This document shows positions 1-64,000 of a stretch of 64,000 bases of DNA, one piece after another. How positions within the stretch are numbered: position 1 is the stretch's first letter; every line of letters begins with the position of its first letter. The stretch comes from Berkelbacteria bacterium GW2011_GWE1_39_12. GTDB taxonomy: Bacteria; Patescibacteriota; UBA1384; UBA12157. The translations under genes and the position numbers were made by a program. The DNA is taken from the NCBI GenBank assembly GCA_001029735.1, contig CP011213.1, positions 204,087 through 268,086 on the forward strand, in the 5' to 3' direction. A model generated the notes under the pieces. The model was not told the origin of the DNA. It saw only the letters and a program-made list of their open reading frames with translations, and searched no databases.

Positions 1-145
1 GACCTTAATTATCGATAATCAGGCGTTTGTTGGAAAACCTGCGACGAACAAAATTATAGAAATATTCGAAAGTTTCGCTTAGATAAGAATTGTTTCAAAA
101 ATTGTTACTTAAAAAACGAAAGGAGGGCTAAAAAAACATTATTAA

Positions 146-1264
146 ATGTACACAAACATGAATGATTCCGCTTTAAAAACACACAAAATAAACGCACATG
201 TAGATGGCAACGACATCGTTATCCTCAATAACGACGGTTGTTGCATTGCATCATCAAGCCATGAAAAAATTGGTTCTTTCATCGATTTTAATCCCGAAGA
301 ACAAAGCATAACTCAACTTATTATCGATAACCAAAAAAAGGCTTCCCTATCTTACAATTCAAAACAATTCAACAACAATGAAATTGAACTACTAAAAAAT
401 CTTGCCAAAGTTACTATTGAACAATATATCGGCAAGATTTTTTTGCCGACCACATCTATTGATCAGTTCGTGACTCAGATTTTAGAAAAACCATTATTAA
501 AAGAAGACATAGCTCTATTTAACGATCAGGCCCAGAGCTTTGGCTTAAATACAGAACTAAATCGAATCGCAATTTTAGTGGAAATAGAAAACTTTGCAGA
601 AGATATTTTAGACAGCGCTGATTCAAATTATAACCCTGATGAAATAATTAAGGATTGGAAAAACAAAATAAATAATTGTATTTGCGGTTTTTTTACCTTA
701 AAAACTGATATGTTTACCGCCTACACCGGACATGGTCGCTTTGTCGTGTTCAAAGAAATAAACACAAACATGGAAACCTTTACTAAATTAATGAAGAGCG
801 CCTACCTTTCAATTTTTGGACCAATCATAGAATCGGATAAAGATAATTTACATGTAGGTTTTTCCAACTGTCACAGAGGAATTGATGGCCTCAGGGAATC
901 TTATCAAGAGGCACTACAAGCTTTAACCTTGGGAAGAAAGTTCATTAGAAAGAAGGATCAAAGTTATTATTACGGCGATCTTGGAACATTAAGAATTCTT
1001 ACCGAAGAAGATGAAGGAAAGAAAAAATCGTTTGCGTTGGAAGTGTTAGAGCCTCTAGATAAAGAGGCTCTTCGTTTGACTTTAGAAACATTTTTTAACG
1101 AAGATATGGATATTAAAAAAACGGCCAGCAGGTTAAGAATCCATCCTAACACCGTAAACTATCGACTCGGCAAAATTGCGGAACATTTAGGCTTAGATCC
1201 TAAAATTTTTCGCCAAGCGTTTGAGCTACGGATTGCCCTACTTACGGATAGAATTTTTAATTAA
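146..1264 (+). CDS. PucR/CdaR-family transcriptional regulator (C-terminal HTH)
   Basis: C-terminal HTH ...KKTASRLRIHPNTVNYRLGKIAEHLGLDP typical of the PucR C-terminal domain. A bidirectional hairpin terminator follows at about 1283-1316. Confidence 0.55.
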   Translation: MYTNMNDSALKTHKINAHVDGNDIVILNNDGCCIASSSHEKIGSFIDFNPEEQSITQLIIDNQKKASLSYNSKQFNNNEIELLKNLAKVTIEQYIGKIFLPTTSIDQFVTQILEKPLLKEDIALFNDQAQSFGLNTELNRIAILVEIENFAEDILDSADSNYNPDEIIKDWKNKINNCICGFFTLKTDMFTAYTGHGRFVVFKEINTNMETFTKLMKSAYLSIFGPIIESDKDNLHVGFSNCHRGIDGLRESYQEALQALTLGRKFIRKKDQSYYYGDLGTLRILTEEDEGKKKSFALEVLEPLDKEALRLTLETFFNEDMDIKKTASRLRIHPNTVNYRLGKIAEHLGLDPKIFRQAFELRIALLTDRIFN

Positions 1265-1277
1265 TTATTTAGAAACA

Positions 1278-1316
1278 AAAATACGCCATTTCGCTCGGAT
1301 AAGGCGTATTTTTTAG
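1278..1316. terminator. bidirectional hairpin terminator
   Basis: AAAAATACGCC-N15-GGCGTATTTTTT. Confidence 0.6.
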
Positions 1317-1356
1317 ATATATTTAGTCTGAAACTCCGCGAGATTTATTAATTTTT

Positions 1357-2016
1357 TTATTTAGTAAACCGAAAAGTTGAAATCATCTGATCATAAACTT
1401 TTTGAACACCTTTATTGATTTCTTCGACACCAAAATTAGGTGTAACTATATCATATCTTTTATTACTATTCACTATTATCATAGATTTTTGCAAATAGTC
1501 CTGAATTTGGGCAGCTTTAACATTATCTACTATTGTCTCGGTTACAACTGGAGCCCCTACTGTCATATTGGCTTTTCTTTCGTTTGCCAATTCAAGCGCA
1601 GTCTTCGCTTGAACTTTATCATCTATGGCGATTACGATGGCATAGATGTCTGATTCTTCAATTGAATATGTTTTACCATTTTCTCTAAACTCAATCTGAC
1701 GAGGATTTGTACTGTTCACCAGCCAGTTGGCAGGATATTTAACCGAATATCCAAATGTTTTATCAGTATAGGTTTTCCAGTCGGCGGTGGTGGAAGTTGC
1801 AGCTGTTGTTGTTGTCGGCATAGTAGTTGTGGTTGGAGTCGTTGTTTCCGTCGTCGCCACTGTTTTTCCCGGACCGGATAGATAATACCAGGCGGCGAAG
1901 CCGGCGGCTAAAACGATAACAATGATTAGACTAATCCAAAGCCATTTGGAGACGGCTGGCTTGGATTGCATCCCCATGTTTGGTTCTTGATTCATGATAA
2001 TCCCTCCAGTAGACAC
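1357..2016 (-). CDS. membrane-anchored Thr/Pro-rich surface protein, WLWI-anchor family
   Basis: The N-terminal segment KPAVSKWLWISLIIVIVLAAGFAAWYYLSGPGK is shared with ORFs 10525-11562 and 11580-12881. A Thr-rich linker follows, and the C-terminal DWKTY..YGF..YP..W module recurs in the paralogs. Confidence 0.45.
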   Translation of the reverse strand: MSTGGIIMNQEPNMGMQSKPAVSKWLWISLIIVIVLAAGFAAWYYLSGPGKTVATTETTTPTTTTMPTTTTAATSTTADWKTYTDKTFGYSVKYPANWLVNSTNPRQIEFRENGKTYSIEESDIYAIVIAIDDKVQAKTALELANERKANMTVGAPVVTETIVDNVKAAQIQDYLQKSMIIVNSNKRYDIVTPNFGVEEINKGVQKVYDQMISTFRFTK

Positions 2017-2035
2017 ATAAAAGCGACTACATTAT

Positions 2036-2284
2036 TTAAACGAGTTTTTTTTCTAAACGAGTAATTCTTACTTCATGGCTATCAATATGAGAAATCACTG
2101 CCCGATTAATCTCTGCCGAGTCATTAATTTCCCGCGATAAAACAGATATGATTTCACCCTTTGCCTCATCAACTTTCTGATCGATCTTAAGTTCCAAACG
2201 CGATTCTAATCGCTGTTCGGAATCTTGAACGGTCGTTTTAACTATTTTTTCAAATTGTTTTAAATCATTCTCATTTAATGACAT
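2036..2284 (-). CDS. hypothetical small coiled-coil protein
   Basis: 82-aa charged heptad-like ORF in the operon with LemA. No recognisable domain. Confidence 0.3.
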   Translation of the reverse strand: MSLNENDLKQFEKIVKTTVQDSEQRLESRLELKIDQKVDEAKGEIISVLSREINDSAEINRAVISHIDSHEVRITRLEKKLV

Positions 2285-2291
2285 TACTCTC

Positions 2292-2846
2292 CTAAAACTT
2301 CACTTGAGGCAATTCTTTCTCTTCAGCTTTAGCTTCAAAAAGTTCGAAATCTTTAGATCCGGTCATACCAGCCACTAAGCTACTTGGGAATACTTGAATT
2401 TTTGTATTAAAGTCACGAACTTGACCATTGTAAAATCGACGAGCTGCTTCAATTTTGTTTTCTGTATCCGTTAACTCGTCCTGTAACTTTTGGAAATTTT
2501 CCGAAGATCGTAAGGTCGGATAACTTTCCGCCACGGCAAAAACAGATTTTAAAGCGCCTGATAAGACGTTTTCTTTTTCAGATGCATCTACCGGTCCTTT
2601 TGCATTGATCGCATTGGCGCGTGCTTCAGTTACTTTTTCAAAAACACCTGATTCCTGTTTGGCATAACCTTTTACAGTCTCCACCAAATTTGGAATCAAA
2701 TCATGACGTCTTTTCAATTGAACGTCTATATCTGACCAAGCCTCTTTGGTGCGATTTTTAGCGGTGATTATACTATTGTATACACCGATAAACCAAATCG
2801 CTGAAATTGCGATGACCGCCAAGATAATCCATAACCATATAGCCAT
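2292..2846 (-). CDS. lemA: LemA family protein
   Basis: N-terminal TM helix plus the ...SYPTLRSSENFQKLQDEL... motif characteristic of LemA. Confidence 0.75.
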   Translation of the reverse strand: MAIWLWIILAVIAISAIWFIGVYNSIITAKNRTKEAWSDIDVQLKRRHDLIPNLVETVKGYAKQESGVFEKVTEARANAINAKGPVDASEKENVLSGALKSVFAVAESYPTLRSSENFQKLQDELTDTENKIEAARRFYNGQVRDFNTKIQVFPSSLVAGMTGSKDFELFEAKAEEKELPQVKF

Positions 2847-2854
2847 ATTTTCTC

Positions 2855-3715
2855 CTATTGGCCTGCAGTGGCCGAACTACTCGCTGAAGTATCTGACGCT
2901 GTACTCGAGCTTGAAGACGACGTACCTGTCGCTGTGCCAGAAGTAGTCGTCGGAGTCGTTGTGGTACTCGGAGTAGTTTCTGTTGTATTAGTTAAATCGT
3001 TAGTTGTAGTAGTTGAACTTGGGGTGGTGGTTGTTGTGGTTGTCGGAGTTTCGACAGAAGTTTCAGTAACAGTGTAAATATTATTTGTTCCGGATAAAGT
3101 TCCAGACGTATCAGTCTTGTCCTCTAAAACTGCCGTCAAAGTAAAAGTTTCACCATCTGATTTATAGCCATAGTAGTTGGCTGGCGACAATGGATCAACT
3201 GGCAACTTTGCGATATAAGTGGGGATCAAGGCCGTTAAAGCCGAATTTGCATCTGAAGTTTTTTGAGGTACCGTGGCAACCGGATACGATTGATTAGCTT
3301 GGTAGTAACTTTTTAAAGCCGCTTTCAAACTAGCCAGATCAGCCTTTCTTTGTTTATCATTGACATTAGTTTTTGTTTCAGTAGTTACCGGTGTTGTAGT
3401 GGTTGTAGTAGTTTTTTTCCAAAACGCCAAGCTTCCTAAATTAATCCAGCCTTCCCAAGATGCAAAGACTAAAACTCCAATAAACAAAACAACAACTAGT
3501 ATTATAATCAGAGTCAAGCTGCTTTTACCCTTGGCTGGAGCCGGTTCCATTCCTGTAGGTTGAAATCCCGGTTGGGAACTCATAGGATCCATTTGTGGCT
3601 GTTGCTGAGGCGGAATTTGGCTCATCTGCGCTTGCTCAAATGGCACATTTTGTTGTGGTGCTGGTTGCTGCATCTGGTTCTGCGATGGGTCGTTTTGAAA
3701 AGGTTGATTCATCAT
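2855..3715 (-). CDS. GspG-like pseudopilin-domain membrane protein with Q/P-rich N-terminal extension and Thr/Ser-rich tail
   Basis: DKQRKADLASLKAALKSYYQANQSYP matches the conserved GspG/T2SSG region DKQKAVSDIVALENALDMYKLDNHHYP. About 60 aa of Q/P-rich sequence and one TM helix replace a classical G-FTLxE prepilin leader. The C-terminus is poly-Thr/Ser. Confidence 0.5.
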   Translation of the reverse strand: MMNQPFQNDPSQNQMQQPAPQQNVPFEQAQMSQIPPQQQPQMDPMSSQPGFQPTGMEPAPAKGKSSLTLIIILVVVLFIGVLVFASWEGWINLGSLAFWKKTTTTTTTPVTTETKTNVNDKQRKADLASLKAALKSYYQANQSYPVATVPQKTSDANSALTALIPTYIAKLPVDPLSPANYYGYKSDGETFTLTAVLEDKTDTSGTLSGTNNIYTVTETSVETPTTTTTTTPSSTTTTNDLTNTTETTPSTTTTPTTTSGTATGTSSSSSSTASDTSASSSATAGQ

Positions 3716-3832
3716 CCCTCCAATTAATAACTTATCTGAACAAAGTCCAGATTCTCCTTCTAAACTAATATAATAATATTATGGCTTTACTCGCAAATCG
3801 CGGAAATTAAATTCTATGATTTAATTATACTA

Positions 3833-4252
3833 CTATATATTTTTTATCTCAATTTGAATTTTTACAATTTCGTCGGCAATCGAAACCTCTAAGCTGTATT
3901 CACCAATTTCTTTATAGTGTTCTTTAAATAAGTTTTCGCTCAGCCCTGTTTCTTTCGCAAATTCTTTTGGTCCGATCGAACCGTACAAGTGACCATTTTT
4001 ATCTGCTTTGGTTAAAATTACGAATTTTTGCCCATTGATTCTCTGTGCCAATGCTCTTTGTTCTTCTATTTTCTCAGCTTCCTTTTTCTTTTTCGCCATC
4101 TTCTCTTCAGCCAATCCTTTCGCACTCGGATCACTTGGCAAAACCGCAATTTTTTTAGGTAACAAAAAATTTAGTGCAAAAGAATTTTTGACTTCTTTAA
4201 TTTCTCCAGCCTTGCCTAAATTTGCTACATCTTGTATTAAAAAGACTTTCAC
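3833..4252 (-). CDS. rplI: 50S ribosomal protein L9
   Basis: MKVFLIQDVANLGKAGEIKEVKNSFALNFLLPKKIAV is L9 N-domain consensus. Confidence 0.85.
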   Translation of the reverse strand: MKVFLIQDVANLGKAGEIKEVKNSFALNFLLPKKIAVLPSDPSAKGLAEEKMAKKKKEAEKIEEQRALAQRINGQKFVILTKADKNGHLYGSIGPKEFAKETGLSENLFKEHYKEIGEYSLEVSIADEIVKIQIEIKNI

Positions 4253-5457
4253 TTTTTTACCTCCTCGAGGGCACGATCTAGCTGTGGATCGTGACCCGCT
4301 TTAATATCATCTTCACTTATTATCACCTTAATATCTGGCTCTATTCCTTGCTTATCAATCGCCCGATCTTTCGGTGTAAACCAATGAGCAATGGTCACTC
4401 TTAAGGTTGAACCGTCTTTTAATTCTTCTAGGCCTTGGACAGAACCTTTGCCGAAAGTTTTTTCACCGATCAAAACTGAGTCATTAAGATCTTGTAACGC
4501 GCCGGCAGTAATTTCAGCTGCCGAAGCTGACCCACCATTAACCAAAACTATAACCTTGTAATCTTTCAAAATTGGGTCAAGGCTGGTTTTTTCTTCTGTA
4601 ACGTGTCCATTTTTATCTTTTTCCCGCACCACAACACTACCCTTTTTTACAAAAAAGCTTGTAACATCAACTGACGAATTTAAATAGCCGCCTGGGTTAC
4701 TGCGCAAGTCTAAAATTATCGCTTTTGGTTTTTTGTCGGCGATTTCTTTTGCCGCCTGCTGCATTAAAGGAGTAGTGTCGTCGCCAAACTGTCCAATTGA
4801 AATATAAGCAATATTATCATCTTTCATCTGCCAATTAACAGATTTTACTGTTATCTTTGCCCTGGTAATTTCGAATTCTTTTGAATCCGTCCAGCCCTTG
4901 CGCATAATTACTAATTTTACCTTTGTATTTTCGTCCCCACGAATCATACTGACAGCCTGATCAATAGTAAGAATGTTTGTGTCGGTACCGTTAATTTTTA
5001 ATATTTGATCTTGAGGTTTCAAGCCCGCTTTTTCTGCCGGAGACTCTGCAAGTGGAGCTACAATAGTAATAACATTATCTTTAACATCCAGCTGTGCTCC
5101 AATGCCAGAAAATTGTCCGGAAAGTTCGTCGCTAAAGGCTTTGGTTTCAGTTGGATCCATAAAGTATGTGTAGGGATCTCCGACTGCACCGACCATTCCT
5201 TTCATCGCGCCGTACAACATTTTTTGCGAATCGAAATTTCCCACATAACTACCGGTCACTTTGTTCCAGGTATCCCAAAAAAGGCTGAAATCTAGATCTC
5301 TCGGTTTATATAGTTCTTTATTAACAATTCTCGGCCTAAGAGTTCTTTCAAAAACTAAATTTTGATGCCCAATTAAATAACCAAAAAATCCAGCAACGAT
5401 GAAAATAGCAATACCGATCCCTATCTGAATACGTTTAATCCTGAGATTTTTCTTCAA
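4249..5457 (-). CDS. ctpA: S41 family C-terminal processing peptidase (PDZ-containing)
   Basis: PDZ segment (GIGAQL...ESPAEKAGLKPQDQILKINGTDT) and the S41 motif ILDLRSNPGGYL. N-terminal TM. Confidence 0.8.
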   Translation of the reverse strand: MKKNLRIKRIQIGIGIAIFIVAGFFGYLIGHQNLVFERTLRPRIVNKELYKPRDLDFSLFWDTWNKVTGSYVGNFDSQKMLYGAMKGMVGAVGDPYTYFMDPTETKAFSDELSGQFSGIGAQLDVKDNVITIVAPLAESPAEKAGLKPQDQILKINGTDTNILTIDQAVSMIRGDENTKVKLVIMRKGWTDSKEFEITRAKITVKSVNWQMKDDNIAYISIGQFGDDTTPLMQQAAKEIADKKPKAIILDLRSNPGGYLNSSVDVTSFFVKKGSVVVREKDKNGHVTEEKTSLDPILKDYKVIVLVNGGSASAAEITAGALQDLNDSVLIGEKTFGKGSVQGLEELKDGSTLRVTIAHWFTPKDRAIDKQGIEPDIKVIISEDDIKAGHDPQLDRALEEVKK

Positions 5458-5459
5458 AA

Positions 5460-6623
5460 TTAATCCTTCTGGTTATTAATTTTTTTAATTATTCCGCCAC
5501 CAACCATTTCGTGCTTGTGGTAAAAAACGATTGACTGACCAGGAGTGATAGCACGTTGGGGTTTTACGAAACTCACTTGGTATTCGCTGCCAACCTTTAT
5601 CGTTACACAATCTTCAATTGGATGGCCGTATCTTATTCTGCCGCCAACTTCTGCTTTTTCTTTCTTTGCAAATTCTGGGCTGATCCAATTAACGTCTTCA
5701 ACAATTAGATTTTTATGGAACAAATCCACATCTTCACCAACAACTAAGGCGTTTTTGCGGCTATCTAATTCTAACACATAGTAAGCATCCGGACCACCCA
5801 AACCGAGGTGCTCTCTTTGACCGATTGTGTAATTGATTAATCCGTCATGTTGACCGAGAACATTACCTTCTTTGTCTAAAATCGGTCCAGATTTAGCAAG
5901 CTTCTTACCGTGGCGACGCAAAAAGTCAGCTACATTACGGTCAGGAATAAAACAGATGCCTTGCGACTCACGCCGCTCGGCTGTCGGTAAATTCATTTTT
6001 CGAGCTAAATCCCTAACTTCAGGCTTTGCCAGATTACCAACCGGAAACAACATTTTAGCCAATTTTTCTTGAGTGAGTGTCCAGAGAAAATAAGATTGAT
6101 CCTTTTTTTCGTCTGAACCTTGATAAAAATGACAAATACCACCTTTTCTTTTTATCTGAGCATAATGGCCAGTGGCTAAGTAGTCTCCCCCCAAATCTAA
6201 AACTTTTTTTAGCAAAACCTCACCCTTAATATCGCGATTGCAAATCACGCAAGGGTTAGGAGTACGGCCCTCTTCGTACTCTTTAATATAATAATCTACC
6301 ACCGCTTTCTTAAATTCATTAGCGAAATTCACAACATAAAAGGGGATGCCCAATTTCTGCGCCACTGCTCTTGCAGCAGTCGCCGCATCTAATGAGCAAC
6401 AGATATTTTCACGTACTAGATCAGTTTTATCATTATCCTCTGTCCAGAATTTCATGAAAATACCAATGACTTCATAGCCTTGGTTTTTTAATAAAGCGGC
6501 AGCAACTGAACTATCAACTCCCCCGCTCATTGCGACAATTACACGTTTTTTCTTTTCGTCAGAAAACAAGGTTCCCTTATTTTTATTAGAAAACAAGCTT
6601 TGCTTATTTTTCATTTGAAGCAT
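5460..6623 (-). CDS. mnmA: tRNA-specific 2-thiouridylase MnmA
   Basis: PP-loop RVIVAMSGGVDSSVAAALL and conserved MnmA cysteines. Confidence 0.85.
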   Translation of the reverse strand: MLQMKNKQSLFSNKNKGTLFSDEKKKRVIVAMSGGVDSSVAAALLKNQGYEVIGIFMKFWTEDNDKTDLVRENICCSLDAATAARAVAQKLGIPFYVVNFANEFKKAVVDYYIKEYEEGRTPNPCVICNRDIKGEVLLKKVLDLGGDYLATGHYAQIKRKGGICHFYQGSDEKKDQSYFLWTLTQEKLAKMLFPVGNLAKPEVRDLARKMNLPTAERRESQGICFIPDRNVADFLRRHGKKLAKSGPILDKEGNVLGQHDGLINYTIGQREHLGLGGPDAYYVLELDSRKNALVVGEDVDLFHKNLIVEDVNWISPEFAKKEKAEVGGRIRYGHPIEDCVTIKVGSEYQVSFVKPQRAITPGQSIVFYHKHEMVGGGIIKKINNQKD

Positions 6624-7446
6624 CCACCAAATTTTTGAATAATTCTGCCACAGTTACCGGTCCGACTCCTCCTGGATTTGGCGTGAAACTTGCAACCTTT
6701 TCATAGACCTCGGGCGAAATATCGCCTACCATTTTTCCGCCAACTTCTGCGGTACCAGCATCGATTACGATAGCGTCTGGTTTCACCATATCTGGTTGGA
6801 TTAATCCCGGCACCCCTGTGGCTGAAATTAAAATATCCGCTAATAATGTTTTTTCTTTCAAGTTAGTAGTTTTAGAGTCGCAAATACTGGCGGTAATATG
6901 TCGCTTCAGAAGTAATCTTTCTAAAGGCTGGCCGACCAAACGGCCATGTCCAATAATTACAAATTTTTTACCTTCGAGATCAATTTTATAAAAATTTAAA
7001 ATATCCAAAATAGCTTGCGCTGTCGGAGCCGGAAATTCACCTATCCCTTGATAAGCGAAACCATCTGTGTCTTTCTTGGGATTGATCAAACCAATTATTT
7101 TTTCAGTCTCCATCCCCTCTGGGAGCGGTAATTGCACAACAATACCGTTTACGTATTTATTTTCATTTAATTCGGAAATAATTTTTTCAACACTTTCCTG
7201 GGAAGAAAATTCAGGCAAGTGATATAACTTAAAACCAATGTTTAATTTTTCTGCGATTTTTTCCTTCAGCTTGACATACGCCAAACTAGCCGGGTTTTCT
7301 CCGACTAAAACGATTGCCAAAAAGGGCCTATCCTTTAAGCCCTCCATTTCCTTTTGCATAGTTTCATAAATTTTTTCTGCTACCGGTTTGCCATATAAAA
7401 TCATTTTTATATTTTCCTCTAGAAAATTCCGCGGCATGCACAGCAT
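6604..7446 (-). CDS. folD: bifunctional methylene-THF dehydrogenase/cyclohydrolase FolD (true start probably about 7404 at MILYGKP)
   Basis: ILYGKPVAEKIYETMQKEMEGL...AIVLVGENPASLAYVKLK. The annotated 5' extension overlaps the upstream gene and covers a CGCGGAATTTTC motif. Confidence 0.85.
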   Translation of the reverse strand: MLCMPRNFLEENIKMILYGKPVAEKIYETMQKEMEGLKDRPFLAIVLVGENPASLAYVKLKEKIAEKLNIGFKLYHLPEFSSQESVEKIISELNENKYVNGIVVQLPLPEGMETEKIIGLINPKKDTDGFAYQGIGEFPAPTAQAILDILNFYKIDLEGKKFVIIGHGRLVGQPLERLLLKRHITASICDSKTTNLKEKTLLADILISATGVPGLIQPDMVKPDAIVIDAGTAEVGGKMVGDISPEVYEKVASFTPNPGGVGPVTVAELFKNLVDASNEK

Positions 7447-7448
7447 GA

Positions 7449-8402
7449 CTACCTCGCAAAAATCTGTGTCACCATTATACCATGATCTTTTGTTTCTATC
7501 ACCCCCACTCCCATTTTAGTGAAGCTAGGGTCTAAAATATTGGCTTTATGCTTTGGACTATTCATTAAGCCAATTTGTGCCAAATCGATCGTCGGTGCCA
7601 AAGCGATGTTTTCAGCAGCTGCGATATATTCTACATGTGCGTTATTTAGTCGATCTAAAAGAACTTCACCAGTCGGGGATTCGTGGGCAAAATAGCCTCT
7701 GATTAACATGTCACGACTTTTAACTCTTGCCACATTTCGAATTAAGATATCTTCCGCTAAAGGCACTAGACCTTCTTTGGCCCTTTCCAAATTCACCATT
7801 GCAAACATTTGCTTTTCAGAGTCACCATCGATAGCTGTATCTGTTGTCGTAAAATCCAATTTAGATGTTTGATCCAAAACAGGATTGGAGGTTAAGTATC
7901 CAACCGTTCCATTTACACCGGCGAAAACCGTTTCTACCTGCGCTTCAATTCTTGCCGTCTGATGGATTAAATATCCGCCGATTAACGATTTTGAAATAGT
8001 TGATTTTAATCCACCCCAGATCGGCATAATCATAAAAAGAATTAGCAAAACGGCGATAAAAACTATTCCCTTTAACGCCGCTGGAAACAAACCGAAATAA
8101 TGGTTTGGCGCCGACTCTTTCAATTTGGACGGAGTGTAGTAAGAAAGATATTTGCCGATAATGTAGAAAAACATTTGAGATAAAAACCAGATGGTCAAGA
8201 AGCTAACTGGCCTGGTATATGAATCTGAAAAATGAATATCTTTTAACAATTGTTCTAAATTCGGATAAAATTTTAAAGCAAAAGCAAATGCAAACAGCAG
8301 GCCGGCAAATTCCCAAGCCAACCTTAAAAAACCCCGTCTGTAACCATCCCAGACGTATATAACAAAAACCGTGATGATAATAAAATCAATCCAATTAGGC
8401 AT
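7449..8402 (-). CDS. polytopic membrane protein with C-terminal CAP/SCP (YkwD-like) domain
   Basis: Multiple N-terminal TM helices. C-terminal GYFAHESPTGEVLLDRLNNAHVEYIAAAENIA resembles the CAP domain. Confidence 0.5.
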   Translation of the reverse strand: MPNWIDFIIITVFVIYVWDGYRRGFLRLAWEFAGLLFAFAFALKFYPNLEQLLKDIHFSDSYTRPVSFLTIWFLSQMFFYIIGKYLSYYTPSKLKESAPNHYFGLFPAALKGIVFIAVLLILFMIMPIWGGLKSTISKSLIGGYLIHQTARIEAQVETVFAGVNGTVGYLTSNPVLDQTSKLDFTTTDTAIDGDSEKQMFAMVNLERAKEGLVPLAEDILIRNVARVKSRDMLIRGYFAHESPTGEVLLDRLNNAHVEYIAAAENIALAPTIDLAQIGLMNSPKHKANILDPSFTKMGVGVIETKDHGIMVTQIFAR

Positions 8403-8469
8403 TCTACCTACATTTTATAATTTTTAAAAATTTTTGTCTTTAATTTTTAAAAATTTCCGCGAATTAAGA

Positions 8470-8898
8470 TTATATCTTAATTCTACCTTTTTTTTTAACT
8501 TCTAAATAGTCGTTAATAGCTTTTTCCAGTGCTTCTTCAGCTAAAACAGAACAATGACGTTTAACTGGCGGCAATCCTCCCAGCGCCTCAATAATCGCTT
8601 GGTTAGAAACTTTCTTTGCTTCCTCGATTGTTTTGCCTATTATGAGATCGGTTAACATTGAAGAAGTAGCGATGGCAGCGCCACAACCGAAAGTTTGAAA
8701 TTTGGCATCGGTAATTATTTCCTTGCCTCCATCAGCTGACGGACTTTTTTCCACTTTTATTTGCAGTTCCATCAAGTCACCACAAACTGGGTTTCCCACT
8801 CTCCCTTTACCGGAGCAGTCTTCAACTTTTCCCATATTGTGCGGATGCTGAAAATGATCCATCACTTTTTCTGAATATAATTTAGAAATATCTGACAT
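8470..8898 (-). CDS. iscU: Fe-S cluster assembly scaffold IscU/NifU
   Basis: Conserved cysteines: GNPVCGDLMEL, FQTFGCGAAIA and the C-terminal HCS. Confidence 0.8.
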   Translation of the reverse strand: MSDISKLYSEKVMDHFQHPHNMGKVEDCSGKGRVGNPVCGDLMELQIKVEKSPSADGGKEIITDAKFQTFGCGAAIATSSMLTDLIIGKTIEEAKKVSNQAIIEALGGLPPVKRHCSVLAEEALEKAINDYLEVKKKGRIKI

Positions 8899-8909
8899 GT
8901 TTCCCTTTC

Positions 8910-10184
8910 TTACTTTTCTGGAACCAACGGACTCATCGCCCGAAGTTTTTCGACGATTTCTTTAATTTTTTCGACTGAGTAATCAATTTCTTCATTGGTT
9001 GTTTTTTCACCAATCGTAAAGCGAATAGAACCGTGAGCGCGTTCCGGATTATCGTAAACCGAAACCAAAACATGAGATGGCTCCAACGATTGAGAAGTGC
9101 AAGCCGAACCAGAAGAAGCGGCAATACCGACTAAGTCTAGGTTCAATAGAATCGATTCACCTTCAATATACTTAAAATAGAAATTAATGTTATTCGGGCT
9201 TCGAAGCTCCCTTGAACCGTTTAATTCTATATCAGAAATTTCTTTTTCTATTTTTTCGATAAAGTAGTTTCGCATCTTATTAACCGCCTCAACTTTTTCT
9301 GCCTTATTTTCTTGCAAAATTTCAATTGCTTTAGCAATCGCTGCAATTCCTGCGACATTTTCCGTGCCGGCTCGCAAATTCATTTCTTGTTCACCGCCAA
9401 AAATCATTTTCTGAAAAGGGAGATTTTCTTTTTTATATAAAACACCGACACCTTTCGGCGCACCGATTTTGTGTCCCGAAAAGGACAATAGATCGACATG
9501 CAGATATTCAACATTCATTTCTTGGTATTCAGTCGCCTGTACTGCATCGGTATGAAAATAAATTCTGGTTTCACGAATTGTCCGCTTGCGATTTTCCGAT
9601 TCAATCATCTTGCCGATTTCGCGAATTGGCTGAACGGCGCCGATTTCATTATTCACATACATTATTGAAACTAAAGCCGTATTTTCCTTGATCGCTTCCT
9701 TAACCTTATTTTGATCGATAATACCGTCAAGATTTGGCTTTAAATAGGTGACTTCGGCTAAACCGTTTTTTTCTAAATACTGACAAGTGCGCAAAACCGC
9801 ATGATGCTCAATCTGAGAAGTGATTATATGCATTGGCGCAGCTTCTTTCTTTAATCTCGCGCCCAAACCGATAATGATGCCGCGAATGGCCATGTTGTCC
9901 GACTCAGTCCCGCCCGAAGTAAAAATAATCTCCTTTTCTTTGACGTTCAAAAATTTAGCGATTAAGCGTCTGGAATCATCAACAGCTTGACGTGATTCCT
10001 GTCCCCAGGAATGCAAGCTTGAAGGATTGCCGAATTTTTCCGTTAAATATGGCAACATCGCATCTAAAACTTCTTTTTTGACAGGAGAAGTCGCTGCATA
10101 GTCTAAATAAACTTGCTTATCCAAGGACATTATTCCCCCGCTTTCTGTGCGATCTTTCTTAAATCGGCGATGCACCTGTGGCAT
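8910..10184 (-). CDS. nifS: cysteine desulfurase NifS/IscS (probable true start about 10130 at MSLDKQVYLDYAATSP)
   Basis: PLP-lysine motif SFSGHKIGAPKGVGVLY and class V aminotransferase fold. Confidence 0.85.
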   Translation of the reverse strand: MPQVHRRFKKDRTESGGIMSLDKQVYLDYAATSPVKKEVLDAMLPYLTEKFGNPSSLHSWGQESRQAVDDSRRLIAKFLNVKEKEIIFTSGGTESDNMAIRGIIIGLGARLKKEAAPMHIITSQIEHHAVLRTCQYLEKNGLAEVTYLKPNLDGIIDQNKVKEAIKENTALVSIMYVNNEIGAVQPIREIGKMIESENRKRTIRETRIYFHTDAVQATEYQEMNVEYLHVDLLSFSGHKIGAPKGVGVLYKKENLPFQKMIFGGEQEMNLRAGTENVAGIAAIAKAIEILQENKAEKVEAVNKMRNYFIEKIEKEISDIELNGSRELRSPNNINFYFKYIEGESILLNLDLVGIAASSGSACTSQSLEPSHVLVSVYDNPERAHGSIRFTIGEKTTNEEIDYSVEKIKEIVEKLRAMSPLVPEK

Positions 10185-10336
10185 TCGCCTTTTAACTTAA
10201 GATAATCTTCATAACCCAAAACTACCGCGACCGGCTCTGAATAGCGCATAACTTCATAAGTGTTACCATCCTGAACATCTTTGATTATTTTAGAAATCTG
10301 TGATTGCAATTCATTAATATTTATAATTTTTCTCAT
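10130..10336 (-). CDS. Phd/YefM-like antitoxin-fold small protein, translationally coupled to nifS
   Basis: MRKIININELQSQISKIIKDVQDGNTYEVMRYSEPVAVVLGYEDYLKL matches the Phd/YefM N-terminal pattern. No toxin partner is present. The stop abuts the nifS start. Confidence 0.4.
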   Translation of the reverse strand: MRKIININELQSQISKIIKDVQDGNTYEVMRYSEPVAVVLGYEDYLKLKGECHRCIADLRKIAQKAGE

Positions 10337-10524
10337 AAAGTTTCCCTTAAAAATTTCCGCGGCAAGTTCAAAATTTCAACAGAAATTTCTAACTTGGCTA
10401 TTGTTTTTTTCATATTTTTCTCCCACAACTAATGTAACATTCTATATAACAAAAGTCAATCGCCCCTTATATCAAAAATACGCCCTATATTTTCGGGCGT
10501 ATTTCTGGGTTTAAATTATTGCAA

Positions 10525-11562
10525 TTACAATGCCTTAAATGTTTTTACCAAATTTGGGATATAAGTGCTGTAGAATGTGCTATCCGGCTCGCCATTAAGA
10601 CCATTGCTTGGTATATAAGTATAAACATATTTAGGCGTTTGACCTATAACTTTACCTGGAGCTGGATCAGCGGCCGCTACAGCTTTTGCATAAGCATCTG
10701 GAGTGTAGATAATGATAGACATCACATCCTTATTATTTGTTGACGGTACAGCAATGATGTATCCAGCCGAACCGCCTGAACTACCTGTGGCCATTTCCTC
10801 AATAGCGTAATTTTTCCATGAATCCGTAAATGTCAATTGAAAACCATAAGTACTATTATTATAAGTTTTCCAGTCGGCGGCAGCAGAAGCGGTTGTAATT
10901 TTAACAGTCGGGGCAATCTTCTGAAAGGTCGCCGGCATATCCTTATCCGTGATACTAGAATCGAAATGACTTGAACCTAAGCTGTAAATATAGTTACCTT
11001 TTTCAACAACATAGTTTCGATCGACTCCTGCACAACAACCAATTGAGGAGTAATACCCTTTCAATCCTCCAAGACTTATTTCGGATCCTACTTGGTAATC
11101 CTCTAATTCAGTATTTGGTAATTTAAAAGTACTTACCAGCCAAGCATTTAAATTTGTAAAGTCTGAATTCTTTTTGTAGACTCGCATGTAAACATCGTCT
11201 GGAGGATTTGGACCCTCTTTTTTGACTGCATTAGGATCGTAGTATCGCACCTTAAACACTAAATCCTTAGCAATTTTTCCTTGAGATGATTCGGTGTTTG
11301 TTTCAGATTTAGTACTCGTCCACGTTTCAGGATACTGAAAATTAAAACCATAAGTATCATTGGAATACTTAGAATAACCCGCCAGCAGTTGATCCGGAGC
11401 TGCCGTCTCCACAGTTGCAGTAGCAGATGCCGTGGTTGCGGTCACCTTTTTACCTGGGCCCGATAAATAATACCAACTGAAAAATCCAGCAGCCAAAACT
11501 ACAATGATAGCAAGAATTATCCAAAGCCATCTGGATACGACGGGTCTAGTTTTTTGATCCAT
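10525..11562 (-). CDS. membrane-anchored surface protein, WLWI-anchor family
   Basis: The N-terminus RPVVSRWLWIILAIIVVLAAGFFSWYYLSGPGKK is nearly identical to 11580-12881. It has two copies of the (D)WKTY..YGF.F.YP..W module. Confidence 0.45.
   Translation of the reverse strand: MDQKTRPVVSRWLWIILAIIVVLAAGFFSWYYLSGPGKKVTATTASATATVETAAPDQLLAGYSKYSNDTYGFNFQYPETWTSTKSETNTESSQGKIAKDLVFKVRYYDPNAVKKEGPNPPDDVYMRVYKKNSDFTNLNAWLVSTFKLPNTELEDYQVGSEISLGGLKGYYSSIGCCAGVDRNYVVEKGNYIYSLGSSHFDSSITDKDMPATFQKIAPTVKITTASAAADWKTYNNSTYGFQLTFTDSWKNYAIEEMATGSSGGSAGYIIAVPSTNNKDVMSIIIYTPDAYAKAVAAADPAPGKVIGQTPKYVYTYIPSNGLNGEPDSTFYSTYIPNLVKTFKAL
11433..11547 (-). repeat. near-identical 115-bp 5' cassette (copy 1) shared by adjacent paralogs. 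Copy 2 is at 12731-12845
   Basis: A 97-nt run (tggttgcggtcaccttttta...atccaaagccat) is identical, with 3 mismatches in the next 17 nt. It encodes the conserved signal-anchor. Confidence 0.8.
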
Positions 11563-11579
11563 TTCTTTCTCCCTAATTT

Positions 11580-12881
11580 TTATTTAACAAATCTGAACGA
11601 CGATATTAAACTACTCTGAGTCATGCCTTGTCCAATTTCATACTGTTTCTTACCAGCGATATCATAGTAATAAAGTTTTTGACCCATAAAGTAGATGAAT
11701 GAACTCCCATCAAACGAGTTATTCACAATAAAGGCACGGTTATTTGAGTCTTGGCCATTTTTCATTTCTGTCGTAATAATCTGCTGCGATTTCCCTGTAT
11801 TGTAATCATATTCAACAATACCTTGATCTTTCGGGAGTGTATTTTTATCACCGTATTCCGCAACACCAAACAACAACTTCATCCCATCCGGTGACCATTG
11901 AATCGGAAAAACAACTTGGCCAATACCTTTGATTGTATAGGGGGTACTTATCTCCTGGTTTGCTAAATCAACTGTCTTCAAGGTATACACATCGCCCTCT
12001 TTAGAACTGCCTGCAGCTTTAAGCAACTTAGGACCAGCTGTAAGAAAATCTGCCGAAAACCACTCTTCGTTTTTTGTCCCTTGATAAATTAACTTTTCCC
12101 CAACTTTTTTACTGGTTAAATCTACTGTCTTTGCATAAAAATCTCTGTAATGATAACCACTATCGATTCTTTCTCTCGACTCAATGACCATTATCTTCGT
12201 TTCGTCGCTATTCAAGAATAATCTAGAATTGATCGCACCAAGCGAAGCGATATTTTCTTTTTGCAAAGTTTTTGTATCAACTGAAATAAGATTATAATCA
12301 TTTGTGCCTTTCGAATCTTTTGGCGTCGCCACATAAACTTTCACTCCAGCTTTGTTCAATCGCCAAACCGAGAAAGTTCCTTCTGTTTTTTCGTCAGTTT
12401 GAAAAATCAGCTTATCTGGAGACTGATAAATTCTTGAAACAACATAGGGTGACTCAGGCTCAGTTTTTGCAGGATCTTCGCCAGCGAGAAAGTAAGCGTT
12501 TCCATTTGTATCAAATTGAACATCGTCCATACTACTCATTGACGAACCGGTGAAGATATTCAAGCCCGTTTTATTATTTCCTGTCGTTTTACTTATAAGC
12601 TTGTTATTTGTCGTATCAAAGTAATAAAAAACAAGATCATTATTTTCAATATCAGCAGTAATAATCTGATTTGTTTGTTGAGTCATAACGGTCGTCGAAC
12701 TTGAATCATCTGCGGCTGTTGTTGTAGGAGTGGTTGCGGTCACCTTTTTACCTGGGCCCGATAAATAATACCAACTGAAAAATCCAGCAGCCAAAACTAC
12801 AATGATAGCAAGAATTATCCAAAGCCATTTGGATACGACTGGTTTAGAACCAAGAATGTTAGGATCCATAATCCTCCTCAA
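11580..12881 (-). CDS. membrane-anchored surface protein, WLWI-anchor family, with TolB-like beta-propeller
   Basis: Same N-terminal cassette. PD40/TolB-like repeats (DGMKLLFGVAEYGDKNTLPKDQGIVEYDYNTGKSQQIITT). Confidence 0.45.
   Translation of the reverse strand: MRRIMDPNILGSKPVVSKWLWIILAIIVVLAAGFFSWYYLSGPGKKVTATTPTTTAADDSSSTTVMTQQTNQIITADIENNDLVFYYFDTTNNKLISKTTGNNKTGLNIFTGSSMSSMDDVQFDTNGNAYFLAGEDPAKTEPESPYVVSRIYQSPDKLIFQTDEKTEGTFSVWRLNKAGVKVYVATPKDSKGTNDYNLISVDTKTLQKENIASLGAINSRLFLNSDETKIMVIESRERIDSGYHYRDFYAKTVDLTSKKVGEKLIYQGTKNEEWFSADFLTAGPKLLKAAGSSKEGDVYTLKTVDLANQEISTPYTIKGIGQVVFPIQWSPDGMKLLFGVAEYGDKNTLPKDQGIVEYDYNTGKSQQIITTEMKNGQDSNNRAFIVNNSFDGSSFIYFMGQKLYYYDIAGKKQYEIGQGMTQSSLISSFRFVK
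12731..12845 (-). repeat. near-identical 115-bp 5' cassette (copy 2)
   Basis: See copy 1 at 11433-11547. Confidence 0.8.
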
Positions 12882-12923
12882 AAATTAGTAAATACTTCTT
12901 AATTAATTATAGCTGAGCTGAAG

Positions 12924-13403
12924 TTATTTTAAAACTATCTTGTAAGTGGTTACGCCCGAATCGTTAGTACCAGAAATACTGACATTTTGAGCATTTTTGA
13001 AAAATACAATTGAATCGGAAGAGCTAGCACTTATGATCCAGCTCTCTTTAGCTAACTGAGTTTTAAAATAGCTCAATACCACGTTAACAGGTGCTAGGAC
13101 TTTGTATTCGGCGGCAACTGTGCCATCTGCCGCTTTTAAGAAAGAAACTCTCACAGCTTTCGGATATCGAGTTGTGCCAACCGGATCTTCGCCCGAAACA
13201 TCTGTTTTCGGTAAAGCGGCAGTATTTAATCCGAAAAGATTGGCGTTCTGAGTGGAAACACTCCCGACCGCATTTTTAGCTGAAGTACCTAAATTGTCTG
13301 CTTTAACCCTAGCCGAATAATATATAAAATATCCCGCGCCAAAATTTAGCGTTAAAAGGATTAAAATTAAAGATGTTACTAATTTTTTAGACATTAATAC
13401 CAT
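12924..13403 (-). CDS. hypothetical secreted/anchored protein
   Basis: N-terminal TM/signal sequence. No recognisable domain. Confidence 0.3.
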   Translation of the reverse strand: MVLMSKKLVTSLILILLTLNFGAGYFIYYSARVKADNLGTSAKNAVGSVSTQNANLFGLNTAALPKTDVSGEDPVGTTRYPKAVRVSFLKAADGTVAAEYKVLAPVNVVLSYFKTQLAKESWIISASSSDSIVFFKNAQNVSISGTNDSGVTTYKIVLK

Positions 13404-13441
13404 AATTTTTTCTGCAAATTTCCGCGATTAAAGTACTCTTT
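13401..13441 (-). promoter_or_regulatory. AAAGAGTACTTTAATCGCGGAAATTTG-N5-AAAATTATGG element abutting the start codon of 12924-13403
   Basis: Shares the AAAGAGTACTTT plus CGCGGAAATTTG extension with the metG copy. Confidence 0.45.
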
Positions 13442-13447
13442 AATCTA

Positions 13448-14401
13448 TTGTACAAGATTTCCATTAAGACTGCCATCTGCTACAATGAATTAATGAGAAT
13501 ATCCTACAGCGCTTACGACACATACAAAAAGTGCCCCCTTAAATACAAGTTTTCTTATATCGATAAAATCTCTGCACCAAAGCGGCCGGAGTTATTTTTT
13601 GGCGGATTAATTCATAGTGTCGTACAATATGCCTTAAAAAAAGATCCATTGATGCCGTCTTACGAAGAACTGATTAAGTTTTATGAAGAAAATTGGGAAA
13701 GCTCTTTATATAAAGACAAGGATCAAGAAAAGCAATATTTTGATTTTGGTAAAAATATGATTTTTCATTTTCACGGCACCCACAAACCCGGCCTTCGCGA
13801 TATTATTGCCACTGAAAAATATTTTGCCATTCCCCTGTCTGAAAAACACCAACTTTCCGGCGTCATCGATCGCGTCGATAAATTACCAATTGGCGCAATT
13901 GAAATTATTGATTATAAAACCAATAAGAGTTTACCGACTCAGCAGGATATCGATAATGACTTTCAAATGAATTTTTACCAATTAGCTGTTAAAAGCCTTT
14001 GGCCGGAAATCGATAAGGTAAAACTCACCTTCTACTTTTTAAAGCCGAATGTGCAAATGAGTACTACGCGCGACGACTATGCGATCGATATGGCAAAAAA
14101 AGAAATTATTGCAACAGCTGATACAATCACTTCGCAGAAAGATTTTTGCGCAACACCTAACCGCTTTTGTGATTGGTGTGACTTTCAAAATCGCTGCCCC
14201 GCCTTTGCCGATCTTAAAACCAGCGATGATAGAGAGAGTAAAATAATTGAAAAATTTCTCGCTGCTAAAAAAGCGATTGATGTTTTAGAACCAGAGATTA
14301 ATAAAATTATGAATAAATCCGGTAAAGATGTTCTAAAAAGCGGCCAAATTCGTATTTATCGAGATAAAGAAAACGATAACAAGCTCTCAATTAGGGATTA
14401 G
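13448..14401 (+). CDS. PD-(D/E)xK nuclease with C-terminal 4-Cys cluster (Cas4/AddB-like, standalone)
   Basis: N-terminal YKKCPLKYKF. IDRVDKL...IEIIDYKTNK fits the D..ExK motif. C-terminal C-x5-C-x2-C-x5-C (FCATPNRFCDWCDFQNRCP). No cas genes nearby. Confidence 0.55.
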   Translation: MYKISIKTAICYNELMRISYSAYDTYKKCPLKYKFSYIDKISAPKRPELFFGGLIHSVVQYALKKDPLMPSYEELIKFYEENWESSLYKDKDQEKQYFDFGKNMIFHFHGTHKPGLRDIIATEKYFAIPLSEKHQLSGVIDRVDKLPIGAIEIIDYKTNKSLPTQQDIDNDFQMNFYQLAVKSLWPEIDKVKLTFYFLKPNVQMSTTRDDYAIDMAKKEIIATADTITSQKDFCATPNRFCDWCDFQNRCPAFADLKTSDDRESKIIEKFLAAKKAIDVLEPEINKIMNKSGKDVLKSGQIRIYRDKENDNKLSIRD

Positions 14402-14439
14402 CTATTCTAGATAGAATAAAAATTAACATTTTTGATAAG

Positions 14440-14471
14440 AAAAAACCGCCTTTAATTTTGGCGGTTTTTAG
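14440..14471. terminator. bidirectional terminator between convergent genes
   Basis: AAAAAACCGCCtttaattttGGCGGTTTTT. Confidence 0.7.
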
Positions 14472-14488
14472 GAAACAAGGACTAATCT

Positions 14489-15130
14489 CTATGGACCATT
14501 TAAACCATGCAATCTGCGCTTCTCAGTATCCCATCTCGGAACATAGCCCAATCTTCGGGTAGCTTCACCCAATGCTTTGTTACGCTCATCTACTCTTTTT
14601 GCCTCATCTCGTGTATATAGCAACGCCCCAGCATGTATGCTTTCGCGGAAGCTATTCAAAATTAAAGAATCCAGCTCTGGAATATCTTTTAAACTTTCTC
14701 GGATCGGTGCATAAAGCCCTTTATCATCCTTATAGTATGTTATTGGTGTCCCTCCTTCAGGGTCATCAGTAACTTTATAAGAAGGAATTTTATTTGAATC
14801 GTATATTTTTCCGTTAAATTCTCTATCCTCGCCAGTATCATGACTATCTATTTCAAATCCCAAGCGGTTCCCAGATTCTACAATAGCATTTTTCCAAAAT
14901 TCAACATTTTTTTTGTAGTCGTCATTTTCATGCTGTAGATTTGAACTCAATTGTAAATTCATACCATCAAAAATGTACTTTTCAAGATCGTCTAATCCTT
15001 CACCAGAAACTAATCCGTTAGCATCGACGATCATTTTTCGTTTTTTTTCTTTTTCAACACCAGTCTCTGGGGCGACAAATCCTTCTGATTGCATGTCTTG
15101 GGTCGTTTCATCAAGTGTTTCGTCAGACAT
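14489..15130 (-). CDS. hypothetical acidic protein
   Basis: No recognisable domain. Convergent with the nuclease gene across a bidirectional terminator at about 14440-14471. Confidence 0.3.
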   Translation of the reverse strand: MSDETLDETTQDMQSEGFVAPETGVEKEKKRKMIVDANGLVSGEGLDDLEKYIFDGMNLQLSSNLQHENDDYKKNVEFWKNAIVESGNRLGFEIDSHDTGEDREFNGKIYDSNKIPSYKVTDDPEGGTPITYYKDDKGLYAPIRESLKDIPELDSLILNSFRESIHAGALLYTRDEAKRVDERNKALGEATRRLGYVPRWDTEKRRLHGLNGP

Positions 15131-15191
15131 TTCTTCCTCCTACTTATTATTATCATAATTAATTTAAGTTAACTCGACATTGCAAGCTTTG

Positions 15192-15956
15192 TCAAATCTT
15201 AAAAAATTCTTCTGCATTTTTAGTCGTTTGAGTTTCGACTTCTGAGAGTGGAATCTTTTTTAGTTCGGCAATTTTTTTAGCCACTTCAATTACAAAGGCC
15301 GGCTCATTTCTTTCTCCTCGATGTGATTCGGGCGTCAGCCACGGCGAGTCTGTTTCAATCATCATCCTGTCTAATGGAATATTTTCAACAGCTTTTAATA
15401 CATTTTGATCTTTGGTAAAAGTAATAATACCAGTAAAAGAAAAATAAAAACCCATCTCTAACAAAATCTTGGCATAATCCCATGTGCCCAAGTAACAATG
15501 CATGACCGCTTTAGGCAGATTATTTTCAGAGATTAAAACTGACAAAAGATCTTCATAAGCATCGCGGCAATGAATGATAAGTGGTTTATTCACGAACTTT
15601 GCTAGTTTAATATGCTTTTCTAAAACTTCTTTTTGCAATTCTGACGTTCCTCGATCGTAATAATAATCCATGCCAGTTTCGCCGATAGCAACAACCTTTT
15701 TGTTTTCTGCTAACTTCTTATACTCTTCTAATAGTTCGTCAAAGTTTTCATCTTTTACATGAATCGGATGCAGCCCCACAGCGGCAAAAACATTTTTGTT
15801 TTCTTTAGCAATTTGCACCGCTTTTTGTGATGTTTCTAAATTAGAGGCTGGCAGAATAAACTTTTTAACACCTTCTTTTTCGGCTCTCAAAATGGCCGAT
15901 GCATAGTCGGAGTTAAAAGCCTTAAAATTTAGATGTGCGTGCGTATCGATGAACAT
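15192..15956 (-). CDS. tatD: TatD family metal-dependent DNase/hydrolase
   Basis: MFIDTHAHLNF start and TatD-type histidine/aspartate motifs. Confidence 0.85.
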   Translation of the reverse strand: MFIDTHAHLNFKAFNSDYASAILRAEKEGVKKFILPASNLETSQKAVQIAKENKNVFAAVGLHPIHVKDENFDELLEEYKKLAENKKVVAIGETGMDYYYDRGTSELQKEVLEKHIKLAKFVNKPLIIHCRDAYEDLLSVLISENNLPKAVMHCYLGTWDYAKILLEMGFYFSFTGIITFTKDQNVLKAVENIPLDRMMIETDSPWLTPESHRGERNEPAFVIEVAKKIAELKKIPLSEVETQTTKNAEEFFKI

Positions 15957-15986
15957 TTTTTTCCTTTAAGAAATATTGGACAATGA

Positions 15987-16823
15987 TCATTTCCCTAAGA
16001 GAGTAGCGTACAAAATACAACCTAAAATAACAATGCCGCAGAAAACAGTTTTCGGTTTTAACTTTTCGTGTAGAAAAGTACTGGAAAAAACGTACACCAA
16101 TATTGGTGCAAGAATTAAAATTAAAGAAGTATAAACAACGCCATACTCAGTAAAACCGTAAAATTTAACTACCATTTGGATTGTGGCTAAGACGGCAGTA
16201 CCTAAAATTAAAGCCACATTAGTATTTGAAACTCTACTGATTTGCGGATGATAATAAAAATAAAAAAAGATAAAAAAGATGCCAGTGCGAATTGCATAAA
16301 GAGCGACCGGCGAAAGAACGTCCAATAAAACGCGGATAAAGATTAATTCAACTGACATAACAACAACAGCAAGCATCATTTGCAACGCACCGCTTGAACA
16401 AACGAGATGGTGTTTTTTCACTTGCGACAAAATTAAAGCGACAGCTGCAACAATAGCTGCGATTTCTATTCGAAAATTATTTTCACCCTTTAGAAAAATC
16501 GATGCTAAAATAATCGTAAACAAAGGCTGGAACATTAAAATTAGTTCAAAGTCTTGCACCTTTTCCGATTGAATTCCTCTGTAATAAAAAAGATTCCAAA
16601 TAATTCCGGTGATTAACATACCGAAAAACATGAGGATATATTTAAGTTCAAATATTTGTGGAGAAATTTTTCCTAAAAACGGAAAGAGAATAATCACCGT
16701 TAAAAATAAAAACATAAATAAAACCGGCACAACAACATGAATTTCCATTTTGCGCCGAGTGAGTATAAATTTATCCATAATCACGCCAGCGGCGGATGCT
16801 ATGGTAGCAATAAATGGTAACAT
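15987..16823 (-). CDS. polytopic membrane protein (possible DMT/EamA-like)
   Basis: About 9 predicted TM helices. No catalytic motif. Confidence 0.3.
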   Translation of the reverse strand: MLPFIATIASAAGVIMDKFILTRRKMEIHVVVPVLFMFLFLTVIILFPFLGKISPQIFELKYILMFFGMLITGIIWNLFYYRGIQSEKVQDFELILMFQPLFTIILASIFLKGENNFRIEIAAIVAAVALILSQVKKHHLVCSSGALQMMLAVVVMSVELIFIRVLLDVLSPVALYAIRTGIFFIFFYFYYHPQISRVSNTNVALILGTAVLATIQMVVKFYGFTEYGVVYTSLILILAPILVYVFSSTFLHEKLKPKTVFCGIVILGCILYATLLGK

Positions 16824-16880
16824 AGAACTCCAAAAGATTATATTTTTTTTGGGAAAAAATTTCCGCGGTCGCGGCGCGAC

Positions 16881-18287
16881 CTATTTTCTTCTTGGAAATA
16901 ATGGTTCAAAGTGACCAGTCGAAAGCTGCTCGGTCATTTTGCGTGAAGTGTCCGGCATAAATGGCTCTAATAAATTTGCCACTTCGGACAAATTGACAAG
17001 TAAGCCCTTGAGCAGTTCTGCTAACTTAGTTGGATTAGTTTTGGCTAGTTCCCATGGGCGTTCCATATCAATTTCTTGATTGGCTTCGGTGATCATTTTC
17101 CAAATTAAATTTAACGCCTCATTAAATTTTAAGTCTTCAATCGCTCTATTTATTTCGGGAAAAGTTTTTTCCGGCACAGCATATTTCCATTCAATTCCGT
17201 ATTTTTGTTGCATTACGAGCACTCTTTGAAAAAGGTTGCCCAAATCGTTAGCTAAATCTGATTGATAGCGTTTTTCAAAACGATCGATGGAAAAATCGCC
17301 ATCACCGCCAAACGGAATTTCACGGAACATGTAATAGCGCAATGGATCGACACCGTAAACCTTGGCAATCTCAATCGGGTCAATAACATTCCCAATTGTT
17401 TTAGAAATCTTCTGACCATTAACCGTTAAAAAACCATGAATAAATAATTTTTCCGGTAATTCATAACCCCCGGCAAGTAACATCGCTGGCCAAATAATCG
17501 CATGGAAACGAAAAATATCTTTACCGATTAATTGCAAAGTTGGTGGCCAAAGTCCGCGACTGCCCGTAATGTAATTTAGTAAAGCATCAACCCAAACATA
17601 AATTGTTTGTGTTTTGTCCCATGGCACTTGAATACCCCAATCAACTTTACTTCTTGAAATAGCTAAATCTCTCAAGGGTTCTTTGGCTAAAAATTTAAAT
17701 ATCTCATTTTTTCTTGATTCCGGTTCGATCACCAGCTGACCACTTTGGATCGCTTCCATCAACTGATTTTGGTACTTGGAAAGTTTGAAAAAATAAATGT
17801 TTTCCGATATCGATTCACATTTTTTCTTATGTAGCGGACACATATCGCCTGGCTCTAGATCTTCTTGCACTTTGTATTCTTCGCAGCCAACACAATACAG
17901 GCCCTCGTAATTGCCTTGGTAAATTTCACCGTTGTCATAAAGCTTTTGTAAAAATTCCTGCACGAATTTTTCGTGCGATGGATCTGTGGTTCGAACAAAA
18001 TTATCGTATTTTATATTTAAATAAGACCAAGCCGCTTGATACTTGAGCGCGATTTCATCGGCATATTTTTTAGGCGAAACGCTCATCTTTTTAGCAGCTT
18101 GAGCTACTTTCATGCCATGCTCGTCTGTACCCGTTAGAAAAAATACTTCCGCACCTCGGTTGCGCCAATAGCGAGCCAAAACATCGGCAGCCAGCTTTTC
18201 GTAAGCATGACCAATGTGTGGCGCCGCACTAACATAATCGATTGCTGTAGTGATAAAAAATCTTCCTGTTTCCATTAATAACTCCAA
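16881..18287 (-). CDS. metG: methionyl-tRNA synthetase
   Basis: HIGH motif (HIGHAYEKLAADV) and KMSKS-like KISKTIGNV. Confidence 0.9.
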   Translation of the reverse strand: MELLMETGRFFITTAIDYVSAAPHIGHAYEKLAADVLARYWRNRGAEVFFLTGTDEHGMKVAQAAKKMSVSPKKYADEIALKYQAAWSYLNIKYDNFVRTTDPSHEKFVQEFLQKLYDNGEIYQGNYEGLYCVGCEEYKVQEDLEPGDMCPLHKKKCESISENIYFFKLSKYQNQLMEAIQSGQLVIEPESRKNEIFKFLAKEPLRDLAISRSKVDWGIQVPWDKTQTIYVWVDALLNYITGSRGLWPPTLQLIGKDIFRFHAIIWPAMLLAGGYELPEKLFIHGFLTVNGQKISKTIGNVIDPIEIAKVYGVDPLRYYMFREIPFGGDGDFSIDRFEKRYQSDLANDLGNLFQRVLVMQQKYGIEWKYAVPEKTFPEINRAIEDLKFNEALNLIWKMITEANQEIDMERPWELAKTNPTKLAELLKGLLVNLSEVANLLEPFMPDTSRKMTEQLSTGHFEPLFPRRK

Positions 18288-18319
18288 AATTTTGTATAAT
18301 ATTAAAGCCTAGTTCATCT

Positions 18320-18372
18320 ATAGTATAATTTGTTTTACAAATTTCCGCGTAAAAGTACTCTTTTATTATACC
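18320..18372 (-). promoter_or_regulatory. conserved upstream element AAAGAGTACTTTTA-CGCGGAAATTTG-N5-CAAATTATACTAT, upstream of metG
   Basis: Near-identical GGAAATTTG-N5-CAAATTATA core at 26151-26178 and 58194-58220. Looser CGCGGAA(A)TTT copies elsewhere. Confidence 0.5.
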
Positions 18373-18416
18373 TTAAAAATCGTAAAATTAAAACTGTAAA
18401 TTTTAGTAAAATTAAG

Positions 18417-19895
18417 TTAGAATAACGAATAAATCGTAGCTGCCGCGACAATAATCATCACGCTAGCAGCGATCCACCCGATAGCCGTCGTGACAGGATG
18501 GTTTGTACGAGCTCCCATCACATGCTTTTTACTTGAAAGTAATACTATTAAAACCAGGATCACAGGAGCGACTAGACCGTTTGCAATAGCAGAATAAATT
18601 AAAGCTTTGATTGGATCCAAGCCAACAAAATTCATAATCAAGCCTATTAACATGGAAAAAATTATTACCCCATAAAAGGCTTTGGCTTGTGAAAATTTCT
18701 TATGCAAACCTTCTTTCCATCCAAAAGTTTCTGAAATAACATAGGACGTTGAACCTGCTAACACTGGCACACCTAACAACCCCACGCCAAAAATACCCAA
18801 AGCAAAAAGCAGCGAAGCATATTCCCCGGCCAATGGCTTTAATGCTGCTGCTGCATCAGATGCTGAGTTAATATTTGTTATCCCATTACTAAATAAAGTG
18901 GCAGCACAAACTGCAATGATAAAAAACATCGCCAAATTCGAAAAAAGCATTCCAACCCATACATCAACCCTCATTTTGTTTACTTCTGTTTGTGGCACCT
19001 CTTCGCGTGCAATTTGAGCCAGCGTTTTACCTTCTTCAATTTTTTCTTCTACTTCCTGAGAGGTTTGCCAGAAAAATAAATACGGTGAAATAGTTGTGCC
19101 GAAAATTCCGCAAATTAAAATAATCTTTTCTTTATCCATACCTTCAAAAGATGGGGTGAAAGCACTTCGGGCAACTTGGATCCAAGGAAAATCCCGAATT
19201 ACAAAAGCTGTAATAATATAAACTGAAAGAATCATAGCCAGATATTTCAAATAACGAGCGTATTTTTCATATGAAATAAAAATTTCCATCAATAAACAAA
19301 GGGCAGTAAAAGAAACCACTATTAAGCTATAGTTAGCTGTTGGAGCAAGAAGCTGAACCGCCTTAGCAAGCGCTCCTAAATCGGCACCAATATTAAAAGA
19401 GTTAGCAATTAAAACTAAAACTGCTACAGTAATTAATACCCAACGAGGGAAAAACTTTCGAATATTATAGGCCAGCCCACGGCCAGTCTGCATCCCGATT
19501 CGAGCACACATTTCTTGGACTACGGCCATCAAGGGAAAGGTGAAGGCCGCTAACCAAAGAAGACTAAAACCATATTTCGCACCTGTCTGAGAATAGGTCG
19601 CGATACCTGACGGATCATCGTCTGCTGCGCCGGTAGTGAGGCCAGGCCCCAAACCATACCAAAATCGTTTCACCTGACGAAGCGGCGCAACTTCCGTCGC
19701 AACATGAGCGGCTTGATGAACGAGTCCTAGACCATCTTTTTCGACTTGAATAGTTGCTTTAACTGCATCAACAGGAATCCGTGCGGCAGAAGCAAATGCT
19801 TCTTTCGTATCTTCAATGGCACGTTCGCCATATTGCTCTTGTATATCTTTGTTTTCCATATTTATAGTATATACTAACTTTTCTTGGCGATACAA
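18417..19895 (-). CDS. mntH: Nramp-family divalent metal transporter
   Basis: GPGLTTGAADDDPSGIATYSQTGAKYGF matches the Nramp consensus. Multi-TM. Confidence 0.75.
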   Translation of the reverse strand: MYRQEKLVYTINMENKDIQEQYGERAIEDTKEAFASAARIPVDAVKATIQVEKDGLGLVHQAAHVATEVAPLRQVKRFWYGLGPGLTTGAADDDPSGIATYSQTGAKYGFSLLWLAAFTFPLMAVVQEMCARIGMQTGRGLAYNIRKFFPRWVLITVAVLVLIANSFNIGADLGALAKAVQLLAPTANYSLIVVSFTALCLLMEIFISYEKYARYLKYLAMILSVYIITAFVIRDFPWIQVARSAFTPSFEGMDKEKIILICGIFGTTISPYLFFWQTSQEVEEKIEEGKTLAQIAREEVPQTEVNKMRVDVWVGMLFSNLAMFFIIAVCAATLFSNGITNINSASDAAAALKPLAGEYASLLFALGIFGVGLLGVPVLAGSTSYVISETFGWKEGLHKKFSQAKAFYGVIIFSMLIGLIMNFVGLDPIKALIYSAIANGLVAPVILVLIVLLSSKKHVMGARTNHPVTTAIGWIAASVMIIVAAATIYSLF

Positions 19896-20662
19896 TTATA
19901 GAGATTGAACCACTGGTCAAGTGTTAAATCTTCTGCTCTGAGGGTCGGTTTAATTTCTGACAGCTCTAAAATTTTAATCGTTTCTTCTTTAGTCCAATGA
20001 AAGGTTGCAGAAAGCGAATTGTGAATTTGTCGACGCTTAGCAGCTAAACCAGCTTTCACGATTTTAAAGAACATCTGCTCGTCAACATTTCTTTTTTCAT
20101 TTTTTATTTTTAATTTAATAACAGAGCTATCAACGTTTGGCACCGGATAAAAATCTTTTCTCGGCACTTGCAGAACAATTTCCGCGTCAGCGTAAAACTC
20201 TACTATTATAGTCAGTAGTCCCCGCTCGGAATTGCCTGGCGCAGCACAGATTCTTTCTGCCACTTCTTTTTGAACCATCAAAACCATTGACTCTGGTTTT
20301 ATCTCGCCTTCAATAAATTTACGGATCAAAGGCGAAGTAATGTTGTAAGGAATGTTGGCGACAACTTTGAATTTACCGGTTTCAAACAAAGACAGGTCAA
20401 ACCACAAAGCGTCTTGATGAACTATTTTTAAATTTTTAGGCTCACCAATATTTCTCTTAAGAGTCGTAATTAAATCGTAATCTTTTTCCACCGCAAAGAT
20501 AGCCGCGCCAGTTTTGATCAACGCTTCGGTTAAAATGCCTGTTCCCGGACCGATTTCAATAATTTTATCGTCGGCTTTAATTTCCGCCGCTTCAATTATT
20601 TTGGTGACGACTTCGGGATTTTTTAAGAAATTCTGTCCTAATTGTTTTTTAATTTTAAACAT
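19874..20662 (-). CDS. rsmA: 16S rRNA (adenine1518/1519-N6)-dimethyltransferase
   Basis: LGQNFL and EIGPGTGILTEAL SAM-binding motifs. Confidence 0.9.
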   Translation of the reverse strand: MFKIKKQLGQNFLKNPEVVTKIIEAAEIKADDKIIEIGPGTGILTEALIKTGAAIFAVEKDYDLITTLKRNIGEPKNLKIVHQDALWFDLSLFETGKFKVVANIPYNITSPLIRKFIEGEIKPESMVLMVQKEVAERICAAPGNSERGLLTIIVEFYADAEIVLQVPRKDFYPVPNVDSSVIKLKIKNEKRNVDEQMFFKIVKAGLAAKRRQIHNSLSATFHWTKEETIKILELSEIKPTLRAEDLTLDQWFNLYNCIAKKS

Positions 20663-20706
20663 AAAATTTTGTACTCAAACTAGTTTAAACATATTATTCC
20701 GATCAA

Positions 20707-21687
20707 TTATTTATCTGCGCATCCTGCGTATGGTGGCCATCGACGTGATTGGCCATGAGTTAATTCGTAAGCCGTCGTATAAATTTGAGCAGTGGCATCA
20801 TAAATACTGGCGCCGCTATAACCGGCTTTCGCTGAAGCCGAGACCCAGTATCCTTCTTCATATTGAAACAAACCCCTGTATTGAGCATCTGGATACCCTG
20901 TATCAGCGCCGCCGCCCGACTCCTTCAACATTAAACACATGAGCGCCGTACCATTGATTAAATATTTTTTTGCTGCTGCATTAATTGTGTCTTTGTAAGG
21001 ACCAGATTTGGCCAAACGCGGCCCGATACCGATAATTTGAACTTCCGTAACCGGCTCTTGTGTCACTGTAATACTCTTTACCACTCGCGAAACTTCCTCA
21101 CCGTCAATGCGCTTTACTATATATAGTACGTCTTTCGAACCTTTAACGCCTTTTGTCTCGATTCGTGTTTGGCCTTTTTCCAAATCCACAGAATTTTTCT
21201 TTGTCACTTTATAATCAATTGATTCTTTTTCCGTTACTTCTACTTCCGCCACTCGCGTAATTGTAATATCTAAAGCATAAGATATTGGGGTTGTTTCGAT
21301 CGGCGTGATACTATCTTTACCCAGTAACTCGATTTTCTTTTCAGTTAACAGATCAGCAATATTTGTCTGCCATGTGCGATAGGTGTATGACTTTTTGGCG
21401 TCCACCACTAGAACTGGAGTCGCCCGAGTAACGGTAATTTTACTGCCAACTCCCAGTGAAGGATCGGGAAAGGCTTCAATTTTATCTTCCGGATAAACCG
21501 TTAAATCGGAAGCCGAGATCATATCTTGGAGATTCGTTAAATTGGCTCCGGCATAAAAAACCTCAACTGGATGATTTGGGTCAGCTTTAACATCATTAGT
21601 TCCGGCAACTTGTTGAAACGGATGGAAAACCATCCAGAAAACAAAAAGTATGGGTAAAATATTTACTCCCATTAAGCTTCCTTGCAA
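20707..21687 (-). CDS. secreted DUF348/G5-like protein with C-terminal SLT-type lytic transglycosylase-like domain (YabE/RpfB-like)
   Basis: Signal peptide, a G5-like segment, and C-terminal ...KESGGG...GLFQYEEGYW resembling the SLT catalytic E and GLMQ motif. Confidence 0.45.
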   Translation of the reverse strand: MQGSLMGVNILPILFVFWMVFHPFQQVAGTNDVKADPNHPVEVFYAGANLTNLQDMISASDLTVYPEDKIEAFPDPSLGVGSKITVTRATPVLVVDAKKSYTYRTWQTNIADLLTEKKIELLGKDSITPIETTPISYALDITITRVAEVEVTEKESIDYKVTKKNSVDLEKGQTRIETKGVKGSKDVLYIVKRIDGEEVSRVVKSITVTQEPVTEVQIIGIGPRLAKSGPYKDTINAAAKKYLINGTALMCLMLKESGGGADTGYPDAQYRGLFQYEEGYWVSASAKAGYSGASIYDATAQIYTTAYELTHGQSRRWPPYAGCADK

Positions 21688-21906
21688 TCAGTTTGCCAAG
21701 TATTAGTAAAGGAAAAGCTTGTTTTAAAAAGCAAATCTTGCTTAGCAAGAAAGGCTTTCATTCCTGCGGCAAGCCGACAGGATATTCAACCTCTTGAAAA
21801 TAAAGTAGCTACTTATGATTCTAACAGAATAAAGTAAAATTTCAATCGACAATCCGAGAATACAAAAAACACGGTTTCCCGTGTCTTTTGTATTGTATTT
21901 TTGATT

Positions 21907-22623
21907 TTAAAACTTAAAATCGATGATTGACCCAGGCAAACTCAAAAGTTTAACATCATAAGCTGCCCCGTATTTAGCGATTGGTTTCTGAGTATTATCA
22001 TTAAAAGCTGCGCTTACATTATAATTTCCACCGCCTGCCAAGCATGAAAATTTGTAGTACCCATTTGCATCCGGGGACATGCTAGCCACCGTGATATTAT
22101 TGGTTTTTAAGGAAATCTTTGGACTGGCGTTAAGAGTAGACTTAACCGGAGGCTTGCCGTTCACTGTCATCTGACCTTTAATATAAGGCAATGAAATAAG
22201 TTTTAAAGTTTTTATTGTTTCAGTCCTTCCGGCATTTAAAAAAACTTCAGGAGAACCAGCGCCGCCGCCTACTGCACAATCGGAAGACATATAGACCATA
22301 ACCCGATATGTTGCCGGCGTTGCCACATTACTAAATGTATAACTACCTTTTGTTTTAATATTCCCTGAGCCAGCATAACCACCGCCCACTTGTTTTTTCA
22401 ACAGAAAGACAGTGTAGTCATGCGAGAGGCCGTCATTGCTTGTTACATTTCCAGTTATCGTACCAACCCCCATCTTATTAGAAGGTCTACTGCCTCCGTC
22501 CCGATTGGCAGCAAAAGTAGACAGGGTTCCATTAAGTATAGCGTTAGTTGCAAATCCGGCACCAACGAGTATTAGTACAACGAAGATAGATAACAAGATT
22601 TTTGCTCTTTTGCTCTTGAACAT
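21907..22623 (-). CDS. secreted protein with carboxypeptidase-regulatory-like beta-sandwich repeats
   Basis: Signal peptide and Gly/Ser-rich Ig-like repeats. A minus-strand terminator follows at about 21862-21886. Confidence 0.3.
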   Translation of the reverse strand: MFKSKRAKILLSIFVVLILVGAGFATNAILNGTLSTFAANRDGGSRPSNKMGVGTITGNVTSNDGLSHDYTVFLLKKQVGGGYAGSGNIKTKGSYTFSNVATPATYRVMVYMSSDCAVGGGAGSPEVFLNAGRTETIKTLKLISLPYIKGQMTVNGKPPVKSTLNASPKISLKTNNITVASMSPDANGYYKFSCLAGGGNYNVSAAFNDNTQKPIAKYGAAYDVKLLSLPGSIIDFKF

Positions 22624-22728
22624 TTTATGCCCTCCTACTTAAATTTACTTATCTCTAGAATAACTTTTCTAACAAATTAAATCAATTTTTTTAATTCTTT
22701 CGATCAACCACTCGGGATTTCACCACAC

Positions 22729-24588
22729 TCATATTCTTTCGATAAGGTACTCTGGTATTTCGCTTAAAAATCGCGAGGGCATGTTGGCGGATGTCGTACC
22801 AAAAATCATGCGGCAACGAGCGTGAGTCATATATAATCTTTTCTGTGCGCGCGTCATGCCGACATAGCAAAGGCGGCGTTCCTCTTCGACTTCGTTTGGA
22901 TCGGCCAAGCAATTGGAATGGGGGAACAAACCTTCCTCCATTCCGACCATAAAAACAATCGGAAACTCGAGTCCTTTAGCATTATGCAAGGTCATCAGTG
23001 TCACAGCTTCAGCGTCTTTATTATAATTATCAACATCGGAAACCAGCGCTACATTTTCCAAAAATTCTTCCAAGGATTCAGACTTTTGCGCTACCGATTT
23101 TAATTCCTCAATATTTTCCCAACGGCTCTCCCCTTCTTCAGTTCCATCTAAAATATAATTTTTGTAACCTGATTCGCGAGTGACTTCATCGATTAATTCA
23201 TCAATTTTTTTTTCTTTTGCCGCATTACGGAAATTTTCCATCATTTGCATGAAGACTTTAATTTTCGGATTTTCTAAATCAAACGCAGCCGCCGTTTTTT
23301 CCCCTATCCCACGAGTTGGGGTATTAATAATGCGACGCAAAGAGACTTTGTCCGATTCGTTATGGATCACTTTTAAATAAGCCAAAATATCTTTGATTTC
23401 TCTTCGGTCATAAAAACGCAAAGCGCCAATCAAGCGATAGGGAATTCGGTTTTGTAAAAAAAACTCTTCAATAATACGTGATTGGGCATTGGTTCTATAG
23501 AGGATCGTAAAATCGTTTAGTGAATTCATGTGTGAAAAAGCCACAATTTCATTTTTCACAAATTCAATTTCGTCGAGTTCGTTGTTTGCTTCATAAACAG
23601 AGGCTGGCATCCCCTCTTCGTTTTCAGTCCAAAGTTTCTTTTCACTTCTTAAAGTGTTTCGCTCAATCACACTTTGGGCCGCTTCCAAAATATTTTTAGT
23701 CGACCGATAGTTCTGTTCCATTTTAATCACCACGGCTTCCGGATAATCTTTTTCAAAATCTAAAATATTTTTAAAATTAGCGCCTCGAAAACCATAAATC
23801 GCCTGAAAGTCGTCGCCCACCACACAAATATTTTTGTATTTTTCTGAAAGCAAATTGACCAAACGATATTGGACCGTATTAGTATCTTGATACTCATCGA
23901 TTAAAATATAACGAAATAATTCCTGATACCGTTTTAAAATTTCGGGGAACTTTGTAAATAACTCGACGGTTTTAACTAGTAAATCATCGAAATCCAAGGC
24001 ATTAGCGTTCTTCAATTCTTTTTGGTATTGGATATAGACTCGGACTACTACTTCGCCAAAATGACCCTTGGAATATTTGGCATATTCTTTAGGATTCATA
24101 AGTTCATTTTTAGCGCCGGAAATAAAATTCTTGATAGTTTTTGGACTATACTGTTTTTTATCAATATTCAATTCATCCATCGCATTTTTAATGGCCGCCA
24201 AAGATTCGTCGGAATCATAGATTACAAAGCTTCGTCTGAATTCGATATTGTGAATTTCTTGGCGCAAAATCTTGCAGCAAATGGAGTGAAACGTCCCCAT
24301 CCAAGGAAGCAATGAAACAACTTGTCTGTAGGAGTTAACCGGCGCTTTTTCCCCCAATAAATGATTGATACGTTTTTTCATCTCCTCGGAGGCTTTATTA
24401 GTAAAAGTGACCGCCAAAATATTTTGAGGATGAACATTTTTCTCACGGATTAAATAGGCGATTCGATGCGTCAAAACTTTGGTTTTACCAGAGCCCGCAC
24501 CAGCCAATATCAAAACCGGCCCTTCGGTTTGAAGCACAGCTTTTTTCTGATCGACATTGAGCCCAGTTAAAATATTTTCATTTTCCAT
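22729..24588 (-). CDS. pcrA: ATP-dependent DNA helicase PcrA/UvrD
   Basis: Walker A LAGAGSGKTKVLTHRIAYLI and UvrD helicase motifs. Confidence 0.9.
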   Translation of the reverse strand: MENENILTGLNVDQKKAVLQTEGPVLILAGAGSGKTKVLTHRIAYLIREKNVHPQNILAVTFTNKASEEMKKRINHLLGEKAPVNSYRQVVSLLPWMGTFHSICCKILRQEIHNIEFRRSFVIYDSDESLAAIKNAMDELNIDKKQYSPKTIKNFISGAKNELMNPKEYAKYSKGHFGEVVVRVYIQYQKELKNANALDFDDLLVKTVELFTKFPEILKRYQELFRYILIDEYQDTNTVQYRLVNLLSEKYKNICVVGDDFQAIYGFRGANFKNILDFEKDYPEAVVIKMEQNYRSTKNILEAAQSVIERNTLRSEKKLWTENEEGMPASVYEANNELDEIEFVKNEIVAFSHMNSLNDFTILYRTNAQSRIIEEFFLQNRIPYRLIGALRFYDRREIKDILAYLKVIHNESDKVSLRRIINTPTRGIGEKTAAAFDLENPKIKVFMQMMENFRNAAKEKKIDELIDEVTRESGYKNYILDGTEEGESRWENIEELKSVAQKSESLEEFLENVALVSDVDNYNKDAEAVTLMTLHNAKGLEFPIVFMVGMEEGLFPHSNCLADPNEVEEERRLCYVGMTRAQKRLYMTHARCRMIFGTTSANMPSRFLSEIPEYLIERI

Positions 24589-24818
24589 TGCAAAGGCATT
24601 GTATCAAAATTTGAGGAAAGGAAAAAGCTCGCTCGGCGGTCTAAAGAATGAGACTCCCCGGACTCCGCTTCGCTCCAGCCGGGTTTCTTTAGGGAGCTGC
24701 AAGCACAGCTTACAGTTTATCAAAATGCGAGCATTTTGAGCGGAAGCCATTCATCCCCGCATTCCAGCGGGCTAAAAAAACCAGACGACGCCCGCTTACA
24801 TACGGGGTTTCCTGGCTT

Positions 24819-24842
24819 TGAAAAACCCGGATTTCTCCGGGA
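24819..24842 (-). terminator. rho-independent terminator after ORF 24859-25824
   Basis: Minus strand CCCGGAGAAATCCGGG followed by TTTTTCAAAG. Confidence 0.7.
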
Positions 24843-24858
24843 TAAAATAGATTATTCC

Positions 24859-25824
24859 TTATAGATCGAGCCCGACCTGTTGGGCTCTGAATATCTGGCC
24901 TCTTAGACTTGCGAGTTCCTCATTGAGTCCAATGCTTGCTTCCTCAAGTTCGGTCCTAGCCGTCTTGATTCTTACCGGGATCGTGACGTACTCGTCCCCA
25001 CCAGCTGAGCTTATGAACGCGAGCTCAATGGCTTCAATTTGTTGTCTTCTCTCTTCGGCCCGTCGTCGATATCCTTCCACACCCTGCCTAGCCCAACCGC
25101 GTTCGCTCTCAAGTTGCTCGTTAACCGCTGGCCACTCACTCGTATCTATCCCTAACATCTTTCCAAGATGATAAAGGTTTAGAATGTTGGCAGTGCCATC
25201 ACGCTCTAGCAATCTTCGAACTACGGCAGAATTGCCGATAAAAATCGCGCATTCATTACCATCGGGTCGTCGATTATCCGTCTCGGTTCGCATCCGCTCC
25301 AGCCACGTCAGGTAATTGAATAGGTCAGTATGCGTCAGTCTGATATGTGAGTATTTCTCGACACCGTTCATCTTGACGGCAGGTCCTACCAAATTCATCA
25401 AACCGTCTGAATTGTAGAGAACCGGCTTTTCCGAAGTGATCACCGAGAGGATTGAAGGCAATGTACTTGATGCCGGATGCTCGATAAAGAGAAACTGTCC
25501 GATATGTCGGCGGATTCTCCGCAGTAAGCGCGGAATCTTGGCCATTGCCTCTTCACGTTTACCAATGAAAGTTGCAACGCAAAAGTCGATGATTGGTCCG
25601 CCCAAAGTGGCTCGGCCTTCTTTGATTTCCCGTGATAGCGTCTGCATCCGGCTGCGTATTTCAGCAAGCTCTCTCACAAGTTGCTTGCTTTCGGTCTCAG
25701 CCCCACTTAGACAATCTTCCAAAACCATAAGATCTTTACGTCTGTTTATACGCATCTTCCAACCCCCAGATTTTTCACGTTCGACAATCAATATATTATT
25801 AACATATTCTAATCTGACCGTCAA
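24859..25824 (-). CDS. hypothetical R/E-rich protein in GC-richer island
   Basis: 321 aa with no recognisable motif. Codon and GC composition is distinct from the neighbouring genes. Flanked by rho-independent terminators on both sides. Confidence 0.3.
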   Translation of the reverse strand: MTVRLEYVNNILIVEREKSGGWKMRINRRKDLMVLEDCLSGAETESKQLVRELAEIRSRMQTLSREIKEGRATLGGPIIDFCVATFIGKREEAMAKIPRLLRRIRRHIGQFLFIEHPASSTLPSILSVITSEKPVLYNSDGLMNLVGPAVKMNGVEKYSHIRLTHTDLFNYLTWLERMRTETDNRRPDGNECAIFIGNSAVVRRLLERDGTANILNLYHLGKMLGIDTSEWPAVNEQLESERGWARQGVEGYRRRAEERRQQIEAIELAFISSAGGDEYVTIPVRIKTARTELEEASIGLNEELASLRGQIFRAQQVGLDL

Positions 25825-25844
25825 TCATATAATTGAAACTTTTT

Positions 25845-25871
25845 ACAAAAAAGGCGCGCAACTGCGCGCCG
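25845..25871 (-). terminator. rho-independent terminator ending a non-coding minus-strand transcript
   Basis: Minus strand GGCGCGCAGTTGCGCGCC followed by TTTTTTG. It lies upstream of the start of 24859-25824. Confidence 0.75.
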
Positions 25872-26211
25872 CTACAACAAGAATATTATAGTAAATTAAA
25901 AGGCGCGATCGAGATGCGGTCCATTAATTTTAATTATAAACCGATCGTCGCGCCCCTATGATGTGGGCAAAGTATTTGGCTTTGTCCCTATCACAGATTT
26001 TCATCTTCAATAAGGACCACCTAACTAAACCCGTTCTCCTACTATATATAAATACGGTAAGAGGAAAAGCTCGAGGTCCCTCCTTGAACTTTTCTCCTCA
26101 CCGTCTATTCCCTTCCTTTTTTAAAGATCTATCAATTCATCAATTCCATGATTATAATTTGTGAAGCAAATTTCCGCATTGATACTTAATTTATTAAGTA
26201 TCAATTATACT
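25872..26211 (-). ncRNA. candidate approximately 340-nt non-coding transcript (or micro-ORF RNA) between the sigma-factor gene and ORF 24859-25824
   Basis: Bounded by a promoter and a strong terminator. No ORF over 25 codons on the minus strand. Internal stems such as GGCGCGA...TCGCGCC. Family not identified. Confidence 0.35.
26179..26204. promoter_or_regulatory. perfect 12-bp inverted repeat TTGATACTTAAT-tt-ATTAAGTATCAA (operator-like)
   Basis: Read directly from the sequence. Sits between the promoter and the motif element. Confidence 0.6.
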
Positions 26212-26240
26212 ATTGTACAGCATTTTGACGAGCTTGTCAA
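26212..26240 (-). promoter_or_regulatory. sigma-70-like promoter TTGACA-17 nt-TACAAT for the non-coding transcript
   Basis: Minus strand TTGACAagctcgtcaaaatgctgTACAAT. Downstream are the IR operator 26179-26204 and a CGCGGAAATTTG-type element. Confidence 0.55.
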
Positions 26241-26245
26241 GCCAC

Positions 26246-26277
26246 CTTAATAAAAATACCGCGTAAAACACGGTATT
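26246..26277 (-). terminator. rho-independent terminator of the sigma-factor gene
   Basis: Minus strand ATACCGTG-TTTTA-CGCGGTAT followed by TTTTATT, directly after the stop. Confidence 0.65.
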
Positions 26278-26279
26278 GA

Positions 26280-26960
26280 TTATGCAGCTAGCACCATTTC
26301 AGACTCGTTAGAGTCTAAGAGATGTTCAAAATTTTGACGCAGAAATTTATCACGTCTCAATTTGTCCAACATCTTGACCTCACGTTTTGAAATAGCCGCT
26401 CTGGTGATATTTTCGTGCTTGCCGATAGCCGTCTGTGTCATCGGCTCATTATCATCGAAACCAAAACGAAGATAAAGATATTCTCGTTCTTTAGACTCAA
26501 GCCTCATTAAAGCTTCAGAAATTATAGTTCGAATCACGTCATTATCTAAAACATCAAGCTCAAACGCCTCAGGTTCGATCTCAACGTCTGAGAATGGATC
26601 ATCGAGTGAAGGCAAATCCGATTCACGACAGTCGTGGGCATGGATCTTTAACTCTGCCATCATCTTCCAGGTTGCCCAAGTGGAAAATCTTAAGTTCTTA
26701 TTAAGGTCGAAGTCTTCGATCGCTTTTAGTATACCCAACCGAGCAGCCTGGCAAATATCTCCAAATGACATACCTATCCTTGGAGATCTCGCAGCAAAGT
26801 TGACTACCAAACCTTCATTGCAATCCAGAAAAATGGCTGCAGCTTCCTGATCGCCTCCCCGGATTCGGAGTATCAAATTTCTTTCCTGCTCTCGAGATAA
26901 TAACGGACGACGAGCTGACCTAATGCGGCCGATAGAAGTGAAATCGTCGTTTCGAAACAA
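26280..26960 (-). CDS. sigma-70 family alternative sigma factor (group 3/4-like), TTG start
   Basis: Region 2 (DICQAARLGILKAIEDFDLNKNLRFSTWATWKMMAEL) and region 4 (YLYLRFGFDDNEPMTQTAIGKHENITRAAISKREVKMLDKLR). RBS AGGAGGTGA lies upstream of the TTG. GC-richer than background. Confidence 0.7.
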   Translation of the reverse strand: MFRNDDFTSIGRIRSARRPLLSREQERNLILRIRGGDQEAAAIFLDCNEGLVVNFAARSPRIGMSFGDICQAARLGILKAIEDFDLNKNLRFSTWATWKMMAELKIHAHDCRESDLPSLDDPFSDVEIEPEAFELDVLDNDVIRTIISEALMRLESKEREYLYLRFGFDDNEPMTQTAIGKHENITRAAISKREVKMLDKLRRDKFLRQNFEHLLDSNESEMVLAA

Positions 26961-27058
26961 TTAACTCACCTCCTAAAAAACCAAAACTATTGTATATCAA
27001 TTAACAATTTCAATCAAGAGGACCTCGCGTTTTGCCTGATGTCGTCAGCTAGCGCAAG

Positions 27059-27220
27059 TTTATTCGCTGGACTGCAGCTTTTTGTCCAGCGTCATAAAAT
27101 TAAAAATACAATTTATGACCTTACTCCGAAGACTGAAGTTTCTTGTCCAGCGTCATAAAATAATCACTAATTCATGACCTATTCAGATGATTGAAGTTTT
27201 TTATCTAAGGTCATGAATTT
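27059..27220 (-). repeat. three tandem copies of the dnaB terminal segment FMTLDKKLQSSE-stop with only synonymous differences
   Basis: Minus-strand copies: ATGACCTTAGATAAAAAACTTCAATCATCTGAATAG (in dnaB), ATGACGCTGGACAAGAAACTTCAGTCTTCGGAGTAA, ATGACGCTGGACAAAAAGCTGCAGTCCAGCGAATAA. Period is about 58-61 nt. Confidence 0.85.
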
Positions 27221-28525
27221 CATATACTCTGGTTTCCAGAAGAGACCAATGTCGCCGGTTGGACCGTTACGATGTTTTTTAATTAAAAGTTCGGCAATAT
27301 TTTGATTTTCGGTTTCTTTATCATAGTAATCGTCGCGATATAGAAACATAACAATATCAGCATCTTGTTCAATAGAACCTGATTCACGCAAATCGGAAAG
27401 CATCGGGCGTTTGTTATCTCGGTGCTCCACTCCGCGAGAAAGTTGAGATAAAGCCATCACTGGCACATTTAATTCACGAGCTAAGGATTTTAGATTACGG
27501 GATATTTCTGAAACTTCCTGCACGCGGCTATCGGATTGTTTGGAAGTGCCTTGTAATAGCTGCAGGTAATCGATGACGATTAAGCCCAAGCCATGATCGG
27601 CTTGAAGACGGCGGCACTTGGTGCGAATTTCCATTACGTTCACAATCGGTGAATCATCGATAAAAATTGGCGCTTCGGAAAGTACTCCCATCGCGTAGTT
27701 TAATTTGCCGAAATCTTCATCGTCCAAATTGCCGGTTCTCAGTTTCCACGAATCCACTGAGCCACGGCTGCAAAGCAAACGATCAATCACCTGTTCTTTA
27801 CTCATTTCAAGGGAAAAAATTCCGACTGGCACTTTTTCGTCACAAGCCACGTGGTCAGCAATGTTTAGAGCAAACGATGATTTTCCCAAGGAAGGACGTG
27901 CGGCCAAAATAATCAAATCGGATTGCTGCAAACCAGCCGTCAAATTATCCAAATCTCGCAATCCTGTCGGAACGCCGCGTAATGTCCCTTTGTCACGATG
28001 CAGTTTATCGATACGCTCAAAACTATCGGACAAAATATCTTTGATCGATGTAAAGTATTGTTTGATATAATTTTGTGAAACGCCAAAAAGTGAACTTTCC
28101 GCTTGATCCAAAATTGATTCAATTTCCGTCGTCTCGTCGTACCCTAATTGGGCGATGGTGGTGGCGGCGGAAATTAAGCGTCGTAGTGTCGCCTTTTGCT
28201 GAATAATTTGGGCATAGGTCACAATGTTGGCTGCTGTCGGCACAGAATTCACTAGCGTCGCCAAATAAGATGCGCCGCCAATTTCTTTTAACCTTTTATC
28301 TTTCTCTAAAAGATCAGTTAAAGTAACAACATCGATCGGCTGGCGTTTTTCATAAAGTTTTAAAATCGCTCGATAAATATCGCCGTGATCGGATCGATAA
28401 AAATCGTCCGGCTTTAAAAAATCCGCAATCTTTAAGAGAGCATCTTTATCCAACAAAAGAGAACCGAGAACTGATTGCTCGGCTTCAACATTTTGGGGCG
28501 GAATTTTTGCTATATCATTTGCCAT
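27179..28525 (-). CDS. dnaB: replicative DNA helicase DnaB
   Basis: DnaB N-domain, Walker A GKSSFALN and the C-terminal RNGPTGDIGLFW region. The 3' end is followed by two further copies of the last 12 codons. Confidence 0.9.
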   Translation of the reverse strand: MANDIAKIPPQNVEAEQSVLGSLLLDKDALLKIADFLKPDDFYRSDHGDIYRAILKLYEKRQPIDVVTLTDLLEKDKRLKEIGGASYLATLVNSVPTAANIVTYAQIIQQKATLRRLISAATTIAQLGYDETTEIESILDQAESSLFGVSQNYIKQYFTSIKDILSDSFERIDKLHRDKGTLRGVPTGLRDLDNLTAGLQQSDLIILAARPSLGKSSFALNIADHVACDEKVPVGIFSLEMSKEQVIDRLLCSRGSVDSWKLRTGNLDDEDFGKLNYAMGVLSEAPIFIDDSPIVNVMEIRTKCRRLQADHGLGLIVIDYLQLLQGTSKQSDSRVQEVSEISRNLKSLARELNVPVMALSQLSRGVEHRDNKRPMLSDLRESGSIEQDADIVMFLYRDDYYDKETENQNIAELLIKKHRNGPTGDIGLFWKPEYMKFMTLDKKLQSSE

Positions 28526-28638
28526 AATTTGAGATCCTTAACTTAATCTGTGCATTACTATCATTATGCTTTTGTTCTAGTAGCGTCAAGGCTGTGGAAA
28601 GTGTGGATAGTGGGGATAAACTACGTTACAATTAAAAC

Positions 28639-29259
28639 ATGAAACAAAACAAAAAAATAATCTCAAAATGGTTTAGTTTAATCTTAATCGTCGTTGCAGC
28701 CGCCGTTCTTATCGGAATCGGTTGGCTGGCTTGGTGTCAGATAAATCCTAAAGTTGTTGAGGATATTCCCAAGGCTTCGTTTTCGACCACAACCGAACCA
28801 TCGAGCGAACCTGTAGAAAAAAACAGCAGCACACCGAGCGACACAACAACCAGTTTAAAAAATTTTAGTAAGACCGGCTTTAGCTTTAACTTTAGCTACC
28901 CAAGCAGTTGGACGGTGACCTCTTCAACCGATGAAAAAGCTACGCCGAATGCAAAATTTTCTCAAGAAACTGTCAAAATCGTTTCTCCCTCCGGCATTGA
29001 ATTTAGATTTGATAACCCAACTGTTGCCACCGGCTTTGAGGAATATTCTGCCAATCACGCCAAAGATATTTCCGCCGGCAAACTAACTTTTAAACGAAAT
29101 TGGGGCGAAAATTTAGAAGGCACTACTCTCTATATCGCCACATACAATGATCCGCAAAACATCGACGCCCTCTCTGTTAGTTTCTATGGCACAGGCAAAA
29201 TCAGCGAGGAAGAAATTAGCACCTTGGACCAGATCATTGCTTCATTTAAATTTAATTAG
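28639..29259 (+). CDS. membrane-anchored secreted protein distantly related to the WLWI-anchor family
   Basis: N-terminal anchor KKIISKWFSLILIVVAAAVLIGIGWLAW and a FSKTGFSFNFSYPSSW module. Confidence 0.35.
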   Translation: MKQNKKIISKWFSLILIVVAAAVLIGIGWLAWCQINPKVVEDIPKASFSTTTEPSSEPVEKNSSTPSDTTTSLKNFSKTGFSFNFSYPSSWTVTSSTDEKATPNAKFSQETVKIVSPSGIEFRFDNPTVATGFEEYSANHAKDISAGKLTFKRNWGENLEGTTLYIATYNDPQNIDALSVSFYGTGKISEEEISTLDQIIASFKFN

Positions 29260-29284
29260 ATCTTTCAAGTTTTTTATAGAGCTT

Positions 29285-30871
29285 TTACAATTCAAAAACT
29301 TCTTTAGCATTATTTAATATCGCCTCTTCCACTTCGACGGGTTTTTTTATTTCTAAGTTTTTATCCACAATACAGTCGACTTTATAAGGAATACCGGCAA
29401 TTTTTAACACCGCTGCTTCGATTATAACTAAGTTCTTTTTATTACAAATTTGATCGGCGTGAAATTTAAATCGAGCTGCCAAATCTATTTGATTGGAAGA
29501 AACTTTTTGGACTACCGTACCACCAAGCAAAGCGGCTAAAGTATTATTCTGAGATTTCACCTCTGTTATTACGTCCGGCCACTTGTCAAAATCGACGCTT
29601 GGCGTTGGCGCTTTTGCTCCTGTGATCGATTCATTACTTTCTTTGTTTATCACGGGATCAGAGTTAACAACAGGCGCCTTCATTTCAATAACTGGGGAAG
29701 TAATTTTTATTTCTGCTGGAATGGAAATTTCGGGTTCCGCTTTTATTTCCTGAACTACCTCTTTTTTAACGGCTATTTCTTGATTCGAAGTTAGTTCGAA
29801 TACTACCATTTCCAAAGGCAGCTGGCCTAAAATGGAAGTTTTCACTTTACCTATTATTTCGGACAGTTTTTCGATAATTAAAACGATTTTCTCAAGCGAA
29901 AGTAGATCGGCCATCTCGGCGATCTTTTTTAAATCTTCTTTCGAGGCTTCGGAATCTAAGTTAAGATCAGCTTTTTTTAGTAAAACTACTCTAAAAATAG
30001 TAATGACTTGGGTAATAAAGTTTTCCAAGTCTTTACCTTCAAAGTATATTTTTTCAACCAGCTCCATTAGGGCTAAACGATTGTTTTTCGCTAAGTTTTC
30101 ACAAAATTCCCAAGCCAAACCTTCGGCTGTTTGACCCAAAACCGCTTGCACTTCGGAAAGTGAAATTTGGTGTTTTTCGTCGATTTGCAAAGAGCCTACC
30201 TGATCTAACATACTTAATGCGTCTCGATAAGCACCAAATGAAAGTCTGGCGATTAATCCTAAAGCTTGATCTTCTATATTTAGCTTTTCAGCTTTGGCTA
30301 TTTTTTTAAGCAAACTAATAATGTCTTCTTGAGAGGCTTTTTTAAATTCAAAGCTTTGCGTTCTGGAAAGAATCGTTGGCGGCACTTTATGAATTTCAGT
30401 TGTCGCCAAAATAAAAATGGCATGTGCCGGCGGTTCTTCCAATGTTTTTAAAAGTGCATTAAACGCTTCTTTCGTAAGCATATGACATTCATCAATGATA
30501 TAGACTTTGAAGCGGCCAGCCGATGGAGCAAAATGAATTTTTTCCCTTAATTCTCTCATTTCATCGATGCCGCGGTTAGAGGCGGCATCAATTTCAATCA
30601 TATCTAAATTTGCCCCGGTCATAATTTCTTTACAGGACAAACATTTATCGCATGGCTCAAAAGATTCTTTATTCAAGACTCTACCCTGACAATTCAATGC
30701 TTTAGCTAATAATCTAGCTGAAGAAGTTTTGCCCGAACCTCTGGGTCCGGAAAAAAGATAAGCATGTGAAAAAGAGCCACTACTTAATGCATTGATTAAA
30801 GTGGTGCGAATATGATCTTGACCGATTAAATCAATGAATTTTTGAGGGCGGTATTTTCTATAGAACGACAT
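29285..30871 (-). CDS. dnaX: DNA polymerase III subunit gamma/tau
   Basis: YRKYRPQKF..., Walker A GPRGSGKTSSARLLAKALNC, zinc-finger cysteines. Confidence 0.85.
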   Translation of the reverse strand: MSFYRKYRPQKFIDLIGQDHIRTTLINALSSGSFSHAYLFSGPRGSGKTSSARLLAKALNCQGRVLNKESFEPCDKCLSCKEIMTGANLDMIEIDAASNRGIDEMRELREKIHFAPSAGRFKVYIIDECHMLTKEAFNALLKTLEEPPAHAIFILATTEIHKVPPTILSRTQSFEFKKASQEDIISLLKKIAKAEKLNIEDQALGLIARLSFGAYRDALSMLDQVGSLQIDEKHQISLSEVQAVLGQTAEGLAWEFCENLAKNNRLALMELVEKIYFEGKDLENFITQVITIFRVVLLKKADLNLDSEASKEDLKKIAEMADLLSLEKIVLIIEKLSEIIGKVKTSILGQLPLEMVVFELTSNQEIAVKKEVVQEIKAEPEISIPAEIKITSPVIEMKAPVVNSDPVINKESNESITGAKAPTPSVDFDKWPDVITEVKSQNNTLAALLGGTVVQKVSSNQIDLAARFKFHADQICNKKNLVIIEAAVLKIAGIPYKVDCIVDKNLEIKKPVEVEEAILNNAKEVFEL

Positions 30872-31021
30872 AATTTTTCCTAAAATTAAAGCTACTCACA
30901 ACCTGACTATAGAGACAATTTTCGCAAAAGACAAGGCGGAAATTAGTCGTTAAAAGATAATGGATCACACTATCAGTTTTTGACATTTTTGTGATATGAT
31001 TAGCTTAAGAAGCGGAGGGGC

Positions 31022-32929
31022 ATGACTTCGAGCGAACTAATCAAACAAATTAAAGTTTCGACAGGTTTGAGTGCGGAAAAAATTAAAAGTGCACTCAATA
31101 ATTTTCAAAACATTATAGCCGAAGAACTAAACGCCGGACGGGAAGTTCAAATGCCAGGTTTTGGCAATTTTGTGATAGTGAGCTATCCTTCACGGACGGT
31201 TTTAAATCCCCGAGATCCAAAACAAAAAATTGTTACCATTGGCTCAAATGTACCAAAGTTCAGACCTCACCCAGATCTAACAAACGCAATTAAAAATAAA
31301 AATTACTTGCCTTCCGATATAAACTCTCAAACTGACATTCCACAAACTACACAGGCTAATCAGGACCAAGGCATACCCATTGCTTACGAGGATTTGTCCG
31401 GGCTAACTATCCCGAAGAAAATTCTAGCGCTCGTGCCGGAACACGTGGCGAGGCATTTCCAAGCAGTTCCAATTGGCGAAAAAAATGGCCGAATTACTCT
31501 TGCCATGATTGATCCTGAAGATCGTGAAGCCCTGGAATTTATCAAAAAGAAAACCGGTCAAGAACTTGATCTCAAAATTTGTACCAAAGCTGATATCAAC
31601 CATATTTTAGACCAGTACTCCGGCATCAGCGGTGAGCTTAAAAAAATTGTCGACGAAGTCGGTTCAGATGAAATTGACGGCGAAAAAAAATCTGACAATT
31701 CAGAAAAACCAAAAGTTGAGTCTGTCTCAACTGAAGAAATAACCGAAACCGCTCCGGCAGCAAAAATCGCCCAATCAATAATCAGAAGAGCCGTAAGAGA
31801 AAAAGCCTCAGATATACATATCGAACCAACCGAAGAAGAAGTAATTGTCCGTTTTCGCGTTGATGGCATTTTAAGAAAAATTATTTCTTTACCGGTAGAA
31901 ATTTTACCGGCTTTGGTTTCACGTATAAAAATTTTGGCCAATATGAAAATTGACGAAACCAGGCTGCCGCAAGATGGCCGTTTCCAAGAAATATTAGATC
32001 AAAATGAAGTCGACTTTCGTGTCTCAACTTTTCCCACAGTTAATGGTGAAAAAGTGGTGGCTCGTATTTTGGACAAATCTTCCGGCATTATTTCACTCGA
32101 ACAGCTTGGCTTTCGCGGTAGCGCCTATAAGATTTTAGAAGACAACATCACTAAAGCTCATGGTATGATTTTATCGACTGGGCCGACTGGTTCAGGAAAA
32201 ACCACGACGCTTTACGCCATATTGCAGAAATTAATGAATGAAAAAGTAAATATTGTGACGTTGGAAGATCCGGTTGAATACAAAATGCCGACTATCAATC
32301 AAGGACAAATTCAATCAAATATAGGCTTCTCTTTCGCCTCTGGTTTGCGTTCAATTTTGCGCCAAGATCCCGACGTTATCATGGTTGGTGAAATTCGTGA
32401 TTACGAAACAGCCGACATGGCCATCCACTCGGCACTCACCGGTCATATCGTGCTTTCAACGCTCCATACTAACGACGCTGCTGGCGCAATCCCCCGCTTT
32501 GTCGATATGAAAATTGAACCATTTTTGATTAACTCATCGTTAAATGTTGTAGTCGCCCAAAGACTTTGCCGCAAAATTTGTCAATTTTGCCGAGAACCAA
32601 TTGAAATTGACGCAGCTAATATGGATGTGACAAAAAAAGAAATTGAAAATCTACCCCAAGCCGAAGAAAAACCGAGTAAATTGCAGTTTTATCACGGGAA
32701 AGGTTGTGGCAATTGTGGCCAGACAGGATACAAAGGCCGAATCGGGATTTTCGAAGTTTTTGAATTGGCGGAAAATGTTAAAGAACTCGTCGCTAAAAAA
32801 TCTTCTGGTTCAGATATTAACAATATGGCAATTAAAAACGGCATGGTAAGTTTACGCCAAGATGGCATATTAAAAGCAATCGACGGCTTGACCACTTTAG
32901 AAGAAGTATGGCGCGTCACAAAGGACTAA
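31022..32929 (+). CDS. pilB: type IV pilus assembly ATPase PilB/GspE with N-terminal HU/IHF-like DNA-binding domain fusion
   Basis: Residues 1-90 align with bacterial HU (ELI..GLS...FGNF.....R..NP.....I.I....VP.F.P). Then a GspE N-domain, Walker A GPTGSGKTTTLYA and the tetracysteine CxxC...CxxC. Confidence 0.85.
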   Translation: MTSSELIKQIKVSTGLSAEKIKSALNNFQNIIAEELNAGREVQMPGFGNFVIVSYPSRTVLNPRDPKQKIVTIGSNVPKFRPHPDLTNAIKNKNYLPSDINSQTDIPQTTQANQDQGIPIAYEDLSGLTIPKKILALVPEHVARHFQAVPIGEKNGRITLAMIDPEDREALEFIKKKTGQELDLKICTKADINHILDQYSGISGELKKIVDEVGSDEIDGEKKSDNSEKPKVESVSTEEITETAPAAKIAQSIIRRAVREKASDIHIEPTEEEVIVRFRVDGILRKIISLPVEILPALVSRIKILANMKIDETRLPQDGRFQEILDQNEVDFRVSTFPTVNGEKVVARILDKSSGIISLEQLGFRGSAYKILEDNITKAHGMILSTGPTGSGKTTTLYAILQKLMNEKVNIVTLEDPVEYKMPTINQGQIQSNIGFSFASGLRSILRQDPDVIMVGEIRDYETADMAIHSALTGHIVLSTLHTNDAAGAIPRFVDMKIEPFLINSSLNVVVAQRLCRKICQFCREPIEIDAANMDVTKKEIENLPQAEEKPSKLQFYHGKGCGNCGQTGYKGRIGIFEVFELAENVKELVAKKSSGSDINNMAIKNGMVSLRQDGILKAIDGLTTLEEVWRVTKD

Positions 32930-32930
32930 A

Positions 32931-34127
32931 ATGGATTTCAACTATGTGGTAAAAAATCAAAAAGGCGAAGAAGAAAAGGGTGAAATTGTTGCCGCCAATG
33001 AAAAACAGGCTCTAGAGCTGTTAAAGCAAAGGGATGTAATTGTAGTAGAAATTACCGCAAAAAAGAATTACGTTTCAAACTTTAATTTTAAAAAGAAAGT
33101 TTCACTGAAAGATAAAATTATTTTCACCAAGCAATTAGCTGTGATGGTCAAAGGGGGTCTCCCTTTAATTGAAGCCTTGGAAGCATTGAAAATTCAAACT
33201 GAAAATAAAGAATTCTCTCAGGTTATTACCGATATCACTAATGACGTTCGAGGTGGTATGGCACTTTCAAAAGCATTCGGAAAACATCCTAAAGTTTTTC
33301 CCCAGCTCTATGTTTCGATTACTGCTTCTGGTGAAAGAAGCGGTAAACTTGACGAAGTCTTAAACCGTCTGGCCAGTCAATTGCAGAATGATTACGATTT
33401 AATTACCAAAGTAAAAAGCGCCATGACTTATCCGATCGTAATTGTTAGCGCACTTTTCGGCGTTGTCCTTTTGATGCTGATCTTTGTCGTTCCAAAAATG
33501 AAAACTATTTTCGACGAGATGGGTGTACCTTTACCCCTGCCCACCAGAGTTTTATTGAATATCAGTGCTTTTACCGTTCATTATTGGTATGCAGTAATAT
33601 TTGCTGTCGCCATAATCATTGTGCTAGTAAGAATATGGTCTAAAACCAGTAACGGCGGAATTGTATTAGATCAAGTTAAAATTAGATTTCCCATATTTGG
33701 CGCCCTAACAAAGAAAATTTACTTGGCTAGGTTCGCTCGCACAACTGCTACATTAGTTGCCTCAGGATTACCAATGCTTGAGATTATTGAAACGGATAAA
33801 GCTGTAGTCGGAAATAAAGTTTATCTACCGATTTTCGACACCATTTCCAATGACGTCGAAAGCGGTATTCCTCTCTCCAAGGCTTTGGCTAAACAAAAGA
33901 TATTTCCTATTATGATTTCTCAAATGATTTCGGTTGGTGAAAAAAGCGGAAAAATCGATGAAATTTTAAGTCAGTTGGCGGATTTCTACGATAAAGAAGT
34001 AGAGGCAACTACCGCTAGCATGGCCTCTCTAATTGAGCCAATTTTAATTATTATTATAGGTATAGGGATGGGTGTGGCTATCATCGCCGTGATTATGCCT
34101 ATCTATAGCATGGTAAATGTAATTTAG
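32931..34127 (+). CDS. pilC: type IV pilus inner-membrane platform protein PilC/GspF
   Basis: Two T2SF domains, three TM helices. The gene abuts pilB. Confidence 0.85.
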   Translation: MDFNYVVKNQKGEEEKGEIVAANEKQALELLKQRDVIVVEITAKKNYVSNFNFKKKVSLKDKIIFTKQLAVMVKGGLPLIEALEALKIQTENKEFSQVITDITNDVRGGMALSKAFGKHPKVFPQLYVSITASGERSGKLDEVLNRLASQLQNDYDLITKVKSAMTYPIVIVSALFGVVLLMLIFVVPKMKTIFDEMGVPLPLPTRVLLNISAFTVHYWYAVIFAVAIIIVLVRIWSKTSNGGIVLDQVKIRFPIFGALTKKIYLARFARTTATLVASGLPMLEIIETDKAVVGNKVYLPIFDTISNDVESGIPLSKALAKQKIFPIMISQMISVGEKSGKIDEILSQLADFYDKEVEATTASMASLIEPILIIIIGIGMGVAIIAVIMPIYSMVNVI

Positions 34128-34128
34128 C

Positions 34129-34593
34129 ATGAATTATCTAAAGCGCAAAAAAATATCCCAAGGATTCACGCTGATCGAATTAATTATCGTGATCGCCATC
34201 ATGGGCATTTTGACGGCCGCTGTCACTCCAACAGTTAGTAGCTATCTCCCTGGAATTAGGCTAAATGGAACGGCTAGAGGCTTAACATCAGATCTTAGAG
34301 AATCTCAAGAAAAATCAATTACTGAGCAAAAACAATATTTAATTCGATTTAACTCAACAAGTATTCCACCAACATACGATATTATCCGCTTAGTAGATGC
34401 CAATGAAGAATTACAAAAACAAATTATCTTACCAAACAATGAACAGTTAACGCTTGGCGAGACAATCACAAACAATCAGATAATTTTTTCTCCCGACGGC
34501 GGCCCAAGTTCTTCGGGCAATTTAACGCTTTCTATAAACTCAATTACTAAGGTAGTTAACGTTTCGCCGGCCGGCTTTATTTCTATTCGTTAA
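34129..34593 (+). CDS. type IV pilin (prepilin, class III signal)
   Basis: KKISQGFTLIELIIVIAIMGIL carries the G-FTLIE cleavage and methylation motif. Confidence 0.7.
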   Translation: MNYLKRKKISQGFTLIELIIVIAIMGILTAAVTPTVSSYLPGIRLNGTARGLTSDLRESQEKSITEQKQYLIRFNSTSIPPTYDIIRLVDANEELQKQIILPNNEQLTLGETITNNQIIFSPDGGPSSSGNLTLSINSITKVVNVSPAGFISIR

Positions 34594-34604
34594 AAGAGGA
34601 AATT

Positions 34605-35003
34605 TTGAAAAAAGGTCTTACCATAATTGAGATCATTGTCGCCATTACGGTTTTTACAATCGGTGTTTTAGGCGTAGCTGCGTTTTTTGGAAATTCTAGC
34701 CGGTTGGCAGGAGCGGCCGGAAGAATCAGTGTAGCCAGTAATTTAGCCCAAGGATTAATTGATCAAGAGGTGAATAAAAGCTATGACAGTTTAACTCCGG
34801 GTACCGGCATTAAAACTAATTTATCATTAGAAAATACTAACCCTTTTTATCAATATCAAAAACAGGTTGACATAATCTTAATAGATTCCAATCTTGCAAT
34901 CAGCGGTACCGATATCGGGCTTAAAAAAATTATTGTGACGATTTACTATAATGAAGGACAAGATGAAAAAAATGTTCAGATGGCCACAATTAAATCGAAG
35001 TAG
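34605..35003 (+). CDS. minor pilin/pseudopilin
   Basis: MKKGLTIIEIIVAITVFTIGVLG is a prepilin-type N-terminus. Confidence 0.6.
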   Translation: MKKGLTIIEIIVAITVFTIGVLGVAAFFGNSSRLAGAAGRISVASNLAQGLIDQEVNKSYDSLTPGTGIKTNLSLENTNPFYQYQKQVDIILIDSNLAISGTDIGLKKIIVTIYYNEGQDEKNVQMATIKSK

Positions 35004-35598
35004 CCAAGCCCAAGCTTGTCGCGGAATTTTCTGCGGAAAATATAGCCAAGGTTTAACTTTAGTCGAAGTGATTGTCGCTATCTCTTTAGCTAGCTTGGTG
35101 CTAATCAGCTTATACCAAGTTTATGCTACAAGCTATCAGTCATATCGAAGAAACATTAGTAAAGCCGAGATCAATCAAAATGCGCGAATTGCCTTGGAAA
35201 GAATTACAAGAGATTTGCGCCAAACTAATGAAATAGTTACCACTTTGCCAGCAACTAATACTGATCCCCTAAATCCAGCACCTTCCAATTTAGAGTTTGT
35301 AGATGGACACAATACCACTAAGCTTCAATACATTAATTATGTTTATGCAGAAGGAGAATTGCACCGCGAAGTTGTCCATTATTACTTCAGCACAAACACG
35401 AGTGAATGGGTGGCTTGGAACGCCAAAGATCAGTACGACAACCCACCGCAATCATCAATTGACGAAGATGCGATCAAAGCCGATAAACTCACTTCTTTGT
35501 CATTTTTCGGCACAAACATTATCAGTATTGTTTTAACTGTAGAAGAAAATGGACAAACTCAAACTTATCAAACGCAAGTCTTGGGGAGAAATATTTAA
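34975..35598 (+). CDS. minor pilin-like protein (long leader; start uncertain)
   Basis: ...SQGLTLVEVIVAISLASLV is a prepilin motif preceded by an approximately 20-aa leader. The 5' region contains a TTGTCGCGGAATTTTC motif. Confidence 0.45.
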   Translation, partial: FRWPQLNRSSQAQACRGIFCGKYSQGLTLVEVIVAISLASLVLISLYQVYATSYQSYRRNISKAEINQNARIALERITRDLRQTNEIVTTLPATNTDPLNPAPSNLEFVDGHNTTKLQYINYVYAEGELHREVVHYYFSTNTSEWVAWNAKDQYDNPPQSSIDEDAIKADKLTSLSFFGTNIISIVLTVEENGQTQTYQTQVLGRNI

Positions 35599-36785
35599 TG
35601 TTAATAAAACGCAACACTACTTCAAAAGGTTTCGTTTTAGTTTCCGTACTAGTCATCATGTCTGTTTTGTTAGTAATCGCCTATTATCTGGCCGATGTTT
35701 TGTATTCAGAGTACTCTATCGCGCGCAACCAGCGCAGCGCCTCGATTGCGCTAAACTTGGCGGAAGCAGGTACTCAAGAAGCCATTTGGCGAATTCAAAA
35801 CGATAGCTCGGCTCGGGATACATTCCTAAATTCCTTGGACGGTCAAACCATAATCCCTGCTAAAAACTTGACTACAGGAGGATCTTACACTGTTACAATC
35901 CAAAATATCGCTAAAGCAACCGCGACAATTACTTCTACTGGTTACGATAAATTGGGGACAAAAACCGCCCAGCGAAAAATTACTTTGAATGTTACCCAAT
36001 CGAATAAACCGACCACCTATCCCTATGAAGCTGCATTATTGGTCGGTGGACCTAGCTCCGGCAATATTTATCTTCACAACATGACCCTTAACTATGACGA
36101 CGGGTACGATCCTGCGTCCATAGCCAGCGCCGGTAATATAAATATCGGGAATGCGACAATCCATGTCTCTCAAGACATCTTAGCCAATAAGAGTATTGCC
36201 GTCCAAAATTCTACCGTTGATCAAGGTGGCACGCAACAACAAAATTATTCAACTCCTTTTGAAATGCCAGGAATCGATTTTAATTCTGACAGCCCTTCAT
36301 CGTATAAAAGTTTAGCGATTGCCCAAGGACATTACTATACTTCAGATCAATTTAATAATTTACTTGAAGTGCAAACCACTTTTAATGGCATTTTTTATGT
36401 AGCCGGGGCCGGCGGCGTAACAATTAAGAATAAAAGCATTACTTTTAATGGCGCCTTAATTAGTGAAGGATCCGTCAATGTCACCAATGCTAATCTAAAT
36501 ATTTTTCACAACCCTGCACCTTCTGGCCTTTTGACCTTGAGTAATTTTAATGTCACTAACGCAAATATCCATATCGAAGGATTGCTCTATGTTGGCGTAC
36601 TTTCAGCTGCTTCCAATAATGCCAATATTACCATTATTGGAGCCGTCTTAGCTCATGATTTTTCTGGCAACAACTGTAATATTACCTTAAATTTCAAAAA
36701 AGACTGGGTTAATGAAACACTTTCCGGCGGCGGTGTCCAAGGTACACCAGTTATCAAGTTCCAGCACTGGGAAGAAGAATATTAG
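35598..36785 (+). CDS. large minor pilin, PilX/PilY-like
   Basis: SKGFVLVSVLVIMSVLLVIAYYL pilin-like N-terminal helix and a large Thr/Asn-rich beta-rich domain. Confidence 0.45.
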   Translation: MLIKRNTTSKGFVLVSVLVIMSVLLVIAYYLADVLYSEYSIARNQRSASIALNLAEAGTQEAIWRIQNDSSARDTFLNSLDGQTIIPAKNLTTGGSYTVTIQNIAKATATITSTGYDKLGTKTAQRKITLNVTQSNKPTTYPYEAALLVGGPSSGNIYLHNMTLNYDDGYDPASIASAGNINIGNATIHVSQDILANKSIAVQNSTVDQGGTQQQNYSTPFEMPGIDFNSDSPSSYKSLAIAQGHYYTSDQFNNLLEVQTTFNGIFYVAGAGGVTIKNKSITFNGALISEGSVNVTNANLNIFHNPAPSGLLTLSNFNVTNANIHIEGLLYVGVLSAASNNANITIIGAVLAHDFSGNNCNITLNFKKDWVNETLSGGGVQGTPVIKFQHWEEEY

Positions 36786-36815
36786 TTTGATACAATAGAT
36801 ACATGGAGGGATTTT

Positions 36816-37736
36816 TTGTTTGAATCAGTTTTAGGCATCAAAAAACCAACTTTCGGACTTGATATAGGCTATCGAACTATGAAATTAGTCCAAATTAGTG
36901 GCACAGGTAAGAGAGCCGTGCTTCGAGGTGCTATTGAAGTTCCAATCGCTGAAGGGACGTTAACCAAAGAAGGCGTAAAGGAAAAAAATAAACTGGCTGA
37001 ACAAATAATTGCTGCCATGTCTCAAGCCAAACCTCACGCCATTTCAGCTAAAATCGTTTCGTCTGCTCTTCCAGAATCTCTTGTTTTCACCAAAGAAATT
37101 GATATGCCCAAAATGTCTTTAAAAGAATTAAATAAAAGTATTCCCTATCAAGCAACAGAATTTTTTCCTATCCCACCTGACGAGACTTACATGGATTGGC
37201 AAATTGTCGGACAAAAAGATAGTAATATTGAAGTTTTAGTGGTCGCGGCACCTAAAATTTTAGTTAATGCATTAGCAGAAGTTGTCTCTTTAGCCGGGTT
37301 AGAACTTATGGGACTTGAAACCAAGCCGGCAGCCTTGAGTCGCGCCCTGATTAATCCTCAAGATAAAGGCAGCTTCCTAATTTTAGATATAGGCGCCAAA
37401 ACATCAGGCCTTACTTGCTACGATCAGCAAACAATTAAACTTACCTCAACAGTTGCCATCGGCGGCGATAATTTACAAACCGATTTCGCCGGCAGCATTA
37501 GACTACTTTCTTCGGAAATTCTTCATCTGATCAAATACTATCAAAATCGAATTGGCAAAGCCCAAATAATAAACAAGATTGTTTTAGCAGGAGGCGGTAC
37601 AAATGTTGAAAAAACAATTGATTTAATTGAAAACCTGACAAAGATAAAAACGATTATTGGTCAACCGCAAGTCGATCTAAAGGGATACGACCCAAGATTT
37701 GCCACCGCAATCGGCTTAGCTGTTAAGGAAATATAA
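36816..37736 (+). CDS. pilM: type IV pilus assembly protein PilM (actin-like ATPase fold)
   Basis: GLDIGYRTMKLVQI... and ILDIGAKTSGLT actin-fold motifs. Position in the locus. Confidence 0.75.
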   Translation: MFESVLGIKKPTFGLDIGYRTMKLVQISGTGKRAVLRGAIEVPIAEGTLTKEGVKEKNKLAEQIIAAMSQAKPHAISAKIVSSALPESLVFTKEIDMPKMSLKELNKSIPYQATEFFPIPPDETYMDWQIVGQKDSNIEVLVVAAPKILVNALAEVVSLAGLELMGLETKPAALSRALINPQDKGSFLILDIGAKTSGLTCYDQQTIKLTSTVAIGGDNLQTDFAGSIRLLSSEILHLIKYYQNRIGKAQIINKIVLAGGGTNVEKTIDLIENLTKIKTIIGQPQVDLKGYDPRFATAIGLAVKEI

Positions 37737-37800
37737 AAGCGGAATTTATTGGAGAATAAATGATAAATATGGCCAAGCTATCGCTTGTCGCGGAGTTTAA

Positions 37801-38376
37801 ATGATAAACATTAACCTATTACCACCAGATATTAAAATCAGAGCTAAAAAAACAAAACAATCGGCTAGTGTTTTTGGGATTTGTTTAGTGGTTTTAATTT
37901 TCCTTGGCGTAACCGCTTTTCTTTTAAATAATTACAAAACAAGTATTCTACAAGCTGAACTAGACACAAACCAAGCTGACTTAACCAGAGCAAATCAAAG
38001 TTTGGGCAACTTCAATGAACTCCAGAAAAAGGCAATTTTTCTTAATGACAGAGCCCAATTAGCCACGACAATCGAAAATAGTCGCTCGCCATGGTCTGCC
38101 ATTTTACAAGAATTGATCAATTCAGTTCCGACTAACGTTCAGTTCGTATCGTTAAACGGAGATTTAACCAAAGCGCCAAACTTTACTTTACAAGGTACGA
38201 CCGACTCAGAGCGGGATGCTATAAAATTCAAGGATAAATTGGAAAGCTCCACTTATTTCAAGGATGTTGCATTTAAGAGTTCGTCGGCATCAGCTGCAGG
38301 TTCCAACACTGGTCTTAGTTTTAGTCTGGAATTTAACCTTGAGCATGTGGTAAAAACTAGCAAAGCGGCCAAATGA
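37801..38376 (+). CDS. pilN: PilN-like bitopic pilus alignment protein
   Basis: Short cytoplasmic N-terminus, one TM helix, a coiled coil and a periplasmic domain. Follows pilM. Confidence 0.55.
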   Translation: MININLLPPDIKIRAKKTKQSASVFGICLVVLIFLGVTAFLLNNYKTSILQAELDTNQADLTRANQSLGNFNELQKKAIFLNDRAQLATTIENSRSPWSAILQELINSVPTNVQFVSLNGDLTKAPNFTLQGTTDSERDAIKFKDKLESSTYFKDVAFKSSSASAAGSNTGLSFSLEFNLEHVVKTSKAAK

Positions 38377-39071
38377 ACCGATTAAGTTGGATTTTTATCG
38401 GCTCGACGTCGTTAATTGTAGTTTTATTTTCTTATTTTATTTTAAAGCCGATGGTGAATAATAGTTGGCAAATTCACAATGAGATTAAAAAAACCAAAAC
38501 CGATCTTCAAGACGCCTCAAAAAAGAAAGAGGTCTTAACTGCCCTTTCTAAAAATAATCAGTTAGATACACTTTATGGCATCGCTTCCAAATATATTCCT
38601 TTGAGCCAGAATTCTAGCGAACTGGTTATCGAAATGTCGGCTGTCGCAAATCAGGCAAATCTCAAAGTTGAACAATTCTCGCTTGATAATAGTGCACCTA
38701 AAGCCGCCACCACAACCACGCCCACCACTTCAACATCGGCTGTAAGCGGCGTGACCGAATTGAAATTTTCGATAAAAGTCTCTGGTAATTTCTCTGACTT
38801 TCTCACTTTTTTAAAAAATACCGAAACATCTTCAAGGCTAATCACATTCAACAGCATGCAACTTGCCACGACAGATAATGTCTTAAGTGTGCAACTAATC
38901 GGCTCGGCTTATTGGCAGAAAGACAGTAATTTAGATCAGACTTTAACTAATGTTACGGTCACTCAAAGTACGATTGATAAGTTCCAAAATCTAAAATCAT
39001 ACGGTACTCCAATCAATTTACCAGCTGAATCAGGCTTTGGTCGCACCAATCCGTTTGATGTTATAAAATAG
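38373..39071 (+). CDS. pilO: PilO-like bitopic pilus alignment protein
   Basis: Same topology as pilN. Overlaps pilN by 4 nt. Followed by a bidirectional terminator at about 39084-39114. Confidence 0.55.
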   Translation: MNRLSWIFIGSTSLIVVLFSYFILKPMVNNSWQIHNEIKKTKTDLQDASKKKEVLTALSKNNQLDTLYGIASKYIPLSQNSSELVIEMSAVANQANLKVEQFSLDNSAPKAATTTTPTTSTSAVSGVTELKFSIKVSGNFSDFLTFLKNTETSSRLITFNSMQLATTDNVLSVQLIGSAYWQKDSNLDQTLTNVTVTQSTIDKFQNLKSYGTPINLPAESGFGRTNPFDVIK

Positions 39072-39083
39072 TTTATATGTATT

Positions 39084-39114
39084 AAAAAAAGAAGGCTTTT
39101 ACCTTCTTTTTTTA
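39084..39114. terminator. bidirectional terminator after pilO
   Basis: AAAAAAAGAAGGcttttaCCTTCTTTTTTT. Confidence 0.7.
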
Positions 39115-39129
39115 ATATTGCTACTTTTT

Positions 39130-39507
39130 TTATTTCATTGCATTTCGGATTTTGGCGATAACTTCTCCAGGCATCGTTTCTGATTTAACAATATAATCAG
39201 TCGCGCCCAGTTTCTTTCCCTGAATACGATCCACATCTTGAATTAAAGCGGTCAAAACGATGACCGGCACATCCTTTAAATCTGGATCACTTTTTAAATC
39301 CTTTAGAACATCGAAGCCATTGATTTTCGGCATCATAATATCGAGTAAAATAATATTAGGCTTAACTTCTTTAGCTTTAGAAAGCGCTTCTTCGCCATTT
39401 GAGGCTTGAACAATCGTGAAACCTTCGGCTTTCAACCGTTCCTCGTACATTTCCCTTAAGGTCAGATCGTCGTCAACAAGCAAAATTGTTTTTCCTTCAT
39501 CCATCAT
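39130..39507 (-). CDS. single-domain response regulator (CheY-like receiver)
   Basis: ILLVDDDLTLREMY...ILLDIMMPKINGFDVL...KS receiver-domain motifs. Confidence 0.8.
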   Translation of the reverse strand: MMDEGKTILLVDDDLTLREMYEERLKAEGFTIVQASNGEEALSKAKEVKPNIILLDIMMPKINGFDVLKDLKSDPDLKDVPVIVLTALIQDVDRIQGKKLGATDYIVKSETMPGEVIAKIRNAMK

Positions 39508-39620
39508 ATTCTCCTATATAATTTCTAACTTGAATATACATTGTCAATTTTTACCTGTCAACCATTCGACATCACTGAGGTTGACCATGAGCCAGTCGAT
39601 GGGTCAAATATTTTACAAGC

Positions 39621-40565
39621 TTATTTATTTAAGAAAAAGAAATAAATCAAAATATCATTAACAAGAGCGGTTAATAAGATAGCCATTACCACGATCAACG
39701 CAACAGAGGCTGGTGATTTTTGTGTACTTTCATTAATATCTTTATTCGGTTCTGGTTCCCATGCCATTGTCGGCGCTGGCGGATGATTAATGACTGAAGG
39801 TTGAGGTGATATCTTTGGAGTTTCAAACGACCCTTGATTTAATTTAACCACTGGTACTTCATCTTCCTTATTTTCTTCCTTCGCTGGCACTGCGACAGGA
39901 CTTGAATCTGGAGATTTTAATTCATTTAAGCCTTCTGGTTCAAATATAACCTTGTCTTCTTGCTTTTTTTCTTCTGGTTTTGCGATTGCATCTGGCTGCA
40001 TGACTGATGGTTCAAGAGTAGCAACCGGTGTATTTACATGCGTGGCTGGCATTGGCGCAGCGGTAGGAATCGGCGAGGAAACTGGCGCTGTGGAAACTAC
40101 AAGAGGCGTTGGCATCACTGGTGGAGTGGCTGAAGGCGCTGTAATATTCGGCGCGATTTGGCCAGGCGCAGGAATGGTTCCTTTGCCATATTTGACCAAT
40201 ACTTGTTCGATTTTAGTTATGACGTCGGCTGGCATTGCTTCCGATTTAATCAAATAATCGTCTGCGCCGGCCTCAACTGCTTTCTCACGATTAAAATCAC
40301 GCATCAAAGCAGAAAGCATGATGACAGGAATATCTTTAGTGGCCGGATCGGATTTTATACTTGCCAAGGCTTCGTAACCATTAATTTTTGGCATCATAAT
40401 ATCCAAGAGAATGATCTCCGGTTTTGCTTCGCGAATTTTCCCTAACGCTTCTTCACCGTTACGACAAATTGTTACATTATAGCCAGCTAACTCAAGACGC
40501 TCTTTGTACATATCAATGAGCATCTTGTCGTCGTCAGCCATGAGAACACGACTACCTTTTGGCAT
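39621..40565 (-). CDS. receiver domain protein with Pro/Ala-rich linker and C-terminal transmembrane anchor
   Basis: N-terminal receiver (VLMADDDKMLIDMY...ILLDIMMPKINGYEAL), about 170 aa of P/A/T-rich sequence, and a C-terminal TM helix (SVALIVVMAILLTALVNDILIYFFFL). Confidence 0.7.
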   Translation of the reverse strand: MPKGSRVLMADDDKMLIDMYKERLELAGYNVTICRNGEEALGKIREAKPEIILLDIMMPKINGYEALASIKSDPATKDIPVIMLSALMRDFNREKAVEAGADDYLIKSEAMPADVITKIEQVLVKYGKGTIPAPGQIAPNITAPSATPPVMPTPLVVSTAPVSSPIPTAAPMPATHVNTPVATLEPSVMQPDAIAKPEEKKQEDKVIFEPEGLNELKSPDSSPVAVPAKEENKEDEVPVVKLNQGSFETPKISPQPSVINHPPAPTMAWEPEPNKDINESTQKSPASVALIVVMAILLTALVNDILIYFFFLNK

Positions 40566-40664
40566 TGCCCCTCCTCAATTTAACAAAAAATTTCCCGAAA
40601 AACAGGTTCCGTATCTAGTATACAACAAATATACTCGTCAAGCAAAAATTAAAAAACCCGGCGG

Positions 40665-41435
40665 TTAAACCGAGTTTGAGTTCTGAAGCCTAAGAATGTT
40701 TTGGTGCCGATTGTAGTTATCGCAGGCAAACTCGATCGCCTGAATCCAAATACCGTAGATCATCTGCCACTCGGCTGGGATAAATTTCGCTGCCCAGCGA
40801 AAGAATGGCAAGAAATGTGTCTCGGTTTCACCGAACAACCTGGCCTTGTCTTCGTCAGATAAGCCGGCTGTATCAGTCGTGTTTTCCAACCGATCAAGGA
40901 CTTTGATGATCGCCACTTGCCAGAGACCGGATAGAATGGCTTTTACCATATTATATATATGATCTATTAGCCGTTCCATCCTCGAGGAAAACAAAGCTTT
41001 GGGCCGTTTAGAAACCGGTATAACATAACTGGCAACTTCGGGCCCGAAAATTTTGATCAACTGCTCCTCTGTCCATCCATCATCTTCTTTAAACTCGTGG
41101 GCTAAGATGGCTGTAACTATATCAAGATCAAAACCAGCTTTCAGTGCTCTAGCAGCCACACGACAATCATGACGGTAGTAATTCTCGCCTGATTTGCGCA
41201 AAACCGTCGTGTGTTGCACCATCGAACAGTGGAAGGCTCGCGCAAAACGAGCCATTTGCGCATCTGATGCGCCGTTAAAGTCACCATCGCCCCAAAGTGC
41301 CAGGGCAATCTCTCGGACAGGAACTTCACTTAGAAATTCAAAATCGAACTTGAATTCCGGCTCCATTGCGCTCCCTCCCTCTGCAATCACAAAGCGTCCA
41401 ATTACGCCATTTGCTCTACTGCGAGTTGCCGTCAT
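40665..41435 (-). CDS. HD-domain SpoT/Mesh1-like (p)ppGpp hydrolase-like protein, possibly degenerate (HE instead of HD)
   Basis: YYRHDCRVAARALKAGFDLDIVTAILAHE...FGPEVASYV...IIKVLDRLENT parallels HPL.VA.IL..LglD...l.AALLHD...FG..VA.LV..VTKL...IKLADRLHN. GC-richer. Confidence 0.45.
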   Translation of the reverse strand: MTATRSRANGVIGRFVIAEGGSAMEPEFKFDFEFLSEVPVREIALALWGDGDFNGASDAQMARFARAFHCSMVQHTTVLRKSGENYYRHDCRVAARALKAGFDLDIVTAILAHEFKEDDGWTEEQLIKIFGPEVASYVIPVSKRPKALFSSRMERLIDHIYNMVKAILSGLWQVAIIKVLDRLENTTDTAGLSDEDKARLFGETETHFLPFFRWAAKFIPAEWQMIYGIWIQAIEFACDNYNRHQNILRLQNSNSV

Positions 41436-41570
41436 CGTAGCACATCAATAAGTTTTTGTAAACAGACGAACTTAGTTAAAAATACTCTTTGCAGCTGAGG
41501 GAAAAATACTGTATAATAATAACCAGTTGTAACCATAAACTTTACTTATTTTTTATTTTTAGGAGAAGCG

Positions 41571-42890
41571 ATGAAAACAAGAACTTTGATTTCAGAATTA
41601 CAAGAAAAGGTTGGGGAAACTGTTACCGTAGAAGGTTTTGTTGAAAAAATTCGCGACCAAAAAGCGATCCAGTTTGTTATCTTGCGCGATATCACTGGCA
41701 AAGTTCAATTGGTTAACGAACGCGAAAAAAACGCTAAATTTGCAGATATAATTTCTTCTCTTCCAATTGAATCAACCATTCAAGTTGCAGGCAAAGTAAT
41801 TGAAAACTCTCAGGTGAAACTCGGCGGTTTAGAAATTGCCATCGACGAACTGGCCGTAACCAGCACAGCTGAGCCAATGCTACCTATTCCAGTGATCGGT
41901 CAAGAACCAATCGCTCCAGAAAAAAGAATGGACTACCGCTGGCTCGATTTACGCCGATCAGAAAATCTTTTGATTTTTAAAGTTCAGACAACAATTGAAC
42001 GGGCCATGCGTGATTTTTGGACGAAAGAAAAATTTTTAGAAATTCATTCGCCAAAGCTGATGGGCGCACCGAGTGAATCTGGTGCTGAGCTTTTTGAAGT
42101 AAAATATTTCGATCGAAAAGCCTATTTAGCTCAATCACCACAGTTTTATAAACAGATGGCCATGGCAGCCGGATTCGACAAGATTTTTGAAATTGGCCCG
42201 GTTTTTCGAGCTGATCCTTCAGCCACTTCAAGACATTCAACTGAATTCACTGGCGTTGACATGGAAATTTCTTACGTTGAATCTCACCACGATGTGATGG
42301 ATTTGGAAGCCAAATTTCTAAAGCACGTTTTAGAAGTTGTCAAAAAAGAACACGGCGATGAAATCAAAGGGCTTTTCAATACAGAAATTGAAATTCCACA
42401 ACTTCCTTTCCCTGAAATTACCATGGAAGAAGCCCAAAAAATCGTAGCCGAAAGTGGCCACAAGTCAGAAGCCGCCATCAAAGGCGATTTGGATCCGGAA
42501 GGCGAAAGAATTGTTGCCAAATATATTAAAGAAAAAGAAGGCCATGATTTTGTTTTTGTAACCGATTACCCTGCCTCAGTCCGAGCTTTTTACCATATGA
42601 GAGATGAAAATACTGGCTTAACTAAAAGCTTCGATCTTCTCTATAAAGGTGTCGAAATCACTACCGGCGCACAGCGCGAGCATCGCTATGAGATACTAAA
42701 GAAACAAGCTGAGGAAAAAGGTGTTTCAGAAGAATCAATCAAATTCTATCTGGAATTCTTCCGATACGGCGTTCCACCTCACGGCGGTCTAGGCTTGGGA
42801 CTCGCTCGGTTATTGATGATCATGCTTAACCGCGAAAATATCCGCGAAGTCACTTACCTCTTCCGCGGCATGAATCGCTTGGAACCATAA
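41571..42890 (+). CDS. aspS: class IIb aspartate/asparagine--tRNA ligase (archaeal/eukaryal-type length)
   Basis: OB-fold N-terminus, motif 2 FRADPSATSRHSTEFTGVDMEISY and motif 3 GGLGLGLARLLM. Promoter TTGCAG-17-TATAAT at about 41500-41528. Confidence 0.7.
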   Translation: MKTRTLISELQEKVGETVTVEGFVEKIRDQKAIQFVILRDITGKVQLVNEREKNAKFADIISSLPIESTIQVAGKVIENSQVKLGGLEIAIDELAVTSTAEPMLPIPVIGQEPIAPEKRMDYRWLDLRRSENLLIFKVQTTIERAMRDFWTKEKFLEIHSPKLMGAPSESGAELFEVKYFDRKAYLAQSPQFYKQMAMAAGFDKIFEIGPVFRADPSATSRHSTEFTGVDMEISYVESHHDVMDLEAKFLKHVLEVVKKEHGDEIKGLFNTEIEIPQLPFPEITMEEAQKIVAESGHKSEAAIKGDLDPEGERIVAKYIKEKEGHDFVFVTDYPASVRAFYHMRDENTGLTKSFDLLYKGVEITTGAQREHRYEILKKQAEEKGVSEESIKFYLEFFRYGVPPHGGLGLGLARLLMIMLNRENIREVTYLFRGMNRLEP

Positions 42891-42935
42891 TAAAAAAAAT
42901 ATATAGTCTAACTAGAGATCATTGAAAGGCTTTTT

Positions 42936-44156
42936 GTGAAAAAAATTATAACCGACAAACAGACGATTGATAAACTAATCGAAGATTTTTCTCGCACTAC
43001 TGACGAGGTTTTTTCGCTTGAAGAATTTCGAAAATTACTTTCAAGCGGACACCAACTTAGATTTAAATACGGCGTTGATGTAACCGCGCCTGATCTACAC
43101 ATCGGCCATGCTGTAAACCTTTGGATGTACCGACGCCTTCAAGAATTAGGTCACAAAATTATCTTTTTGATCGGTGACTATACAACTCAAATCGGCGACC
43201 CAACCGGTAAGAGCAAAACGAGACCAATTATCCCGATTGAAGAAATTCAGCAAAATGCTGATGCCTTTATCAAGCAAGCGATGATGGTTCTTTACGATGA
43301 TCCCAACCTTGTCGAGATCCGCCGGAACTCAGAATGGTACGATCCAATGAAGGCGAAAGACCTTCTTTCACTAATGAGCTTAGTGACTCACGATCGATTG
43401 ATCTCCAGAGACATGTTCCAGAAAAGAATTGAAACAGGTCAGGAAATTTACGAAAATGAACTGGTTTACCCTATTTTGCAAGGATATGACTCTGTGGCTC
43501 TAAAAGCAGATGCCACTGTCATTGGTTCCGATCAACTCTTCAATGAGATGATGGGGCGTTTCTTCCAAGAAAAATATGGAGAGCCGGCTCAAGTTATCAT
43601 TACCACCAAAATTACTGCCGGAATTGACGGAAAAGGTAAACAAAGTAAGAGTTTAGGAAACTACATTGGTTTGAACCACTCACCTCGCGAAAAATTCGGC
43701 CGTCTAATGAGTATTCCTGACACTTTGATTATTGATTATATGAAAGTCTACACCGACGTTCCGCTTGATGAGATAGTCAAAATAGAACAAGACCTGTCTA
43801 CCGATCCAAAAAAATATAAATTAATGCTCGCTCAAGAAATAGTCAAACGATACCACGGTGAAAAAGTTGCAGAGGAAGAAGTTGAATGGTTTGAAAAAAC
43901 CTTCAGCCAAAAACAGGTTCCGGACGAAGCCATCCCTGTATCAATTGGCGCCGATTCAGCATCTTTGATTGATATTTTGAAGAAATGCTTTGATGACGAA
44001 AAAATGAGCAACAATGACTTAAGAAGGCTTATTACTCAAAACGCTGTCACTATCGATGAGCGCAAAGCAAATGATCCATTTGAACTAATTAAACTTTCTA
44101 GTAGTCCGCTTAATTTTAAAGTGGGCAAAAGAAATTGGTTTAAAGTCACGATCTAA
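42936..44156 (+). CDS. tyrS: tyrosyl-tRNA synthetase
   Basis: HIGH (DLHIGHAVNL), GDPTGK, KMSKS-like GKQSKSLGN and a C-terminal S4-like domain. Confidence 0.85.
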   Translation: MKKIITDKQTIDKLIEDFSRTTDEVFSLEEFRKLLSSGHQLRFKYGVDVTAPDLHIGHAVNLWMYRRLQELGHKIIFLIGDYTTQIGDPTGKSKTRPIIPIEEIQQNADAFIKQAMMVLYDDPNLVEIRRNSEWYDPMKAKDLLSLMSLVTHDRLISRDMFQKRIETGQEIYENELVYPILQGYDSVALKADATVIGSDQLFNEMMGRFFQEKYGEPAQVIITTKITAGIDGKGKQSKSLGNYIGLNHSPREKFGRLMSIPDTLIIDYMKVYTDVPLDEIVKIEQDLSTDPKKYKLMLAQEIVKRYHGEKVAEEEVEWFEKTFSQKQVPDEAIPVSIGADSASLIDILKKCFDDEKMSNNDLRRLITQNAVTIDERKANDPFELIKLSSSPLNFKVGKRNWFKVTI

Positions 44157-44179
44157 AGGAAATAAAAACCCGCTTTACA

Positions 44180-45181
44180 TTACAGCGGGTTGGTAGGAAA
44201 ATCAAAAGTCCAGGACCTGGATTTATCAGCTTTGTTATTGCAAAAGCCAGCTTGGTAAATCATGGGGTGACAAAACAGGCTAAGTTGATTACGGTCAGTT
44301 ATGATTACCTTCGTACACCCACAGTTCTTAGCTTTGGACAATATGTATAAAAGTAGTTCTGATACGACATCAAAATTTTGAATGTCGTTAGCGACAAAGA
44401 AATCAACATGCATCGCATTGTCTTTGATCACGCATAGAGCACAGCCATAAAGAGCGATATCGACTTCAAAAACTACGAAGCTGGAAATGGAAGATTCGAT
44501 GATCTTAAGCAAATTACCCTCAAAGTCAGACCGCTTGATTAGTGTGTTGATTTTTGCAATATCACTAGGCCGTGCCTCTCGAGATTGATTATATGAACCC
44601 ATCTGAGCACAGATCATTGTACCACTACCAGAACACGAGAAAAGTTCGTCAATGAGCGATTCCTTGGCAGCAATGTGAACTCTTTCAACTTGGTGATCAA
44701 GCGCCCAAATAGCCGCTAGGATCTTGTCACGCATTGTGCCAGTGACCAATTCTTTTTGATCGACCTTCTTTTTTTCAAGTAAGTCGACGGATTGCAATTT
44801 AGAGATTTGACGAATCAGGTTTCCATTCTCGTCCAAAACCCCAACTGAATCAACAAGATAGATCAGTTTCCGAGCATGAAGGGTGTTAGCTAATTGAGCA
44901 GTCTCCCGATCATTGCAAATGACTAGTGGGATGTCGTGCCTTGTTCTAAAAGCAATTCTCAACTTATTAGGAGCTACCTCTTTGTAATCAAAAACTCGAC
45001 ATTCCGGTGCAAACAACCGGCGTTCCGGATAACAAATCACTACTTTGACTCCCAGTCCGCGAAGCAACTGAATATCTTGATAGACAGCACTCTGCGTCTG
45101 GGGTATCCCGTTTCGATCAAGCTTTATCACGAAGATCTTACCGATATGCGTGGTAGCGTAAGCTAATATTTCTCGATTCAT
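44180..45181 (-). CDS. amino-acid-kinase-fold plus GNAT-like domain protein (ArgA-like)
   Basis: N-terminal carbamate/acetylglutamate kinase-like fold and a C-terminal acetyltransferase-like segment. GC-richer. Confidence 0.3.
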   Translation of the reverse strand: MNREILAYATTHIGKIFVIKLDRNGIPQTQSAVYQDIQLLRGLGVKVVICYPERRLFAPECRVFDYKEVAPNKLRIAFRTRHDIPLVICNDRETAQLANTLHARKLIYLVDSVGVLDENGNLIRQISKLQSVDLLEKKKVDQKELVTGTMRDKILAAIWALDHQVERVHIAAKESLIDELFSCSGSGTMICAQMGSYNQSREARPSDIAKINTLIKRSDFEGNLLKIIESSISSFVVFEVDIALYGCALCVIKDNAMHVDFFVANDIQNFDVVSELLLYILSKAKNCGCTKVIITDRNQLSLFCHPMIYQAGFCNNKADKSRSWTFDFPTNPL

Positions 45182-45182
45182 G

Positions 45183-46484
45183 TCAGCCCTCCTTGCAGCA
45201 GAAAAGTCTGATCAATTCAATGTAGGGATCGATGGACTCATTGGTCAACCATCTTTCACCAACAAATTCATTTGGTTGATGAGCCTGATTAATCGAACCA
45301 GGACCCAGAATTATCGACTCTGCACCTGCAGCATTATAGACGCCGCCTTCAGTATTATAGGAGACACCCTTCGCAAAATTGCGCCGTGTTGCCCGAATGG
45401 CGTTCCGAACCACTTCTGACCCATCAGGGGTGTCCATGGCCGGTGTAAAAAGCCTCATTGCTACAACCTGGGCTGAGAATTTTTCACTTGGATTGACTGG
45501 TTTGATCTTATCGATAACTTGAGTCAGCTTTCGCTGCATTAAGTCCCTGAGAAAATCGACTGGCGGCATCCCGGGAATAAAGCGAAGATCACAATCCAAT
45601 CTGACTTCAGTCGGGATAATATTCTTCATCGACCCAGGTGGCATTATGATATTGCCACCTATATTCATAGTGGGGTGCGCCAATTCGAATTTGTCGTCTT
45701 GAAAACGACGGAAACTCTTACGAAAGTCTTCTAAGGCCAAAGTCACTCTGGGTAATACCAACGCAACCACGTTAGTGGCTTTTGTGTCATCAGAGCTATG
45801 TAACTTCTTCTCGGCCACGTGCTTCGCGTGCTCATCTATAGTCGACTTGATAATCACACGGAAGTAATAGTAGCCTTTATGCTTGGAAACAGGTTCCATC
45901 ATAGTCGGTTCGCCAACAACGATGCTCTTTGCCAGCTTTTCTTTCGGCATCTGCGACTTTCTAGAAAAACCGGTCAAAGCTTTTGCTCCCAGACAACCAA
46001 TTTCCTCTTCTGCCGTAAAATACAAAGCAAACGGTCTCTTTAGATCGCTTAGTGGAATAGCCTCAGCAGCTTTCAAGGCAGCTGCCAAGAAAAGTTTCAT
46101 GTCGGCAACTCCTCGAGCAAAGTATTTACCGTTAGCGTAAGTCAATTTGAGTGGGTCACTCGCCCATTTGGCTGTTTCAAAACTGACTGTGTCAGTATGT
46201 CCAGATAGAGCAAGAACCGGCTCTTCGCCCCCAACAGTTACCACCAGATTTGACTGATTTACTCTCTTATCACCTCTATAGGGAAATCTCTGAACCTTAA
46301 AGTCAAGATCCTCGCAGTAGTTAGCGATAAAGTCGACTATTTCCAGGTTACTTTGGCCTGGACTAGTGTTGTAGCCGATAAGTTTGCGCGTCAGTTCTAG
46401 TAGTTCCATTTTGGCCCCTCCCATCAAGTTTTCAATGTGCGCTAAAATACCCTTCACCATATACGAAAAAAAAAAGAATGTCAA
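45183..46484 (-). CDS. M20 family metallopeptidase (ArgE/DapE-like)
   Basis: ALSGHTDTVSF metal-binding motif and M20 dimerisation region. Confidence 0.7.
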   Translation of the reverse strand: MTFFFFSYMVKGILAHIENLMGGAKMELLELTRKLIGYNTSPGQSNLEIVDFIANYCEDLDFKVQRFPYRGDKRVNQSNLVVTVGGEEPVLALSGHTDTVSFETAKWASDPLKLTYANGKYFARGVADMKLFLAAALKAAEAIPLSDLKRPFALYFTAEEEIGCLGAKALTGFSRKSQMPKEKLAKSIVVGEPTMMEPVSKHKGYYYFRVIIKSTIDEHAKHVAEKKLHSSDDTKATNVVALVLPRVTLALEDFRKSFRRFQDDKFELAHPTMNIGGNIIMPPGSMKNIIPTEVRLDCDLRFIPGMPPVDFLRDLMQRKLTQVIDKIKPVNPSEKFSAQVVAMRLFTPAMDTPDGSEVVRNAIRATRRNFAKGVSYNTEGGVYNAAGAESIILGPGSINQAHQPNEFVGERWLTNESIDPYIELIRLFCCKEG

Positions 46485-46561
46485 GTTCCAAGATTGACAT
46501 TTAACAGGAAAAATGGTATTTTAATTGGCTGTACGTTTACAATCAGCAAAGAGGAGACACA

Positions 46562-48460
46562 ATGAATATTCAGGATATCACTCTGAGAGTCGCCAGCTAT
46601 GTTCGTGGAGCGATCGCTGTAATCACCAATCGTCCGTTTGGCGAGATTCAGTTTAACCGACCGCCTAAGGTGGATCTAGGCGATTTTAGCTTTGGCTGTT
46701 TTGCCTTGGCTAAGGATTTGAAGACGAGCCCAAATAGTCTGGCCAAAGAGATCGCCAGCCTTATTCTCAGTGTCAAAGACCCCTTCATTCAAAAAGTCGA
46801 GGCCTCTGGCGCCTATGTCAATATTAAGGTCAATCCTACTTATATATTTGGACGGATTCTGATGGAGGAATGGCAGAGTGATTTCAAATGGCCGGTTGGC
46901 CCAGTGATGGTGGAATACCTTTCACCAAATACAAACAAGCCGCTTCACCTTGGACACTTGCGCAATGGCGCTGTCGGTATGGCTGTCGGCAACATTCTCT
47001 CCTTCAATGGCTACAATGTAGTTAAAGCCAACCTCATCAACGACCGCGGCATTCACATCTGTAAAAGTATGATTGCCTGGCTGCAATGGGGCGAAGGTGA
47101 AACACCGGAATTAACTGGGATCAAAGGCGATCACTTTGTCGGAAAATGGTATGTGCGGTTTGACCAAGAGTACAAACAACAAGTCGACGCCATGATTGAA
47201 GGCGGAGCGGAAAAAAAGGTCGCCGAAAAAACGGCGCCAATTCTACTGGAAGCGCAGGCAATGTTACTCAAATGGGAATCGGACGATCCGGAAGTTTTGG
47301 ATCTCTGGCGGACCATGAATAGCTGGGTCTACGATGGTTTTGAAAAGACCTACCAACGACTTGGCTTCAAATTCGGCCATTTCTATTACGAATCCAACAC
47401 CTACAAGTTGGGTAAAGATATCGTCGAGAAGGGTTTGAATGAGGGCATCTTCTATCTTGCTGAAGAAGCAGTAGAGGTCGAAGAGGGCGGCGAATTCGAC
47501 GAGAACAGAAGTGATGTCGGAATGACATTGGTCGATTTGCCGGCCACTCGCGAGGTCGTCGGCAAAGACGGGAAGACAAAAGTGGAAAATTGGTTCGGAA
47601 CCAATAAAAACGGTTCCACCAAGAAGGCGACAGTTTTGCGCGCCGACGGAACCAGTGTCTATTTGACTCAGGACCTCGGCACGGCTGTTCAAAAGTTCAA
47701 GGATTTCGGCCTGTCTAGATCAATTTATGTCGTGGGTTCAGAACAAGAGCCGCACTTTAAGGTATTGTTCGCCATCCTCACGATGCTCGGCTATAAGTGG
47801 GCCGATCAATGTTATCATCTTTCCTATGGTATGGTTTTCTTGCCGGAAGGCAAGATGAAATCACGAGAGGGCAAGGTCGTCGATGCAGATAACCTTGTTG
47901 ACGCCGTAAAGGAGATGGCGTCGATAGAGATTCGTAAACGTGACAAAGACAGCTTGCTGAGAGACGAGGAAATCAGTATTCGGGCAGAAAAAATCGCGCT
48001 CGGTGCGATCAAATTCTATCTACTGAAATTCTCTCCGCGCCAGGACATCAAGTTCAATCCCGCCGAATCCATCGCATTCGAAGGTCAAACCGGGCCGTAT
48101 TGTATGTACACATACGCACGCGGTGCGAGTTTACTTTCCAAAGCGAGTGAAGCTGGGATTACGACTTTAGACCCGGCGATCGAAGCCTTGGGTAACGAAG
48201 AGGAAATGTCTCTTGCCCATAAACTGATGGACCTTCCAACTGAGATGGAAATGGCCATGAAGGACCTGAACCCTTGCCGAGTCGCAAGCTATGTTTACGA
48301 CTTATGCAAGGTGTTCAACCAGTTCTATCACCAATGTCCGGTGTTAGACGCCGATAACAAGCCGCTTTCAGCGGCTCGCCTCTTGCTCGTAAAGAGCTCG
48401 ATCAAAGCGATCAAACAATGCCTCGAAATTCTCGGAATCGATGCATTAGAGACAATGTAA
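46562..48460 (+). CDS. argS: arginyl-tRNA synthetase
   Basis: SPNTNKPLHLGHLRNGAVG (HIGH-type) and ArgRS anticodon-binding C-terminus. Noticeably GC-richer than metG. Confidence 0.85.
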   Translation: MNIQDITLRVASYVRGAIAVITNRPFGEIQFNRPPKVDLGDFSFGCFALAKDLKTSPNSLAKEIASLILSVKDPFIQKVEASGAYVNIKVNPTYIFGRILMEEWQSDFKWPVGPVMVEYLSPNTNKPLHLGHLRNGAVGMAVGNILSFNGYNVVKANLINDRGIHICKSMIAWLQWGEGETPELTGIKGDHFVGKWYVRFDQEYKQQVDAMIEGGAEKKVAEKTAPILLEAQAMLLKWESDDPEVLDLWRTMNSWVYDGFEKTYQRLGFKFGHFYYESNTYKLGKDIVEKGLNEGIFYLAEEAVEVEEGGEFDENRSDVGMTLVDLPATREVVGKDGKTKVENWFGTNKNGSTKKATVLRADGTSVYLTQDLGTAVQKFKDFGLSRSIYVVGSEQEPHFKVLFAILTMLGYKWADQCYHLSYGMVFLPEGKMKSREGKVVDADNLVDAVKEMASIEIRKRDKDSLLRDEEISIRAEKIALGAIKFYLLKFSPRQDIKFNPAESIAFEGQTGPYCMYTYARGASLLSKASEAGITTLDPAIEALGNEEEMSLAHKLMDLPTEMEMAMKDLNPCRVASYVYDLCKVFNQFYHQCPVLDADNKPLSAARLLLVKSSIKAIKQCLEILGIDALETM

Positions 48461-48461
48461 A

Positions 48462-48526
48462 CTACCCGCTGGAAACAGCGGGTTTTTAAATATTTATTAC
48501 TAAAAATCCCGCAATTAAGCGGGATA
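48462..48526. terminator. two back-to-back terminators: plus after argS at 48464-48488, minus after 48534-49187 at 48500-48526
   Basis: ACCCGCTggaaacAGCGGGTTTTT and, on the minus strand, ATCCCGCttaattGCGGGATTTTT. Confidence 0.7.
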
Positions 48527-48533
48527 AATAAAA

Positions 48534-49187
48534 TCAGCGAGTAAAGACCCATAAATCCTTCGGACTCCAGAAACATCCGGGACGAGCATTATAAGCACCG
48601 ATGTGCTTAATGCCATACTCGACCATCAGTATTTCCGGATCACCATCACTATCAATGAGCGGTTCGGTCGCTACGCGTACGTCCTCTTTGAAATCAACAT
48701 CGGAAATCCGACACATGTGCAGTGCAGTCTCTTTTGGACAGAGACGATAGCCAAGACACATCGCCCTCTCGTAAAGACTCTTCGTAGTCGCACCTTCGAC
48801 AAGCCCCAGTTCTCCAACTGAATGCAGAAACAGACTGACATCAGCTAGCTCTGATACACCAATCATTTTCAAAATTACTGTTTCTGCAATGTCTCCGATT
48901 GAAAAACCGGCATCAATTACCGCTTCCCGTCTAAGGTCTTCGATAGAGCAAAAGGTGCCGATTTGAATCGACTCCCAAACCGGATTATCAGCCAAAAGCT
49001 GCTTTAGAAAGTCGGAAAAGCGATCATTGAACCTAGGTTGTTTCAAAATCACTTTAGCCTGTTTGTAAGTGGTGCCGCTCTCAATCAAAGCTGCTGCAAT
49101 CTTGCCTTCGAATTCTCTGATTTGAGTGCTTGACAGTGGTCTTATTTCGCTTGCAGCCATTTTCTTAACCCTTTCTGCGTTTTTCAA
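48534..49187 (-). CDS. hypothetical protein
   Basis: No recognisable motif. Terminator at about 48500-48526. Confidence 0.3.
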   Translation of the reverse strand: MKNAERVKKMAASEIRPLSSTQIREFEGKIAAALIESGTTYKQAKVILKQPRFNDRFSDFLKQLLADNPVWESIQIGTFCSIEDLRREAVIDAGFSIGDIAETVILKMIGVSELADVSLFLHSVGELGLVEGATTKSLYERAMCLGYRLCPKETALHMCRISDVDFKEDVRVATEPLIDSDGDPEILMVEYGIKHIGAYNARPGCFWSPKDLWVFTR

Positions 49188-49278
49188 GACACGCTCTCTG
49201 CTACGACTCTGTTGTTAATCTGTAAAAGTACACTCAATTGTATCAATTCAAGACTAAAAGTCAAGAAAAAGGAGCAAA

Positions 49279-49755
49279 TTACTCGCTCCTGAAAAATTGC
49301 ATAAATGTACAATGACACTTTGGCCATCGACCATAATCAATACAAGTCTGCTTACAAGGTTCCCAAAAACCATTCTGGACTTCGTCCTTTCTTGGCTTGT
49401 GCCGGAAACCCAGCGCTTCAAACAAACGTGTTGATCTTGGATTGGTCAACGCAATAATCGGCTTATCTCCCATCAACTTTGCAGCTGTGACCGCCTCATT
49501 AATTAATCGACTGGCATAACCTCGTCTTCGATATTCTTCTCTGGTTACCACTGATCCGATTTCTAAATATCTTGGCCACTCGTAGATAGCCACAAAACAA
49601 ATGACCATACCATTCTCCGCAATTACGAAACCTCTGCCCTTTTGTATTGCCATATGGATTTCTTCGGCTTTCCTGGGTAGCATATTACTACGACTTGCTT
49701 CTGGATTGATCAATGAAGCTATTTGCTCCGCTATCTCTTTTTCATCTTCCGTCAT
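49279..49755 (-). CDS. GNAT family N-acetyltransferase
   Basis: EYRRRGYASRLINEAVTAAK acetyl-CoA binding motif A. Confidence 0.7.
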   Translation of the reverse strand: MTEDEKEIAEQIASLINPEASRSNMLPRKAEEIHMAIQKGRGFVIAENGMVICFVAIYEWPRYLEIGSVVTREEYRRRGYASRLINEAVTAAKLMGDKPIIALTNPRSTRLFEALGFRHKPRKDEVQNGFWEPCKQTCIDYGRWPKCHCTFMQFFRSE

Positions 49756-49766
49756 CTCGGCCTCTT

Positions 49767-50903
49767 TCAGGGTTGATATTTCTCCAAGAAGGCGACGACT
49801 AGTTGTCGCATCTTTTTAATACTGTCAAGACTCACTGACTCTTCTGGAGTGTGAGCATCTTCGACTCCGTCGCCTAAGGTCAAAACTTTGACCCCGGCAG
49901 CGTTCAAAGAGTTTGCGTCACTAACGCCACTAACCTTCTCGCAAGACGTCACCACATCGTTTTCTTTATAGATATCTGAGACGAAGTTCACCCAGACATC
50001 ATCAGGTGTATACGAATAACCCGGACAATATCCATCAGTGGAAAACTCGATTTTGACAGCGTTTCCAACGATAACATTTCTCGCCTGTTGTTCGATTGCA
50101 TCAAGGTGCTTATCGAATAAAACTTTGTCAAAACTTCTAACCTCTCCAGATATCACAGCCTGGCCCGGAACCGCATTTACCACAGTCCCAGCATTAACCA
50201 GACCAACGTTTATAGTTGTCTGATCATCATCCAGCTTACCGATCCTTACCGATTGCAGGAACTTGGCCACTGGCTCCAAGACACTGATTCCCTTTTCAGG
50301 CGTGCTCGCATGTGCACTTTTGCCCTTAAACTCAATAACGAAATTGATGATATGTGGCGAAGCGATAGTAATGCCACCTATTGGCTTAACCATGTCAAAA
50401 ATGATGCCATGCTTTGACACGATCCTTTTTGCGTCAAATAATTCAACGCCACCGCCTGTTTCTTCTTTGACCGTAAATAGCAGTTCAATCGGTCGAGGAT
50501 TTTCAGTTTGTTTTAGATAATCTTCGACTCCAATCATAATGGCTGTCATCGGAGCTTTGTTGTCAGCCCCTAAAATCGTCGTTTTACCATCACTTTTGAA
50601 GACACCGCTTTCGAGAACAGGCTTTATCCCACAACCAGGGTTAACTGTGTCCATATGGGCACAGAAAAGCAATGGGTTGCCAGTCCCTGATTTGGTCGCA
50701 AAAATGTTACCAACCATATCTTGAGAATAGTCAAAACCGCTCTGCTTAAGCCAGTATTCCAAATATATCCCTAACTGAGCCTCTTTTCCGGAAGGGCTAT
50801 CGATTTGGACCAAGGTCATGAACGTTTCGAAAAGTCTAGATTCAATCGAACTGATTTCCATTATATTCTCCTTTGTTAAAGTGCGCCTGTGCGTCGGCTT
50901 CAC
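49767..50903 (-). CDS. M20/M42 family peptidase
   Basis: CAHMDTVNPG and further metal-ligand motifs. Confidence 0.65.
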   Translation of the reverse strand: MKPTHRRTLTKENIMEISSIESRLFETFMTLVQIDSPSGKEAQLGIYLEYWLKQSGFDYSQDMVGNIFATKSGTGNPLLFCAHMDTVNPGCGIKPVLESGVFKSDGKTTILGADNKAPMTAIMIGVEDYLKQTENPRPIELLFTVKEETGGGVELFDAKRIVSKHGIIFDMVKPIGGITIASPHIINFVIEFKGKSAHASTPEKGISVLEPVAKFLQSVRIGKLDDDQTTINVGLVNAGTVVNAVPGQAVISGEVRSFDKVLFDKHLDAIEQQARNVIVGNAVKIEFSTDGYCPGYSYTPDDVWVNFVSDIYKENDVVTSCEKVSGVSDANSLNAAGVKVLTLGDGVEDAHTPEESVSLDSIKKMRQLVVAFLEKYQP

Positions 50904-50933
50904 TTTAACACATTTTTCTATACCTGTAAAGAA

Positions 50934-52046
50934 TTAATTCCTGGGTTTTACACCCATTCCTGGCTGTTGTGGTACAAAAAATCGGTAATGTTCGACCTTT
51001 AATCCGCTAAACGGATCATTTTTTATCGTTTCTGGCTTTGTTAAATCAAAGCTGGCGAAGTTTCCTAGCGTGGCTAGATTTAAATTGGCAGCGGTACCAA
51101 GTTGAGAATGGATCATATCGCCCAGCATATATTTGATCTTATTTTTTTCGCAAAATTCAATCATTCTGAGTGCTTCAAAAATTCCGCCCGTTTTTGCTAA
51201 CTTAATATTTACAAGATCTACTGATTTTCTAAAATAAAGATTTTTTAAATCCTTTAGATCATGACAACTTTCGTCAGCCATGATCTTCAATTTGGATTTC
51301 TTTTTAAGAATAGATAGTCCTTCAAAATCAGCGTGAAAAATTGGTTGTTCAATCCAAGCAATGTTTTTGTGAAATTTTTCTAATTTTTTGATAATCGGCA
51401 AAGCTGTTTTTACGTCTTTCCAACCTTGATTGATATCAAAAACCAGTTTTATCTTTGGATATTTTCTGACTAATTCCTCAACTTTCGCTAATTCCTTATT
51501 GATGTCTTGGCCAAATTTTAATTTAATTATTTTAGCTTCGTCTTTAAAAGCATGTTCTAATTCAAGGTTAAATTCCTGAGAATTGAGATCGTTATACGTA
51601 AAAACTTGTTGAGCCGTGACAAATTCCAATGGTTTACCACCTAAGAGCTTCCAAACCGGTTGCTTTTTATATTTTCCCAAGAGATCGAGTAGCGCCATTT
51701 CAATACCAGCCTTCAGAGAACTGTTATCATAAATATAAAGATTTAATTCATCCATTAATTTTTCAATTGTTTGAATATTTGTAAATTTTTTTCCGATTAA
51801 AATTGGCTTAATGTACTTTAAAAGACCAAGAGCACCTTCTTGGGTTTCTCCGGTTACATCCCACGCAATTCCTGCCTCCCCAAAACCGACAAAGCCACTT
51901 TGGGATTCGATTTTGATTAATGCGTAATGCAATGTTTCAAGCTTCGCCGTAAAGTAAGTGAATGGCTCAGCCAATTTTAAATTGTATTTTTCGAAACTTA
52001 TATTTTTAATTATCATTATTTTCTCAATTCTAATTTGGGGGCTGGC
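50934..52046 (-). CDS. enolase-superfamily dipeptide epimerase-like protein (annotated ORF to 52187 has a spurious N-terminal extension)
   Basis: MR/MLE-family KxK and metal-ligand pattern (KLKFGQD..., LVFDINQGW). Start likely at MIIKNISFEKY. Confidence 0.55.
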   Translation of the reverse strand, partial: ASPQIRIEKIMIIKNISFEKYNLKLAEPFTYFTAKLETLHYALIKIESQSGFVGFGEAGIAWDVTGETQEGALGLLKYIKPILIGKKFTNIQTIEKLMDELNLYIYDNSSLKAGIEMALLDLLGKYKKQPVWKLLGGKPLEFVTAQQVFTYNDLNSQEFNLELEHAFKDEAKIIKLKFGQDINKELAKVEELVRKYPKIKLVFDINQGWKDVKTALPIIKKLEKFHKNIAWIEQPIFHADFEGLSILKKKSKLKIMADESCHDLKDLKNLYFRKSVDLVNIKLAKTGGIFEALRMIEFCEKNKIKYMLGDMIHSQLGTAANLNLATLGNFASFDLTKPETIKNDPFSGLKVEHYRFFVPQQPGMGVKPRN

Positions 52047-52071
52047 CGGGAAACCCCGGCCAGCACAGGAT

Positions 52072-52773
52072 CTACTCCTTCTTGAAGTAGAGACCATTAT
52101 GATCGACATGGATACCGGCATGACCGGTAAGGATGAGTGATGCAATCTTTTGATGCGCCTCAGCGTCGTGAGGACTATTGAAGTCAATCGGTACTAAGAT
52201 AGTACCTTCATGAATAGCCCCTATCGGTGGGAAGTCAGGCGAAAGCTTTTTCGACAAAAGCAATCGATTGTCTTTCGTCGGATCTTGGCCATAAAAGCCA
52301 GAGAGATAATCAAGGACTTTGTGCCCTAACCCAGTCATGACCCGCAGGCTGGCATAGTTTTCGATACGGATTGTCATTTCCATGACCTTCATACCCTTCG
52401 TTATAGCCAGCAACTCATGCTCTTTTGCTAACCTTCTCCCCAAGCCATGACCCTGATGGTCAGGGTGGATCGCAATACCATAGCAATAGCAGGTAGGACT
52501 TTCGAACTCATGCGGCAGTATGTCGGTAGATATAGATTCAGTTAGAATCTGAGATTCGCCCACTAATTCATCGTTCTCATTATAGAGCAGGATAACATAG
52601 CCGTGTTTGTGAATCTCTACCAACTCTTCCTGAGTAATGCCGTGATGAGAGCCGAAAGCGGCGTCATCAACTTGTTTTGCCAAACCCAGGTCTTGCAAGC
52701 TGCAAGCCAGTCTCATGTAGTAAGGCTTACCTCTTTGCAAGAAATATTTCCTGTCAGAAATGATAGTCATCAA
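52072..52773 (-). CDS. GNAT family acetyltransferase
   Basis: GHGLGRRLAKEHELLA motif A-like. Confidence 0.5.
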   Translation of the reverse strand: MMTIISDRKYFLQRGKPYYMRLACSLQDLGLAKQVDDAAFGSHHGITQEELVEIHKHGYVILLYNENDELVGESQILTESISTDILPHEFESPTCYCYGIAIHPDHQGHGLGRRLAKEHELLAITKGMKVMEMTIRIENYASLRVMTGLGHKVLDYLSGFYGQDPTKDNRLLLSKKLSPDFPPIGAIHEGTILVPIDFNSPHDAEAHQKIASLILTGHAGIHVDHNGLYFKKE

Positions 52774-54002
52774 GTGCCCCCCTCCAGAACTCTTTTCAGT
52801 TCTTCTTTCGTTGTTTCTTTGGCAATGTAGATTACTTTACCAAGGACTACACCGCTGGCTTCAACCTTCAAATCTGGACGACTTTGACAAAGTTTTTCTT
52901 CAAAACCATCTGCCAAGTTCGGCGCCAGTCGGCGGATGCCGTCCAAGTCCTTCATCCCGTTGCCGGTAAAAGAAACCATGACTTTGTCTTCAGGTTTGAA
53001 GAAATCGTTATCTTTCATCACTGAGGCCAAGCCCATAATTCCTGTTGGTTCCGGAATGACTCCACGACTGATCAAATTCTGGTCTAGATTCAGACATCGA
53101 TATGCTTCCGCAAGGTTATCGTTTAGAAGCCCGCCCAAAGGCTGACCATCTGACAATTTCATTGCGTGAATCAACTGCGGCATACTATAACTAGCGACCG
53201 CAATTGAACCTTCAGCAGCATCGATTAATGCTTCCTCTTCCAAAAAATCGTTATGCTCGTGGATCATCAAATCGTTTGCAAACGCTTGGGATACCGGAAA
53301 AGCTCCACTCATACCCACAGGAAGAATCTTTGGCATAAACCTTCCTAGCTCTTGATAAGCCAGGATAATCCCTGCCAAATAGCTGCCGTTACCGGCGCCA
53401 GCCAAGATGTAATCCGGCTGAATGTCATTGGTACTTAGATCCTCCACTATAGGAGAAAATCCAGGGAGTAATTCTTCGTTACTCACGTTGGCATTGTAAA
53501 CCCCATCCAACACAAGGTCGGCTGATAGACGATAGACGTCTTCGAATATCGCATCGTTTAGCGCCACTACCGTCACATTTTCCATGGCCGCTAGGTGTGG
53601 GATTTTACTTGAAGAAGAGGGTGTGAAACAGATCGCATCAAGGCCCTCAAGCGCCGCGTATCTGGCTAGAGAAAACGCATGATTACCACAAGAAACAACC
53701 ATCACTTTCCGGTAACCAGCTTCTTTAGCCAGCTTTACAGCGCGCTCAGTGCTATAGTCTTTCATACTGCCCGAAAGATTCTGTCCCTCGTCGCGAATCC
53801 AGACTTTTTCGACATTTAACGTTTCGGCTAAGATTTCAGATTCGTAAATCGGAATCTTCATCAAGTTCCTCGATTGAGGGACATTGTAGGAGTTTGGCCA
53901 CATCATACCGTAACCACTAAATTCGGGGTGATAAACCTGTTTATGTACCTCAATAAATGTGTAGCTTACCAAACGATTGCACAATAAACATACAAACTGC
54001 AT
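52770..54002 (-). CDS. PLP-dependent fold-type II enzyme (threonine synthase/cysteine synthase-like)
   Basis: SGSMKDY... lysine region and Gly-rich loop typical of the PALP domain. The exact start is uncertain. Confidence 0.5.
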   Translation of the reverse strand: MQFVCLLCNRLVSYTFIEVHKQVYHPEFSGYGMMWPNSYNVPQSRNLMKIPIYESEILAETLNVEKVWIRDEGQNLSGSMKDYSTERAVKLAKEAGYRKVMVVSCGNHAFSLARYAALEGLDAICFTPSSSSKIPHLAAMENVTVVALNDAIFEDVYRLSADLVLDGVYNANVSNEELLPGFSPIVEDLSTNDIQPDYILAGAGNGSYLAGIILAYQELGRFMPKILPVGMSGAFPVSQAFANDLMIHEHNDFLEEEALIDAAEGSIAVASYSMPQLIHAMKLSDGQPLGGLLNDNLAEAYRCLNLDQNLISRGVIPEPTGIMGLASVMKDNDFFKPEDKVMVSFTGNGMKDLDGIRRLAPNLADGFEEKLCQSRPDLKVEASGVVLGKVIYIAKETTKEELKRVLEGGT

Positions 54003-54044
54003 TTTCCGGTCCCCCTTTCATCCATGTCGAATTTTCAACGTACA

Positions 54045-54237
54045 AAACAAAAACGACCTTTCAGGTCGCTTGGTAGAATTCGTTTTAAATTTATTTAAAA
54101 GCTACGAGTGCTATCAAGCAACCAAAAGTGATAAATCAAATTACGACGACGAATATTTAACAAGTTCATGATCTTACTCTACATGAAAAACCCCGATTTG
54201 TCAACGTTAAATAAAAACCCCGGAATTAACCGGGGAT
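54045..54237 (-). terminator. two minus-strand terminators about 145 nt apart (54213-54237 and 54045-54070)
   Basis: Minus strand CCCCGGttaattCCGGGG+TTTTTATTT and CGACCtgaaaGGTCG+TTTTTGTTTT. The spacer could be a short transcript. Confidence 0.5.
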
Positions 54238-54738
54238 TTTCGTCAGGTTGAATGTTGCAATGGGAAAGAAATCTCCAGTTGCACTTGTCGCATACTGGGA
54301 AATCTCCAACAAATCTCGGAAACAATCAAAGGCTTGAAGGCCGTTAAACAGGAGGTTGGATCCGACAATATTCGTAAATCCAGGTGCGTCTTTTTTATAG
54401 ACACCGATGAAATCTGTGTCTGTGCCATGTCGACGCAAGAGAATCATTGGCTGATCGGAACGCGTAAACGTCACGTCATGTAACTCTTCTTGTTTTTCAG
54501 CAATCTGCATGTCCAGCTCGGCAAGATAGGCCTCCGTAATAGCCACATCCTTTCTTTGAGAAAGATGCAACAACATACTTTTAGCCGATTCAGCCGTTTC
54601 AAAAGGTGTTATACCATTGATCGCCAATGGTTCGTAAATGTTCTCCTCACCTACGGTCGCTCGCCCAAAAATAATTTGAGCAAATCCAACCATCATCTGG
54701 GCTTTAGCCACGCCCACAAAACCTCTGATTCTTTCCAT
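54226..54738 (-). CDS. hypothetical protein
   Basis: No motif. The C-terminus overlaps the terminator hairpin at 54213-54237. Confidence 0.3.
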   Translation of the reverse strand: MERIRGFVGVAKAQMMVGFAQIIFGRATVGEENIYEPLAINGITPFETAESAKSMLLHLSQRKDVAITEAYLAELDMQIAEKQEELHDVTFTRSDQPMILLRRHGTDTDFIGVYKKDAPGFTNIVGSNLLFNGLQAFDCFRDLLEISQYATSATGDFFPIATFNLTKIPG

Positions 54739-54838
54739 TTGCGGAGCCCCCTTTCTGAATTCTATCGATTGGAAGTATTCATTTTACATCAAAAAATAGC
54801 AAAAAGTCAAACATCTCTCATTTTTTGCTATTTATTTT

Positions 54839-56647
54839 CTAAATATCTTCTGCCATCTTCATAGGTTTGGCCAACGGCTTTAGTTTTTCTTTATCTTGCG
54901 GCACTTCTTTTTCTAATTCAACCACAGCTTCCTTAGAAGCATAATCAGGCAAAGTAAACGTAAAGGTGGAACCCTTGCCTTCACCCTCTGAATCCGGCCA
55001 AATGCGGCCATGGTGCAATTCAACCAGCGCTCGCGAGATGTACAAGCCCAAACCAGTCCCCTGCGATTCCTGAGTTGAATAATTACCAACGCGATGAAAC
55101 TTTTTGAAAAGCCGTGGTAATTCTTCTACTGGAATCCCAATGCCCTGATCTTTAATTTTAATAACCAATTGATTGTCTCCAACCAATTGTCGATAATGCG
55201 GATCAACCGCAGAATTAATCGCCTCCTGATCGTCTAAAGGTCTGGATTTAATTTCCTCTTCCAACTGATCCCATTTTTGCTGAATCTGAGCCGTTGGCAC
55301 TTTTTCCACCGTAACTGTAATTGTCCCAGGATCTCTGGAGTATTTAATAGAGTTACCGATAATATTAACCACAACTTCTTTGATTTTATCCGCATCGGCA
55401 TATGTCGCCCAAGGAATTGTGGCCGTATTTTCAAAAACGACTTTTTGCTTGCGTTCGTCAGCCTTAAATTTAACTTCGTCAATAACCTGGTGAATTAATT
55501 CGGTTAAGTTTACGTCCATTTTTTCTACCAACAAACGACCTTCTTCAATACGACTAATATTCAACATGTCGGCAATAAGTCTGGCCAATCGTTTAGCCGA
55601 TTTATAGACATTGTCCAGATATCGCAAAGCTTTCGGATCATCTACCCGAGCCATTTTTTCATCGAGCAACATAGACAAGTATCCTTCAATAGCTGAAACC
55701 GGAGTCAAAAGTTCATGAGAGGCCAAAGAAACAAATTCCGTCTTCATTTCGTCGAGTTCTTTCAAATGGTTGTTTGCTTGAGCAAGCTGAGTGGTTAACT
55801 CTTGAAGTTGTTCCTTTTGCTTGATTTCATGCTGAACAGATTTAATCAAATAGAGCCCGCCAACAAGAGCCAAGACAAAAATAAGTCCTCTAATTATGAA
55901 ATTGCTTAAATCGGAAGAAGTAAGAACTTGTATAAATAAAGCTAATAAAACAGAAAATGTTCCAATTTCAGTAGCAATGACTTTTATATTTAGTAGTTTG
56001 TATTTGAGAATGGCGTAAGCTACTAGTAGAGCATAAAGTGTTATTAATATATTCCCCCATGGCTGGATATCCACATCAAACCATAAAAAATAATTGGTAA
56101 GACCACCACCGTAACCCAATATAGTTCCCCACAATACAAAAGATATCTGTGTTTTTCTTAAGCCAGTATTTACCTTAAATTCTTTAAACAAAAGATATAG
56201 ACTGTACAGTACAATTAATACCCAAATGCCTAAAAATGGGCCAAATAAAGGACCGGCAGTTGGCCAAAATTCAAAATTAAGTCGAGATCTAACATCTAAT
56301 ATAAAATATGATGAAAAATTAATAACAAAAAACAAACAAGAAATTATCAAAAAAAATATTATTAAAGGTCTGTTGTATTTTTTCTCTAGAAACTTATATA
56401 TAAACCTAATATAGAAAACTGGGATAAATATAGCACCAGCCATTAGACTTCTACACCAAAACAGTGCTTCATCAGAACTATTTGAAATTTGCCAAATAAA
56501 ATACGAGAAACTCCACCATGTTATGGCAATCGTGTACAAAAAAAATGCTCTATTTACAGTCCCTTTCGTGTCTTTAAAAAAGACTATAGAACCTAGTATC
56601 AAGCTACTTATTGTGTTTACTAATGCAGCAATGGCAAAATATGTCAT
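54839..56647 (-). CDS. sensor histidine kinase with N-terminal multi-TM sensor domain
   Basis: About 7 TM helices, HisKA (FVSLASHELLTPVSAIEGY) and HATPase_c (GTGLGLYISRALVELHHG). Confidence 0.8.
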   Translation of the reverse strand: MTYFAIAALVNTISSLILGSIVFFKDTKGTVNRAFFLYTIAITWWSFSYFIWQISNSSDEALFWCRSLMAGAIFIPVFYIRFIYKFLEKKYNRPLIIFFLIISCLFFVINFSSYFILDVRSRLNFEFWPTAGPLFGPFLGIWVLIVLYSLYLLFKEFKVNTGLRKTQISFVLWGTILGYGGGLTNYFLWFDVDIQPWGNILITLYALLVAYAILKYKLLNIKVIATEIGTFSVLLALFIQVLTSSDLSNFIIRGLIFVLALVGGLYLIKSVQHEIKQKEQLQELTTQLAQANNHLKELDEMKTEFVSLASHELLTPVSAIEGYLSMLLDEKMARVDDPKALRYLDNVYKSAKRLARLIADMLNISRIEEGRLLVEKMDVNLTELIHQVIDEVKFKADERKQKVVFENTATIPWATYADADKIKEVVVNIIGNSIKYSRDPGTITVTVEKVPTAQIQQKWDQLEEEIKSRPLDDQEAINSAVDPHYRQLVGDNQLVIKIKDQGIGIPVEELPRLFKKFHRVGNYSTQESQGTGLGLYISRALVELHHGRIWPDSEGEGKGSTFTFTLPDYASKEAVVELEKEVPQDKEKLKPLAKPMKMAEDI

Positions 56648-56704
56648 AAAAAACTCCGACTTGTTGTATATAAATTATACACAACAAGTCGGAGTTATAC
56701 AAAG

Positions 56705-57571
56705 TCAGGAGATTACACCCCTAACTATCGAGAAGATACCATGAGGCTCTGTATAAAACTTTGCCTCTTCTATTCCACCCTCTCTGATAATGCGCTTGAA
56801 CTCTGGTAACGGCCGATAGATCATATCCCAATCAGCAATATCAGCCAGAAAATACATTTCAGAGTTGGGATGGATATGAGCTGACACAAGAACCGCTCCA
56901 CGAGTAGACATGGCTTCAATACTATGAATAAGTCGGACTATCATGCTGTCTTTGAGATAGTCGAAAAGTCCAACTATTTCAACGATATTTGGCTCAAAAT
57001 CCTTAGCAGTCGATCCTGGGCGAACTAGGTTTCCTTTGCGCCATTCAATGTTCTTTATACCATATTTAACAGCCAACTTCTTGCTGTATTCGATTGCGGT
57101 TTCATCAACATCTATCGCCAGAACTGAAACATTTTCATCGATACCTTCGATCGCTTCAAATACACTCTGAGCTGATCCACAAGCCAAAGAAAGTATCCTT
57201 GCTTCTCCATCAGTTCTGATCTTTTCAAGCACAGCTTCTCGGATTAACTTAACCACAATCTGTTTTCTGTTTCTAAGTGCTTGAGCGGATCGAACATTCA
57301 TCCAGAAGTTTTCAAGGATTCCCCAAATACCTTTTTTAGAAGGGCACCAGTTGTAAACAGCCTCAAGAGCAGGCCATCTTGCTGCCCCTTTGCGAACCTG
57401 CATTACAAACTCACTATACTTGTCGTAAAACCACGCATAGTACTCCAATTCACTAACTGATCTGAGCTTTTTCCATCTCACCCACCGTGCAAAAATCAGC
57501 GTAGGAATATAGAATAAGATGTACAACATTATCTTGTATTGAAACCTATAACCTTCAGGTCCTCGTTCCAT
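56705..57571 (-). CDS. class I SAM-dependent methyltransferase with N-terminal TM
   Basis: Motif I ILSLACGSAQ and motif II LAIDVDETAIEY. Confidence 0.5.
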   Translation of the reverse strand: MERGPEGYRFQYKIMLYILFYIPTLIFARWVRWKKLRSVSELEYYAWFYDKYSEFVMQVRKGAARWPALEAVYNWCPSKKGIWGILENFWMNVRSAQALRNRKQIVVKLIREAVLEKIRTDGEARILSLACGSAQSVFEAIEGIDENVSVLAIDVDETAIEYSKKLAVKYGIKNIEWRKGNLVRPGSTAKDFEPNIVEIVGLFDYLKDSMIVRLIHSIEAMSTRGAVLVSAHIHPNSEMYFLADIADWDMIYRPLPEFKRIIREGGIEEAKFYTEPHGIFSIVRGVIS

Positions 57572-57844
57572 TTTCCCCCACCTTTCCTATATTTTCAAAC
57601 TGCATCCGCATGAGTGCGGAATGAGTGTTTTTGAGCATTTTGCATACTCCAAAATCACCCATAATGTTACCATAAAAATAGGTAAAAGTCAAGGGTTTAG
57701 AGCACATTATTTGTTAGAGTATTGTTTTGATTATACTTTTATTTTGTCTGCCGGACATTTTTTTAGTAACATTAATTTAAGAAATGTCCTCATCTACTTG
57801 AAGCCGCACAACTTTTATCCTTCATGACTTTAAAAACTAGATTT

Positions 57845-58150
57845 TTAGACTTTTTCTAGCTTGAGTACCCTATCAGAGAGATCGTCAACAAATTTAATTT
57901 CGCTTTTGGCTAAAGTTTCCACTCGATTTAATGAAATCTGCAAATCATCAATTTTTTCCTCCTGTCCGTCAAGTCTTTCATCAATTCCATCTAGTCTTTC
58001 ATCAATTCCATTAAACCTTCCATCGATTATTTTAAATTGTTCATCATGTTTTTTTAGGGTATCTTTAATCTCTTGCATCTGCGGCAAAACAATCTGTTCT
58101 AAAACCTCTCCCATTATTAACCTAACATCCTTTTTATCTTCATTGGTCAT
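57845..58150 (-). CDS. small coiled-coil protein (annotated ORF to 58234. Start probably MTNEDKK at about 58150)
   Basis: IDERLDGIDERLDG repeats. RBS GAGGGAG plus ATG at 58150. Confidence 0.3.
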   Translation of the reverse strand: MTNEDKKDVRLIMGEVLEQIVLPQMQEIKDTLKKHDEQFKIIDGRFNGIDERLDGIDERLDGQEEKIDDLQISLNRVETLAKSEIKFVDDLSDRVLKLEKV

Positions 58151-58193
58151 TTTATCTCCCTCATAATTTCCGAAATTAAGCACCCTGGCTTTA

Positions 58194-58220
58194 ATTATAA
58201 TTTGCTTTGCAAATTTCCAC
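58194..58220 (-). promoter_or_regulatory. GGAAATTTG-N5-CAAATTATAAT element upstream of 57845-58150
   Basis: Minus strand GTGGAAATTTGcaaagCAAATTATAATTAAAG. A second partial copy, CGGAAATTAT, lies 16 nt before the ATG. Confidence 0.45.
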
Positions 58221-58318
58221 AAATTTTTCCTCAAAATTTTCGTGCCAAACAGCAGCGAATAGGGTTAAGAATTCTTGTACTAAAAAGGGAGAACTGACAA
58301 GCTCTCCCATACAGGTTC

Positions 58319-58561
58319 TCATGATTTTGCCACCATATAGGCGTCAATTGGCGCCCATACGTAGACAATGAGCAGCAACGGAACGCCGAGGATGGCGCCG
58401 ATTAAAGTGGAAGTTAGTCCCCACCCAAACAACGCCATGATCAGGAAGGCAATCCCTTTTCCAACTGACCCAGCATAGAATTGCCCAGCGCCAGGCCAGA
58501 GGATTGAAAGGATTGCTGCTACTATCGTGCTCTTTCCTTCTTTCTGCAACCAAATCACCAC
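58319..58561 (-). CDS. TM2 domain-containing small membrane protein
   Basis: LWPGAGQFYAGSVGKGIAFL matches the TM2 domain core. Confidence 0.4.
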   Translation of the reverse strand: MVIWLQKEGKSTIVAAILSILWPGAGQFYAGSVGKGIAFLIMALFGWGLTSTLIGAILGVPLLLIVYVWAPIDAYMVAKS

Positions 58562-58625
58562 CTTTTAAAACAGAATTATAACAGTGTCACATTGGGGAAT
58601 CGTGAGCTTGTTAGCTCCTTCTCAT

Positions 58626-58934
58626 TCACTTGCGTTGCATCTCTATTCTCATGGTACCATCCTGAACCACTAGCTTCCCGCTTGGGCTCAGTTTGGCCTT
58701 GACTGGGTCGCGGCCGCCGGCCATCGACATCACAATATGATCGCCTTCGGCGTGCCATTCCACCTTGTCGCCATGACCAGGTGCACCCTGAAATCCAGTG
58801 CCGTCTTTGTAAAGCGCAATTTCACCACCACCAGGAATTTGCCAATTACCGACATACTTTGACCTCGGGGACGAACATCCCACGATAACAACAAGAACAA
58901 CTGCGGATAAAAGTAATACCACTAAGCGTTTCAT
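58626..58934 (-). CDS. small lipoprotein (GC-rich)
   Basis: Signal peptide with lipobox LVIVGC. About 50% GC, unlike its surroundings. Confidence 0.4.
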   Translation of the reverse strand: MKRLVVLLLSAVVLVVIVGCSSPRSKYVGNWQIPGGGEIALYKDGTGFQGAPGHGDKVEWHAEGDHIVMSMAGGRDPVKAKLSPSGKLVVQDGTMRIEMQRK

Positions 58935-59087
58935 ACTTTACCTCCGACATAGATTTTCTTTCTTGGCTCAACAGCCGCCCATACTATACGCTTAACTCAT
59001 CAATAAGTCAACCCCCTTACCCCAATTTACCGATGCGCTTTCGTAGTAAATAGATTTGCGGTAAAATTAACAAATGGATACTTAATT

Positions 59088-59170
59088 TTGTCGCGGAATT
59101 TTCCTGGAAAGGAAAATATGGACAAAAATGATTGTCGCGGAATTTTCCTTGAAAGGAAAATATGGACAAA
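59088..59170 (+). repeat. 44-bp tandem duplication of the motif, RBS and start-codon region of the PaaX-like gene
   Basis: TTGTCGCGGAATTTTCCTgGAAAGGAAAATATGGACAAA (59088-59126) and TTGTCGCGGAATTTTCCTtGAAAGGAAAATATGGACAAA (59132-59170). The first ATG opens a 25-codon out-of-frame uORF. Confidence 0.85.
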
Positions 59171-59893
59171 CCACTTGATTTCAAATTATTAACTTATATC
59201 GGCTATAACCTAAAGCACAAGCATGTCTTTTCATATTTAGAGGCGCAAAAAGTTTTAGATGAAGTTTTTGGTGAAAAATACGAGCTAACAACTTTGCGCA
59301 AAGAGTTTTCAATTCTCAAGAAAAAAGAACTGATTACTTTTGCTACACATTATCGCAAACCATATCCAATTTTAACCAGTCAAGGAAAGATGGCAATTAA
59401 AACCGTTTTGCCATTTAAAAAATATGGGACATGGGATAAAAAATGGCGCGTGGTAATTTTTGATATTCCAGAAAAAGATCGTGCCATGAGAGTAAAACTA
59501 ACTGAAAAGCTGGAATCACTCGGCTTCGGTCAAATTAAAAATAGTACTTATATTTCTCCCCATTTGCTGCTTAGCCCAATTTCGCGCTATGCGACAAATT
59601 TAGGTATTCGAAAATATCTGAGTTTGATGACGGTGGATAATCTCCAAGATGAAGAAAAGATCGTTAAAGAATCTTGGAAATTAACCAATATTAACCGTCG
59701 CTATGAACATTTTCTGGTTAGTGCCATGAAAAAACAGGTCGAAGAATATTGGCCGCTTTATGCCAAAAAATTAGAGCATCAATTCGCCGATATTTATAGA
59801 ATCGATCCCCAACTCCCTGAGGAATTTCTACCGACTGAGTATTTGGGCACTGACGCTTACAAAAAATTTAAAGAAATTTCGAACTCATATTGA
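59162..59893 (+). CDS. PaaX-like winged-helix transcriptional regulator
   Basis: WDKKWRVVIFDIPEKDRAMRVKLTEKLESLGFGQIKNSTYISP resembles the PaaX central/C-terminal pattern. Confidence 0.4.
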   Translation: MDKPLDFKLLTYIGYNLKHKHVFSYLEAQKVLDEVFGEKYELTTLRKEFSILKKKELITFATHYRKPYPILTSQGKMAIKTVLPFKKYGTWDKKWRVVIFDIPEKDRAMRVKLTEKLESLGFGQIKNSTYISPHLLLSPISRYATNLGIRKYLSLMTVDNLQDEEKIVKESWKLTNINRRYEHFLVSAMKKQVEEYWPLYAKKLEHQFADIYRIDPQLPEEFLPTEYLGTDAYKKFKEISNSY

Positions 59894-59937
59894 TTCACGT
59901 CCTAAATAATTAAAAAACCCGGGGTGGTTACCGGGTG

Positions 59938-60261
59938 TTAGGTTTCTGGTTCGTTCAGTTTGTTCCGAATATCATTTCTTCGTTTTATGGACGAAGCATG
60001 AACCTCGGACAGAATTTGCATGGTTAGCTCCAGCAGATAGACTTCATCAACTCCTGCTGCAACAGCAAGAGTCACGACACGGTTTACAAAAGCATGCGTC
60101 AATTTGGTACGATGTGCTTTATTTTTGACGTTATCATCGTCATGTCTTTTGCTCATCGCCGCTATCGCAGCAGCGACTGCATCTGCAACACCCTTTATGC
60201 CCAAATCTTCAAGCGCTTGATTGCCCTTCTCTAATTCTGCTTCTTTCTCAGCACTGTTCAT
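59938..60261 (-). CDS. hypothetical Ala-rich small protein
   Basis: No motif. Confidence 0.25.
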   Translation of the reverse strand: MNSAEKEAELEKGNQALEDLGIKGVADAVAAAIAAMSKRHDDDNVKNKAHRTKLTHAFVNRVVTLAVAAGVDEVYLLELTMQILSEVHASSIKRRNDIRNKLNEPET

Positions 60262-60304
60262 ATGACACCTCCTTGACCTTAAAATTCTACTCTTTTTTCC
60301 TTAA

Positions 60305-60357
60305 TTGTCAAGATAAAGGCTTGATATCTTGACAAAACGCTACAATTGGTGCATAAT
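60305..60357. promoter_or_regulatory. palindromic divergent promoter region: TTGTCAAGATA-N9-TATCTTGACAA with flanking -10 boxes on both strands
   Basis: Plus strand: TTGACA(60329-60334)-17 nt-CATAAT(60352-60357) for the greA-like gene. Minus strand: TTGACA (RC of 60306-60311)-16 nt-TAGAAT (RC of 60284-60289) for 59938-60261. Confidence 0.5.
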
Positions 60358-60409
60358 AGCGGCGTCGGATCCCGACATTCCCAAAACTGACTAACACGGA
60401 GGTACGCAG

Positions 60410-60913
60410 ATGATCACAGAAAGAATTCCGACACATGGGACCATCCCGATCACGAAGGCAGCCCTAGAAGAGTTGAAAGTTCAACTTGAAGAAGCGAGAA
60501 TTAAGCGCAGAGAAAAGCGCGACGATTTGGAATACGCTGGCGTCCGACAGGCAGATGCGCTTGATGAACAAAACGCCCACCAAACGGCGTTTGAGAAGTG
60601 CATGCTTGAAGACAGAGTAAATCTAATCAGAATCATTCTGAACAATGTCAGCTTCGAATTCATCGACGATATGACAATCGATGAGACCAAGGTCGGCATC
60701 GGAACAATCGTAAGGCTCTTCGACATTGAGGCCAAAGAGCATCTTGACATCACATTCCTAGGGCCAATTGAAGCAGATACCGATCTGGATATCTATAACT
60801 TTGATCCCAAAGAAGTGCCAATGGCCATGGCCAGCAACGGCCTAGGTGAAGGTGATCGCTTCACCTGTAATAATCTCGAGTACGAGATTCTCGAGATCAA
60901 GCGCTGGAAATAA
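60410..60913 (+). CDS. GreA/GreB family transcription elongation factor-like protein
   Basis: N-terminal coiled coil and C-terminal FKBP-like segment (VGIGTIVRLFD...GDRF...YEILEI). GC-richer. Terminator at 60937-60962. Confidence 0.6.
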   Translation: MITERIPTHGTIPITKAALEELKVQLEEARIKRREKRDDLEYAGVRQADALDEQNAHQTAFEKCMLEDRVNLIRIILNNVSFEFIDDMTIDETKVGIGTIVRLFDIEAKEHLDITFLGPIEADTDLDIYNFDPKEVPMAMASNGLGEGDRFTCNNLEYEILEIKRWK

Positions 60914-61004
60914 TCCGGCGCACATCAACTTAGTTAAACCCGCCACTCGGCGGGTTTTTTAGTACATTTAAAAACCCCGCAACGTAAATTGCGAGGTGAA
61001 CCTC

Positions 61005-62594
61005 CTATTTATCAAAATAATACAGACTAAAGCAGGATTGCGAAATTCCATCCATAGATAACAAATAGCTGTCTGGATTACCTAAGTAACTTGGCACGCG
61101 TTCCATCTTAATTATCATGTCTGCATACGCAAAGTGGCAAAAATATCCCTTACTGAGATCAAAAGTGTTCGAATTGATCATATATCTATTCAGTTTAAAC
61201 TTACGTCTAGTTGTCTTATAAAGAGGACAATCAGACGAGCCGCTTCTAATCAACACATAAGTGGATTGCTTGATATACCAGACCACTGCAACTTTATTGT
61301 CTTCCCCGTAACGGAAAAAGCCGTAGGGCTTAGTCTTTAGTATCTCAGGCGGAACGATTTGATTGACCTTCAAAACCTTATCGAGCTTCTTTTCGTCGTA
61401 CGCAGCTTTAATCGAAACAAAACGAACCGTATTGTATGTCTTTTTCCAATCAACCACCTGTCTGCAAGGCGAAAAATGGACATGGGCATCGCATTCTTCT
61501 ACCGGCTTCATGCTATAAAAATAATGCGGCGAAGTCTTATTCAGTTTCTTTTTACTATAGTCACCAGCTGGAATATCACGGAACAATCTTACATCGCCCA
61601 AAATACTTTCGATCTCGCTGCGCGTTTTGCCCAATAGAATCTGAGGACCGGTGAAGTTATTTTGAAAAAGCGTGTCCTGCTTAGTAACAAACCATTTGTC
61701 TTTATCCATCCAATTGTCGATTGTGTCATAAACCTCTTGGTGAGCTTTGATATAATCGTGGTTCAAATTGAGTTGAGCCTTCTTGAATGAGTGGCAAACC
61801 TCCTTCAAATCATAGCCTGCGGAGGCCGCATCGACCAGCCCGTCATGAACCGAAAACGTTTTATCCTGCAGTTTTTTCAATATCACTGCAAGCGCTCCTG
61901 ATCGGCTGCGGCAAAACTTTTCCGGACGGTCTGATCGTAACCCGACAATCGAATAATAATCGCAGGGTACTTTCGGTTTTTGAGTATTGGTCAAGTTAAG
62001 CATCACCATGAAAAGACCGGCTGGATCCATGTCGCCGATTTCTATCGGCAGTTTACCCATCACAGTTTTGAAAAGATCAATTTCAGGCGCGCTAAAACCA
62101 TGATGAGGCGTTCCCATGGTTACCAGATGGCTGACTTTGTCGGCAATACCTTTGGTTCCTAAGAGAACCTTGGGGTATTCGATTGCGGTCCGAGCTACCA
62201 GTCCGCCCATGCTGTGAGCAAAAATATCGATTTTTTCTCCTTTCGAACATTTCGCATTCACGATATCCGCCAGTGCTGCCGCAGTATCTAATATATGATA
62301 GCCTGCAGGATATTCGACTGCATAAACAACCTTGTATTTCCGACTTAAATGTGTTCCTAAAGCTGTCAGATTTTTACGACTATCGCCGTGACTTAACATC
62401 GGCAAGCCGTGCACCAGTAGGGCGATTTTGCTACCCGACGGCCATTTCGCATCGTCGCTGATCCACGGGTCGATCGTTTTAATATCATTGTTTTGATATC
62501 GATAGAGAGTAATGTTTGGTGCTGCCATCGCAGCTCCGGAGAAAATCAAAAACAGAACTGCAAAGACCAGTGTTGGCTTTTGTAAAGAATTCAC
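61005..62594 (-). CDS. secreted alpha/beta-hydrolase (lipase/esterase-like) with large C-terminal domain
   Basis: Signal peptide and nucleophile elbow DIFAHSMGGLVAR. Confidence 0.55.
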   Translation of the reverse strand: MNSLQKPTLVFAVLFLIFSGAAMAAPNITLYRYQNNDIKTIDPWISDDAKWPSGSKIALLVHGLPMLSHGDSRKNLTALGTHLSRKYKVVYAVEYPAGYHILDTAAALADIVNAKCSKGEKIDIFAHSMGGLVARTAIEYPKVLLGTKGIADKVSHLVTMGTPHHGFSAPEIDLFKTVMGKLPIEIGDMDPAGLFMVMLNLTNTQKPKVPCDYYSIVGLRSDRPEKFCRSRSGALAVILKKLQDKTFSVHDGLVDAASAGYDLKEVCHSFKKAQLNLNHDYIKAHQEVYDTIDNWMDKDKWFVTKQDTLFQNNFTGPQILLGKTRSEIESILGDVRLFRDIPAGDYSKKKLNKTSPHYFYSMKPVEECDAHVHFSPCRQVVDWKKTYNTVRFVSIKAAYDEKKLDKVLKVNQIVPPEILKTKPYGFFRYGEDNKVAVVWYIKQSTYVLIRSGSSDCPLYKTTRRKFKLNRYMINSNTFDLSKGYFCHFAYADMIIKMERVPSYLGNPDSYLLSMDGISQSCFSLYYFDK

Positions 62595-62717
62595 TTCGTC
62601 CTCCCAATTTGTTTAGGTACGTACTTTCGAGATCATTTTAACTCATCAGTTAATGATAGTCAATTGTTTTACCATACAAAAAAGAGCCCTGAGGCTCTCT
62701 TTTGTATTTTATCTTTT

Positions 62718-63626
62718 CTATCGATGGGTGATTATATATTTCCAAGCGGACAGCGCGGCTGTTGCGCCCTGACCGGAAGCAATTATGCATTGCTTATACA
62801 AACCGTTTGTCACATCGCCTGCCGCATAGATTCCTTCTACCAAGGTCGCCATATTTTGGTCGACTTCAATCTCTTTGATTTCGTTCAATTTAACTAGATC
62901 TTTAACCATATCTGTTGCCGGCTGCCAACCAATTTCAATAAATACACCATCGCAAGCAATTTCCTTTACTTCGCTGGTTTTGGTGTCCTGATATTTTAGA
63001 CTTTTTACAAACTTGTCGCCCAAAATTTCGGTTGTTTTAGCATTATTGATAAGCTCACTTTTTTCTGACTGATCGAATCTGTCTTTTAAAATCTCGTCAC
63101 CTTGTAGATCTTCATTCAAGTTTAAAATGTAAACTTTTTTGGCATATTTTTCCATTTCTAAAGCCGCATCAAGCGCAGAGTTTCCACCACCTAAAACTAC
63201 GACGGTTTTATCGTGAAAAAGCGGCCCATCGCATGTTGCACAATAGCCCACACCTTTACCGGCAAATTCTTCTTCACCAGGAACACCAAGTTTACGAGGA
63301 GTCTTACCGGAAGCTAAGATGAGGGATTTGGCTTGAAATGTTTCTTCATTTTGCACTATCTCAAACCCATTCTCTATCTTGCGAACCTCTTTCACTTCGC
63401 CCATTTTAATTTCAACCCCGAGATTTTTGACCTGAGTCTGAAATTTATCACAAAGTTCGGCGCCGGAAATACTTTCAAATCCAAGATAGTTCTCAATATT
63501 ACCAGATTTAGCGATTTGTCCACCAAGATCATTTGATAAAATTAAAATATTCATTTTTTTGCGCGCCAAATAAATTGCAGCTGAATAACCTGCGGCTCCA
63601 GCGCCAATTATAATCACATCTATCAT
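62718..63626 (-). CDS. trxB: thioredoxin-disulfide reductase
   Basis: FAD motif IIIGAGAAGYSAAIY and redox CATC (GVGYCATCDGPLF). Confidence 0.85.
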   Translation of the reverse strand: MIDVIIIGAGAAGYSAAIYLARKKMNILILSNDLGGQIAKSGNIENYLGFESISGAELCDKFQTQVKNLGVEIKMGEVKEVRKIENGFEIVQNEETFQAKSLILASGKTPRKLGVPGEEEFAGKGVGYCATCDGPLFHDKTVVVLGGGNSALDAALEMEKYAKKVYILNLNEDLQGDEILKDRFDQSEKSELINNAKTTEILGDKFVKSLKYQDTKTSEVKEIACDGVFIEIGWQPATDMVKDLVKLNEIKEIEVDQNMATLVEGIYAAGDVTNGLYKQCIIASGQGATAALSAWKYIITHR

Positions 63627-63637
63627 TTTATCACTCC

Positions 63638-63841
63638 TTATTTTTTATTTAATTCTTCGAGCAAAGAATCTAAATCAACGCCATGATGGTCAGCTGCATC
63701 TTTTAAAGATTCAATTTGGCTCATCGGACACCCAAAACAAGTGGCCTTTAGTTTTTTAGCCATTATTTCTGCCTTTTCTGGATGACTCTCCAAAACCGAA
63801 CCGATCGTATCATCGGCCGTAATTTTTTTATCGTTTTCCAT
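63638..63841 (-). CDS. DUF1858-like small redox-associated protein
   Basis: TCFGCPMSQ...LKDAADHHGVDLDSLLEELN resembles the DUF1858 pattern. Confidence 0.45.
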   Translation of the reverse strand: MENDKKITADDTIGSVLESHPEKAEIMAKKLKATCFGCPMSQIESLKDAADHHGVDLDSLLEELNKK

Positions 63842-63850
63842 TATATTCCT

Positions 63851-64000
63851 TTAATTAGTTTGGGGTTCTTTTTCTACCCAAGAAATAGCATGGGCTGGGC
63901 AATTATCAACCGCTTCCTGGCAATTACAATTAGCACATGCACTACCATCCTTAACAAAGCTTTTGCCGTCATCACCGAGCTGAAAAACATCTGCACAAGT
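63851..64000 (-). CDS. ferredoxin-like 4Fe-4S protein (N-terminus beyond the window end)
   Basis: Minus-strand translation ...SACANCNCQEAVDNCPAHAISW... contains a Cys cluster typical of a ferredoxin. Confidence 0.45.
   Translation of the reverse strand, partial: TCADVFQLGDDGKSFVKDGSACANCNCQEAVDNCPAHAISWVEKEPQTN

Follow-up and report, generated by a model that had tools for sequence, protein, structure and literature searches.

Two-hairpin intergenic repeats centred on CGCGGA in Berkelbacteria and other Patescibacteria

Short repeats and hairpins described near bacterial genes

In Neisseria and Borrelia, the short intergenic repeats REP2 and IR-A lie 5' of many unrelated genes and carry a ribosome-binding site (RBS) and an ATG (PMC3184786). 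Here we describe a family of repeats, referred to as units, found in a 64,000-nucleotide stretch (hereafter, the window) of the genome of Berkelbacteria bacterium GW2011_GWE1_39_12 and in metagenome contigs. Like REP2 and IR-A, the units provide an RBS and an initiation codon and can form stem-loops (PMC3184786). REP2 and IR-A, however, contain promoter hexamers and have a conserved sequence, whereas the units have no promoter geometry. The units instead combine one variable, covarying hairpin with an invariant CGCGGA, frequently start, within operons, at the stop codon of the preceding gene, and occur in a different host phylum.

A second comparison is with the REP/SMAG elements, which consist of a GTAG tetranucleotide and a palindrome and are mobilised by RAYT Y1 transposases, whose genes often have REPs on their flanks. 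Both families have a conserved xTAG directly 5' of a hairpin, lie outside genes, cluster in tandem, differ in copy number from one relative to another and may influence how stable mRNAs are. REP palindromes, in contrast, are G+C-rich, conserved in sequence within each genome, and usually placed 3' of genes in either orientation, while the units have two hairpins, a variable first hairpin and a bias towards positions 5' of genes; moreover, no RAYT was found among the proteins we scanned.

The MITEs (Correia/CREE, ERIC, RUP) are likewise small, non-autonomous, foldable and often 5' of genes, whose expression they influence; for them, presence/absence polymorphism counts as evidence of mobility. 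MITEs possess terminal inverted repeats and fixed target-site duplications (e.g. TA), however; the units, which at 45-55 nt are far shorter, lack the terminal repeats, and the direct repeats beside some of them have no fixed length. Finally, in leader hairpins that sequester the SD (fourU and ROSE thermometers, translational operators), as in the units, a U-rich strand pairs with the SD or pre-start region, and a marginally stable A-U hairpin sits next to the AUG. Thermometers, by contrast, are single-locus leaders with no invariant upstream hexamer, no tandem arrays and no genome-wide spread.

Architecture of the unit and its copies

In the window and in metagenome copies alike, a CGCGGAA motif forms the fixed centre of a two-hairpin repeat of 45-55 bases. 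The unit reads 5'-AT(A/G)G, a variable but covarying hairpin (P1), the CGCGGA linker, an A/T hairpin (P2), and AT(G/A)-3'. The recurrence of this motif, proposed in a first-pass annotation of the window, is real: CGCGGAAATTT at up to one mismatch has 14 matches, compared with 3.44 +/- 1.78 expected from dinucleotide shuffles, and none of 100 shuffles reached 14. The exact copies, five in all, lie on the minus strand and precede genes of that strand. We rejected the matches at 20176, 26338 and 42836 as chance, since they fall within coding sequence or lack the hairpins; the match at 1340 is a doubtful member. The window contains about 11-13 true members of the family (Table 1).

Table 1. Complete, variant and degenerate copies of the unit in the window, with scores under covariance model R1
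Position	Strand	Copy	Support
59113..59165	+	complete unit	56.8 bits, E 7e-15
59061..59121	+	upstream member of tandem pair, 44-nt period	46.6 bits; 14.5 bits in other register
34995..35045	+	unit at TAG stop of upstream pilin-like gene	43.9 bits, E 6e-11
37764..37813	+	unit preceding pilN	38.1 bits; PilN Pfam match
37739..37761	+	degenerate partial unit (GCGGA + ATTTATT-GGAG-AATAAAT)	partial match, 9.4 bits, E 1.9; weak alone
7407..7457	-	unit between CvpA/CAP gene and folD	43.2 bits
8438..8489	-	unit between nifU-like gene and CvpA/CAP gene	16 bits, E 0.019
10333..10406	-	unit whose 3' ATG starts Phd/YefM antitoxin gene	24.1 / 19.6 bits; Pfam
13400..13453	-	unit in divergent gap	33 bits
16838..16889	-	unit at metG TAG stop	23.2 bits; TAG closes 475-codon ORF
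18323..18374	-	unit upstream of metG	30.9 bits
26152..26213	-	variant unit (TGCGGA, 12-bp P1)	11.7 bits, E 0.4; exact 23-nt core
58195..58240	-	variant unit without CGC (TTGTGGAAATTTG...)	16.5 bits, E 0.014; exact core
3776..3819	+	degenerate copy without P1	11.7 bits, E 0.4

The motif positions first annotated agree with ours to within 1-3 nt at 3799, 7423-7433, 8451-8461, 10351-10361, 13416-13426, 18339-18349, 26168-26178, 35020-35030, 59092 and 59136. Two further copies exist but had been misplaced: the one given as 16848-16858 is about 9 nt off and lies at 16857-16867, and the one given as 37781-37791 should be CGCGGAG at 37789. A proposed copy at 58165-58177 is only a weak look-alike, and the real copy is at 58196-58218. 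The three near-identical cores, GGAAATTTG-N5-CAAATTATA, are exact at 18324, 26153 and 58196 (0.05 expected), and the P2 of the variant unit at 58195 is identical to those of units 18323 and 26152. Two features that had been listed separately, the extension AAAGAGTACTTT (exact at 13430 and 18352) and the palindrome GGTCGCG-N-CGCGACC at 16867, both correspond to P1, and the A/T inverted repeat reported after the motif is a genuine, covarying hairpin.

Only metagenome copies (7 units) went into the covariance model R1, which nevertheless recovers 11 copies of the window at E<0.06. In 384 kb of Patescibacteria-like DNA it identifies 77 units, and the family recurs across Patescibacteria contigs. 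A hairpin P1 ends immediately before CGCGG in 34 of 55 metagenome matches, compared with 2 of 50 chance matches, and in 0-2 of 55 at control anchors shifted from this position. In the R1 alignment 94.5% of paired cells can pair, versus 73% in shuffles, and the covariation score is 0.421, versus 0.108 for shuffles and at most 0.064 for slid partners; two-sided changes occur in all 6 P1 pairs and in 5 of the 7 P2 pairs. The alignment is fitted to the model, but the independent test of P1 before CGCGG agrees with it. Thus the units show what is sought in an Rfam-type motif, namely compensatory changes in structure combined with orientation and 5' placement relative to genes. The window has no match in Rfam 15 at the gathering threshold, and a tandem pair of units searched against it returned only noise (E up to 10). 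The family is absent from Rfam and we found no paper that describes it; it appears to be unreported in the ultra-small (Patescibacteria/CPR) bacteria.

The conserved single-stranded parts are ATRG, CGCGGA (~100%) and the 3' AT(G/A). ATAG, ATGG or GTAG stands directly 5' of P1 in about 95% of units. The sequence of P1 is not conserved between units, and even among copies of one genome it differs wholly while CGCGGA is invariant, which argues against recent copy-and-paste and points to long-term structural selection or to a templated re-making of the arms. Stem pairs are 96% Watson-Crick. The preference for G.U over A.C mismatches that would indicate action as RNA was not seen (11 versus 11), which is a weak argument against selection at the RNA level; together with the Watson-Crick fraction, it suggests that the palindromes behave in a DNA-like manner. 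Nor do the units look like intrinsic terminators: in place of a G+C-rich hairpin with a U-run directly after it, they have a P1 made up mostly of A and T, and next to it CGCGGA. A terminator scan picks up only 2 units, through alternative pairings. Classical terminators are present elsewhere in the genome.

Placement relative to stop and start codons

The units are closely associated with the ends and beginnings of genes. In 12 units a long upstream ORF is closed in frame by the TAG, and in 31 units (~40%) an ORF of 60 codons or more begins at the 3' ATG; 7 of these latter ORFs match independent gene calls exactly. An SD-like sequence occurs in the P2 loop of 25 of these 31 start-type units, compared with 11 of the 46 others (Fisher p = 1.6e-6). 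An SD-like loop thus goes together with a 3' ATG that serves as start codon, and the link to translation initiation suggested earlier holds. Distances from CGCGG to the start codon (12, 23, 25, 26, 29, 44 and ~74 nt) bear out the proximity to starts first noted, and the orientation is far from random: in co-directional gaps, 33 units run with the genes and 3 against them. There are 11-13 units in divergent gaps and 3-4 in convergent ones; roughly one unit in three has no gene start after it.

Individual copies illustrate this placement. At 59113, the 3' ATG (59162) is the start codon of a PaaX-like gene with a Cas2-like domain (by Pfam), and P2 is ATTTTCC-TTGAAA-GGAAAAT, in which AAAGGA is a putative SD; its tandem partner at 59061 ends in ATGG with no gene directly after it. 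The 3' ATG of unit 13400 (P1 ATTAAAG/CTTTAAT) starts a gene for a 159-aa membrane protein. Unit 7407 begins at a TAG that closes a 321-codon ORF, has GAGGA in its P2 loop, and ends 6 nt before the folD ATG. In unit 34995, with the canonical P1 CCAAGC/GCTTG, the TAG closes a 147-codon ORF. The next ORF, a pseudopilin in which an N_methyl motif was found, is extended far in the 5' direction, and the unit lies in frame within this extension. The P2 of the pilN unit (GTTTA/TAAAC) pairs with pilN codons 2-3, and the partial unit at 37739 pairs with a duplicated pilN ribosome-binding region.

Other copies stand further from the start or are less regular. Downstream of unit 16838 (P1 GTCGCG/CGCGAC), the EamA gene retains its own GGAG SD, and metG, with its own SD, starts some 50 nt further downstream of unit 18323 (P1 TAAAAG/CTTTTA, P2 AATTTG/CAAATT). 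Unit 10333 has a long P1 loop and a weak P2, and unit 8438 has a long P2 composed of A and T only. A promoter scan and folding predict a structured non-coding transcript that has the variant unit at 26152 at its 5' end. The degenerate copy at 3776 is antisense to both adjacent genes, and is possibly a decaying insertion.

The first-pass annotation had considered the motif either a promoter or operator of a regulon or a small intergenic repeat family, with a possible link to translation initiation. The second view and its link stand; the first is largely refuted. According to this first view, each unit would be a lineage-specific promoter or a transcription-factor operator, bound for example by the PaaX-like protein encoded at 59162-59893. 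Indeed, tandem units precede the PaaX-like gene of the window, lie beside its homologue in contig L003, and precede another PaaX_M gene in L219; several window copies also have a TATA-like sequence after P2, about 22 nt past CGCGG. Yet the genes of the nearest PaaX-like orthologues (72-73% identity; L006-L009) lack an upstream unit, and the distance between CGCGG and the TATA-like sequence ranges from 19 nt to 27 nt or more. In many cases P2 reaches directly to the start codon, which leaves no room for a transcription start, and units are found within ribosomal-protein operons, where the preceding gene ends inside the unit. The two hexamers of a sigma-70-type promoter stand 16-18 nt apart, with transcription starting about 7 nt further on; here no -35/-10 pair is conserved at a fixed upstream distance, nothing upstream is conserved beyond ATRG, and canonical TTGACA-N17-TAnAAT promoters lie upstream of some units; a scan for sigma-70-type promoters places no sites on the units as a class. 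On either side of CGCGGA, base-paired structure is kept rather than sequence, which is unlike an operator. Downstream genes are also functionally unrelated (ribosomal proteins, GAPDH, MetG, FolD, pilus genes): 42 downstream proteins contain 61 Pfam families, none more than twice, which argues against a regulon. Since the units often supply the RBS and start codon, and come and go between genomes, we consider it highly unlikely that they are a promoter or regulon signal.

Gain, loss and the origin of the units

In order to assess conservation at orthologous sites, we compared the window with syntenic loci (L302-L305) of relatives with 70-77% MetG identity. Across 76 kb these loci contain 2 units, compared with 6 in the 20 kb of the window that correspond to them. 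At five sites with a unit in the window, L302-L305 have none, and the gaps there are 0-21 nt with an ordinary SD: 0-19 nt at the folD site, 10-13 nt at the metG/EamA site and 13-21 nt upstream of metG. Orthologous conservation, proposed at first as a check, fails at these five sites but holds at the site of unit 13400, where L302 has a unit (13950-14001, 45.9 bits) with a different P1. L304 carries a unit of its own at 8535-8594. Unit density varies widely among related genomes, units occur in tandem arrays, and some flanks are duplicated.

Overall, the 5' flank of a unit is similar to the 3' end of that same unit (p<0.0002; p = 0.006 once tandem copies are set aside). Direct repeats of 9-14 nt accompany some copies, with no fixed length, and most copies have none. 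At pilN, for instance, a 29-nt core (P1 CCAAGC/GCTTG, CGCGGA, GTTTA) lies between direct repeats AATGATAAA(T/C)AT of 12-13 nt, and 9 of 10 compared positions upstream of ATRG match. Clear flank duplication is limited to a minority of units, and a target-site duplication of fixed length was not found; in the consensus, the 5' arm of P1 and the 3' arm of P2 with ATR are not inverted copies, as the terminal repeats of a MITE would be. Among the proteins scanned, from 64 kb of a 915-kb genome, we noticed no RAYT/Y1 transposase, and no other mobilising enzyme was identified. Separately, comparison with L304 shows that the nifU coding sequence natively ends in what serves as the 5' arm of P1 in unit 8438 (GAATTAAGAT), and at secA this arm likewise consists of native coding sequence; a simple insertion model leaves these two native-coding arms unexplained.

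A purely cis-regulatory RNA motif in 5' leaders and between cistrons, either of riboswitch type or bound by a protein, might explain these patterns. P1, CGCGGA and P2 would then be a site at which a global RNA-binding regulator or the ribosome gates translation, and the needs of the host would spread and keep the motif, with mobility irrelevant. The invariant single-stranded hexamer between covarying stems, the strict co-orientation with genes and preference for 5' positions, and the SD and start codon embedded in P2 would all fit, as would P2 arms matched to each gene's own pre-start sequence and a P1 that at the site shared with L302 is fully different and still paired. This account, however, does not readily accommodate the empty orthologous sites, the differences in density, the arrays and flank duplications, the third of units with no gene start, or the equality of G.U pairs and A.C mismatches. 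Furthermore, 11-13 occurrences of a complex 45-nt motif in a 64-kb window are implausible without a copying mechanism. We therefore give this account only limited credence.

Conversely, the units could be purely selfish DNA palindromes of the REP/IS200 kind, acting as single-stranded DNA hairpins without host function, whose position at gene boundaries would reflect a preference for ATRG targets and the purging of harmful insertions. The DNA-like pairing statistics and the xTAG 5' of the hairpin, as in GTAG-REPs, are consistent with such an origin, as are gain and loss, arrays, flank similarity, and the existence of orphan and antisense copies. The strong tie between the SD-like loop and ATG use, however, indicates adaptation to translation, structure is maintained despite the complete turnover of P1, and the scanned proteins include no RAYT/Y1 enzyme. 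An absence of any host function is thus improbable.

On balance we lean towards a REP/MITE-like family of non-autonomous intergenic insertions whose members were co-opted as structured translation-initiation regions. Units would have inserted, on the coding strand, at A-rich sites ending in ATAG or ATGG, typically stop codons or ribosome-binding and start regions, and the surviving insertions would be those that spared gene expression. Judging from position and sequence, an inserted unit is probably transcribed within the mRNA, and may also be processed. P1 would form a hairpin directly past the upstream stop codon, and in P2 the U-rich arm brought by the element (AUUUUCC or a locus-specific variant) would pair with the purine-rich stretch before the start. 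The SD-like sequence would be presented by the loop or the 3' arm of P2 in some 40% of units, whose last triplet is then the start codon. By virtue of this arrangement, the unit would serve both as a translation-initiation region and as an intercistronic spacer. CGCGGA may be recognised by a trans-acting factor, which could be the mobilising enzyme or a protein that binds RNA. For the genes that follow it, the unit would most likely damp or gate the access of ribosomes, and shield the ends of mRNAs.

The two-hairpin unit and its copies in the window

The window is very compact, with a G+C content of about 39%. GGAGG ribosome-binding sites, TTGACA-N17-TAnAAT promoters and hairpin-plus-T-run terminators of ordinary type occur in it; no tRNA and, at gathering threshold, no match to any Rfam family was found. 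One of its proteins is identical to a protein from the 915-kb contig of a Candidatus Berkelbacteria genome, which places the organism in the Patescibacteria (CPR). The motif singled out by the first-pass annotation is indeed over-represented here: allowing at most one mismatch, CGCGGAAATTT occurs 14 times, as compared with 3.4 +/- 1.8 times in shuffled sequence, and none of 100 shuffles reaches 14. All five exact copies lie on the minus strand, ahead of minus-strand genes. The three cores described as nearly identical, GGAAATTTG-N5-CAAATTATA, are exact over 23 nt each (0.05 expected), and the common extension AAAGAGTACTTT is exact at two sites. Three of the 14 matches (20176, 26338 and 42836) are chance occurrences, which lie in coding sequence and lack the accompanying features. 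The positions assigned to the copies were mostly correct to a few bases, except that 16848 is off by 9 nt and 58165 is a weak look-alike of a real copy at 58196-58218.

The motif is one part of a larger intergenic unit of 45-55 nt. The A/T inverted repeat seen after the motif is the second of two hairpins, which we call P2. The GGTCGCG palindrome and the AAAGAGTACTTT extension are likewise present, and we reinterpret both as a 5' hairpin, P1. With all window copies read in the orientation of the motif, P1 lies directly 5' of (C)GCGGA in nearly every one, while its sequence varies from copy to copy: the stems include ATTAAAG/CTTTAAT, TAAAAG/CTTTTA, GTCGCG/CGCGAC and CAAGC/GCTTG, as well as a 12-bp stem at 26178. 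The unit is bordered by AT(A/G)G on its 5' side and by AT(G/A) on its 3' side.

Two-hairpin units and associated features. E-values are those of R1, a covariance model built from seven metagenome units only and run on the window with filters off; L numbers denote loci on public contigs.
Feature	Location	R1 E-value
Unit	window 59113-59165	7e-15
Unit	window 34995-35045	6e-11
Unit	window 7407-7457	1e-10
Unit	window 37764-37813	3.6e-9
Unit	window 13400-13453	1.2e-7
Unit	window 18323-18374	5.8e-7
Unit	window 16838-16889	1.2e-4
Unit	window 10345-10406	1.5e-3
Unit	window 58195-58240	0.014
Unit	window 8438-8489	0.019
Unit	window 59064-59112	0.057
Marginal copy	window 3776	0.4
Marginal copy	window 26152	0.4
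Short ORF through the pilN unit	window 37775-37820 (+)	
Short ORF through the unit at the Phd antitoxin gene	window 10336-10416 (-)	
Pseudopilin ORF	window 34951-35598 (+)	
Stretch without convincing ORF	window 25845-26206 (-)	
Promoter of that stretch, TTGACA-N17-TACAAT	window 26240-26212	
Terminator of that stretch, GGCGCGCAGTTGCGCGCC plus T-run	window 25870-25853	
PaaX_M gene	window 59162-59893 (+)	
PaaX_M gene	L003:107-826	
PaaX_M gene	L219:812-1360	
Orphan unit	L003:6131-6310	
Gap before metG in a syntenic relative	L305:9791-10000	
Group 1 element	L212:5848-5946	
Group 1 element	L189:1-200	
Group 1 element	L189:3477-3676	
Group 1 element	L199:4591-4790	

A variant unit (a 12-bp P1 followed by TGCGGAAATTTG...) forms the 5' end of a stretch of about 360 nt without a convincing ORF, which lies between a near-consensus promoter and a strong terminator. 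Its predicted fold (-123 kcal/mol, z = -7.96) is far better than that of shuffled sequences, and no Rfam family matches it; the stretch probably represents a structured RNA that has yet to be annotated.

The family in metagenome contigs

We scanned public metagenome contigs for CGCGGAATTTTC-N3-8-GAAAATAT. Among the matches listed there are more than 115 stretches, as against about ten expected, where the expectation is scaled from a viral-contig control in which a looser pattern gave 60 single matches. The listed matches split into a different, longer element (group 1) and a second group whose architecture is identical to that of the window's units (group 2). Group 2 comes from A/T-rich contigs, and its members often form tandem runs that repeat about every 44 nt.

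Since P1 is absent from the search pattern, its presence can be tested without bias. In 34 of the 55 group-2 matches among those listed, a perfect stem of 4 bp or more ends 1-2 nt before CGCGG. The same test yields 2 of 50 chance matches in viral contigs and, with a shifted anchor, 0-2 of 55. Applied to 384 kb of group-2-type contigs, R1 identifies 77 units, in whose alignment 94.5% of cells pair, versus 73% in shuffles; this alignment is fitted to R1 and its pairing is therefore inflated, but the independent P1 stem test agrees with it. The covariation score is 0.421, as compared with 0.108 when shuffled (none of 500 shuffles reaches the observed value) and at most 0.064 with slid partners. 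Changes on both sides occur in 6 of 6 P1 pairs and in 5 of 7 P2 pairs. In viral control contigs, which were preselected for the core-plus-P2 pattern, the R1 maximum is 28.7 bits, and so R1 scores below about 30 bits are convincing only when P1 is present.

Among the unpaired positions, the 5' A-T-R-G is ATAG in 54 of the 77 units and ATGG in 17, CGCGGA is conserved in about 100%, and the 3' end reads A-T-G in 42 and A-T-A in 32. A small intergenic repeat family, one of the readings first offered for the motif, is thus what the shared architecture of the window and these 77 units in 384 kb bears out. The family is new to Rfam 15, from which it is absent (permissive searches with a tandem pair and with the longer related element returned noise only), and to the searchable literature, in which nothing on the two-hairpin element was found by sequence or by topic.

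Relation to genes and translation starts

In 31 units an ORF of 60 codons or more begins at the 3' ATG, and in most units ending in ATA a start codon follows 3-25 nt downstream. Independent gene calls agree exactly with seven of the ORFs that begin at a unit's ATG, and two of these carry the name Patescibacteria group bacterium. At the other border, the TAG within ATAG closes a long upstream ORF in frame in 12 units; examples in the window are those at 7407 (CvpA/CAP gene), 16838 (metG) and 34995 (pilin-like gene). We rejected the TAG as a recoding signal, since in-frame stops follow soon after. In co-directional gaps 33 units share the direction of the genes and 3 oppose it, while 11-13 units lie in divergent gaps and 3-4 in convergent ones. 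From these orientations and gap counts, we conclude that the units associate with the downstream start. An uptake sequence, Chi or a KOPS-type polar signal was rejected because orientation tracks genes and not replichore, four plus-strand units lying in a plus-strand gene cluster within one skew domain. On L003, from a more distant member of the Berkelbacteria, a complete orphan unit, whose ATGG opens no ORF, faces the 3' end of a convergent tRNA gene.

Units whose ATG is a real start also tend to supply a Shine-Dalgarno (SD) sequence. An SD-like string (GGAG, GAGG, AGGA, AAGG or GGGA) within the loop or the 3' arm of P2 is found in 25 of these 31 units versus 11 of the 46 others (Fisher p = 1.6e-6). 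Units not used as a start have short loops (e.g. TGAC, TGCG) and finish with ATAA or ATAG; the gene that follows has an SD of its own further on. Overall, purines make up 73% of P2 loops. In most window contexts, P1 and P2 both appear in the predicted fold, most clearly at 15 C.

Some units may themselves be translated. The short ORF through the pilN unit has 14 codons, its own SD, and a TGA that overlaps the true ATG (ATGA); it originates in the upstream flank copy, which retains both SD and ATG. A similar ORF of about 26 codons, with its own SD and a TGA overlapping the start (ATGA), runs through the unit at the Phd antitoxin gene. Having SDs of their own, these ORFs suggest a translational coupling created by insertion. 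In the pseudopilin ORF, there is no canonical start between the unit and the G/LTLVE prepilin cleavage motif; the only in-frame ATGs lie upstream, so that the 42-nt unit (14 codons) would be translated within an unusually long leader, unless a non-canonical start is used. A small upstream ORF or leader peptide (MAKLxLVAEF) as the general function was rejected, since ATAG is commoner than ATGG and P1 covaries as a hairpin.

The units had also been read, from their place near gene starts, as a promoter or operator that marks a regulon, and this we consider highly improbable. Downstream of the units we find 61 Pfam families among 42 proteins, with no family more than twice; the proteins include ribosomal L4, L6, L16, L18 and S8, GAPDH, an EF-Tu-family GTPase, MetG, FolD, a PBP, MurG-type transferases and RuvX. 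These functions are unrelated, and therefore the units do not define a regulon. Nor does a profile of the 70 nt upstream of 74 units contain any conserved element at a fixed distance beyond an A-rich run and ATRG. In all window copies, compared by hand, the distance from CGCGG to a TATA-like sequence is inconstant and the start codon often abuts P2. Good canonical promoters stand upstream of some units (e.g. 26240-26212). An alternative-sigma or leaderless promoter geometry was rejected on the same upstream profile and hand-measured hexamer spacing, which reveal no fixed element.

Close orthologues of the PaaX-like gene (72-73% identity) have plain promoters and no unit, and on L003 a tandem pair stands beside a PaaX-like homologue but in the opposite orientation. 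Autoregulation by the PaaX-like protein, to which the tandem units upstream of 59162 might point, was rejected because the closest orthologues lack the unit and the genes downstream of units are unrelated. A hammerhead-like three-way junction, a K-turn, a CsrA site and a preQ1-type mini-riboswitch were rejected as well, since the consensus of the units does not fit them.

PaaX_M genes (Cas2-like domain) adjoin units at three unrelated loci, two of them by tandem pairs, and short PaaX_M homologues are annotated as Cas2 in Patescibacteria. This co-occurrence may be chance, the family being abundant, or may be a lead to a unit-handling factor.

Gain and loss, signs of insertion and possible origin of the units

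As the first-pass annotation had proposed, we compared orthologous intergenic regions, using four related Berkelbacteria loci (L302-L305; MetG 70-77% identical) that are syntenic with window positions 7-28 kb. Most junctions in these relatives lack a unit: R1 finds 2 units in 76 kb, versus 6 in the matching 20 kb of the window. In L302-L304, upstream of metG and at metG/EamA, nifU/CvpA and CvpA/folD, the genes are separated by 0-21 nt that include an ordinary SD, or their stop and start codons overlap; in L305, the called genes at some of the same junctions stand 97-321 nt apart, and R1 finds no unit between them. Conversely, L304 carries a unit ahead of an Nramp gene that is missing in the window, and the window unit at 13400 is matched, at the same site in L302, by a unit with similar flanks and a completely different P1. 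Filled and empty sites thus indicate that units come and go over the time in which species diverge. In L305, the gap of 210 nt ahead of metG contains, instead of a unit, a different short A/T-rich repeat around TTCGAAATT/AATTTCGAA; the intergenic repeat families at the same sites may differ among Berkelbacteria.

Tandem arrays are common (window 59061/59113; L210, L211, L225, L226, L241 and others). The 10 nt before ATRG resemble the unit's own 3' end at 4.65 positions, versus 4.15 for other units' ends (p<0.0002), and without tandem copies at 4.19 versus 3.84 (p = 0.006). In L246, AGGAGAAAATAT(A/G)G stands on both sides of the unit, and the 29-nt core of the pilN unit lies between AATGATAAAtAT and AATGATAAAcAT.

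Unexpectedly, the arms beside CGCGGA can pair with the native sequence at their flanks. In P1, the 5' arm consists of the conserved coding sequence for the C-terminus of NifU (GRIKI-stop) in the window and of SecA (KCHGK-stop) in L261, and P2 5' arms match the gene's own pre-start bases (GTTTA/TAAAC at pilN, AATTATT/AATAATT at L206:6018). The stems are 96% Watson-Crick, and G.U pairs equal A.C mismatches, with 11 of each. Template switching on quasi-palindromes is an established mutational route. The flank-complementary arms, the Watson-Crick excess and the equality of G.U and A.C together suggest that it is as DNA that the palindromes are formed or repaired, for instance by this route; selection on RNA alone, we infer, would not give this pattern. 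A regulatory RNA selected by the host and without mobility, for which the covariation and the SD-like strings speak, is a doubtful reading. A purely selfish family of DNA palindromes would fit the insertion signs and is at odds with the use of units as translation starts; we regard it as improbable.

Our preferred reading, held with moderate confidence, is of an insertion element akin to REPs and MITEs that now serves, by co-option, as a spacer between cistrons and a structured region for translation initiation. We liken the units to known repeats through published descriptions: they share their life-style with Neisseria REP2 and Borrelia IR-A, small intergenic repeats that bring a ribosome-binding site and ATG to many genes, and with GTAG-plus-palindrome REPs (SMAG) and MITEs such as Correia (PMC3184786). 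Yet the units have neither the terminal inverted repeats nor the fixed duplication that define MITEs; unlike REPs, their P1 is not conserved in sequence, they are placed 5' of genes, and no RAYT was seen in the window. They carry no promoter. No transposase was found within the 64 kb of genome read.

Less likely than the co-opted insertion element, though conceivable, is a mobile or self-propagating element of a new kind, which would target stop- and start-codon contexts and tailor its arms to the insertion site. The arms next to CGCGGA would then be copied as the reverse complement of the native flank (the secA and nifU coding ends for P1, the pre-start bases for P2), by a templated fold-back or template-switch mechanism guided by a putative CGCGGA-recognising enzyme. 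Group 1 RNA, which comes from other organisms, would, in that case, be a relative or the source of the units.

Group 1 elements are 100-250 nt long and keep the exact core CGCGGAATTTTCC-N4-GGAAAATAT; the same 32-nt core lies within a highly conserved hairpin, GGUCGCGGA-AUUUUCC...GGAAAAU-A-UCYGUGACC, with one or more further hairpins on its 5' side. Here CGCGGA is paired to UCYGUG, and the constancy of the G.U pairs between them points to an RNA. They occur in contigs of 34-61% G+C, adjoin tRNA genes (in L212, the element lies between two tRNAs and is followed by a 19-nt copy of a tRNA 3' end), and form inverted pairs that lie 2-3.5 kb from each other and enclose cargo, for instance a restriction-modification methylase next to a serine recombinase. 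Group 1 matches no Rfam family, and a search of its contigs (321 kb) found no group-2 units.

A large part of bacterial diversity belongs to the Patescibacteria (CPR), whose genomes are tiny and tightly packed and nearly all of whose members are uncultured; to our knowledge, very little is known of their gene expression. In the Berkelbacteria window roughly one gene in six lies behind a unit. Genes behind units include essential ones (ribosomal proteins, GAPDH, MetG, FolD), some of which take their ribosome-binding site and start codon from the unit. The units also create decoy ATGs and short upstream ORFs, and hence affect the annotation of start codons. They are a possible marker for lineage tracing, and the CGCGGA hexamer offers a concrete handle for finding a new RNA- or DNA-binding factor. 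With one hairpin whose sequence turns over completely while its pairing is kept, they are a good natural system in which to study palindrome maintenance; and if the arms are indeed tailored, the units would constitute a genome-wide layer of translational gating in ultra-small bacteria.

Follow-up and report, generated by a model that had tools for sequence, protein, structure and literature searches.

We find that the 2.6-kb spacer between the helicase genes dnaB and pcrA of this Candidatus Berkelbacteria (CPR) genome is probably a mosaic, made of an ancestral small RNA (sRNA) gene and two separate lineage-specific cassettes at a recombination and insertion hot spot. The spacer was studied within a stretch of 64,000 nucleotides (the window), and the initial annotation had described it as a GC-richer island that looked like a decayed integrated element or genomic islet. 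We propose instead that a site between two highly conserved helicase genes combines old and new parts. The old part would be a free-standing gene for a structured sRNA, equipped with a promoter and terminators and retained by the clade. The new parts would be two self-contained, independently transcribed cassettes at separate sub-sites: a sigma gene lacking region 3, which may have entered in the gap separating the dnaB tails from the sRNA promoter, and a 1.24-kb GC-rich segment (orphan ORF, promoter and double terminator), which may have entered between the sRNA terminator and the pcrA promoter. This reading draws on anatomy, conservation, covariation, absence from relatives and composition, from which we infer how the cassettes were acquired. 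All units of the block lie on the minus strand, each with its own promoter-like and terminator-like site (Table 1); every promoter and terminator call is a consensus match. Three minus-strand terminators proposed earlier were recovered at 24841-24826, 25870-25853 and 26277-26255.

Table 1. Features of the dnaB–pcrA spacer in window coordinates, from the dnaB side to the pcrA side.
Feature	Position	Strand	Remarks
dnaB tail unit A, functional last 12 codons (FMTLDKKLQSSE) + TAG	27179..27217	-	
Perfect 12-bp stem enclosing unit A	27208-27219 with 27169-27180		
dnaB tail unit B, same 12 residues + TAA, +1 frame	27121..27159	-	10 nt differ from A, all synonymous
Unit B's own 8-bp stem with compensating change	3' arm 27110-27120		
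dnaB tail unit C, same 12 residues + TAA, +2 frame	27060..27098	-	8 synonymous nt differ from B
Sigma cassette promoter TTGATT-17-TACAAT + AGGAGG ribosome-binding site	26965..27017	-	consensus match
Sigma-70-family factor, 226 aa	26280..26960	-	region 1.2/2 (residues 17-101), region 4 (150-202)
Intrinsic terminator of sigma gene	26249..26277	-	consensus match
sRNA promoter TTGACA-17-TACAAT	26202..26240	-	position and sequence kept in relatives
Structured sRNA, ~350 nt	25846..26205	-	folding, conservation, covariation
sRNA 5' 13-bp palindrome	26178-26205	-	window-specific
sRNA hairpin P1, AAGGAGGG loop	26054-26105	-	covaries
sRNA hairpin P2	26010-26042	-	
sRNA hairpin P3, invariant core	25956-25996	-	
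sRNA terminator T1	25893-25956	-	
sRNA terminator T2	25846-25870	-	
Orphan promoter TTGACG-18-AATAAT + G-rich ribosome-binding site	25756..25824	-	consensus match
298-aa ORFan (NCBI DD449_03085)	24859..25755	-	Arg/Glu/Leu-rich, GC 0.48
Two tandem intrinsic terminators 3' of orphan gene	24774..24841	-	consensus match
GC-rich (~0.49) non-coding tail of inserted segment	24610..24773	-	moderately structured; no homologue in relatives
pcrA native extended -10 promoter (TGATACAAT)	24595..24609	-	kept in relatives; right edge of insertion

Comparison of synteny reveals that about 15 distinct related Berkelbacteria keep the flanks, with neither the sigma nor the orphan gene in the spacer. The order dnaX–dnaB–spacer–pcrA–G5–rsmA is held in relatives L016, L053, L054, L057, L059-L064 and L071, with spacers of 385-2935 bp across the relatives, and tblastn found no match to either protein in their dnaB–pcrA spacers. 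Other cargo is present there (an HD-domain protein, DUF218, an SLT-domain protein or Zn-ribbon ORFs), or none, and in several relatives an HD-domain gene occupies the sub-site of sigma. In L060 and L061 the sRNA terminator directly abuts the extended -10 promoter of pcrA, where the window has 1.24 kb inserted; because this promoter sits 9 nt before the ATG, the pcrA mRNA would be near-leaderless. L054/L055, the closest relative at 88% DnaB identity, is also devoid of the sRNA and has a DUF218 gene in its place. Since even the nearest relatives are at least 12% diverged in DnaB, gain here is not strictly separable from loss or replacement elsewhere. Both genes are also without close relatives among 5.8 billion proteins; that they are lineage-specific supports the initial annotation in part.

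Chromosomal hot spots, or 'islets', hold accessory genes between conserved core genes. The present spacer resembles them in that dnaB and pcrA are fixed while the content between them varies in length and kind by lineage, and in that one cassette deviates in composition. It differs from them in having no recombinase, tRNA or att repeats, and in being divided into two sub-sites by a conserved sRNA gene.

At the centre of the block lies an ancestral sRNA gene, which the clade keeps at the dnaB–pcrA position. The non-coding transcript suggested initially corresponds to a 357-nt promoter-to-terminator stretch without an ORF, which folds much more stably than its shuffles (z=-7.6). The region is present in L053, L057, L059-L062, L064, L016/63/71 and L072/65 (profile E-values 1e-42 to 1e-23), it occupies the same position in most of the ~15 relatives, and a TTGACA/TATAAT promoter aligns across those that bear it. 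Over the alignment of the 3' domain, pairing holds in 94% of cells, and compensatory changes occur in 11 of 27 pairs, compared with 4.3±1.4 pairs in shuffles (0/500 reach 11) and 0-2 when the partners are slid. By inspection, the alignment contains no ORF common to the species. Promoter, terminator, conservation, covariation and the lack of a conserved ORF together identify an independent structured sRNA gene.

Among 4227 Rfam families there was no match at the gathering threshold for the window or nine relatives, and permissive searches (E<=10 and E<=1) returned chance-level matches only; ARAGORN found no tmRNA or tRNA. The RNA resembles other stand-alone sRNA genes, which have a sigma-70 promoter and an intrinsic terminator, in its conserved promoter, covarying hairpins and Rho-independent terminator, and differs from them in matching no Rfam family. 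Repeated GGA-containing motifs occur in one loop and in single-stranded stretches, for which we take the CsrB/RsmZ protein-sponge RNAs to be a loose analogy. A putative role in binding a protein or the ribosome is suggested by two conserved elements, the purine-rich AAGGAGGG motifs and the hairpin with invariant UAGGGACAAAG. Because the central sRNA is present in relatives lacking both cargo genes, the block is not one unit as first proposed; with the sRNA ancestral at its position, sigma and orphan therefore occupy two different insertion sub-sites.

The compositional anomaly is narrower than had been noted. The flanks, given as about 35% GC, measure 0.383 (pcrA) and 0.420 (dnaB) against a window mean of 0.399, and the GC of the whole block (0.439) is equalled by 8% of windows. 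The ORF at 24859-25824 was correctly seen as GC-rich, its GC of 0.481 being the window maximum at that length (z=2.45; 2% of windows as high). The anomaly spans 24611-25852 (GC 0.478), including 270 nt of non-coding DNA at 0.489 versus 0.347 pooled over the other intergenic regions. Orphan GC3 is 0.48, compared with 0.32-0.39 for most genes, and other window genes reach up to 0.46-0.56; in codon-usage deviation the orphan ranks 8th and sigma 14th among 63. The sigma gene (GC 0.430, described as about 42%) is no compositional outlier, because 20% of windows reach its GC and dnaB equals it. The GC of the sigma cassette (0.421) lies near that of dnaB, and that of the sRNA is 0.381. Thus the orphan cassette alone shows foreign-type composition, in both its coding and its non-coding parts. 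Arginine makes up 10.9% of the orphan and 10.2% of the sigma protein, the top two values among the 63 ORFs, as their description as Arg-rich implied.

The orphan was initially read as a 321-aa protein. A run of 321 codons is indeed open from a TTG, but the likely start is the ATG at 25755, which yields 298 aa, as in NCBI. The ORF is statistically real: the 321-codon stop-free run compares with a maximum of 218 in 2000 shuffles, and its codon-position bias has p=7e-5. Scanned exhaustively with phmmer, 1.84 billion representatives gave no match, nor did phages, plasmids and IMG/VR. Sigma showed only ~22-28% full-length identity to generic sigma genes in phage, plasmid and viral-contig sets, so that these searches yielded no relative beyond generic sigma-family similarity (~25%). 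No direct or inverted repeats were found bracketing either cassette. With no donor found for either, the case for a horizontal origin is built on the composition of the orphan and on the lack of both genes in relatives.

The sigma gene matches its earlier description as a small factor with regions 2 and 4 only, a TTG start and a strong ribosome-binding site: AGGAGG lies 8 nt upstream, and Pfam detects only Sigma70_r2, which serves core binding and -10 recognition (PF04542, residues 47-98, 34.6 bits, cut-off 24), and Sigma70_r4, the helix-turn-helix for -35 recognition (PF04545, residues 150-202, 37.5 bits, cut-off 24.1). Residues 17-101 align, with as much as 78 bits, to region 1.2-2 in the solved structures of SigA and RpoS. 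Region 3 is present in sigma-70 groups 1-3; here no Sigma70_r3 match appears at E<=1, and a short acidic linker of ~48 aa (residues 101-149) replaces it. The generic NCBIfam model TIGR02937 scores 63.7 bits (cut-off 42.9), no NCBIfam equivalog cut-off is reached, and the full length aligns with SigE/SigK models; the search of 5.8 billion proteins added nothing beyond generic family similarity.

Similarly to group 3 and 4 alternative sigmas (SigE/SigK-type sporulation, ECF), the protein is small and has r2 and r4 domains, but unlike them it has no detected region 3. ECF (group 4) sigmas consist of sigma-2 and sigma-4 domains only, with a region 2 of ECF type, and are usually co-transcribed with an anti-sigma factor. 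The two-domain layout is present here, yet region 2 resembles that of group 1/2 and not that of ECF sigmas, with best matches to region 1.2-2 of SigA, RpoS and SigE, and no anti-sigma partner is co-transcribed, the gene having its own terminator and no downstream partner. An assignment to the MZA anti-phage system (MzaA) was rejected: the similarity is confined to the sigma domains, with 77.5 bits in NCBIfam against a cut-off of 800 and a partial match in PADLOC, and the block holds none of the partner genes MzaB-E. The PHROG match phrog_351 reflects the sigma fold. We conclude that sigma is an ordinary small gene of the sigma-70 family, very divergent but native in composition; it may be a long-standing resident or a paralogue that has moved. 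Family membership implies that the factor, if expressed, would guide core RNA polymerase to a promoter set of its own. The suggestion that a horizontally acquired sigma could rewire transcription is weak, given native composition and no tie to a mobile element.

On the dnaB side, the triplicated 3' ends of the initial annotation are real: the last 12 codons occur three times. The codons of unit C are nearest to the functional tail of the closest relative, L054, and units B and C are identical over their first 17-18 nt at the 5' end and divergent after. At least six relatives likewise have additional dnaB 3' ends, some together with cargo and some without. Arrays without cargo between dnaB and sRNA are found in L060, L065 and L072, and L007 has cargo and no array; in the window the copies are confined to the dnaB side of the cargo, with none near pcrA. 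These two observations make an att-site reading of the tails improbable. A diversity-generating retroelement was also rejected. Such elements show VR/TR differences confined to adenines of one copy and a reverse transcriptase nearby; here, by inspection, the unit differences involve all bases and are synonymous, and there is no RT ORF.

The extra tails are most plausibly scars left where the dnaB boundary recombined repeatedly with related lineages. Saturation at synonymous sites is seen even for DnaBs 97% identical, and therefore close relatives can provide fully recoded tails encoding the same peptide. Unit 2 of L066 and unit 1 of L065 differ at 3 of 39 nt, despite synonymous saturation between the two genomes. 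Homology-facilitated illegitimate recombination combines a one-sided homologous anchor with a microhomology join. We infer this mechanism from a highly conserved anchor gene beside non-homologous DNA, short junction duplications, and close-relative alleles side by side, as in L066 and L065; neither the inverted-repeat arm nor the excess dissimilarity of the units follows from it. Recombination scars alone leave two points unaccounted for: units within one genome share 25 of 100 codons versus ~0.47 for saturated orthologues, and the copies lie between dnaB and cargo and do not bracket the cargo.

We consider it unlikely, if worth weighing, that the hairpin-bracketed tails, which adjoin the clade-specific sRNA, are not scars but selected functional cassettes. 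They would be synonymous spare ends of an essential helicase gene, maintained with unlike nucleotides but the same peptide and serving as alternative or back-up C-termini through recoding at TAG, unit loss or gain (proximal unit deletion), or coupled micro-ORFs making free tail peptides. Several features would fit. Across six genomes, within-genome units encode the same residue at 80 of 81 compared codons, and 61 of 62 nucleotide differences are synonymous, including switches between Ser TCG/AGC, Leu TTA/CTG and Arg AGA/CGC; in both three-unit arrays every next unit lies in the +1 frame of the preceding one; array-bearing dnaB genes terminate in TAG; stems are maintained via compensating synonymous changes (window A versus B, L065 versus L066); and the units are less alike in codons than saturated orthologues. 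However, a TGA closes the +1 path from unit A to B in the window, TAG is an ordinary stop there (17/63 genes), and switching would alter nothing in the window because its three units encode identical peptides. Saturated synonymous divergence at 97% DnaB identity offers a non-functional alternative, and distal units are degenerate in L066, L067 and L059, and the pcrA tail copy is plainly decaying.

For fungal mitochondria, PMC4019555 (section 'Introns and Homing Endonucleases') describes insertions of homing-endonuclease or mobile ORFs at gene 3' ends that duplicate or displace C-terminal coding ends, with examples in Allomyces atp6, Phlebia cox2 and atp6, and Ophiostoma rps3. The likeness is a second copy of the last codons just beyond the stop of an intact essential gene. 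The dnaB copies differ from those cases in being separated by 7-51 nt with no endonuclease ORF or cargo between, and in forming an array of up to three units, each bracketed by a stem from its own first codons. A further likeness is that dnaB and pcrA host inteins in relatives.

With respect to the spacer as a whole, vertical inheritance appears improbable. Sigma and orphan would then be old residents, fast-evolving here or lost or replaced elsewhere, with GC set by amino acids and local mutation bias. The native-like GC and codon usage of sigma agree with this, CPR proteins are often very divergent, and losses should be common because the spacer is remodelled in every lineage. Nevertheless, ~15 lineages including the closest at 88% DnaB identity lack both genes, the GC excess of the orphan segment reaches third codon positions and 270 nt of non-coding DNA, and the sub-sites are filled by unrelated genes or empty in several relatives, where the end of the sRNA terminator can meet the pcrA promoter directly.

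It is very unlikely that sigma, RNA and orphan form one functional module, for example with the RNA as a terminator-controlled leader of the orphan and the orphan as an anti-sigma factor or partner. The three are adjacent and co-oriented in a unique combination, two terminators close the RNA immediately before the orphan gene, whose product is predicted to be an all-helical cytoplasmic protein with long helices at its N- and C-termini, like many anti-sigma factors. In relatives, however, the region 3' of the sRNA holds unrelated genes, opposite-strand genes or pcrA directly, and the sRNA is no dedicated orphan leader because it has its own conserved promoter and these varied downstream genes. 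Moreover, the orphan has a promoter-like site downstream of the sRNA terminators, and neither Pfam nor NCBIfam places it in an anti-sigma family.

Finally, a single decayed prophage, ICE or islet covering the whole 2.6 kb at the dnaB 3' end, with integrase lost and tails as att scars, is highly improbable. In its favour, the block is missing from relatives, the orphan segment is GC-rich, the repeated dnaB ends adjoin the block, and units B and C diverge after a shared stretch as attL/attR would. Against it, the ancestral sRNA in mid-block largely refutes it, the pcrA side has neither a tail copy nor another repeat, arrays and cargo occur independently in relatives, phage, plasmid and viral relatives are lacking, sigma composition is native, and the block contains no integrase-like ORF, as initially stated (ORFs >=60 aa are sigma, orphan and non-genic overlaps, with no recombinase or integrase by Pfam, PHROG or PADLOC).

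In sum, the variability of the spacer is of an ordinary kind, and the sRNA and the tail arrays are notable side observations. A compositional island call may misplace boundaries; here comparison with relatives resolves the block into one ancestral RNA gene plus two insertions independent of each other. The 298-aa ORFan, a singleton in 1.84 billion representatives, shows where homology-based annotation of CPR genomes reaches its limits. To our knowledge, almost no regulatory RNAs are known from the phylum-level lineage of Berkelbacteria, and the ~350-nt sRNA, conserved across Berkelbacteria and not in Rfam, is a concrete candidate for a new RNA family. The recoded dnaB arrays, found in several species, would be either a clean natural record of recombination between lineages saturated at synonymous sites or a new function at the end of an essential gene.

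The 2.6-kb spacer between dnaB and pcrA, here called the block, carries a sigma factor gene, an sRNA and an orphan ORF. Its proteins are 100% identical to the hypothetical proteins DD449_03085 and DD449_03090 of Candidatus Berkelbacteria (CPR/Patescibacteria), the same locus is present on six other public contigs, and the block proteins are found on contigs of up to 915 kb. The window and the related contigs L001, L002 and L003 represent one strain, with a single SNP over the aligned 2.8 kb. Because these same-strain contigs agree, the block sequence is real and reproducible; with one strain only, the locus consequently carries no population signal. An apparent frameshift in the orphan of L002 proved, in the four-sequence alignment, to be a run of N.

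Features of the window (window positions) and corresponding features of related loci (handle, then positions in that locus)
Feature	Coordinates	Strand
pcrA	22729-24588	minus
Orphan, 321-codon ORF	24859-25824	minus
Sigma ORF	26280-26960	minus
dnaB tail array, window	27060-27219	minus
dnaB	27179-28525	minus
dnaB tail arrays, relatives	L016 11345-11440; L060 7336-7500; L062 7312-7410; L065 4615-4810; L066 3580-3680	
pcrA extended -10 promoter sites, relatives	L060 7840-7863; L061 1925-1949; L016 13060-13085	

Every gene from rsmA through dnaB lies on the minus strand. A scan recovered the three terminators named in the initial annotation, placed all three on the minus strand and revealed a promoter-like site ahead of every unit; at the level of these consensus signals only, the arrangement suggests four independent minus-strand transcription units. 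No tRNA or tmRNA was detected across the 64 kb. Elsewhere in the window, a plus-strand gene (31022-32929) encodes a PilB-type type IV pilus ATPase (T2SSE, MshEN) with an unusual fusion to an N-terminal HU/IHF-like domain (PF00216, HU-HIG; Pfam), a protein conserved in relatives at 53-75% identity.

With DnaB as the synteny probe against species-representative genomes and metagenomes, and about 10 kb of flank examined per relative, Berkelbacteria at 74-88% DnaB identity are seen to retain the order dnaX-dnaB-spacer-pcrA-G5-rsmA, the nearest of them being at least 12% diverged. Spacer length ranges from 385 to 2935 bp, and the cargo is an HD-domain protein in L007, L016, L059 and L062, a DUF218 protein in the closest relative (L054), and in other lineages an SLT-domain protein, small opposite-strand Zn-ribbon ORFs or no gene. 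By tblastn (E≤0.01), none of these spacers encodes anything related to the sigma factor or the orphan, and the cargo genes of the block are lineage-specific, as had been proposed. Bounded by two conserved helicase genes, the spacer is a hypervariable hot spot.

One component of the block is shared. A single-sequence nhmmer search with positions 25825-26279 matches the spacers of most relatives (E down to 4e-19), which removes the non-coding transcript from the lineage-specific island to which it had been assigned. A ten-species profile matches L053, L057, L059-L062, L064, L016/L063/L071 and L072/L065 at 1e-42 to 1e-23, and the window exactly once (26043-25895). Alignment of these sequences reveals (I) a conserved promoter with TTGACA and an extended -10 TATAAT, (II) a long hairpin, P1, with a AAGGAGGG loop, and (III) the invariant hairpin P3 (UAGGGACAAAG) and, ahead of a T-run, a GC-rich terminator. 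In the 3' domain, 94.4% of cells pair, and compensatory double changes appear in 11 of the 27 pairs, compared with 4.3±1.4 in column shuffles (0 of 500 reached the observed value) and 0-2 on sliding the partners. Covariation extends to P1, and the window copy folds with z=-7.6. Neither non-coding stretch matched Rfam, at gathering or permissive thresholds, in the window or in 12 relative loci. The comparative evidence thus identifies a candidate sRNA gene that is independent, structured and ancestral to the locus, and the RNA is probably autonomous and abundant. Its conserved, single-stranded AAGGAGGG motifs and invariant hairpin invite the speculation that it binds a protein or the ribosome.

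A perfect 13-bp palindrome (26178-26205, ATTGATACTTAAT-AA-ATTAAGTATCAAT) lies at the predicted sRNA start and belongs to a segment of about 40 nt that no other species has in its sRNA; it may serve as an operator or as a stem-loop stabilizing the 5' end. We also note ORF-free DNA of 500-670 nt beside the sRNA, in the same spacer, in two relatives (L064 7800-8300; L053 11342-12010), with no Rfam match; the one in L064 is GC-rich (0.468 for the spacer vs 0.393 for the locus). A further ORF-free stretch in the window (52188-52769, 582 nt; GC 0.455 vs 0.35 for typical intergenic DNA), with no Rfam, tRNA or tmRNA match, may be another uncatalogued RNA gene.

The position of the sRNA bears directly on how the block was assembled. 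Since ancestral sRNA DNA separates the sigma gene from the orphan, the two cargo genes occupy different sub-sites. In L060 and L061, an extended -10 promoter comes within about 20 nt of the sRNA terminator and stands 9-10 nt ahead of the pcrA ATG; the same pcrA promoter is present in the window (24595-24609). Because terminator and promoter adjoin in these relatives, the orphan cassette (24611-25852, 1.24 kb, GC 0.478; made up of the ORF with its promoter, two terminators and some 165 nt of GC-rich non-coding DNA) is an insertion between them. Flanked by the dnaB tail units and the sRNA promoter, the sigma cassette occupies the opposite side of the sRNA, a sub-site that holds an HD gene or nothing in other lineages. 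Repeats of note flank neither cassette. The initial annotation had described a single decayed integrated element; the lineage-specific cargo stands, and the single element does not, given the intervening ancestral sRNA and the lack of bracketing repeats. The arrangement instead fits two lineage-specific acquisitions that took place independently in a hot spot. No functional link between sigma factor, sRNA and orphan is apparent; unrelated genes follow the RNA in other species. Protein, phage, plasmid and viral-contig searches identified no donor for the cargo genes, and a literature search on Berkelbacteria mobile elements or ncRNAs returned nothing specific.

As a separate observation, an extended -10 element (TGnTACAAT / TATAAT) precedes pcrA in all species, 9-10 nt before the ATG, and this short distance suggests a leaderless or near-leaderless pcrA mRNA in the clade. 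Between pcrA and the G5-domain gene, the window carries a minus-strand gene (21907-22623) for a 238-aa protein whose hydrophobic N-terminal segment is signal-like and whose matches (CarboxypepD_reg/SdrD-B-like) are weak; as the pcrA of relatives adjoins the G5 gene, it represents another lineage-specific insertion. In-frame insertions of about 1.1-1.2 kb are found in the dnaB of L007 (11173-12371) and L008 (11227-12398), that of L007 reading as an intein with a homing-endonuclease-like middle, and gaps of similar size appear in the pcrA alignments of L057 (9310-10403) and L061 (2720-3816), as seen from the alignment only. These insertions in relatives suggest that selfish elements targeting dnaB and pcrA are active in the clade.

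The orphan ORF is statistically real: it runs for 321 codons without a stop, whereas the longest such run in 2000 shuffles was 218, and its codon-position composition is coding-like (p=7e-5). The probable start is ATG 25755, preceded by a G-rich ribosome-binding site and a consensus-matching TTGACG-18-AATAAT promoter, which gives the 298-aa protein as annotated. As anticipated, its product has no recognized relatives. Word-indexed search and exhaustive phmmer against 1.84 billion representatives returned only the protein itself and two chance matches, Pfam, PHROGs, NCBIfam, PADLOC and PDB sequences gave chance-level coiled-coil matches only, and searches of phage and plasmid sequences (tblastn) and IMG/VR viral contigs gave no match, so that the check for a phage or plasmid origin came back empty in every collection. 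Single-sequence AlphaFold yields an all-helical model with long terminal helices at pLDDT 46.5, too low for a fold search. The orphan is an expressed-looking, predicted helical protein. A possible target duplication was rejected, since the similarity score of the GC-rich orphan tail (24605-24860) against the sRNA 3' domain equals the shuffle mean.

The sigma protein contains only regions 2 and 4 (Pfam), as first described. Among NCBIfam models the generic sigma-70 model alone passes, SigE/SigK-type models align best over the full length, and residues 17-100 align with region 1.2-2 of RpoD and RpoS; the nearest solved structures by PDB sequence search are SigA and RpoS (up to 78 bits, residues 17-101). 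Matches to MzaA (NCBIfam, PADLOC) are confined to the sigma domains. These alignments argue for a small sigma factor without region 3, whose region 2 is groups 1-3-like rather than ECF. Not one protein among 5.8 billion sequences shares even a few 5-mers with it. The suspected phage or plasmid origin found no backing here, as full-length matches in those collections are generic (22-28% identity) and the IMG/VR search was empty. If made, the factor would, judging from its family, bind core polymerase and recognize its own promoters.

Composition sets the two cargo genes apart. The orphan ORF has a GC content of 0.481, and the window-wide maximum for such a length (0.501) falls over it; its GC3 is 0.48, against 0.32-0.39 in most genes, with several others at 0.46-0.56. 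The sharpest anomaly is non-coding, namely the 270 nt that separate pcrA from the orphan gene (GC 0.489 vs 0.347 for other intergenic DNA pooled). The sigma gene (0.430) is matched by 20% of windows and equals dnaB (0.420); with pcrA at 0.383, the flanks are also richer than the 35% once put forward. The orphan and sigma proteins, proposed to be Arg-rich, have the highest Arg content among 63 ORFs and rank 8th and 14th of 63 in codon usage. The compositional observation is thus real for the orphan and its non-coding tail and overstated for the sigma gene and the flanks; only the orphan segment looks foreign.

At the dnaB boundary, the proposed triplication was borne out. The last 12 codons (FMTLDKKLQSSE) and a stop are repeated two more times past the dnaB TAG, with start-to-start periods of 58 and 61 nt that place the copies in frames +1 and +2. 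Unit A, the functional end of dnaB, differs from unit B at 10 positions and B from C at 8, all synonymous, including TTA/CTG and TCG/AGC switches. A stem closes each of units A and B: its 5' arm is formed by the unit's own first codons and its 3' arm lies past the stop. The two stems differ by a compensating TTC-to-TTT / G-to-A change. Arrays of two to three copies of the last ~12 codons occur in at least six Berkelbacteria species: also in L016, L060, L062, L065/L072 and L066, more weakly in L057 and L059, and in none of the remaining dnaB loci of 129 examined. The L065/L072 array has three units in frames 0, +1 and +2, so that the +1 succession is common to both three-unit arrays. Across the arrays, every proximal unit has such a stem formed from its first codons, and the units within a genome, though alike in peptide, disagree at the majority of synonymous sites. 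Over six genomes, 80 of 81 compared codons specify the same residue, and 61 of 62 nucleotide differences are synonymous.

L060 and L065/L072 have an array with no cargo between dnaB and sRNA, and L007 has cargo but no array, so att scars left by the present cargo do not explain the arrays. Distal units resemble functional tails of other lineages: unit C of the window that of L054, L060 unit 2 that of L064, and L057 unit 2 carries the 12-residue peptide of the L058 tail with 5 synonymous differences in 39 nt; L066 unit 2 and L065 unit 1 match at all but 3 of 39 nt. Synonymous sites are saturated even at 97% DnaB identity, with the same codon at 0.42-0.56 of identical residues, so a tail acquired from a close relative can encode the identical peptide in wholly different codons. 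Since saturated relatives can supply fully recoded tails, recombination scars at the dnaB boundary are the most economical reading of these sequences, and we give it roughly an even chance.

Functional cassettes are an alternative that we consider improbable. The scar reading does not account for several points: units of one genome have 25 of 100 codons in common, a smaller share than in saturated orthologues; neither the inverted-repeat arms nor the regular +1 phasing has a clear cause; and array-bearing genes are associated with TAG stops. TAG is an ordinary stop, ending 17 of the 63 ORFs, which dismisses RF1 loss or TAG reassignment, and in the window a TGA blocks +1 passage from A to B, which excludes simple read-on. 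A DGR origin fails because the differences are not adenine-specific, and a genome-wide habit of tail duplication because, among 63 genes, it is confined to dnaB and pcrA.

The pcrA copy (22680-22728, minus strand) lies 12 nt past the TGA, directly upstream of the 21907-22623 gene, and is missing from relatives. It reads PEWLIERI... against the functional PEYLIERI*, and its Y-to-W change, 1-nt deletion and lost stop mark it as decaying.

For recoded 3'-end duplications in bacteria, a literature search gave nothing specific, only an analogy to fungal mitochondrial genes emerging; these are the closest described analogue, their C-terminal ends being duplicated or displaced by mobile ORFs (PMC4019555).

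In sum, the region is a real but ordinary variable region. The significance of the original island claim is moderate to low; two by-products add somewhat to it, namely a conserved sRNA candidate new in the CPR and the recoded dnaB tails that recur as arrays.

Follow-up and report, generated by a model that had tools for sequence, protein, structure and literature searches.

The minus strand between positions 26240 and 25847 of the analysed window, a 64,000-nucleotide stretch of a groundwater Candidatus Berkelbacteria genome (CPR/Patescibacteria), is, as judged by sequence comparison, a structured non-coding RNA gene with a product of ~310 nt, or ~360 nt if the first of its terminators is read through. 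We consider it highly probable that this gene is real, conserved and uncatalogued, and that the perfect palindrome near its 5' end is an insertion. About 19 homologues were found in other Berkelbacteria, in Nealsonbacteria and in further Patescibacteria, so that the RNA family would span the CPR and is apparently uncatalogued. The covariation analysis across homologues that an initial annotation of this DNA had proposed shows that the helices of two hairpins, H3 and T, covary, with double changes in 17 of their 31 pairs. Homologues with covarying helices show that the RNA gene is real. The non-coding transcript unit suggested initially, served by a promoter and a terminator of its own, is borne out, and it is structured. 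The most striking feature of the locus, the palindrome, turned out to be its least conserved part, and the first reading is corrected in this respect.

Upstream of the RNA gene, on the same strand, lies a sigma-family ORF (26960-26280) that starts at TTG, with AGGAGGTG before it, and has the Pfam domains Sigma70_r2 and r4. The sigma factor resembles the phage sigma group PHROG 351; a phage origin of the locus was rejected, as blastn found no match among 50,697 phage records and the locus is chromosomal. The intrinsic terminator of the sigma gene, recovered by the terminator scan at 26277-26255, is followed by TTGACA (26240-26235), a 17-nt spacer and TACAAT (26217-26212), as initially annotated, and, after AG, by a second -10-like hexamer, TATAAT (26209-26204), which overlaps the start of the palindrome. 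This promoter (26240-26204 altogether; promoter scan and alignment A5), near-consensus and of the sigma-70 type, matches 11 of the 12 consensus positions and is the top promoter-like site within 24.5-27.5 kb of the window; the promoters of the window and the scanned homologous loci score 11-12 out of 12 against the consensus. The 'double -10' (TAnAnT-A-n-T-nTAAT) is kept in all family members, and columns 6-42 of A5 are conserved in all seven sequences. Consensus DnaA boxes occur directly upstream of the RNA's promoter in several lineages. Downstream, also on the minus strand, a promoter-like TTGACG-18-AATAAT (25824-25795) precedes an ORF of 298 aa (ATG at 25755, feature span 24859-25824), for which the Pfam and PHROG searches gave no family match, and then comes a pcrA/uvrD-like helicase gene (24588-22729).

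From the sequence we infer the start site, the 3' end and the abundance of the RNA. The predicted fold of 25845-26205 has an energy of -122.8 kcal/mol, with z = -7.6 against dinucleotide shuffles. The 5' leader shared with the family (26150-26105; alignment and motif scan) comprises CAUGGAAUUG…, the boxA-like GAUCUUUAAAAAA (26129-26117) and a purine block, AAGGAAGGGAAUAG, and it aligns with the 5' ends in the homologous loci L098, L074, L097, L096 and L062 (loci are designated by L numbers throughout). Next in the predicted folds comes hairpin H1 (ACGGUGAGGAGAAAAG…CUUUUCCUCUUACCGU, 26104-26054), whose tip bears the conserved AAGGAGGG (26085-26078) with GAG paired to CUC; every member has H1, with arms that differ in sequence from lineage to lineage and, like those of H3 and T, show compensatory changes. 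A downstream repeat of the 5' arm of H1, called A2 (AGUAGGAGA, 26043-26035), is complementary to the 3' arm of H1 and represents a candidate alternative pairing. In the central region (26033-25992; alignment and MFE folds), the window sequence GGGUUUAGUUAGG is the counterpart of GGGUGGAGUUACGC in the family; the segment C'1 (GGUCCUUAU, 26018-26010), a possible pairing partner of the H3 5' arm, is followed here by a variable hairpin (26009-25992). Sequence conservation in the family is highest in hairpin H3 (GUGAUAGGGACAAAG-CCAAAUA-CUUUGCCCACAUCAU, 25994-25958), with the shared sequence …UAGGGACAAAG…CUUUGCCC….

The RNA closes with an ornate terminator hairpin, T (25956-25893; folds and covariation), made up of GGGGCGCGACGAUCGG…loop UAUAAUUAAAA…CCGCAUCUCGAUCGCGCC and the U-tract UUUUAAUUU, which is likely the conserved main 3' end of the family. 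It had been missed initially, when the unit was said to end in a textbook terminator at 25871-25845. Such a terminator is indeed present, as a GC-only 7-bp stem (25870-25853; GGCGCGC-AGUU-GCGCGCC) followed by six U residues, spanning 25870-25847 in the terminator scan, but it is an extra, window-specific element that is absent from this place in other members, resembles a shortened copy of the arms of T and probably catches read-through. Extra copies of the 3' arm of T were seen in L014 and L097.

The first homologues were recovered by blastn (L051, with 82% identity over 103 nt, L014 and L006), and more members were added by an exact-pattern scan of metagenomes and by look-ups anchored on dnaB; the latter worked as an anchor, whereas the sigma protein led only to the same strain. 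Of two scans of viral contigs, one gave 10 chance matches, none with a covariance-model match, and the other gave none. With a covariance model, R1, 18 loci reach 51-126 bits, and the window has a single match, at 25897-25997, with 95.3 bits (E = 5e-18). The parts shared by the family, namely the double -10, H1 with its apical AAGGAGGG, the repeat of the H1 5' arm, H3 and T, come with a recurrent gene neighbourhood, dnaX … dnaB - [RNA] - (0-3 variable genes) - pcrA, and nearly all homologues lie between dnaB and pcrA. The window copy is a regular member, with the R1 match, H1 carrying AAGGAGGG, the A2 repeat, the double -10 and the dnaB-pcrA location. The 3' domain is more than 90% identical in sequence across lineages whose DnaB proteins are ~66-75% identical to that of the window. 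Such identity, together with the fixed place between two replicative helicase genes, indicates that the role of the RNA is probably central. In the closest relative examined (L094, dnaB 88% identical), dnaB abuts pcrA and no copy was found within 4 kb on either side, so the RNA gene is dispensable there or has moved.

In the alignment of H3 and T (A4), 95% of cells pair, a level that, together with the 17 doubly changed pairs, was reached by none of 500 shuffles, and slid controls pair at 40-55%; since A4 was fitted to the model, its pairing counts are inflated. Helix 1, that is H3, accounts for 13 pairs, seven with double changes (94.9% of cells paired), and helices 2-4, belonging to T, for 18 pairs, ten with double changes. 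Besides these helices, two sets of segments, A/A'/A2 and C'1/C/C'2, have members with two possible partners each. The 3' arm of H1 finds its best downstream partner in the stretch containing A2 in all 19 members (-9 to -21 kcal/mol), and the pairing tracks lineage: CGGCAG occurs with CUGCCG, GGUAAG with CUUACC and GGCAAG with CUUGCC. Cross-lineage controls are weaker (-10 to -12 versus -14 to -20 kcal/mol), and at least 9 of 11 pairs are reached in 84% of self comparisons versus 30% of shuffles. The C'1:C pairing has U-A in the window at a place where the others have C-G. That the two partners of a segment change together between lineages suggests that the RNA has two alternative folds, the signal being a moderate one: 2-3 columns covary, the gapless score is noisy, and the lineages cannot be counted as independent samples. 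Most members further possess an A/C-rich linker, the CCUU of which appears to pair with the H1 loop as a pseudoknot (judged by eye in 10-12 sequences; absent from the window, L014 and L098). Two other contacts, between GGGUGGAG and CUUUGCCC and between the loops of H3 and T (a kissing contact), were dropped, as variation there leads to mismatches with no compensation.

As a best guess, the RNA would be made constitutively at a high level, terminated at T and, being stable and structured, would act in trans as a ribonucleoprotein scaffold or a sequestering RNA. Toggling between its two folds would hide or expose purine-rich, Shine-Dalgarno-like or GGA-containing segments, whose partner, to go by these motifs, might be the anti-Shine-Dalgarno sequence of the 30S subunit or an RNA-binding protein, and read-through of T may also feed pcrA in some genomes. 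We put forward this trans-acting, two-fold sequestration mechanism only tentatively. Possible, though far from assured, is likewise the broader picture of an undescribed RNA of ~300 nt that is near-universal in much of the CPR, embedded in a replication cluster (dnaX-dnaB-RNA-pcrA) and built as a two-state device alternately hiding and exposing Shine-Dalgarno-like sequences. If true, it would constitute a new housekeeping riboregulator or ribonucleoprotein component in minimal-genome symbionts, perhaps coupling replication or helicase expression, or ribosome availability, to the state of the cell. A large share of bacterial diversity belongs to the CPR/Patescibacteria, whose genomes are tiny, and to our knowledge almost nothing has been established about their RNA biology. 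A new family for RNA catalogues would improve the annotation of thousands of metagenome-assembled genomes; the RNA also lends itself to study as the possible carrier of a new regulatory or ribonucleoprotein function and may offer a natural example of evolution preserving two competing folds.

The main rival to a free-standing RNA, which we regard as rather unlikely, is a cis-acting leader or attenuator: as the 5' untranslated region of pcrA, or of whichever gene comes next, the RNA would have mutually exclusive pairings (A:A' versus A':A2 and C'1:C versus C:C'2) that signal to T and set the read-through into the helicase gene. The position of the RNA lends itself to this reading in part of the family: pcrA follows it directly in 4-5 loci; in L100, L070, L072 and L102 the distance from T to the start of pcrA is 29-82 nt, and scans of two of them, L100 and L070, showed no consensus-like promoter other than the RNA's own, as fits a leader. 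More generally, a co-oriented gene begins within ~160 nt of T in ~12 of 20 loci. Successive helices that exclude one another, ahead of a strong intrinsic terminator, are typical of attenuators such as T-boxes and the trp type, and there is a faint resemblance between the GGGUGGAG block and the T-box GGGUGGNACC. Near the 5' end, about half of the members also carry (G)UACUUUAA(U/C)AA or GAUCUUUGAAAAA (CUUUAACAA in L097), resembling boxA, UGCUCUUUAACAA, the NusB/NusE antitermination signal known from rRNA operons and lambdoid phages; of the 19 members ~10 have this CUUU(A/G)A-type motif, the window copy (26129-26117) among them. In nut sites boxA precedes boxB, and the leader module of the window similarly has such a motif followed by a small hairpin; unlike in a nut signal, however, the motif is missing from about half of the members.

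Against a cis-acting leader speaks the variable context of the RNA. In L006 and L073 it is fully conserved although it is inverted there and runs convergently to dnaB, which argues for a function independent of the downstream gene. In three loci (L014, L095 and L098) the gene that follows is encoded on the other strand, and the downstream genes are unrelated to one another, with ~7 copies lying upstream of such unrelated genes. Unlike attenuators and riboswitches, the RNA has neither a fixed orientation nor a fixed downstream gene, is kept with nothing downstream, has its own consensus promoter and matches no T-box or riboswitch model. No antiterminator competing with T was found, since no conserved segment complements either of its arms; complementarity to the variable hairpin is sporadic, in 1-2 members, and an antiterminator between this hairpin and T was dropped, being complementary in L072 only. 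In the window, moreover, the next gene is preceded by another terminator and by a promoter-like site of its own, and a promoter of consensus strength would be odd for a low-abundance helicase.

Less probable still is the idea, put forward initially, that a dimeric DNA-binding protein sits on a perfect 26-bp palindromic operator and tightly represses the promoter of what would be a small RNA gene. The inverted repeat itself is there (26204-26179, 12+12, with the centre AA on the minus strand and tt on the plus strand, where tt had been given for the minus strand), and it does have features of an operator: it begins within the second -10 hexamer and extends over the likely start site, no repeat of this kind is expected by chance, as judged from shuffles, and its A/T-rich half-sites with a 2-bp centre would suit a helix-turn-helix dimer. 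The palindrome is, however, missing from every homologous promoter, those of other Berkelbacteria included, and belongs to a 53-nt insertion with TATAAT on either side (26203-26151) that is unique to the window copy; in A5 it stands opposite a single gap block in L098, L014, L097, L096, L074 and L062. The rest of the insertion consists of GCGGAA (26177-26172), a small hairpin (ATTTG/CTTCA/CAAAT, 26171-26157) and the closing TATAAT (26156-26151); as previously noted, GCGGAAATTTG-cttca-CAAATTATAAT is present at 26177-26151. This GCGGAAATTTG had been taken for a conserved upstream element, and the GCGGAA-hairpin module is indeed repeated, with ~14 intergenic copies upstream of genes in the window, but it is a generic leader module absent from other members of the RNA family. 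The leader motif AGAGUACUUUAAU, found ahead of other GCGGAA modules (13436 and 18359), is similar to the 5' half of the palindrome, and the palindrome thus looks like a local duplication-inversion within such a module.

With the palindrome and the GCGGAA element forming an insertion and not family features, the operator reading is left without comparative support. The search for a palindrome regulon likewise gave nothing, as the 64-kb window contains no second copy, even with three mismatches allowed, and no half-site pair, and the palindrome adjoins no repressor gene, its neighbour being the sigma factor. The palindrome lies at or after the likely start site, and as RNA it is predicted to make a 12-bp 5' hairpin. 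Comparison of the homologues indicates instead that the palindrome and the GCGGAA element go back to the lineage-specific insertion of a 5'-leader module that occurs genome-wide; should they be transcribed, they would add a 5' stem-loop outside the mechanism of the family. The module is a separate lead and may represent a lineage-specific gene-expression signal.

That no known RNA family can be assigned, as the initial annotation had it, agrees with our searches: Rfam 15 at gathering thresholds gave no match in the whole window and 11 homologous loci, and ARAGORN found no tRNA or tmRNA in the window or in six member loci. Scans of four members by E-value with 4227 Rfam models (limits of 0.1 to 10 depending on the scan) yielded chance-level matches only, none at E<0.1 in L072 and L056. 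The best match in the window has 23 bits against a gathering score of 90, and the only weak Rfam alignment is that of CrcZ through the A/C-rich linker (12.8 bits against a gathering score of 95; E = 0.56). A shallow full-text search of the literature found no description, and the family may be described outside Rfam. It is, nevertheless, conceivable, if quite improbable, that this is a very divergent version of a known RNA (6S, SRP/4.5S-6S, RNase P, tmRNA, a CsrB/Rsm-type sponge or the raiA motif) missed by Rfam in the CPR. Its strong promoter, highly conserved sequence and location among housekeeping genes would befit such an RNA; in Bacillus the SRP RNA gene adjoins dnaX; and several conserved GGA purine blocks combined with an intrinsic terminator are known from Rsm/Csr sponges. 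Apart from the lack of Rfam and ARAGORN matches, the architecture stands against it. No conserved closing pairing of the 5' and 3' ends, of the kind that holds 6S, SRP, RNase P and tmRNA together, is seen in the folds, the 3' ~60 nt being the self-contained hairpin T; H1 is devoid of SRP-type GNRA or AGCA motifs; and most of the four conserved GGA-containing blocks are within predicted helices, not loops. T-box, riboswitch, SRP, 6S, RNase P and tmRNA identities were rejected on the model searches and this architecture. A second non-coding stretch was noticed in L051 (8195-8612, z = -2.4); its identification as RNase P RNA was rejected, with no Rfam match at E<1 and a z of only -2.4.

The closest parallels in general build are large orphan RNAs that comparative genomics has revealed in bacteria, such as the raiA motif, OLE, HEARO, ROOL and GOLLD. 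Like them, the CPR RNA is free-standing; it falls within ~250-390 nt, the compact member in L072 having ~285 nt, has several conserved helices and a probable pseudoknot, is strongly conserved with a lineage-restricted spread and contains no ORF. It differs in that none of their Rfam models matched, in its confinement to Patescibacteria (as sampled), in the fixed dnaB-pcrA synteny and in its unusual two-partner segments; OLE, ROOL and GOLLD are also larger. With CsrB/RsmZ, 6S RNA and CrcZ it shares an independent, terminator-ended transcript with several conserved purine blocks of the (A)GGA or Shine-Dalgarno-like type, and the A/C-rich (AAAAAC)n linker of most members is like the A-rich Hfq/Crc sites of CrcZ. 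However, sponge RNAs are fast-evolving and consist of repeated simple hairpins, whereas the CPR RNA has long, sequence-conserved helices in a fixed architecture, and the rod with a central bubble typical of 6S RNA is absent from it.

We see hardly any chance that the region encodes one or more small proteins, whether from a 24-26-codon micro-ORF, from the NUG-GUA-GGG-ACA-AAG frame or from a plus-strand ORF of 68 codons, even though AUG, GUG or UUG always stands just before UAGGGAC and the frame stays open for 11-102 codons in all members, with open frames of 102-105 codons in two (L054 and L056): no ORF conserved in frame, length and start was found across the homologues, the open lengths and stop positions are inconsistent, and indels of 2, 34 and 35 nt in loops and inserts shift the frame. 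The initial statement that no ORF exceeds 25 codons is about right for the minus strand, where the longest has 26-27 codons, but not for the plus strand, given the 68-codon ORF (25958-26164), which has no Pfam match. The micro-ORF cited at the time ((TTG AAG) ATG … TAA, MKICDRDKAKYFAHIIGARRSVYN, 26010-25930 on the minus strand) is not conserved and was judged not to be a gene, its frame being devoid of a start codon in 15 of 18 members. The NUG, finally, has no Shine-Dalgarno sequence before it and is buried in H3, and its first base covaries with its pairing partner (A-U, G-C, G.U), which provides an RNA-level explanation for its constant presence.

The minus-strand region 26240-25847 of the window is shown by our analyses to hold a real and conserved gene for a structured, non-coding RNA whose family is uncatalogued. 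It lies next to a sigma-70-family ORF (26960-26280, minus strand; 226 codons, with a TTG start preceded by AGGAGGTG) that has Pfam r2 and r4 matches and a terminator at 26277-26255 on the same strand. The promoter, inverted repeat, GCGGAA element and GC-only terminator listed by the initial annotation are all present when the minus strand is read: TTGACA-17-TACAAT (26240-26212) has 11 of the 12 consensus bases, and no other site within the surrounding 3 kb looks more like a promoter. The inverted repeat (26204-26179) is overlapped at its start by a second TATAAT (26209-26204), GCGGAAATTTG-cttca-CAAATTATAAT comes after the repeat, and the GC-only terminator with T6 occupies 25870-25847 (minus). 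A large hairpin resembling a terminator, with a U-tract (25956-25893), had been missed. The 361-nt stretch folds at -122.8 kcal/mol (z = -7.6 versus shuffles). The observation is thereby confirmed, and its interpretation holds in part. The RNA proves of greater interest than had been thought, since it represents a conserved CPR family, and the palindromic "operator" is less so, since it is a strain-specific insertion.

Non-coding similarity to window positions 26007-25894 emerged in loci retrieved with DnaB, including those of a patescibacterium (L051; 82% identity over 103 nt to the window RNA), another member of Berkelbacteria (L014) and, on the opposite strand, a member of Nealsonbacteria (L006). 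An exact-pattern scan of metagenome contigs, with a pattern taken from the 3' hairpin that these loci share, gave 32 stretches, of which 14 are true relatives (8 further distinct sequences) and the remainder GC-rich chance matches; L095-L100 were added through look-ups of DnaB relatives. With a covariance model of the 3' domain (R1), 18 loci reach 51-126 bits; the window, at 95.3 bits, has just one copy, and two further loci, L102 and L101, score weakly at the expected place. As in the earlier reading, the RNA cannot be assigned to a known family: Rfam 15 has no match above gathering thresholds anywhere in the window, and its matches in the RNA region at E<10 are all at chance level. ARAGORN finds nothing in the window, the family members yield neither Rfam matches nor tRNA/tmRNA calls, and the RNA fails to qualify for any named family that could be tested.

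Read from 5' to 3', the family architecture begins with TTGACA, a 17-nt spacer and a double -10 (TAnAnT-AnT-nTAAT) that all members keep, and a short leader, which in about half of the members carries a CUUU(A/G)A motif resembling boxA. After the leader motif come the purine block GGAGGGAA and the hairpin H1, whose tip bears AAGGAGGG, with GAG pairing with CUC; most members then have an (AAAAAC)n linker and GUACCUUA. Downstream of the linker position lie A2, a repeat of the H1 5' arm, then GGGUGGAGUUACGCUGUCCUUACU and a small hairpin of free sequence, followed by the hairpin H3 (AUGGUAGGGACAAAG-loop-CUUUGCCCUUACCAC), in some members an additional inserted hairpin, and finally T, a three-tier hairpin of ~60 nt with the loop CAAUAAUUUAAAG and a U-tract. 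The window member has every part except the A/C linker, and L014 lacks the central block. Three Berkelbacteria lineages (L097:6440-6530; L014:8520-8565; window 25847-25872) carry, downstream of the RNA, partial extra copies of the T 3' arm (…GCCGCAGU.UUGCGCCUUCUUU…), which in the window take the form of a compact second terminator.

In the alignment of H3 and T (18 sequences), which was fitted to the model and whose pairing counts consequently lean towards it, 95% of cells are standard pairs, and both partners have changed in 17 of the 31 pairs. Not one of 500 shuffles equals the alignment on any measure, and pairing drops to 40-55% when the partners are slid. The middle tier of T alternates between CGA/UCG, CGC/GCG and CGU/ACG, and the divergent L102 has the entire outer stem swapped (ACCCAAG/CUUGGGU) with the loop sequence unchanged. 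By eye, two bases vary in concert, the one before AAGG in the H1 loop and the one following CCUU in the linker (UAAGG/CCUUA, CAAGG/CCUUG, GAAGG/CCUUC, AUAAGG/CCUUAU, UAAGA/UCUUA), which suggests a pseudoknot.

By complementarity, the H1 3' arm (A') can pair with either the 5' arm (A) or A2, and the three segments change together between lineages (A/A'/A2: ACGGCAG / CUGCCGU / ACGGCAGG; GGUAAGAGG / CCUCUUGCC / GGUAAGAG; GGUAAGAAG / CUUCUUACC / GUAAGAAG; in the window, GGUGAGGAG / CUCUUACC / GUAGGAG). In 19/19 members, A' finds its strongest downstream duplex partner within the A2-containing stretch, at -9 to -21 kcal/mol, a strength similar to that of H1 itself; cross-lineage A':A2 pairings average -10 to -12 kcal/mol. 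Counted without gaps, at least 9 of 11 pairs form in 84% of members versus 30% for shuffled arms, and two columns exchange U-A/C-G and A-U/G-C. The H3 5' arm GUAGGGAC can likewise pair with upstream GUCCUUAC or downstream CCCUUACC, and a G-to-A change in this arm in the window is matched by C-to-U in both partners. We take these patterns as a sign of selection for two competing folds, the evidence being moderate because the events are few and the sequences related.

The gene order in the window is dnaX, dnaB, sigma, the RNA region, a 298-aa protein without assigned function and pcrA/uvrD, the neighbours being housekeeping replication genes. Of 20 loci, 17 have the RNA between dnaB and pcrA, with 0-3 unrelated genes intervening; in L006 and L073 it is inverted and convergent with dnaB. 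In the closest relative examined (L094; DnaB 88% identical) there is no RNA copy within 4 kb on either side; since dnaB and pcrA abut there (L094:4001-7226), the sigma gene (26280-26960, minus), the RNA and the 298-aa gene (24859-25755, minus) constitute a variable segment. The 226-aa sigma factor has no relative except itself in a search of 5.8 billion proteins and is confined to contigs of a single groundwater organism (Candidatus Berkelbacteria), four of which are identical to the window over the RNA region; its best family match is the phage sigma PHROG 351, and no phage match to the region was found. Perfect DnaA boxes (TTATCCACA) stand 11-101 nt upstream of the RNA -35 in six loci (L054:4295; L072:743; L099:5411; L101:5371; L102:5379, 5393; L006:9023, 9035) and DnaA boxes are also found just upstream of dnaB in many loci, the window having two one-mismatch boxes (28602-28619). 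There are sixteen perfect DnaA 9-mers in 244 kb, versus about 2 expected. The placing of the boxes hints at DnaA control of this gene cluster.

We favour the view that the gene specifies a strongly expressed, trans-acting stable RNA, given its consensus promoter, its rRNA-like sequence conservation, its retention when inverted and the hotspot of variable genes that adjoins its 3' end, a setting shared with other stable RNA genes. Its two folds would hide SD-like/GGA segments from a partner or make them accessible to it, a mechanism that we put forward tentatively, as a possibility. The main rival, a read-through leader for pcrA, seems unlikely to us. It would fit L100, L070, L072 and L102, where pcrA starts 29-82 nt past T; in L100 and L070, the two scanned of these four loci, no other consensus-like promoter was found. 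In its working, a trans-acting RNA of this kind would be closest to orphan structured ncRNAs, with an attenuator-like internal logic.

The palindrome need not act as an operator, and such a role, for which we find no support, seems improbable. The perfect 12+12 repeat (26204-26179) stands, but its central bases are AA on the minus strand; it is unique in the 64-kb window (none is expected in shuffles), leaving no further copy there to define a regulon. Together with the GCGGAA hairpin it sits in a 53-nt block (26203-26151) absent from all other members in the alignment of 5' ends; its insertion point is immediately behind the double -10, and its last bases form another TATAAT, past which homology resumes (CAUGGAAUUG … GAUCUUUAAAAAAGGAAGGG). 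The "conserved upstream element" does recur, the GCGGAA-hairpin-UAU(A/G)(A/G) unit having ~14 copies in intergenic leaders of the window (first G at 7432, 8460, 10360, 13425, 16866, 18348, 26177 and 58220, minus; 3800, 30936, 35021, 37739, 59093 and 59137, plus), but it is not specific to the RNA gene: it follows a -10 box, 0-60 nt before the start codons of many unrelated genes, and is found once in the 9-kb locus of the closest relative (L094:9131) and essentially not in other CPR loci. Its stem covaries (AUUUG/CAAAU versus UUUUC/GAAAA), and the units at 13436 and 18359 are preceded by AGAGUACUUUAAU, to which the palindrome 5' half is similar. As the block is missing from other members and the module is repeated in leaders of the window, we conclude that the RNA gene has gained one copy of this lineage-specific leader module, which may be a transcription or translation signal (nut-like or SD-masking). 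A tandem pair of units 44 nt apart (GCGGAATTTTCC-tggaa-AGGAAAATATGGACAAA…; 59093-59170, plus) directly precedes an ORF at 59162, and at 59137 the hairpin 3' arm contains the SD and UAUG provides the start codon.

A coding reading of the RNA region fails: no frame is conserved in start, length or stop, frames are interrupted where loops and inserts differ in length by 2, 34 and 35 nt, and the proposed micro-ORF has no start codon in its frame in 15 of 18 members. The plus strand carries a 68-codon ORF without a family match.

Several minor features of these loci deserve mention. Two copies of a ~20-nt direct repeat (TTTTATGACGCTGGACAA[G/A]AA), ~60 nt apart, lie between dnaB and the sigma gene (27060-27180, minus), both upstream of the promoter-like site of the latter, and the "double -10" string of the RNA promoter, TACAATAGTATAAT, also occurs at 2767-2780 (minus), upstream of another gene. 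In L051 a second non-coding stretch of ~430 nt (8170-8612, plus), with its own TTGACA-…-TATAAT and terminator, directly follows the RNA ahead of pcrA; considered as RNase P, it was rejected (no Rfam match at E<1; fold z-score only -2.4). DnaB genes of ~870-880 codons in L005:6001-8607 and L006:5980-8619 suggest intein insertion, and the PcrA gene at L095:6519-9344 bears an Intein_splicing domain.
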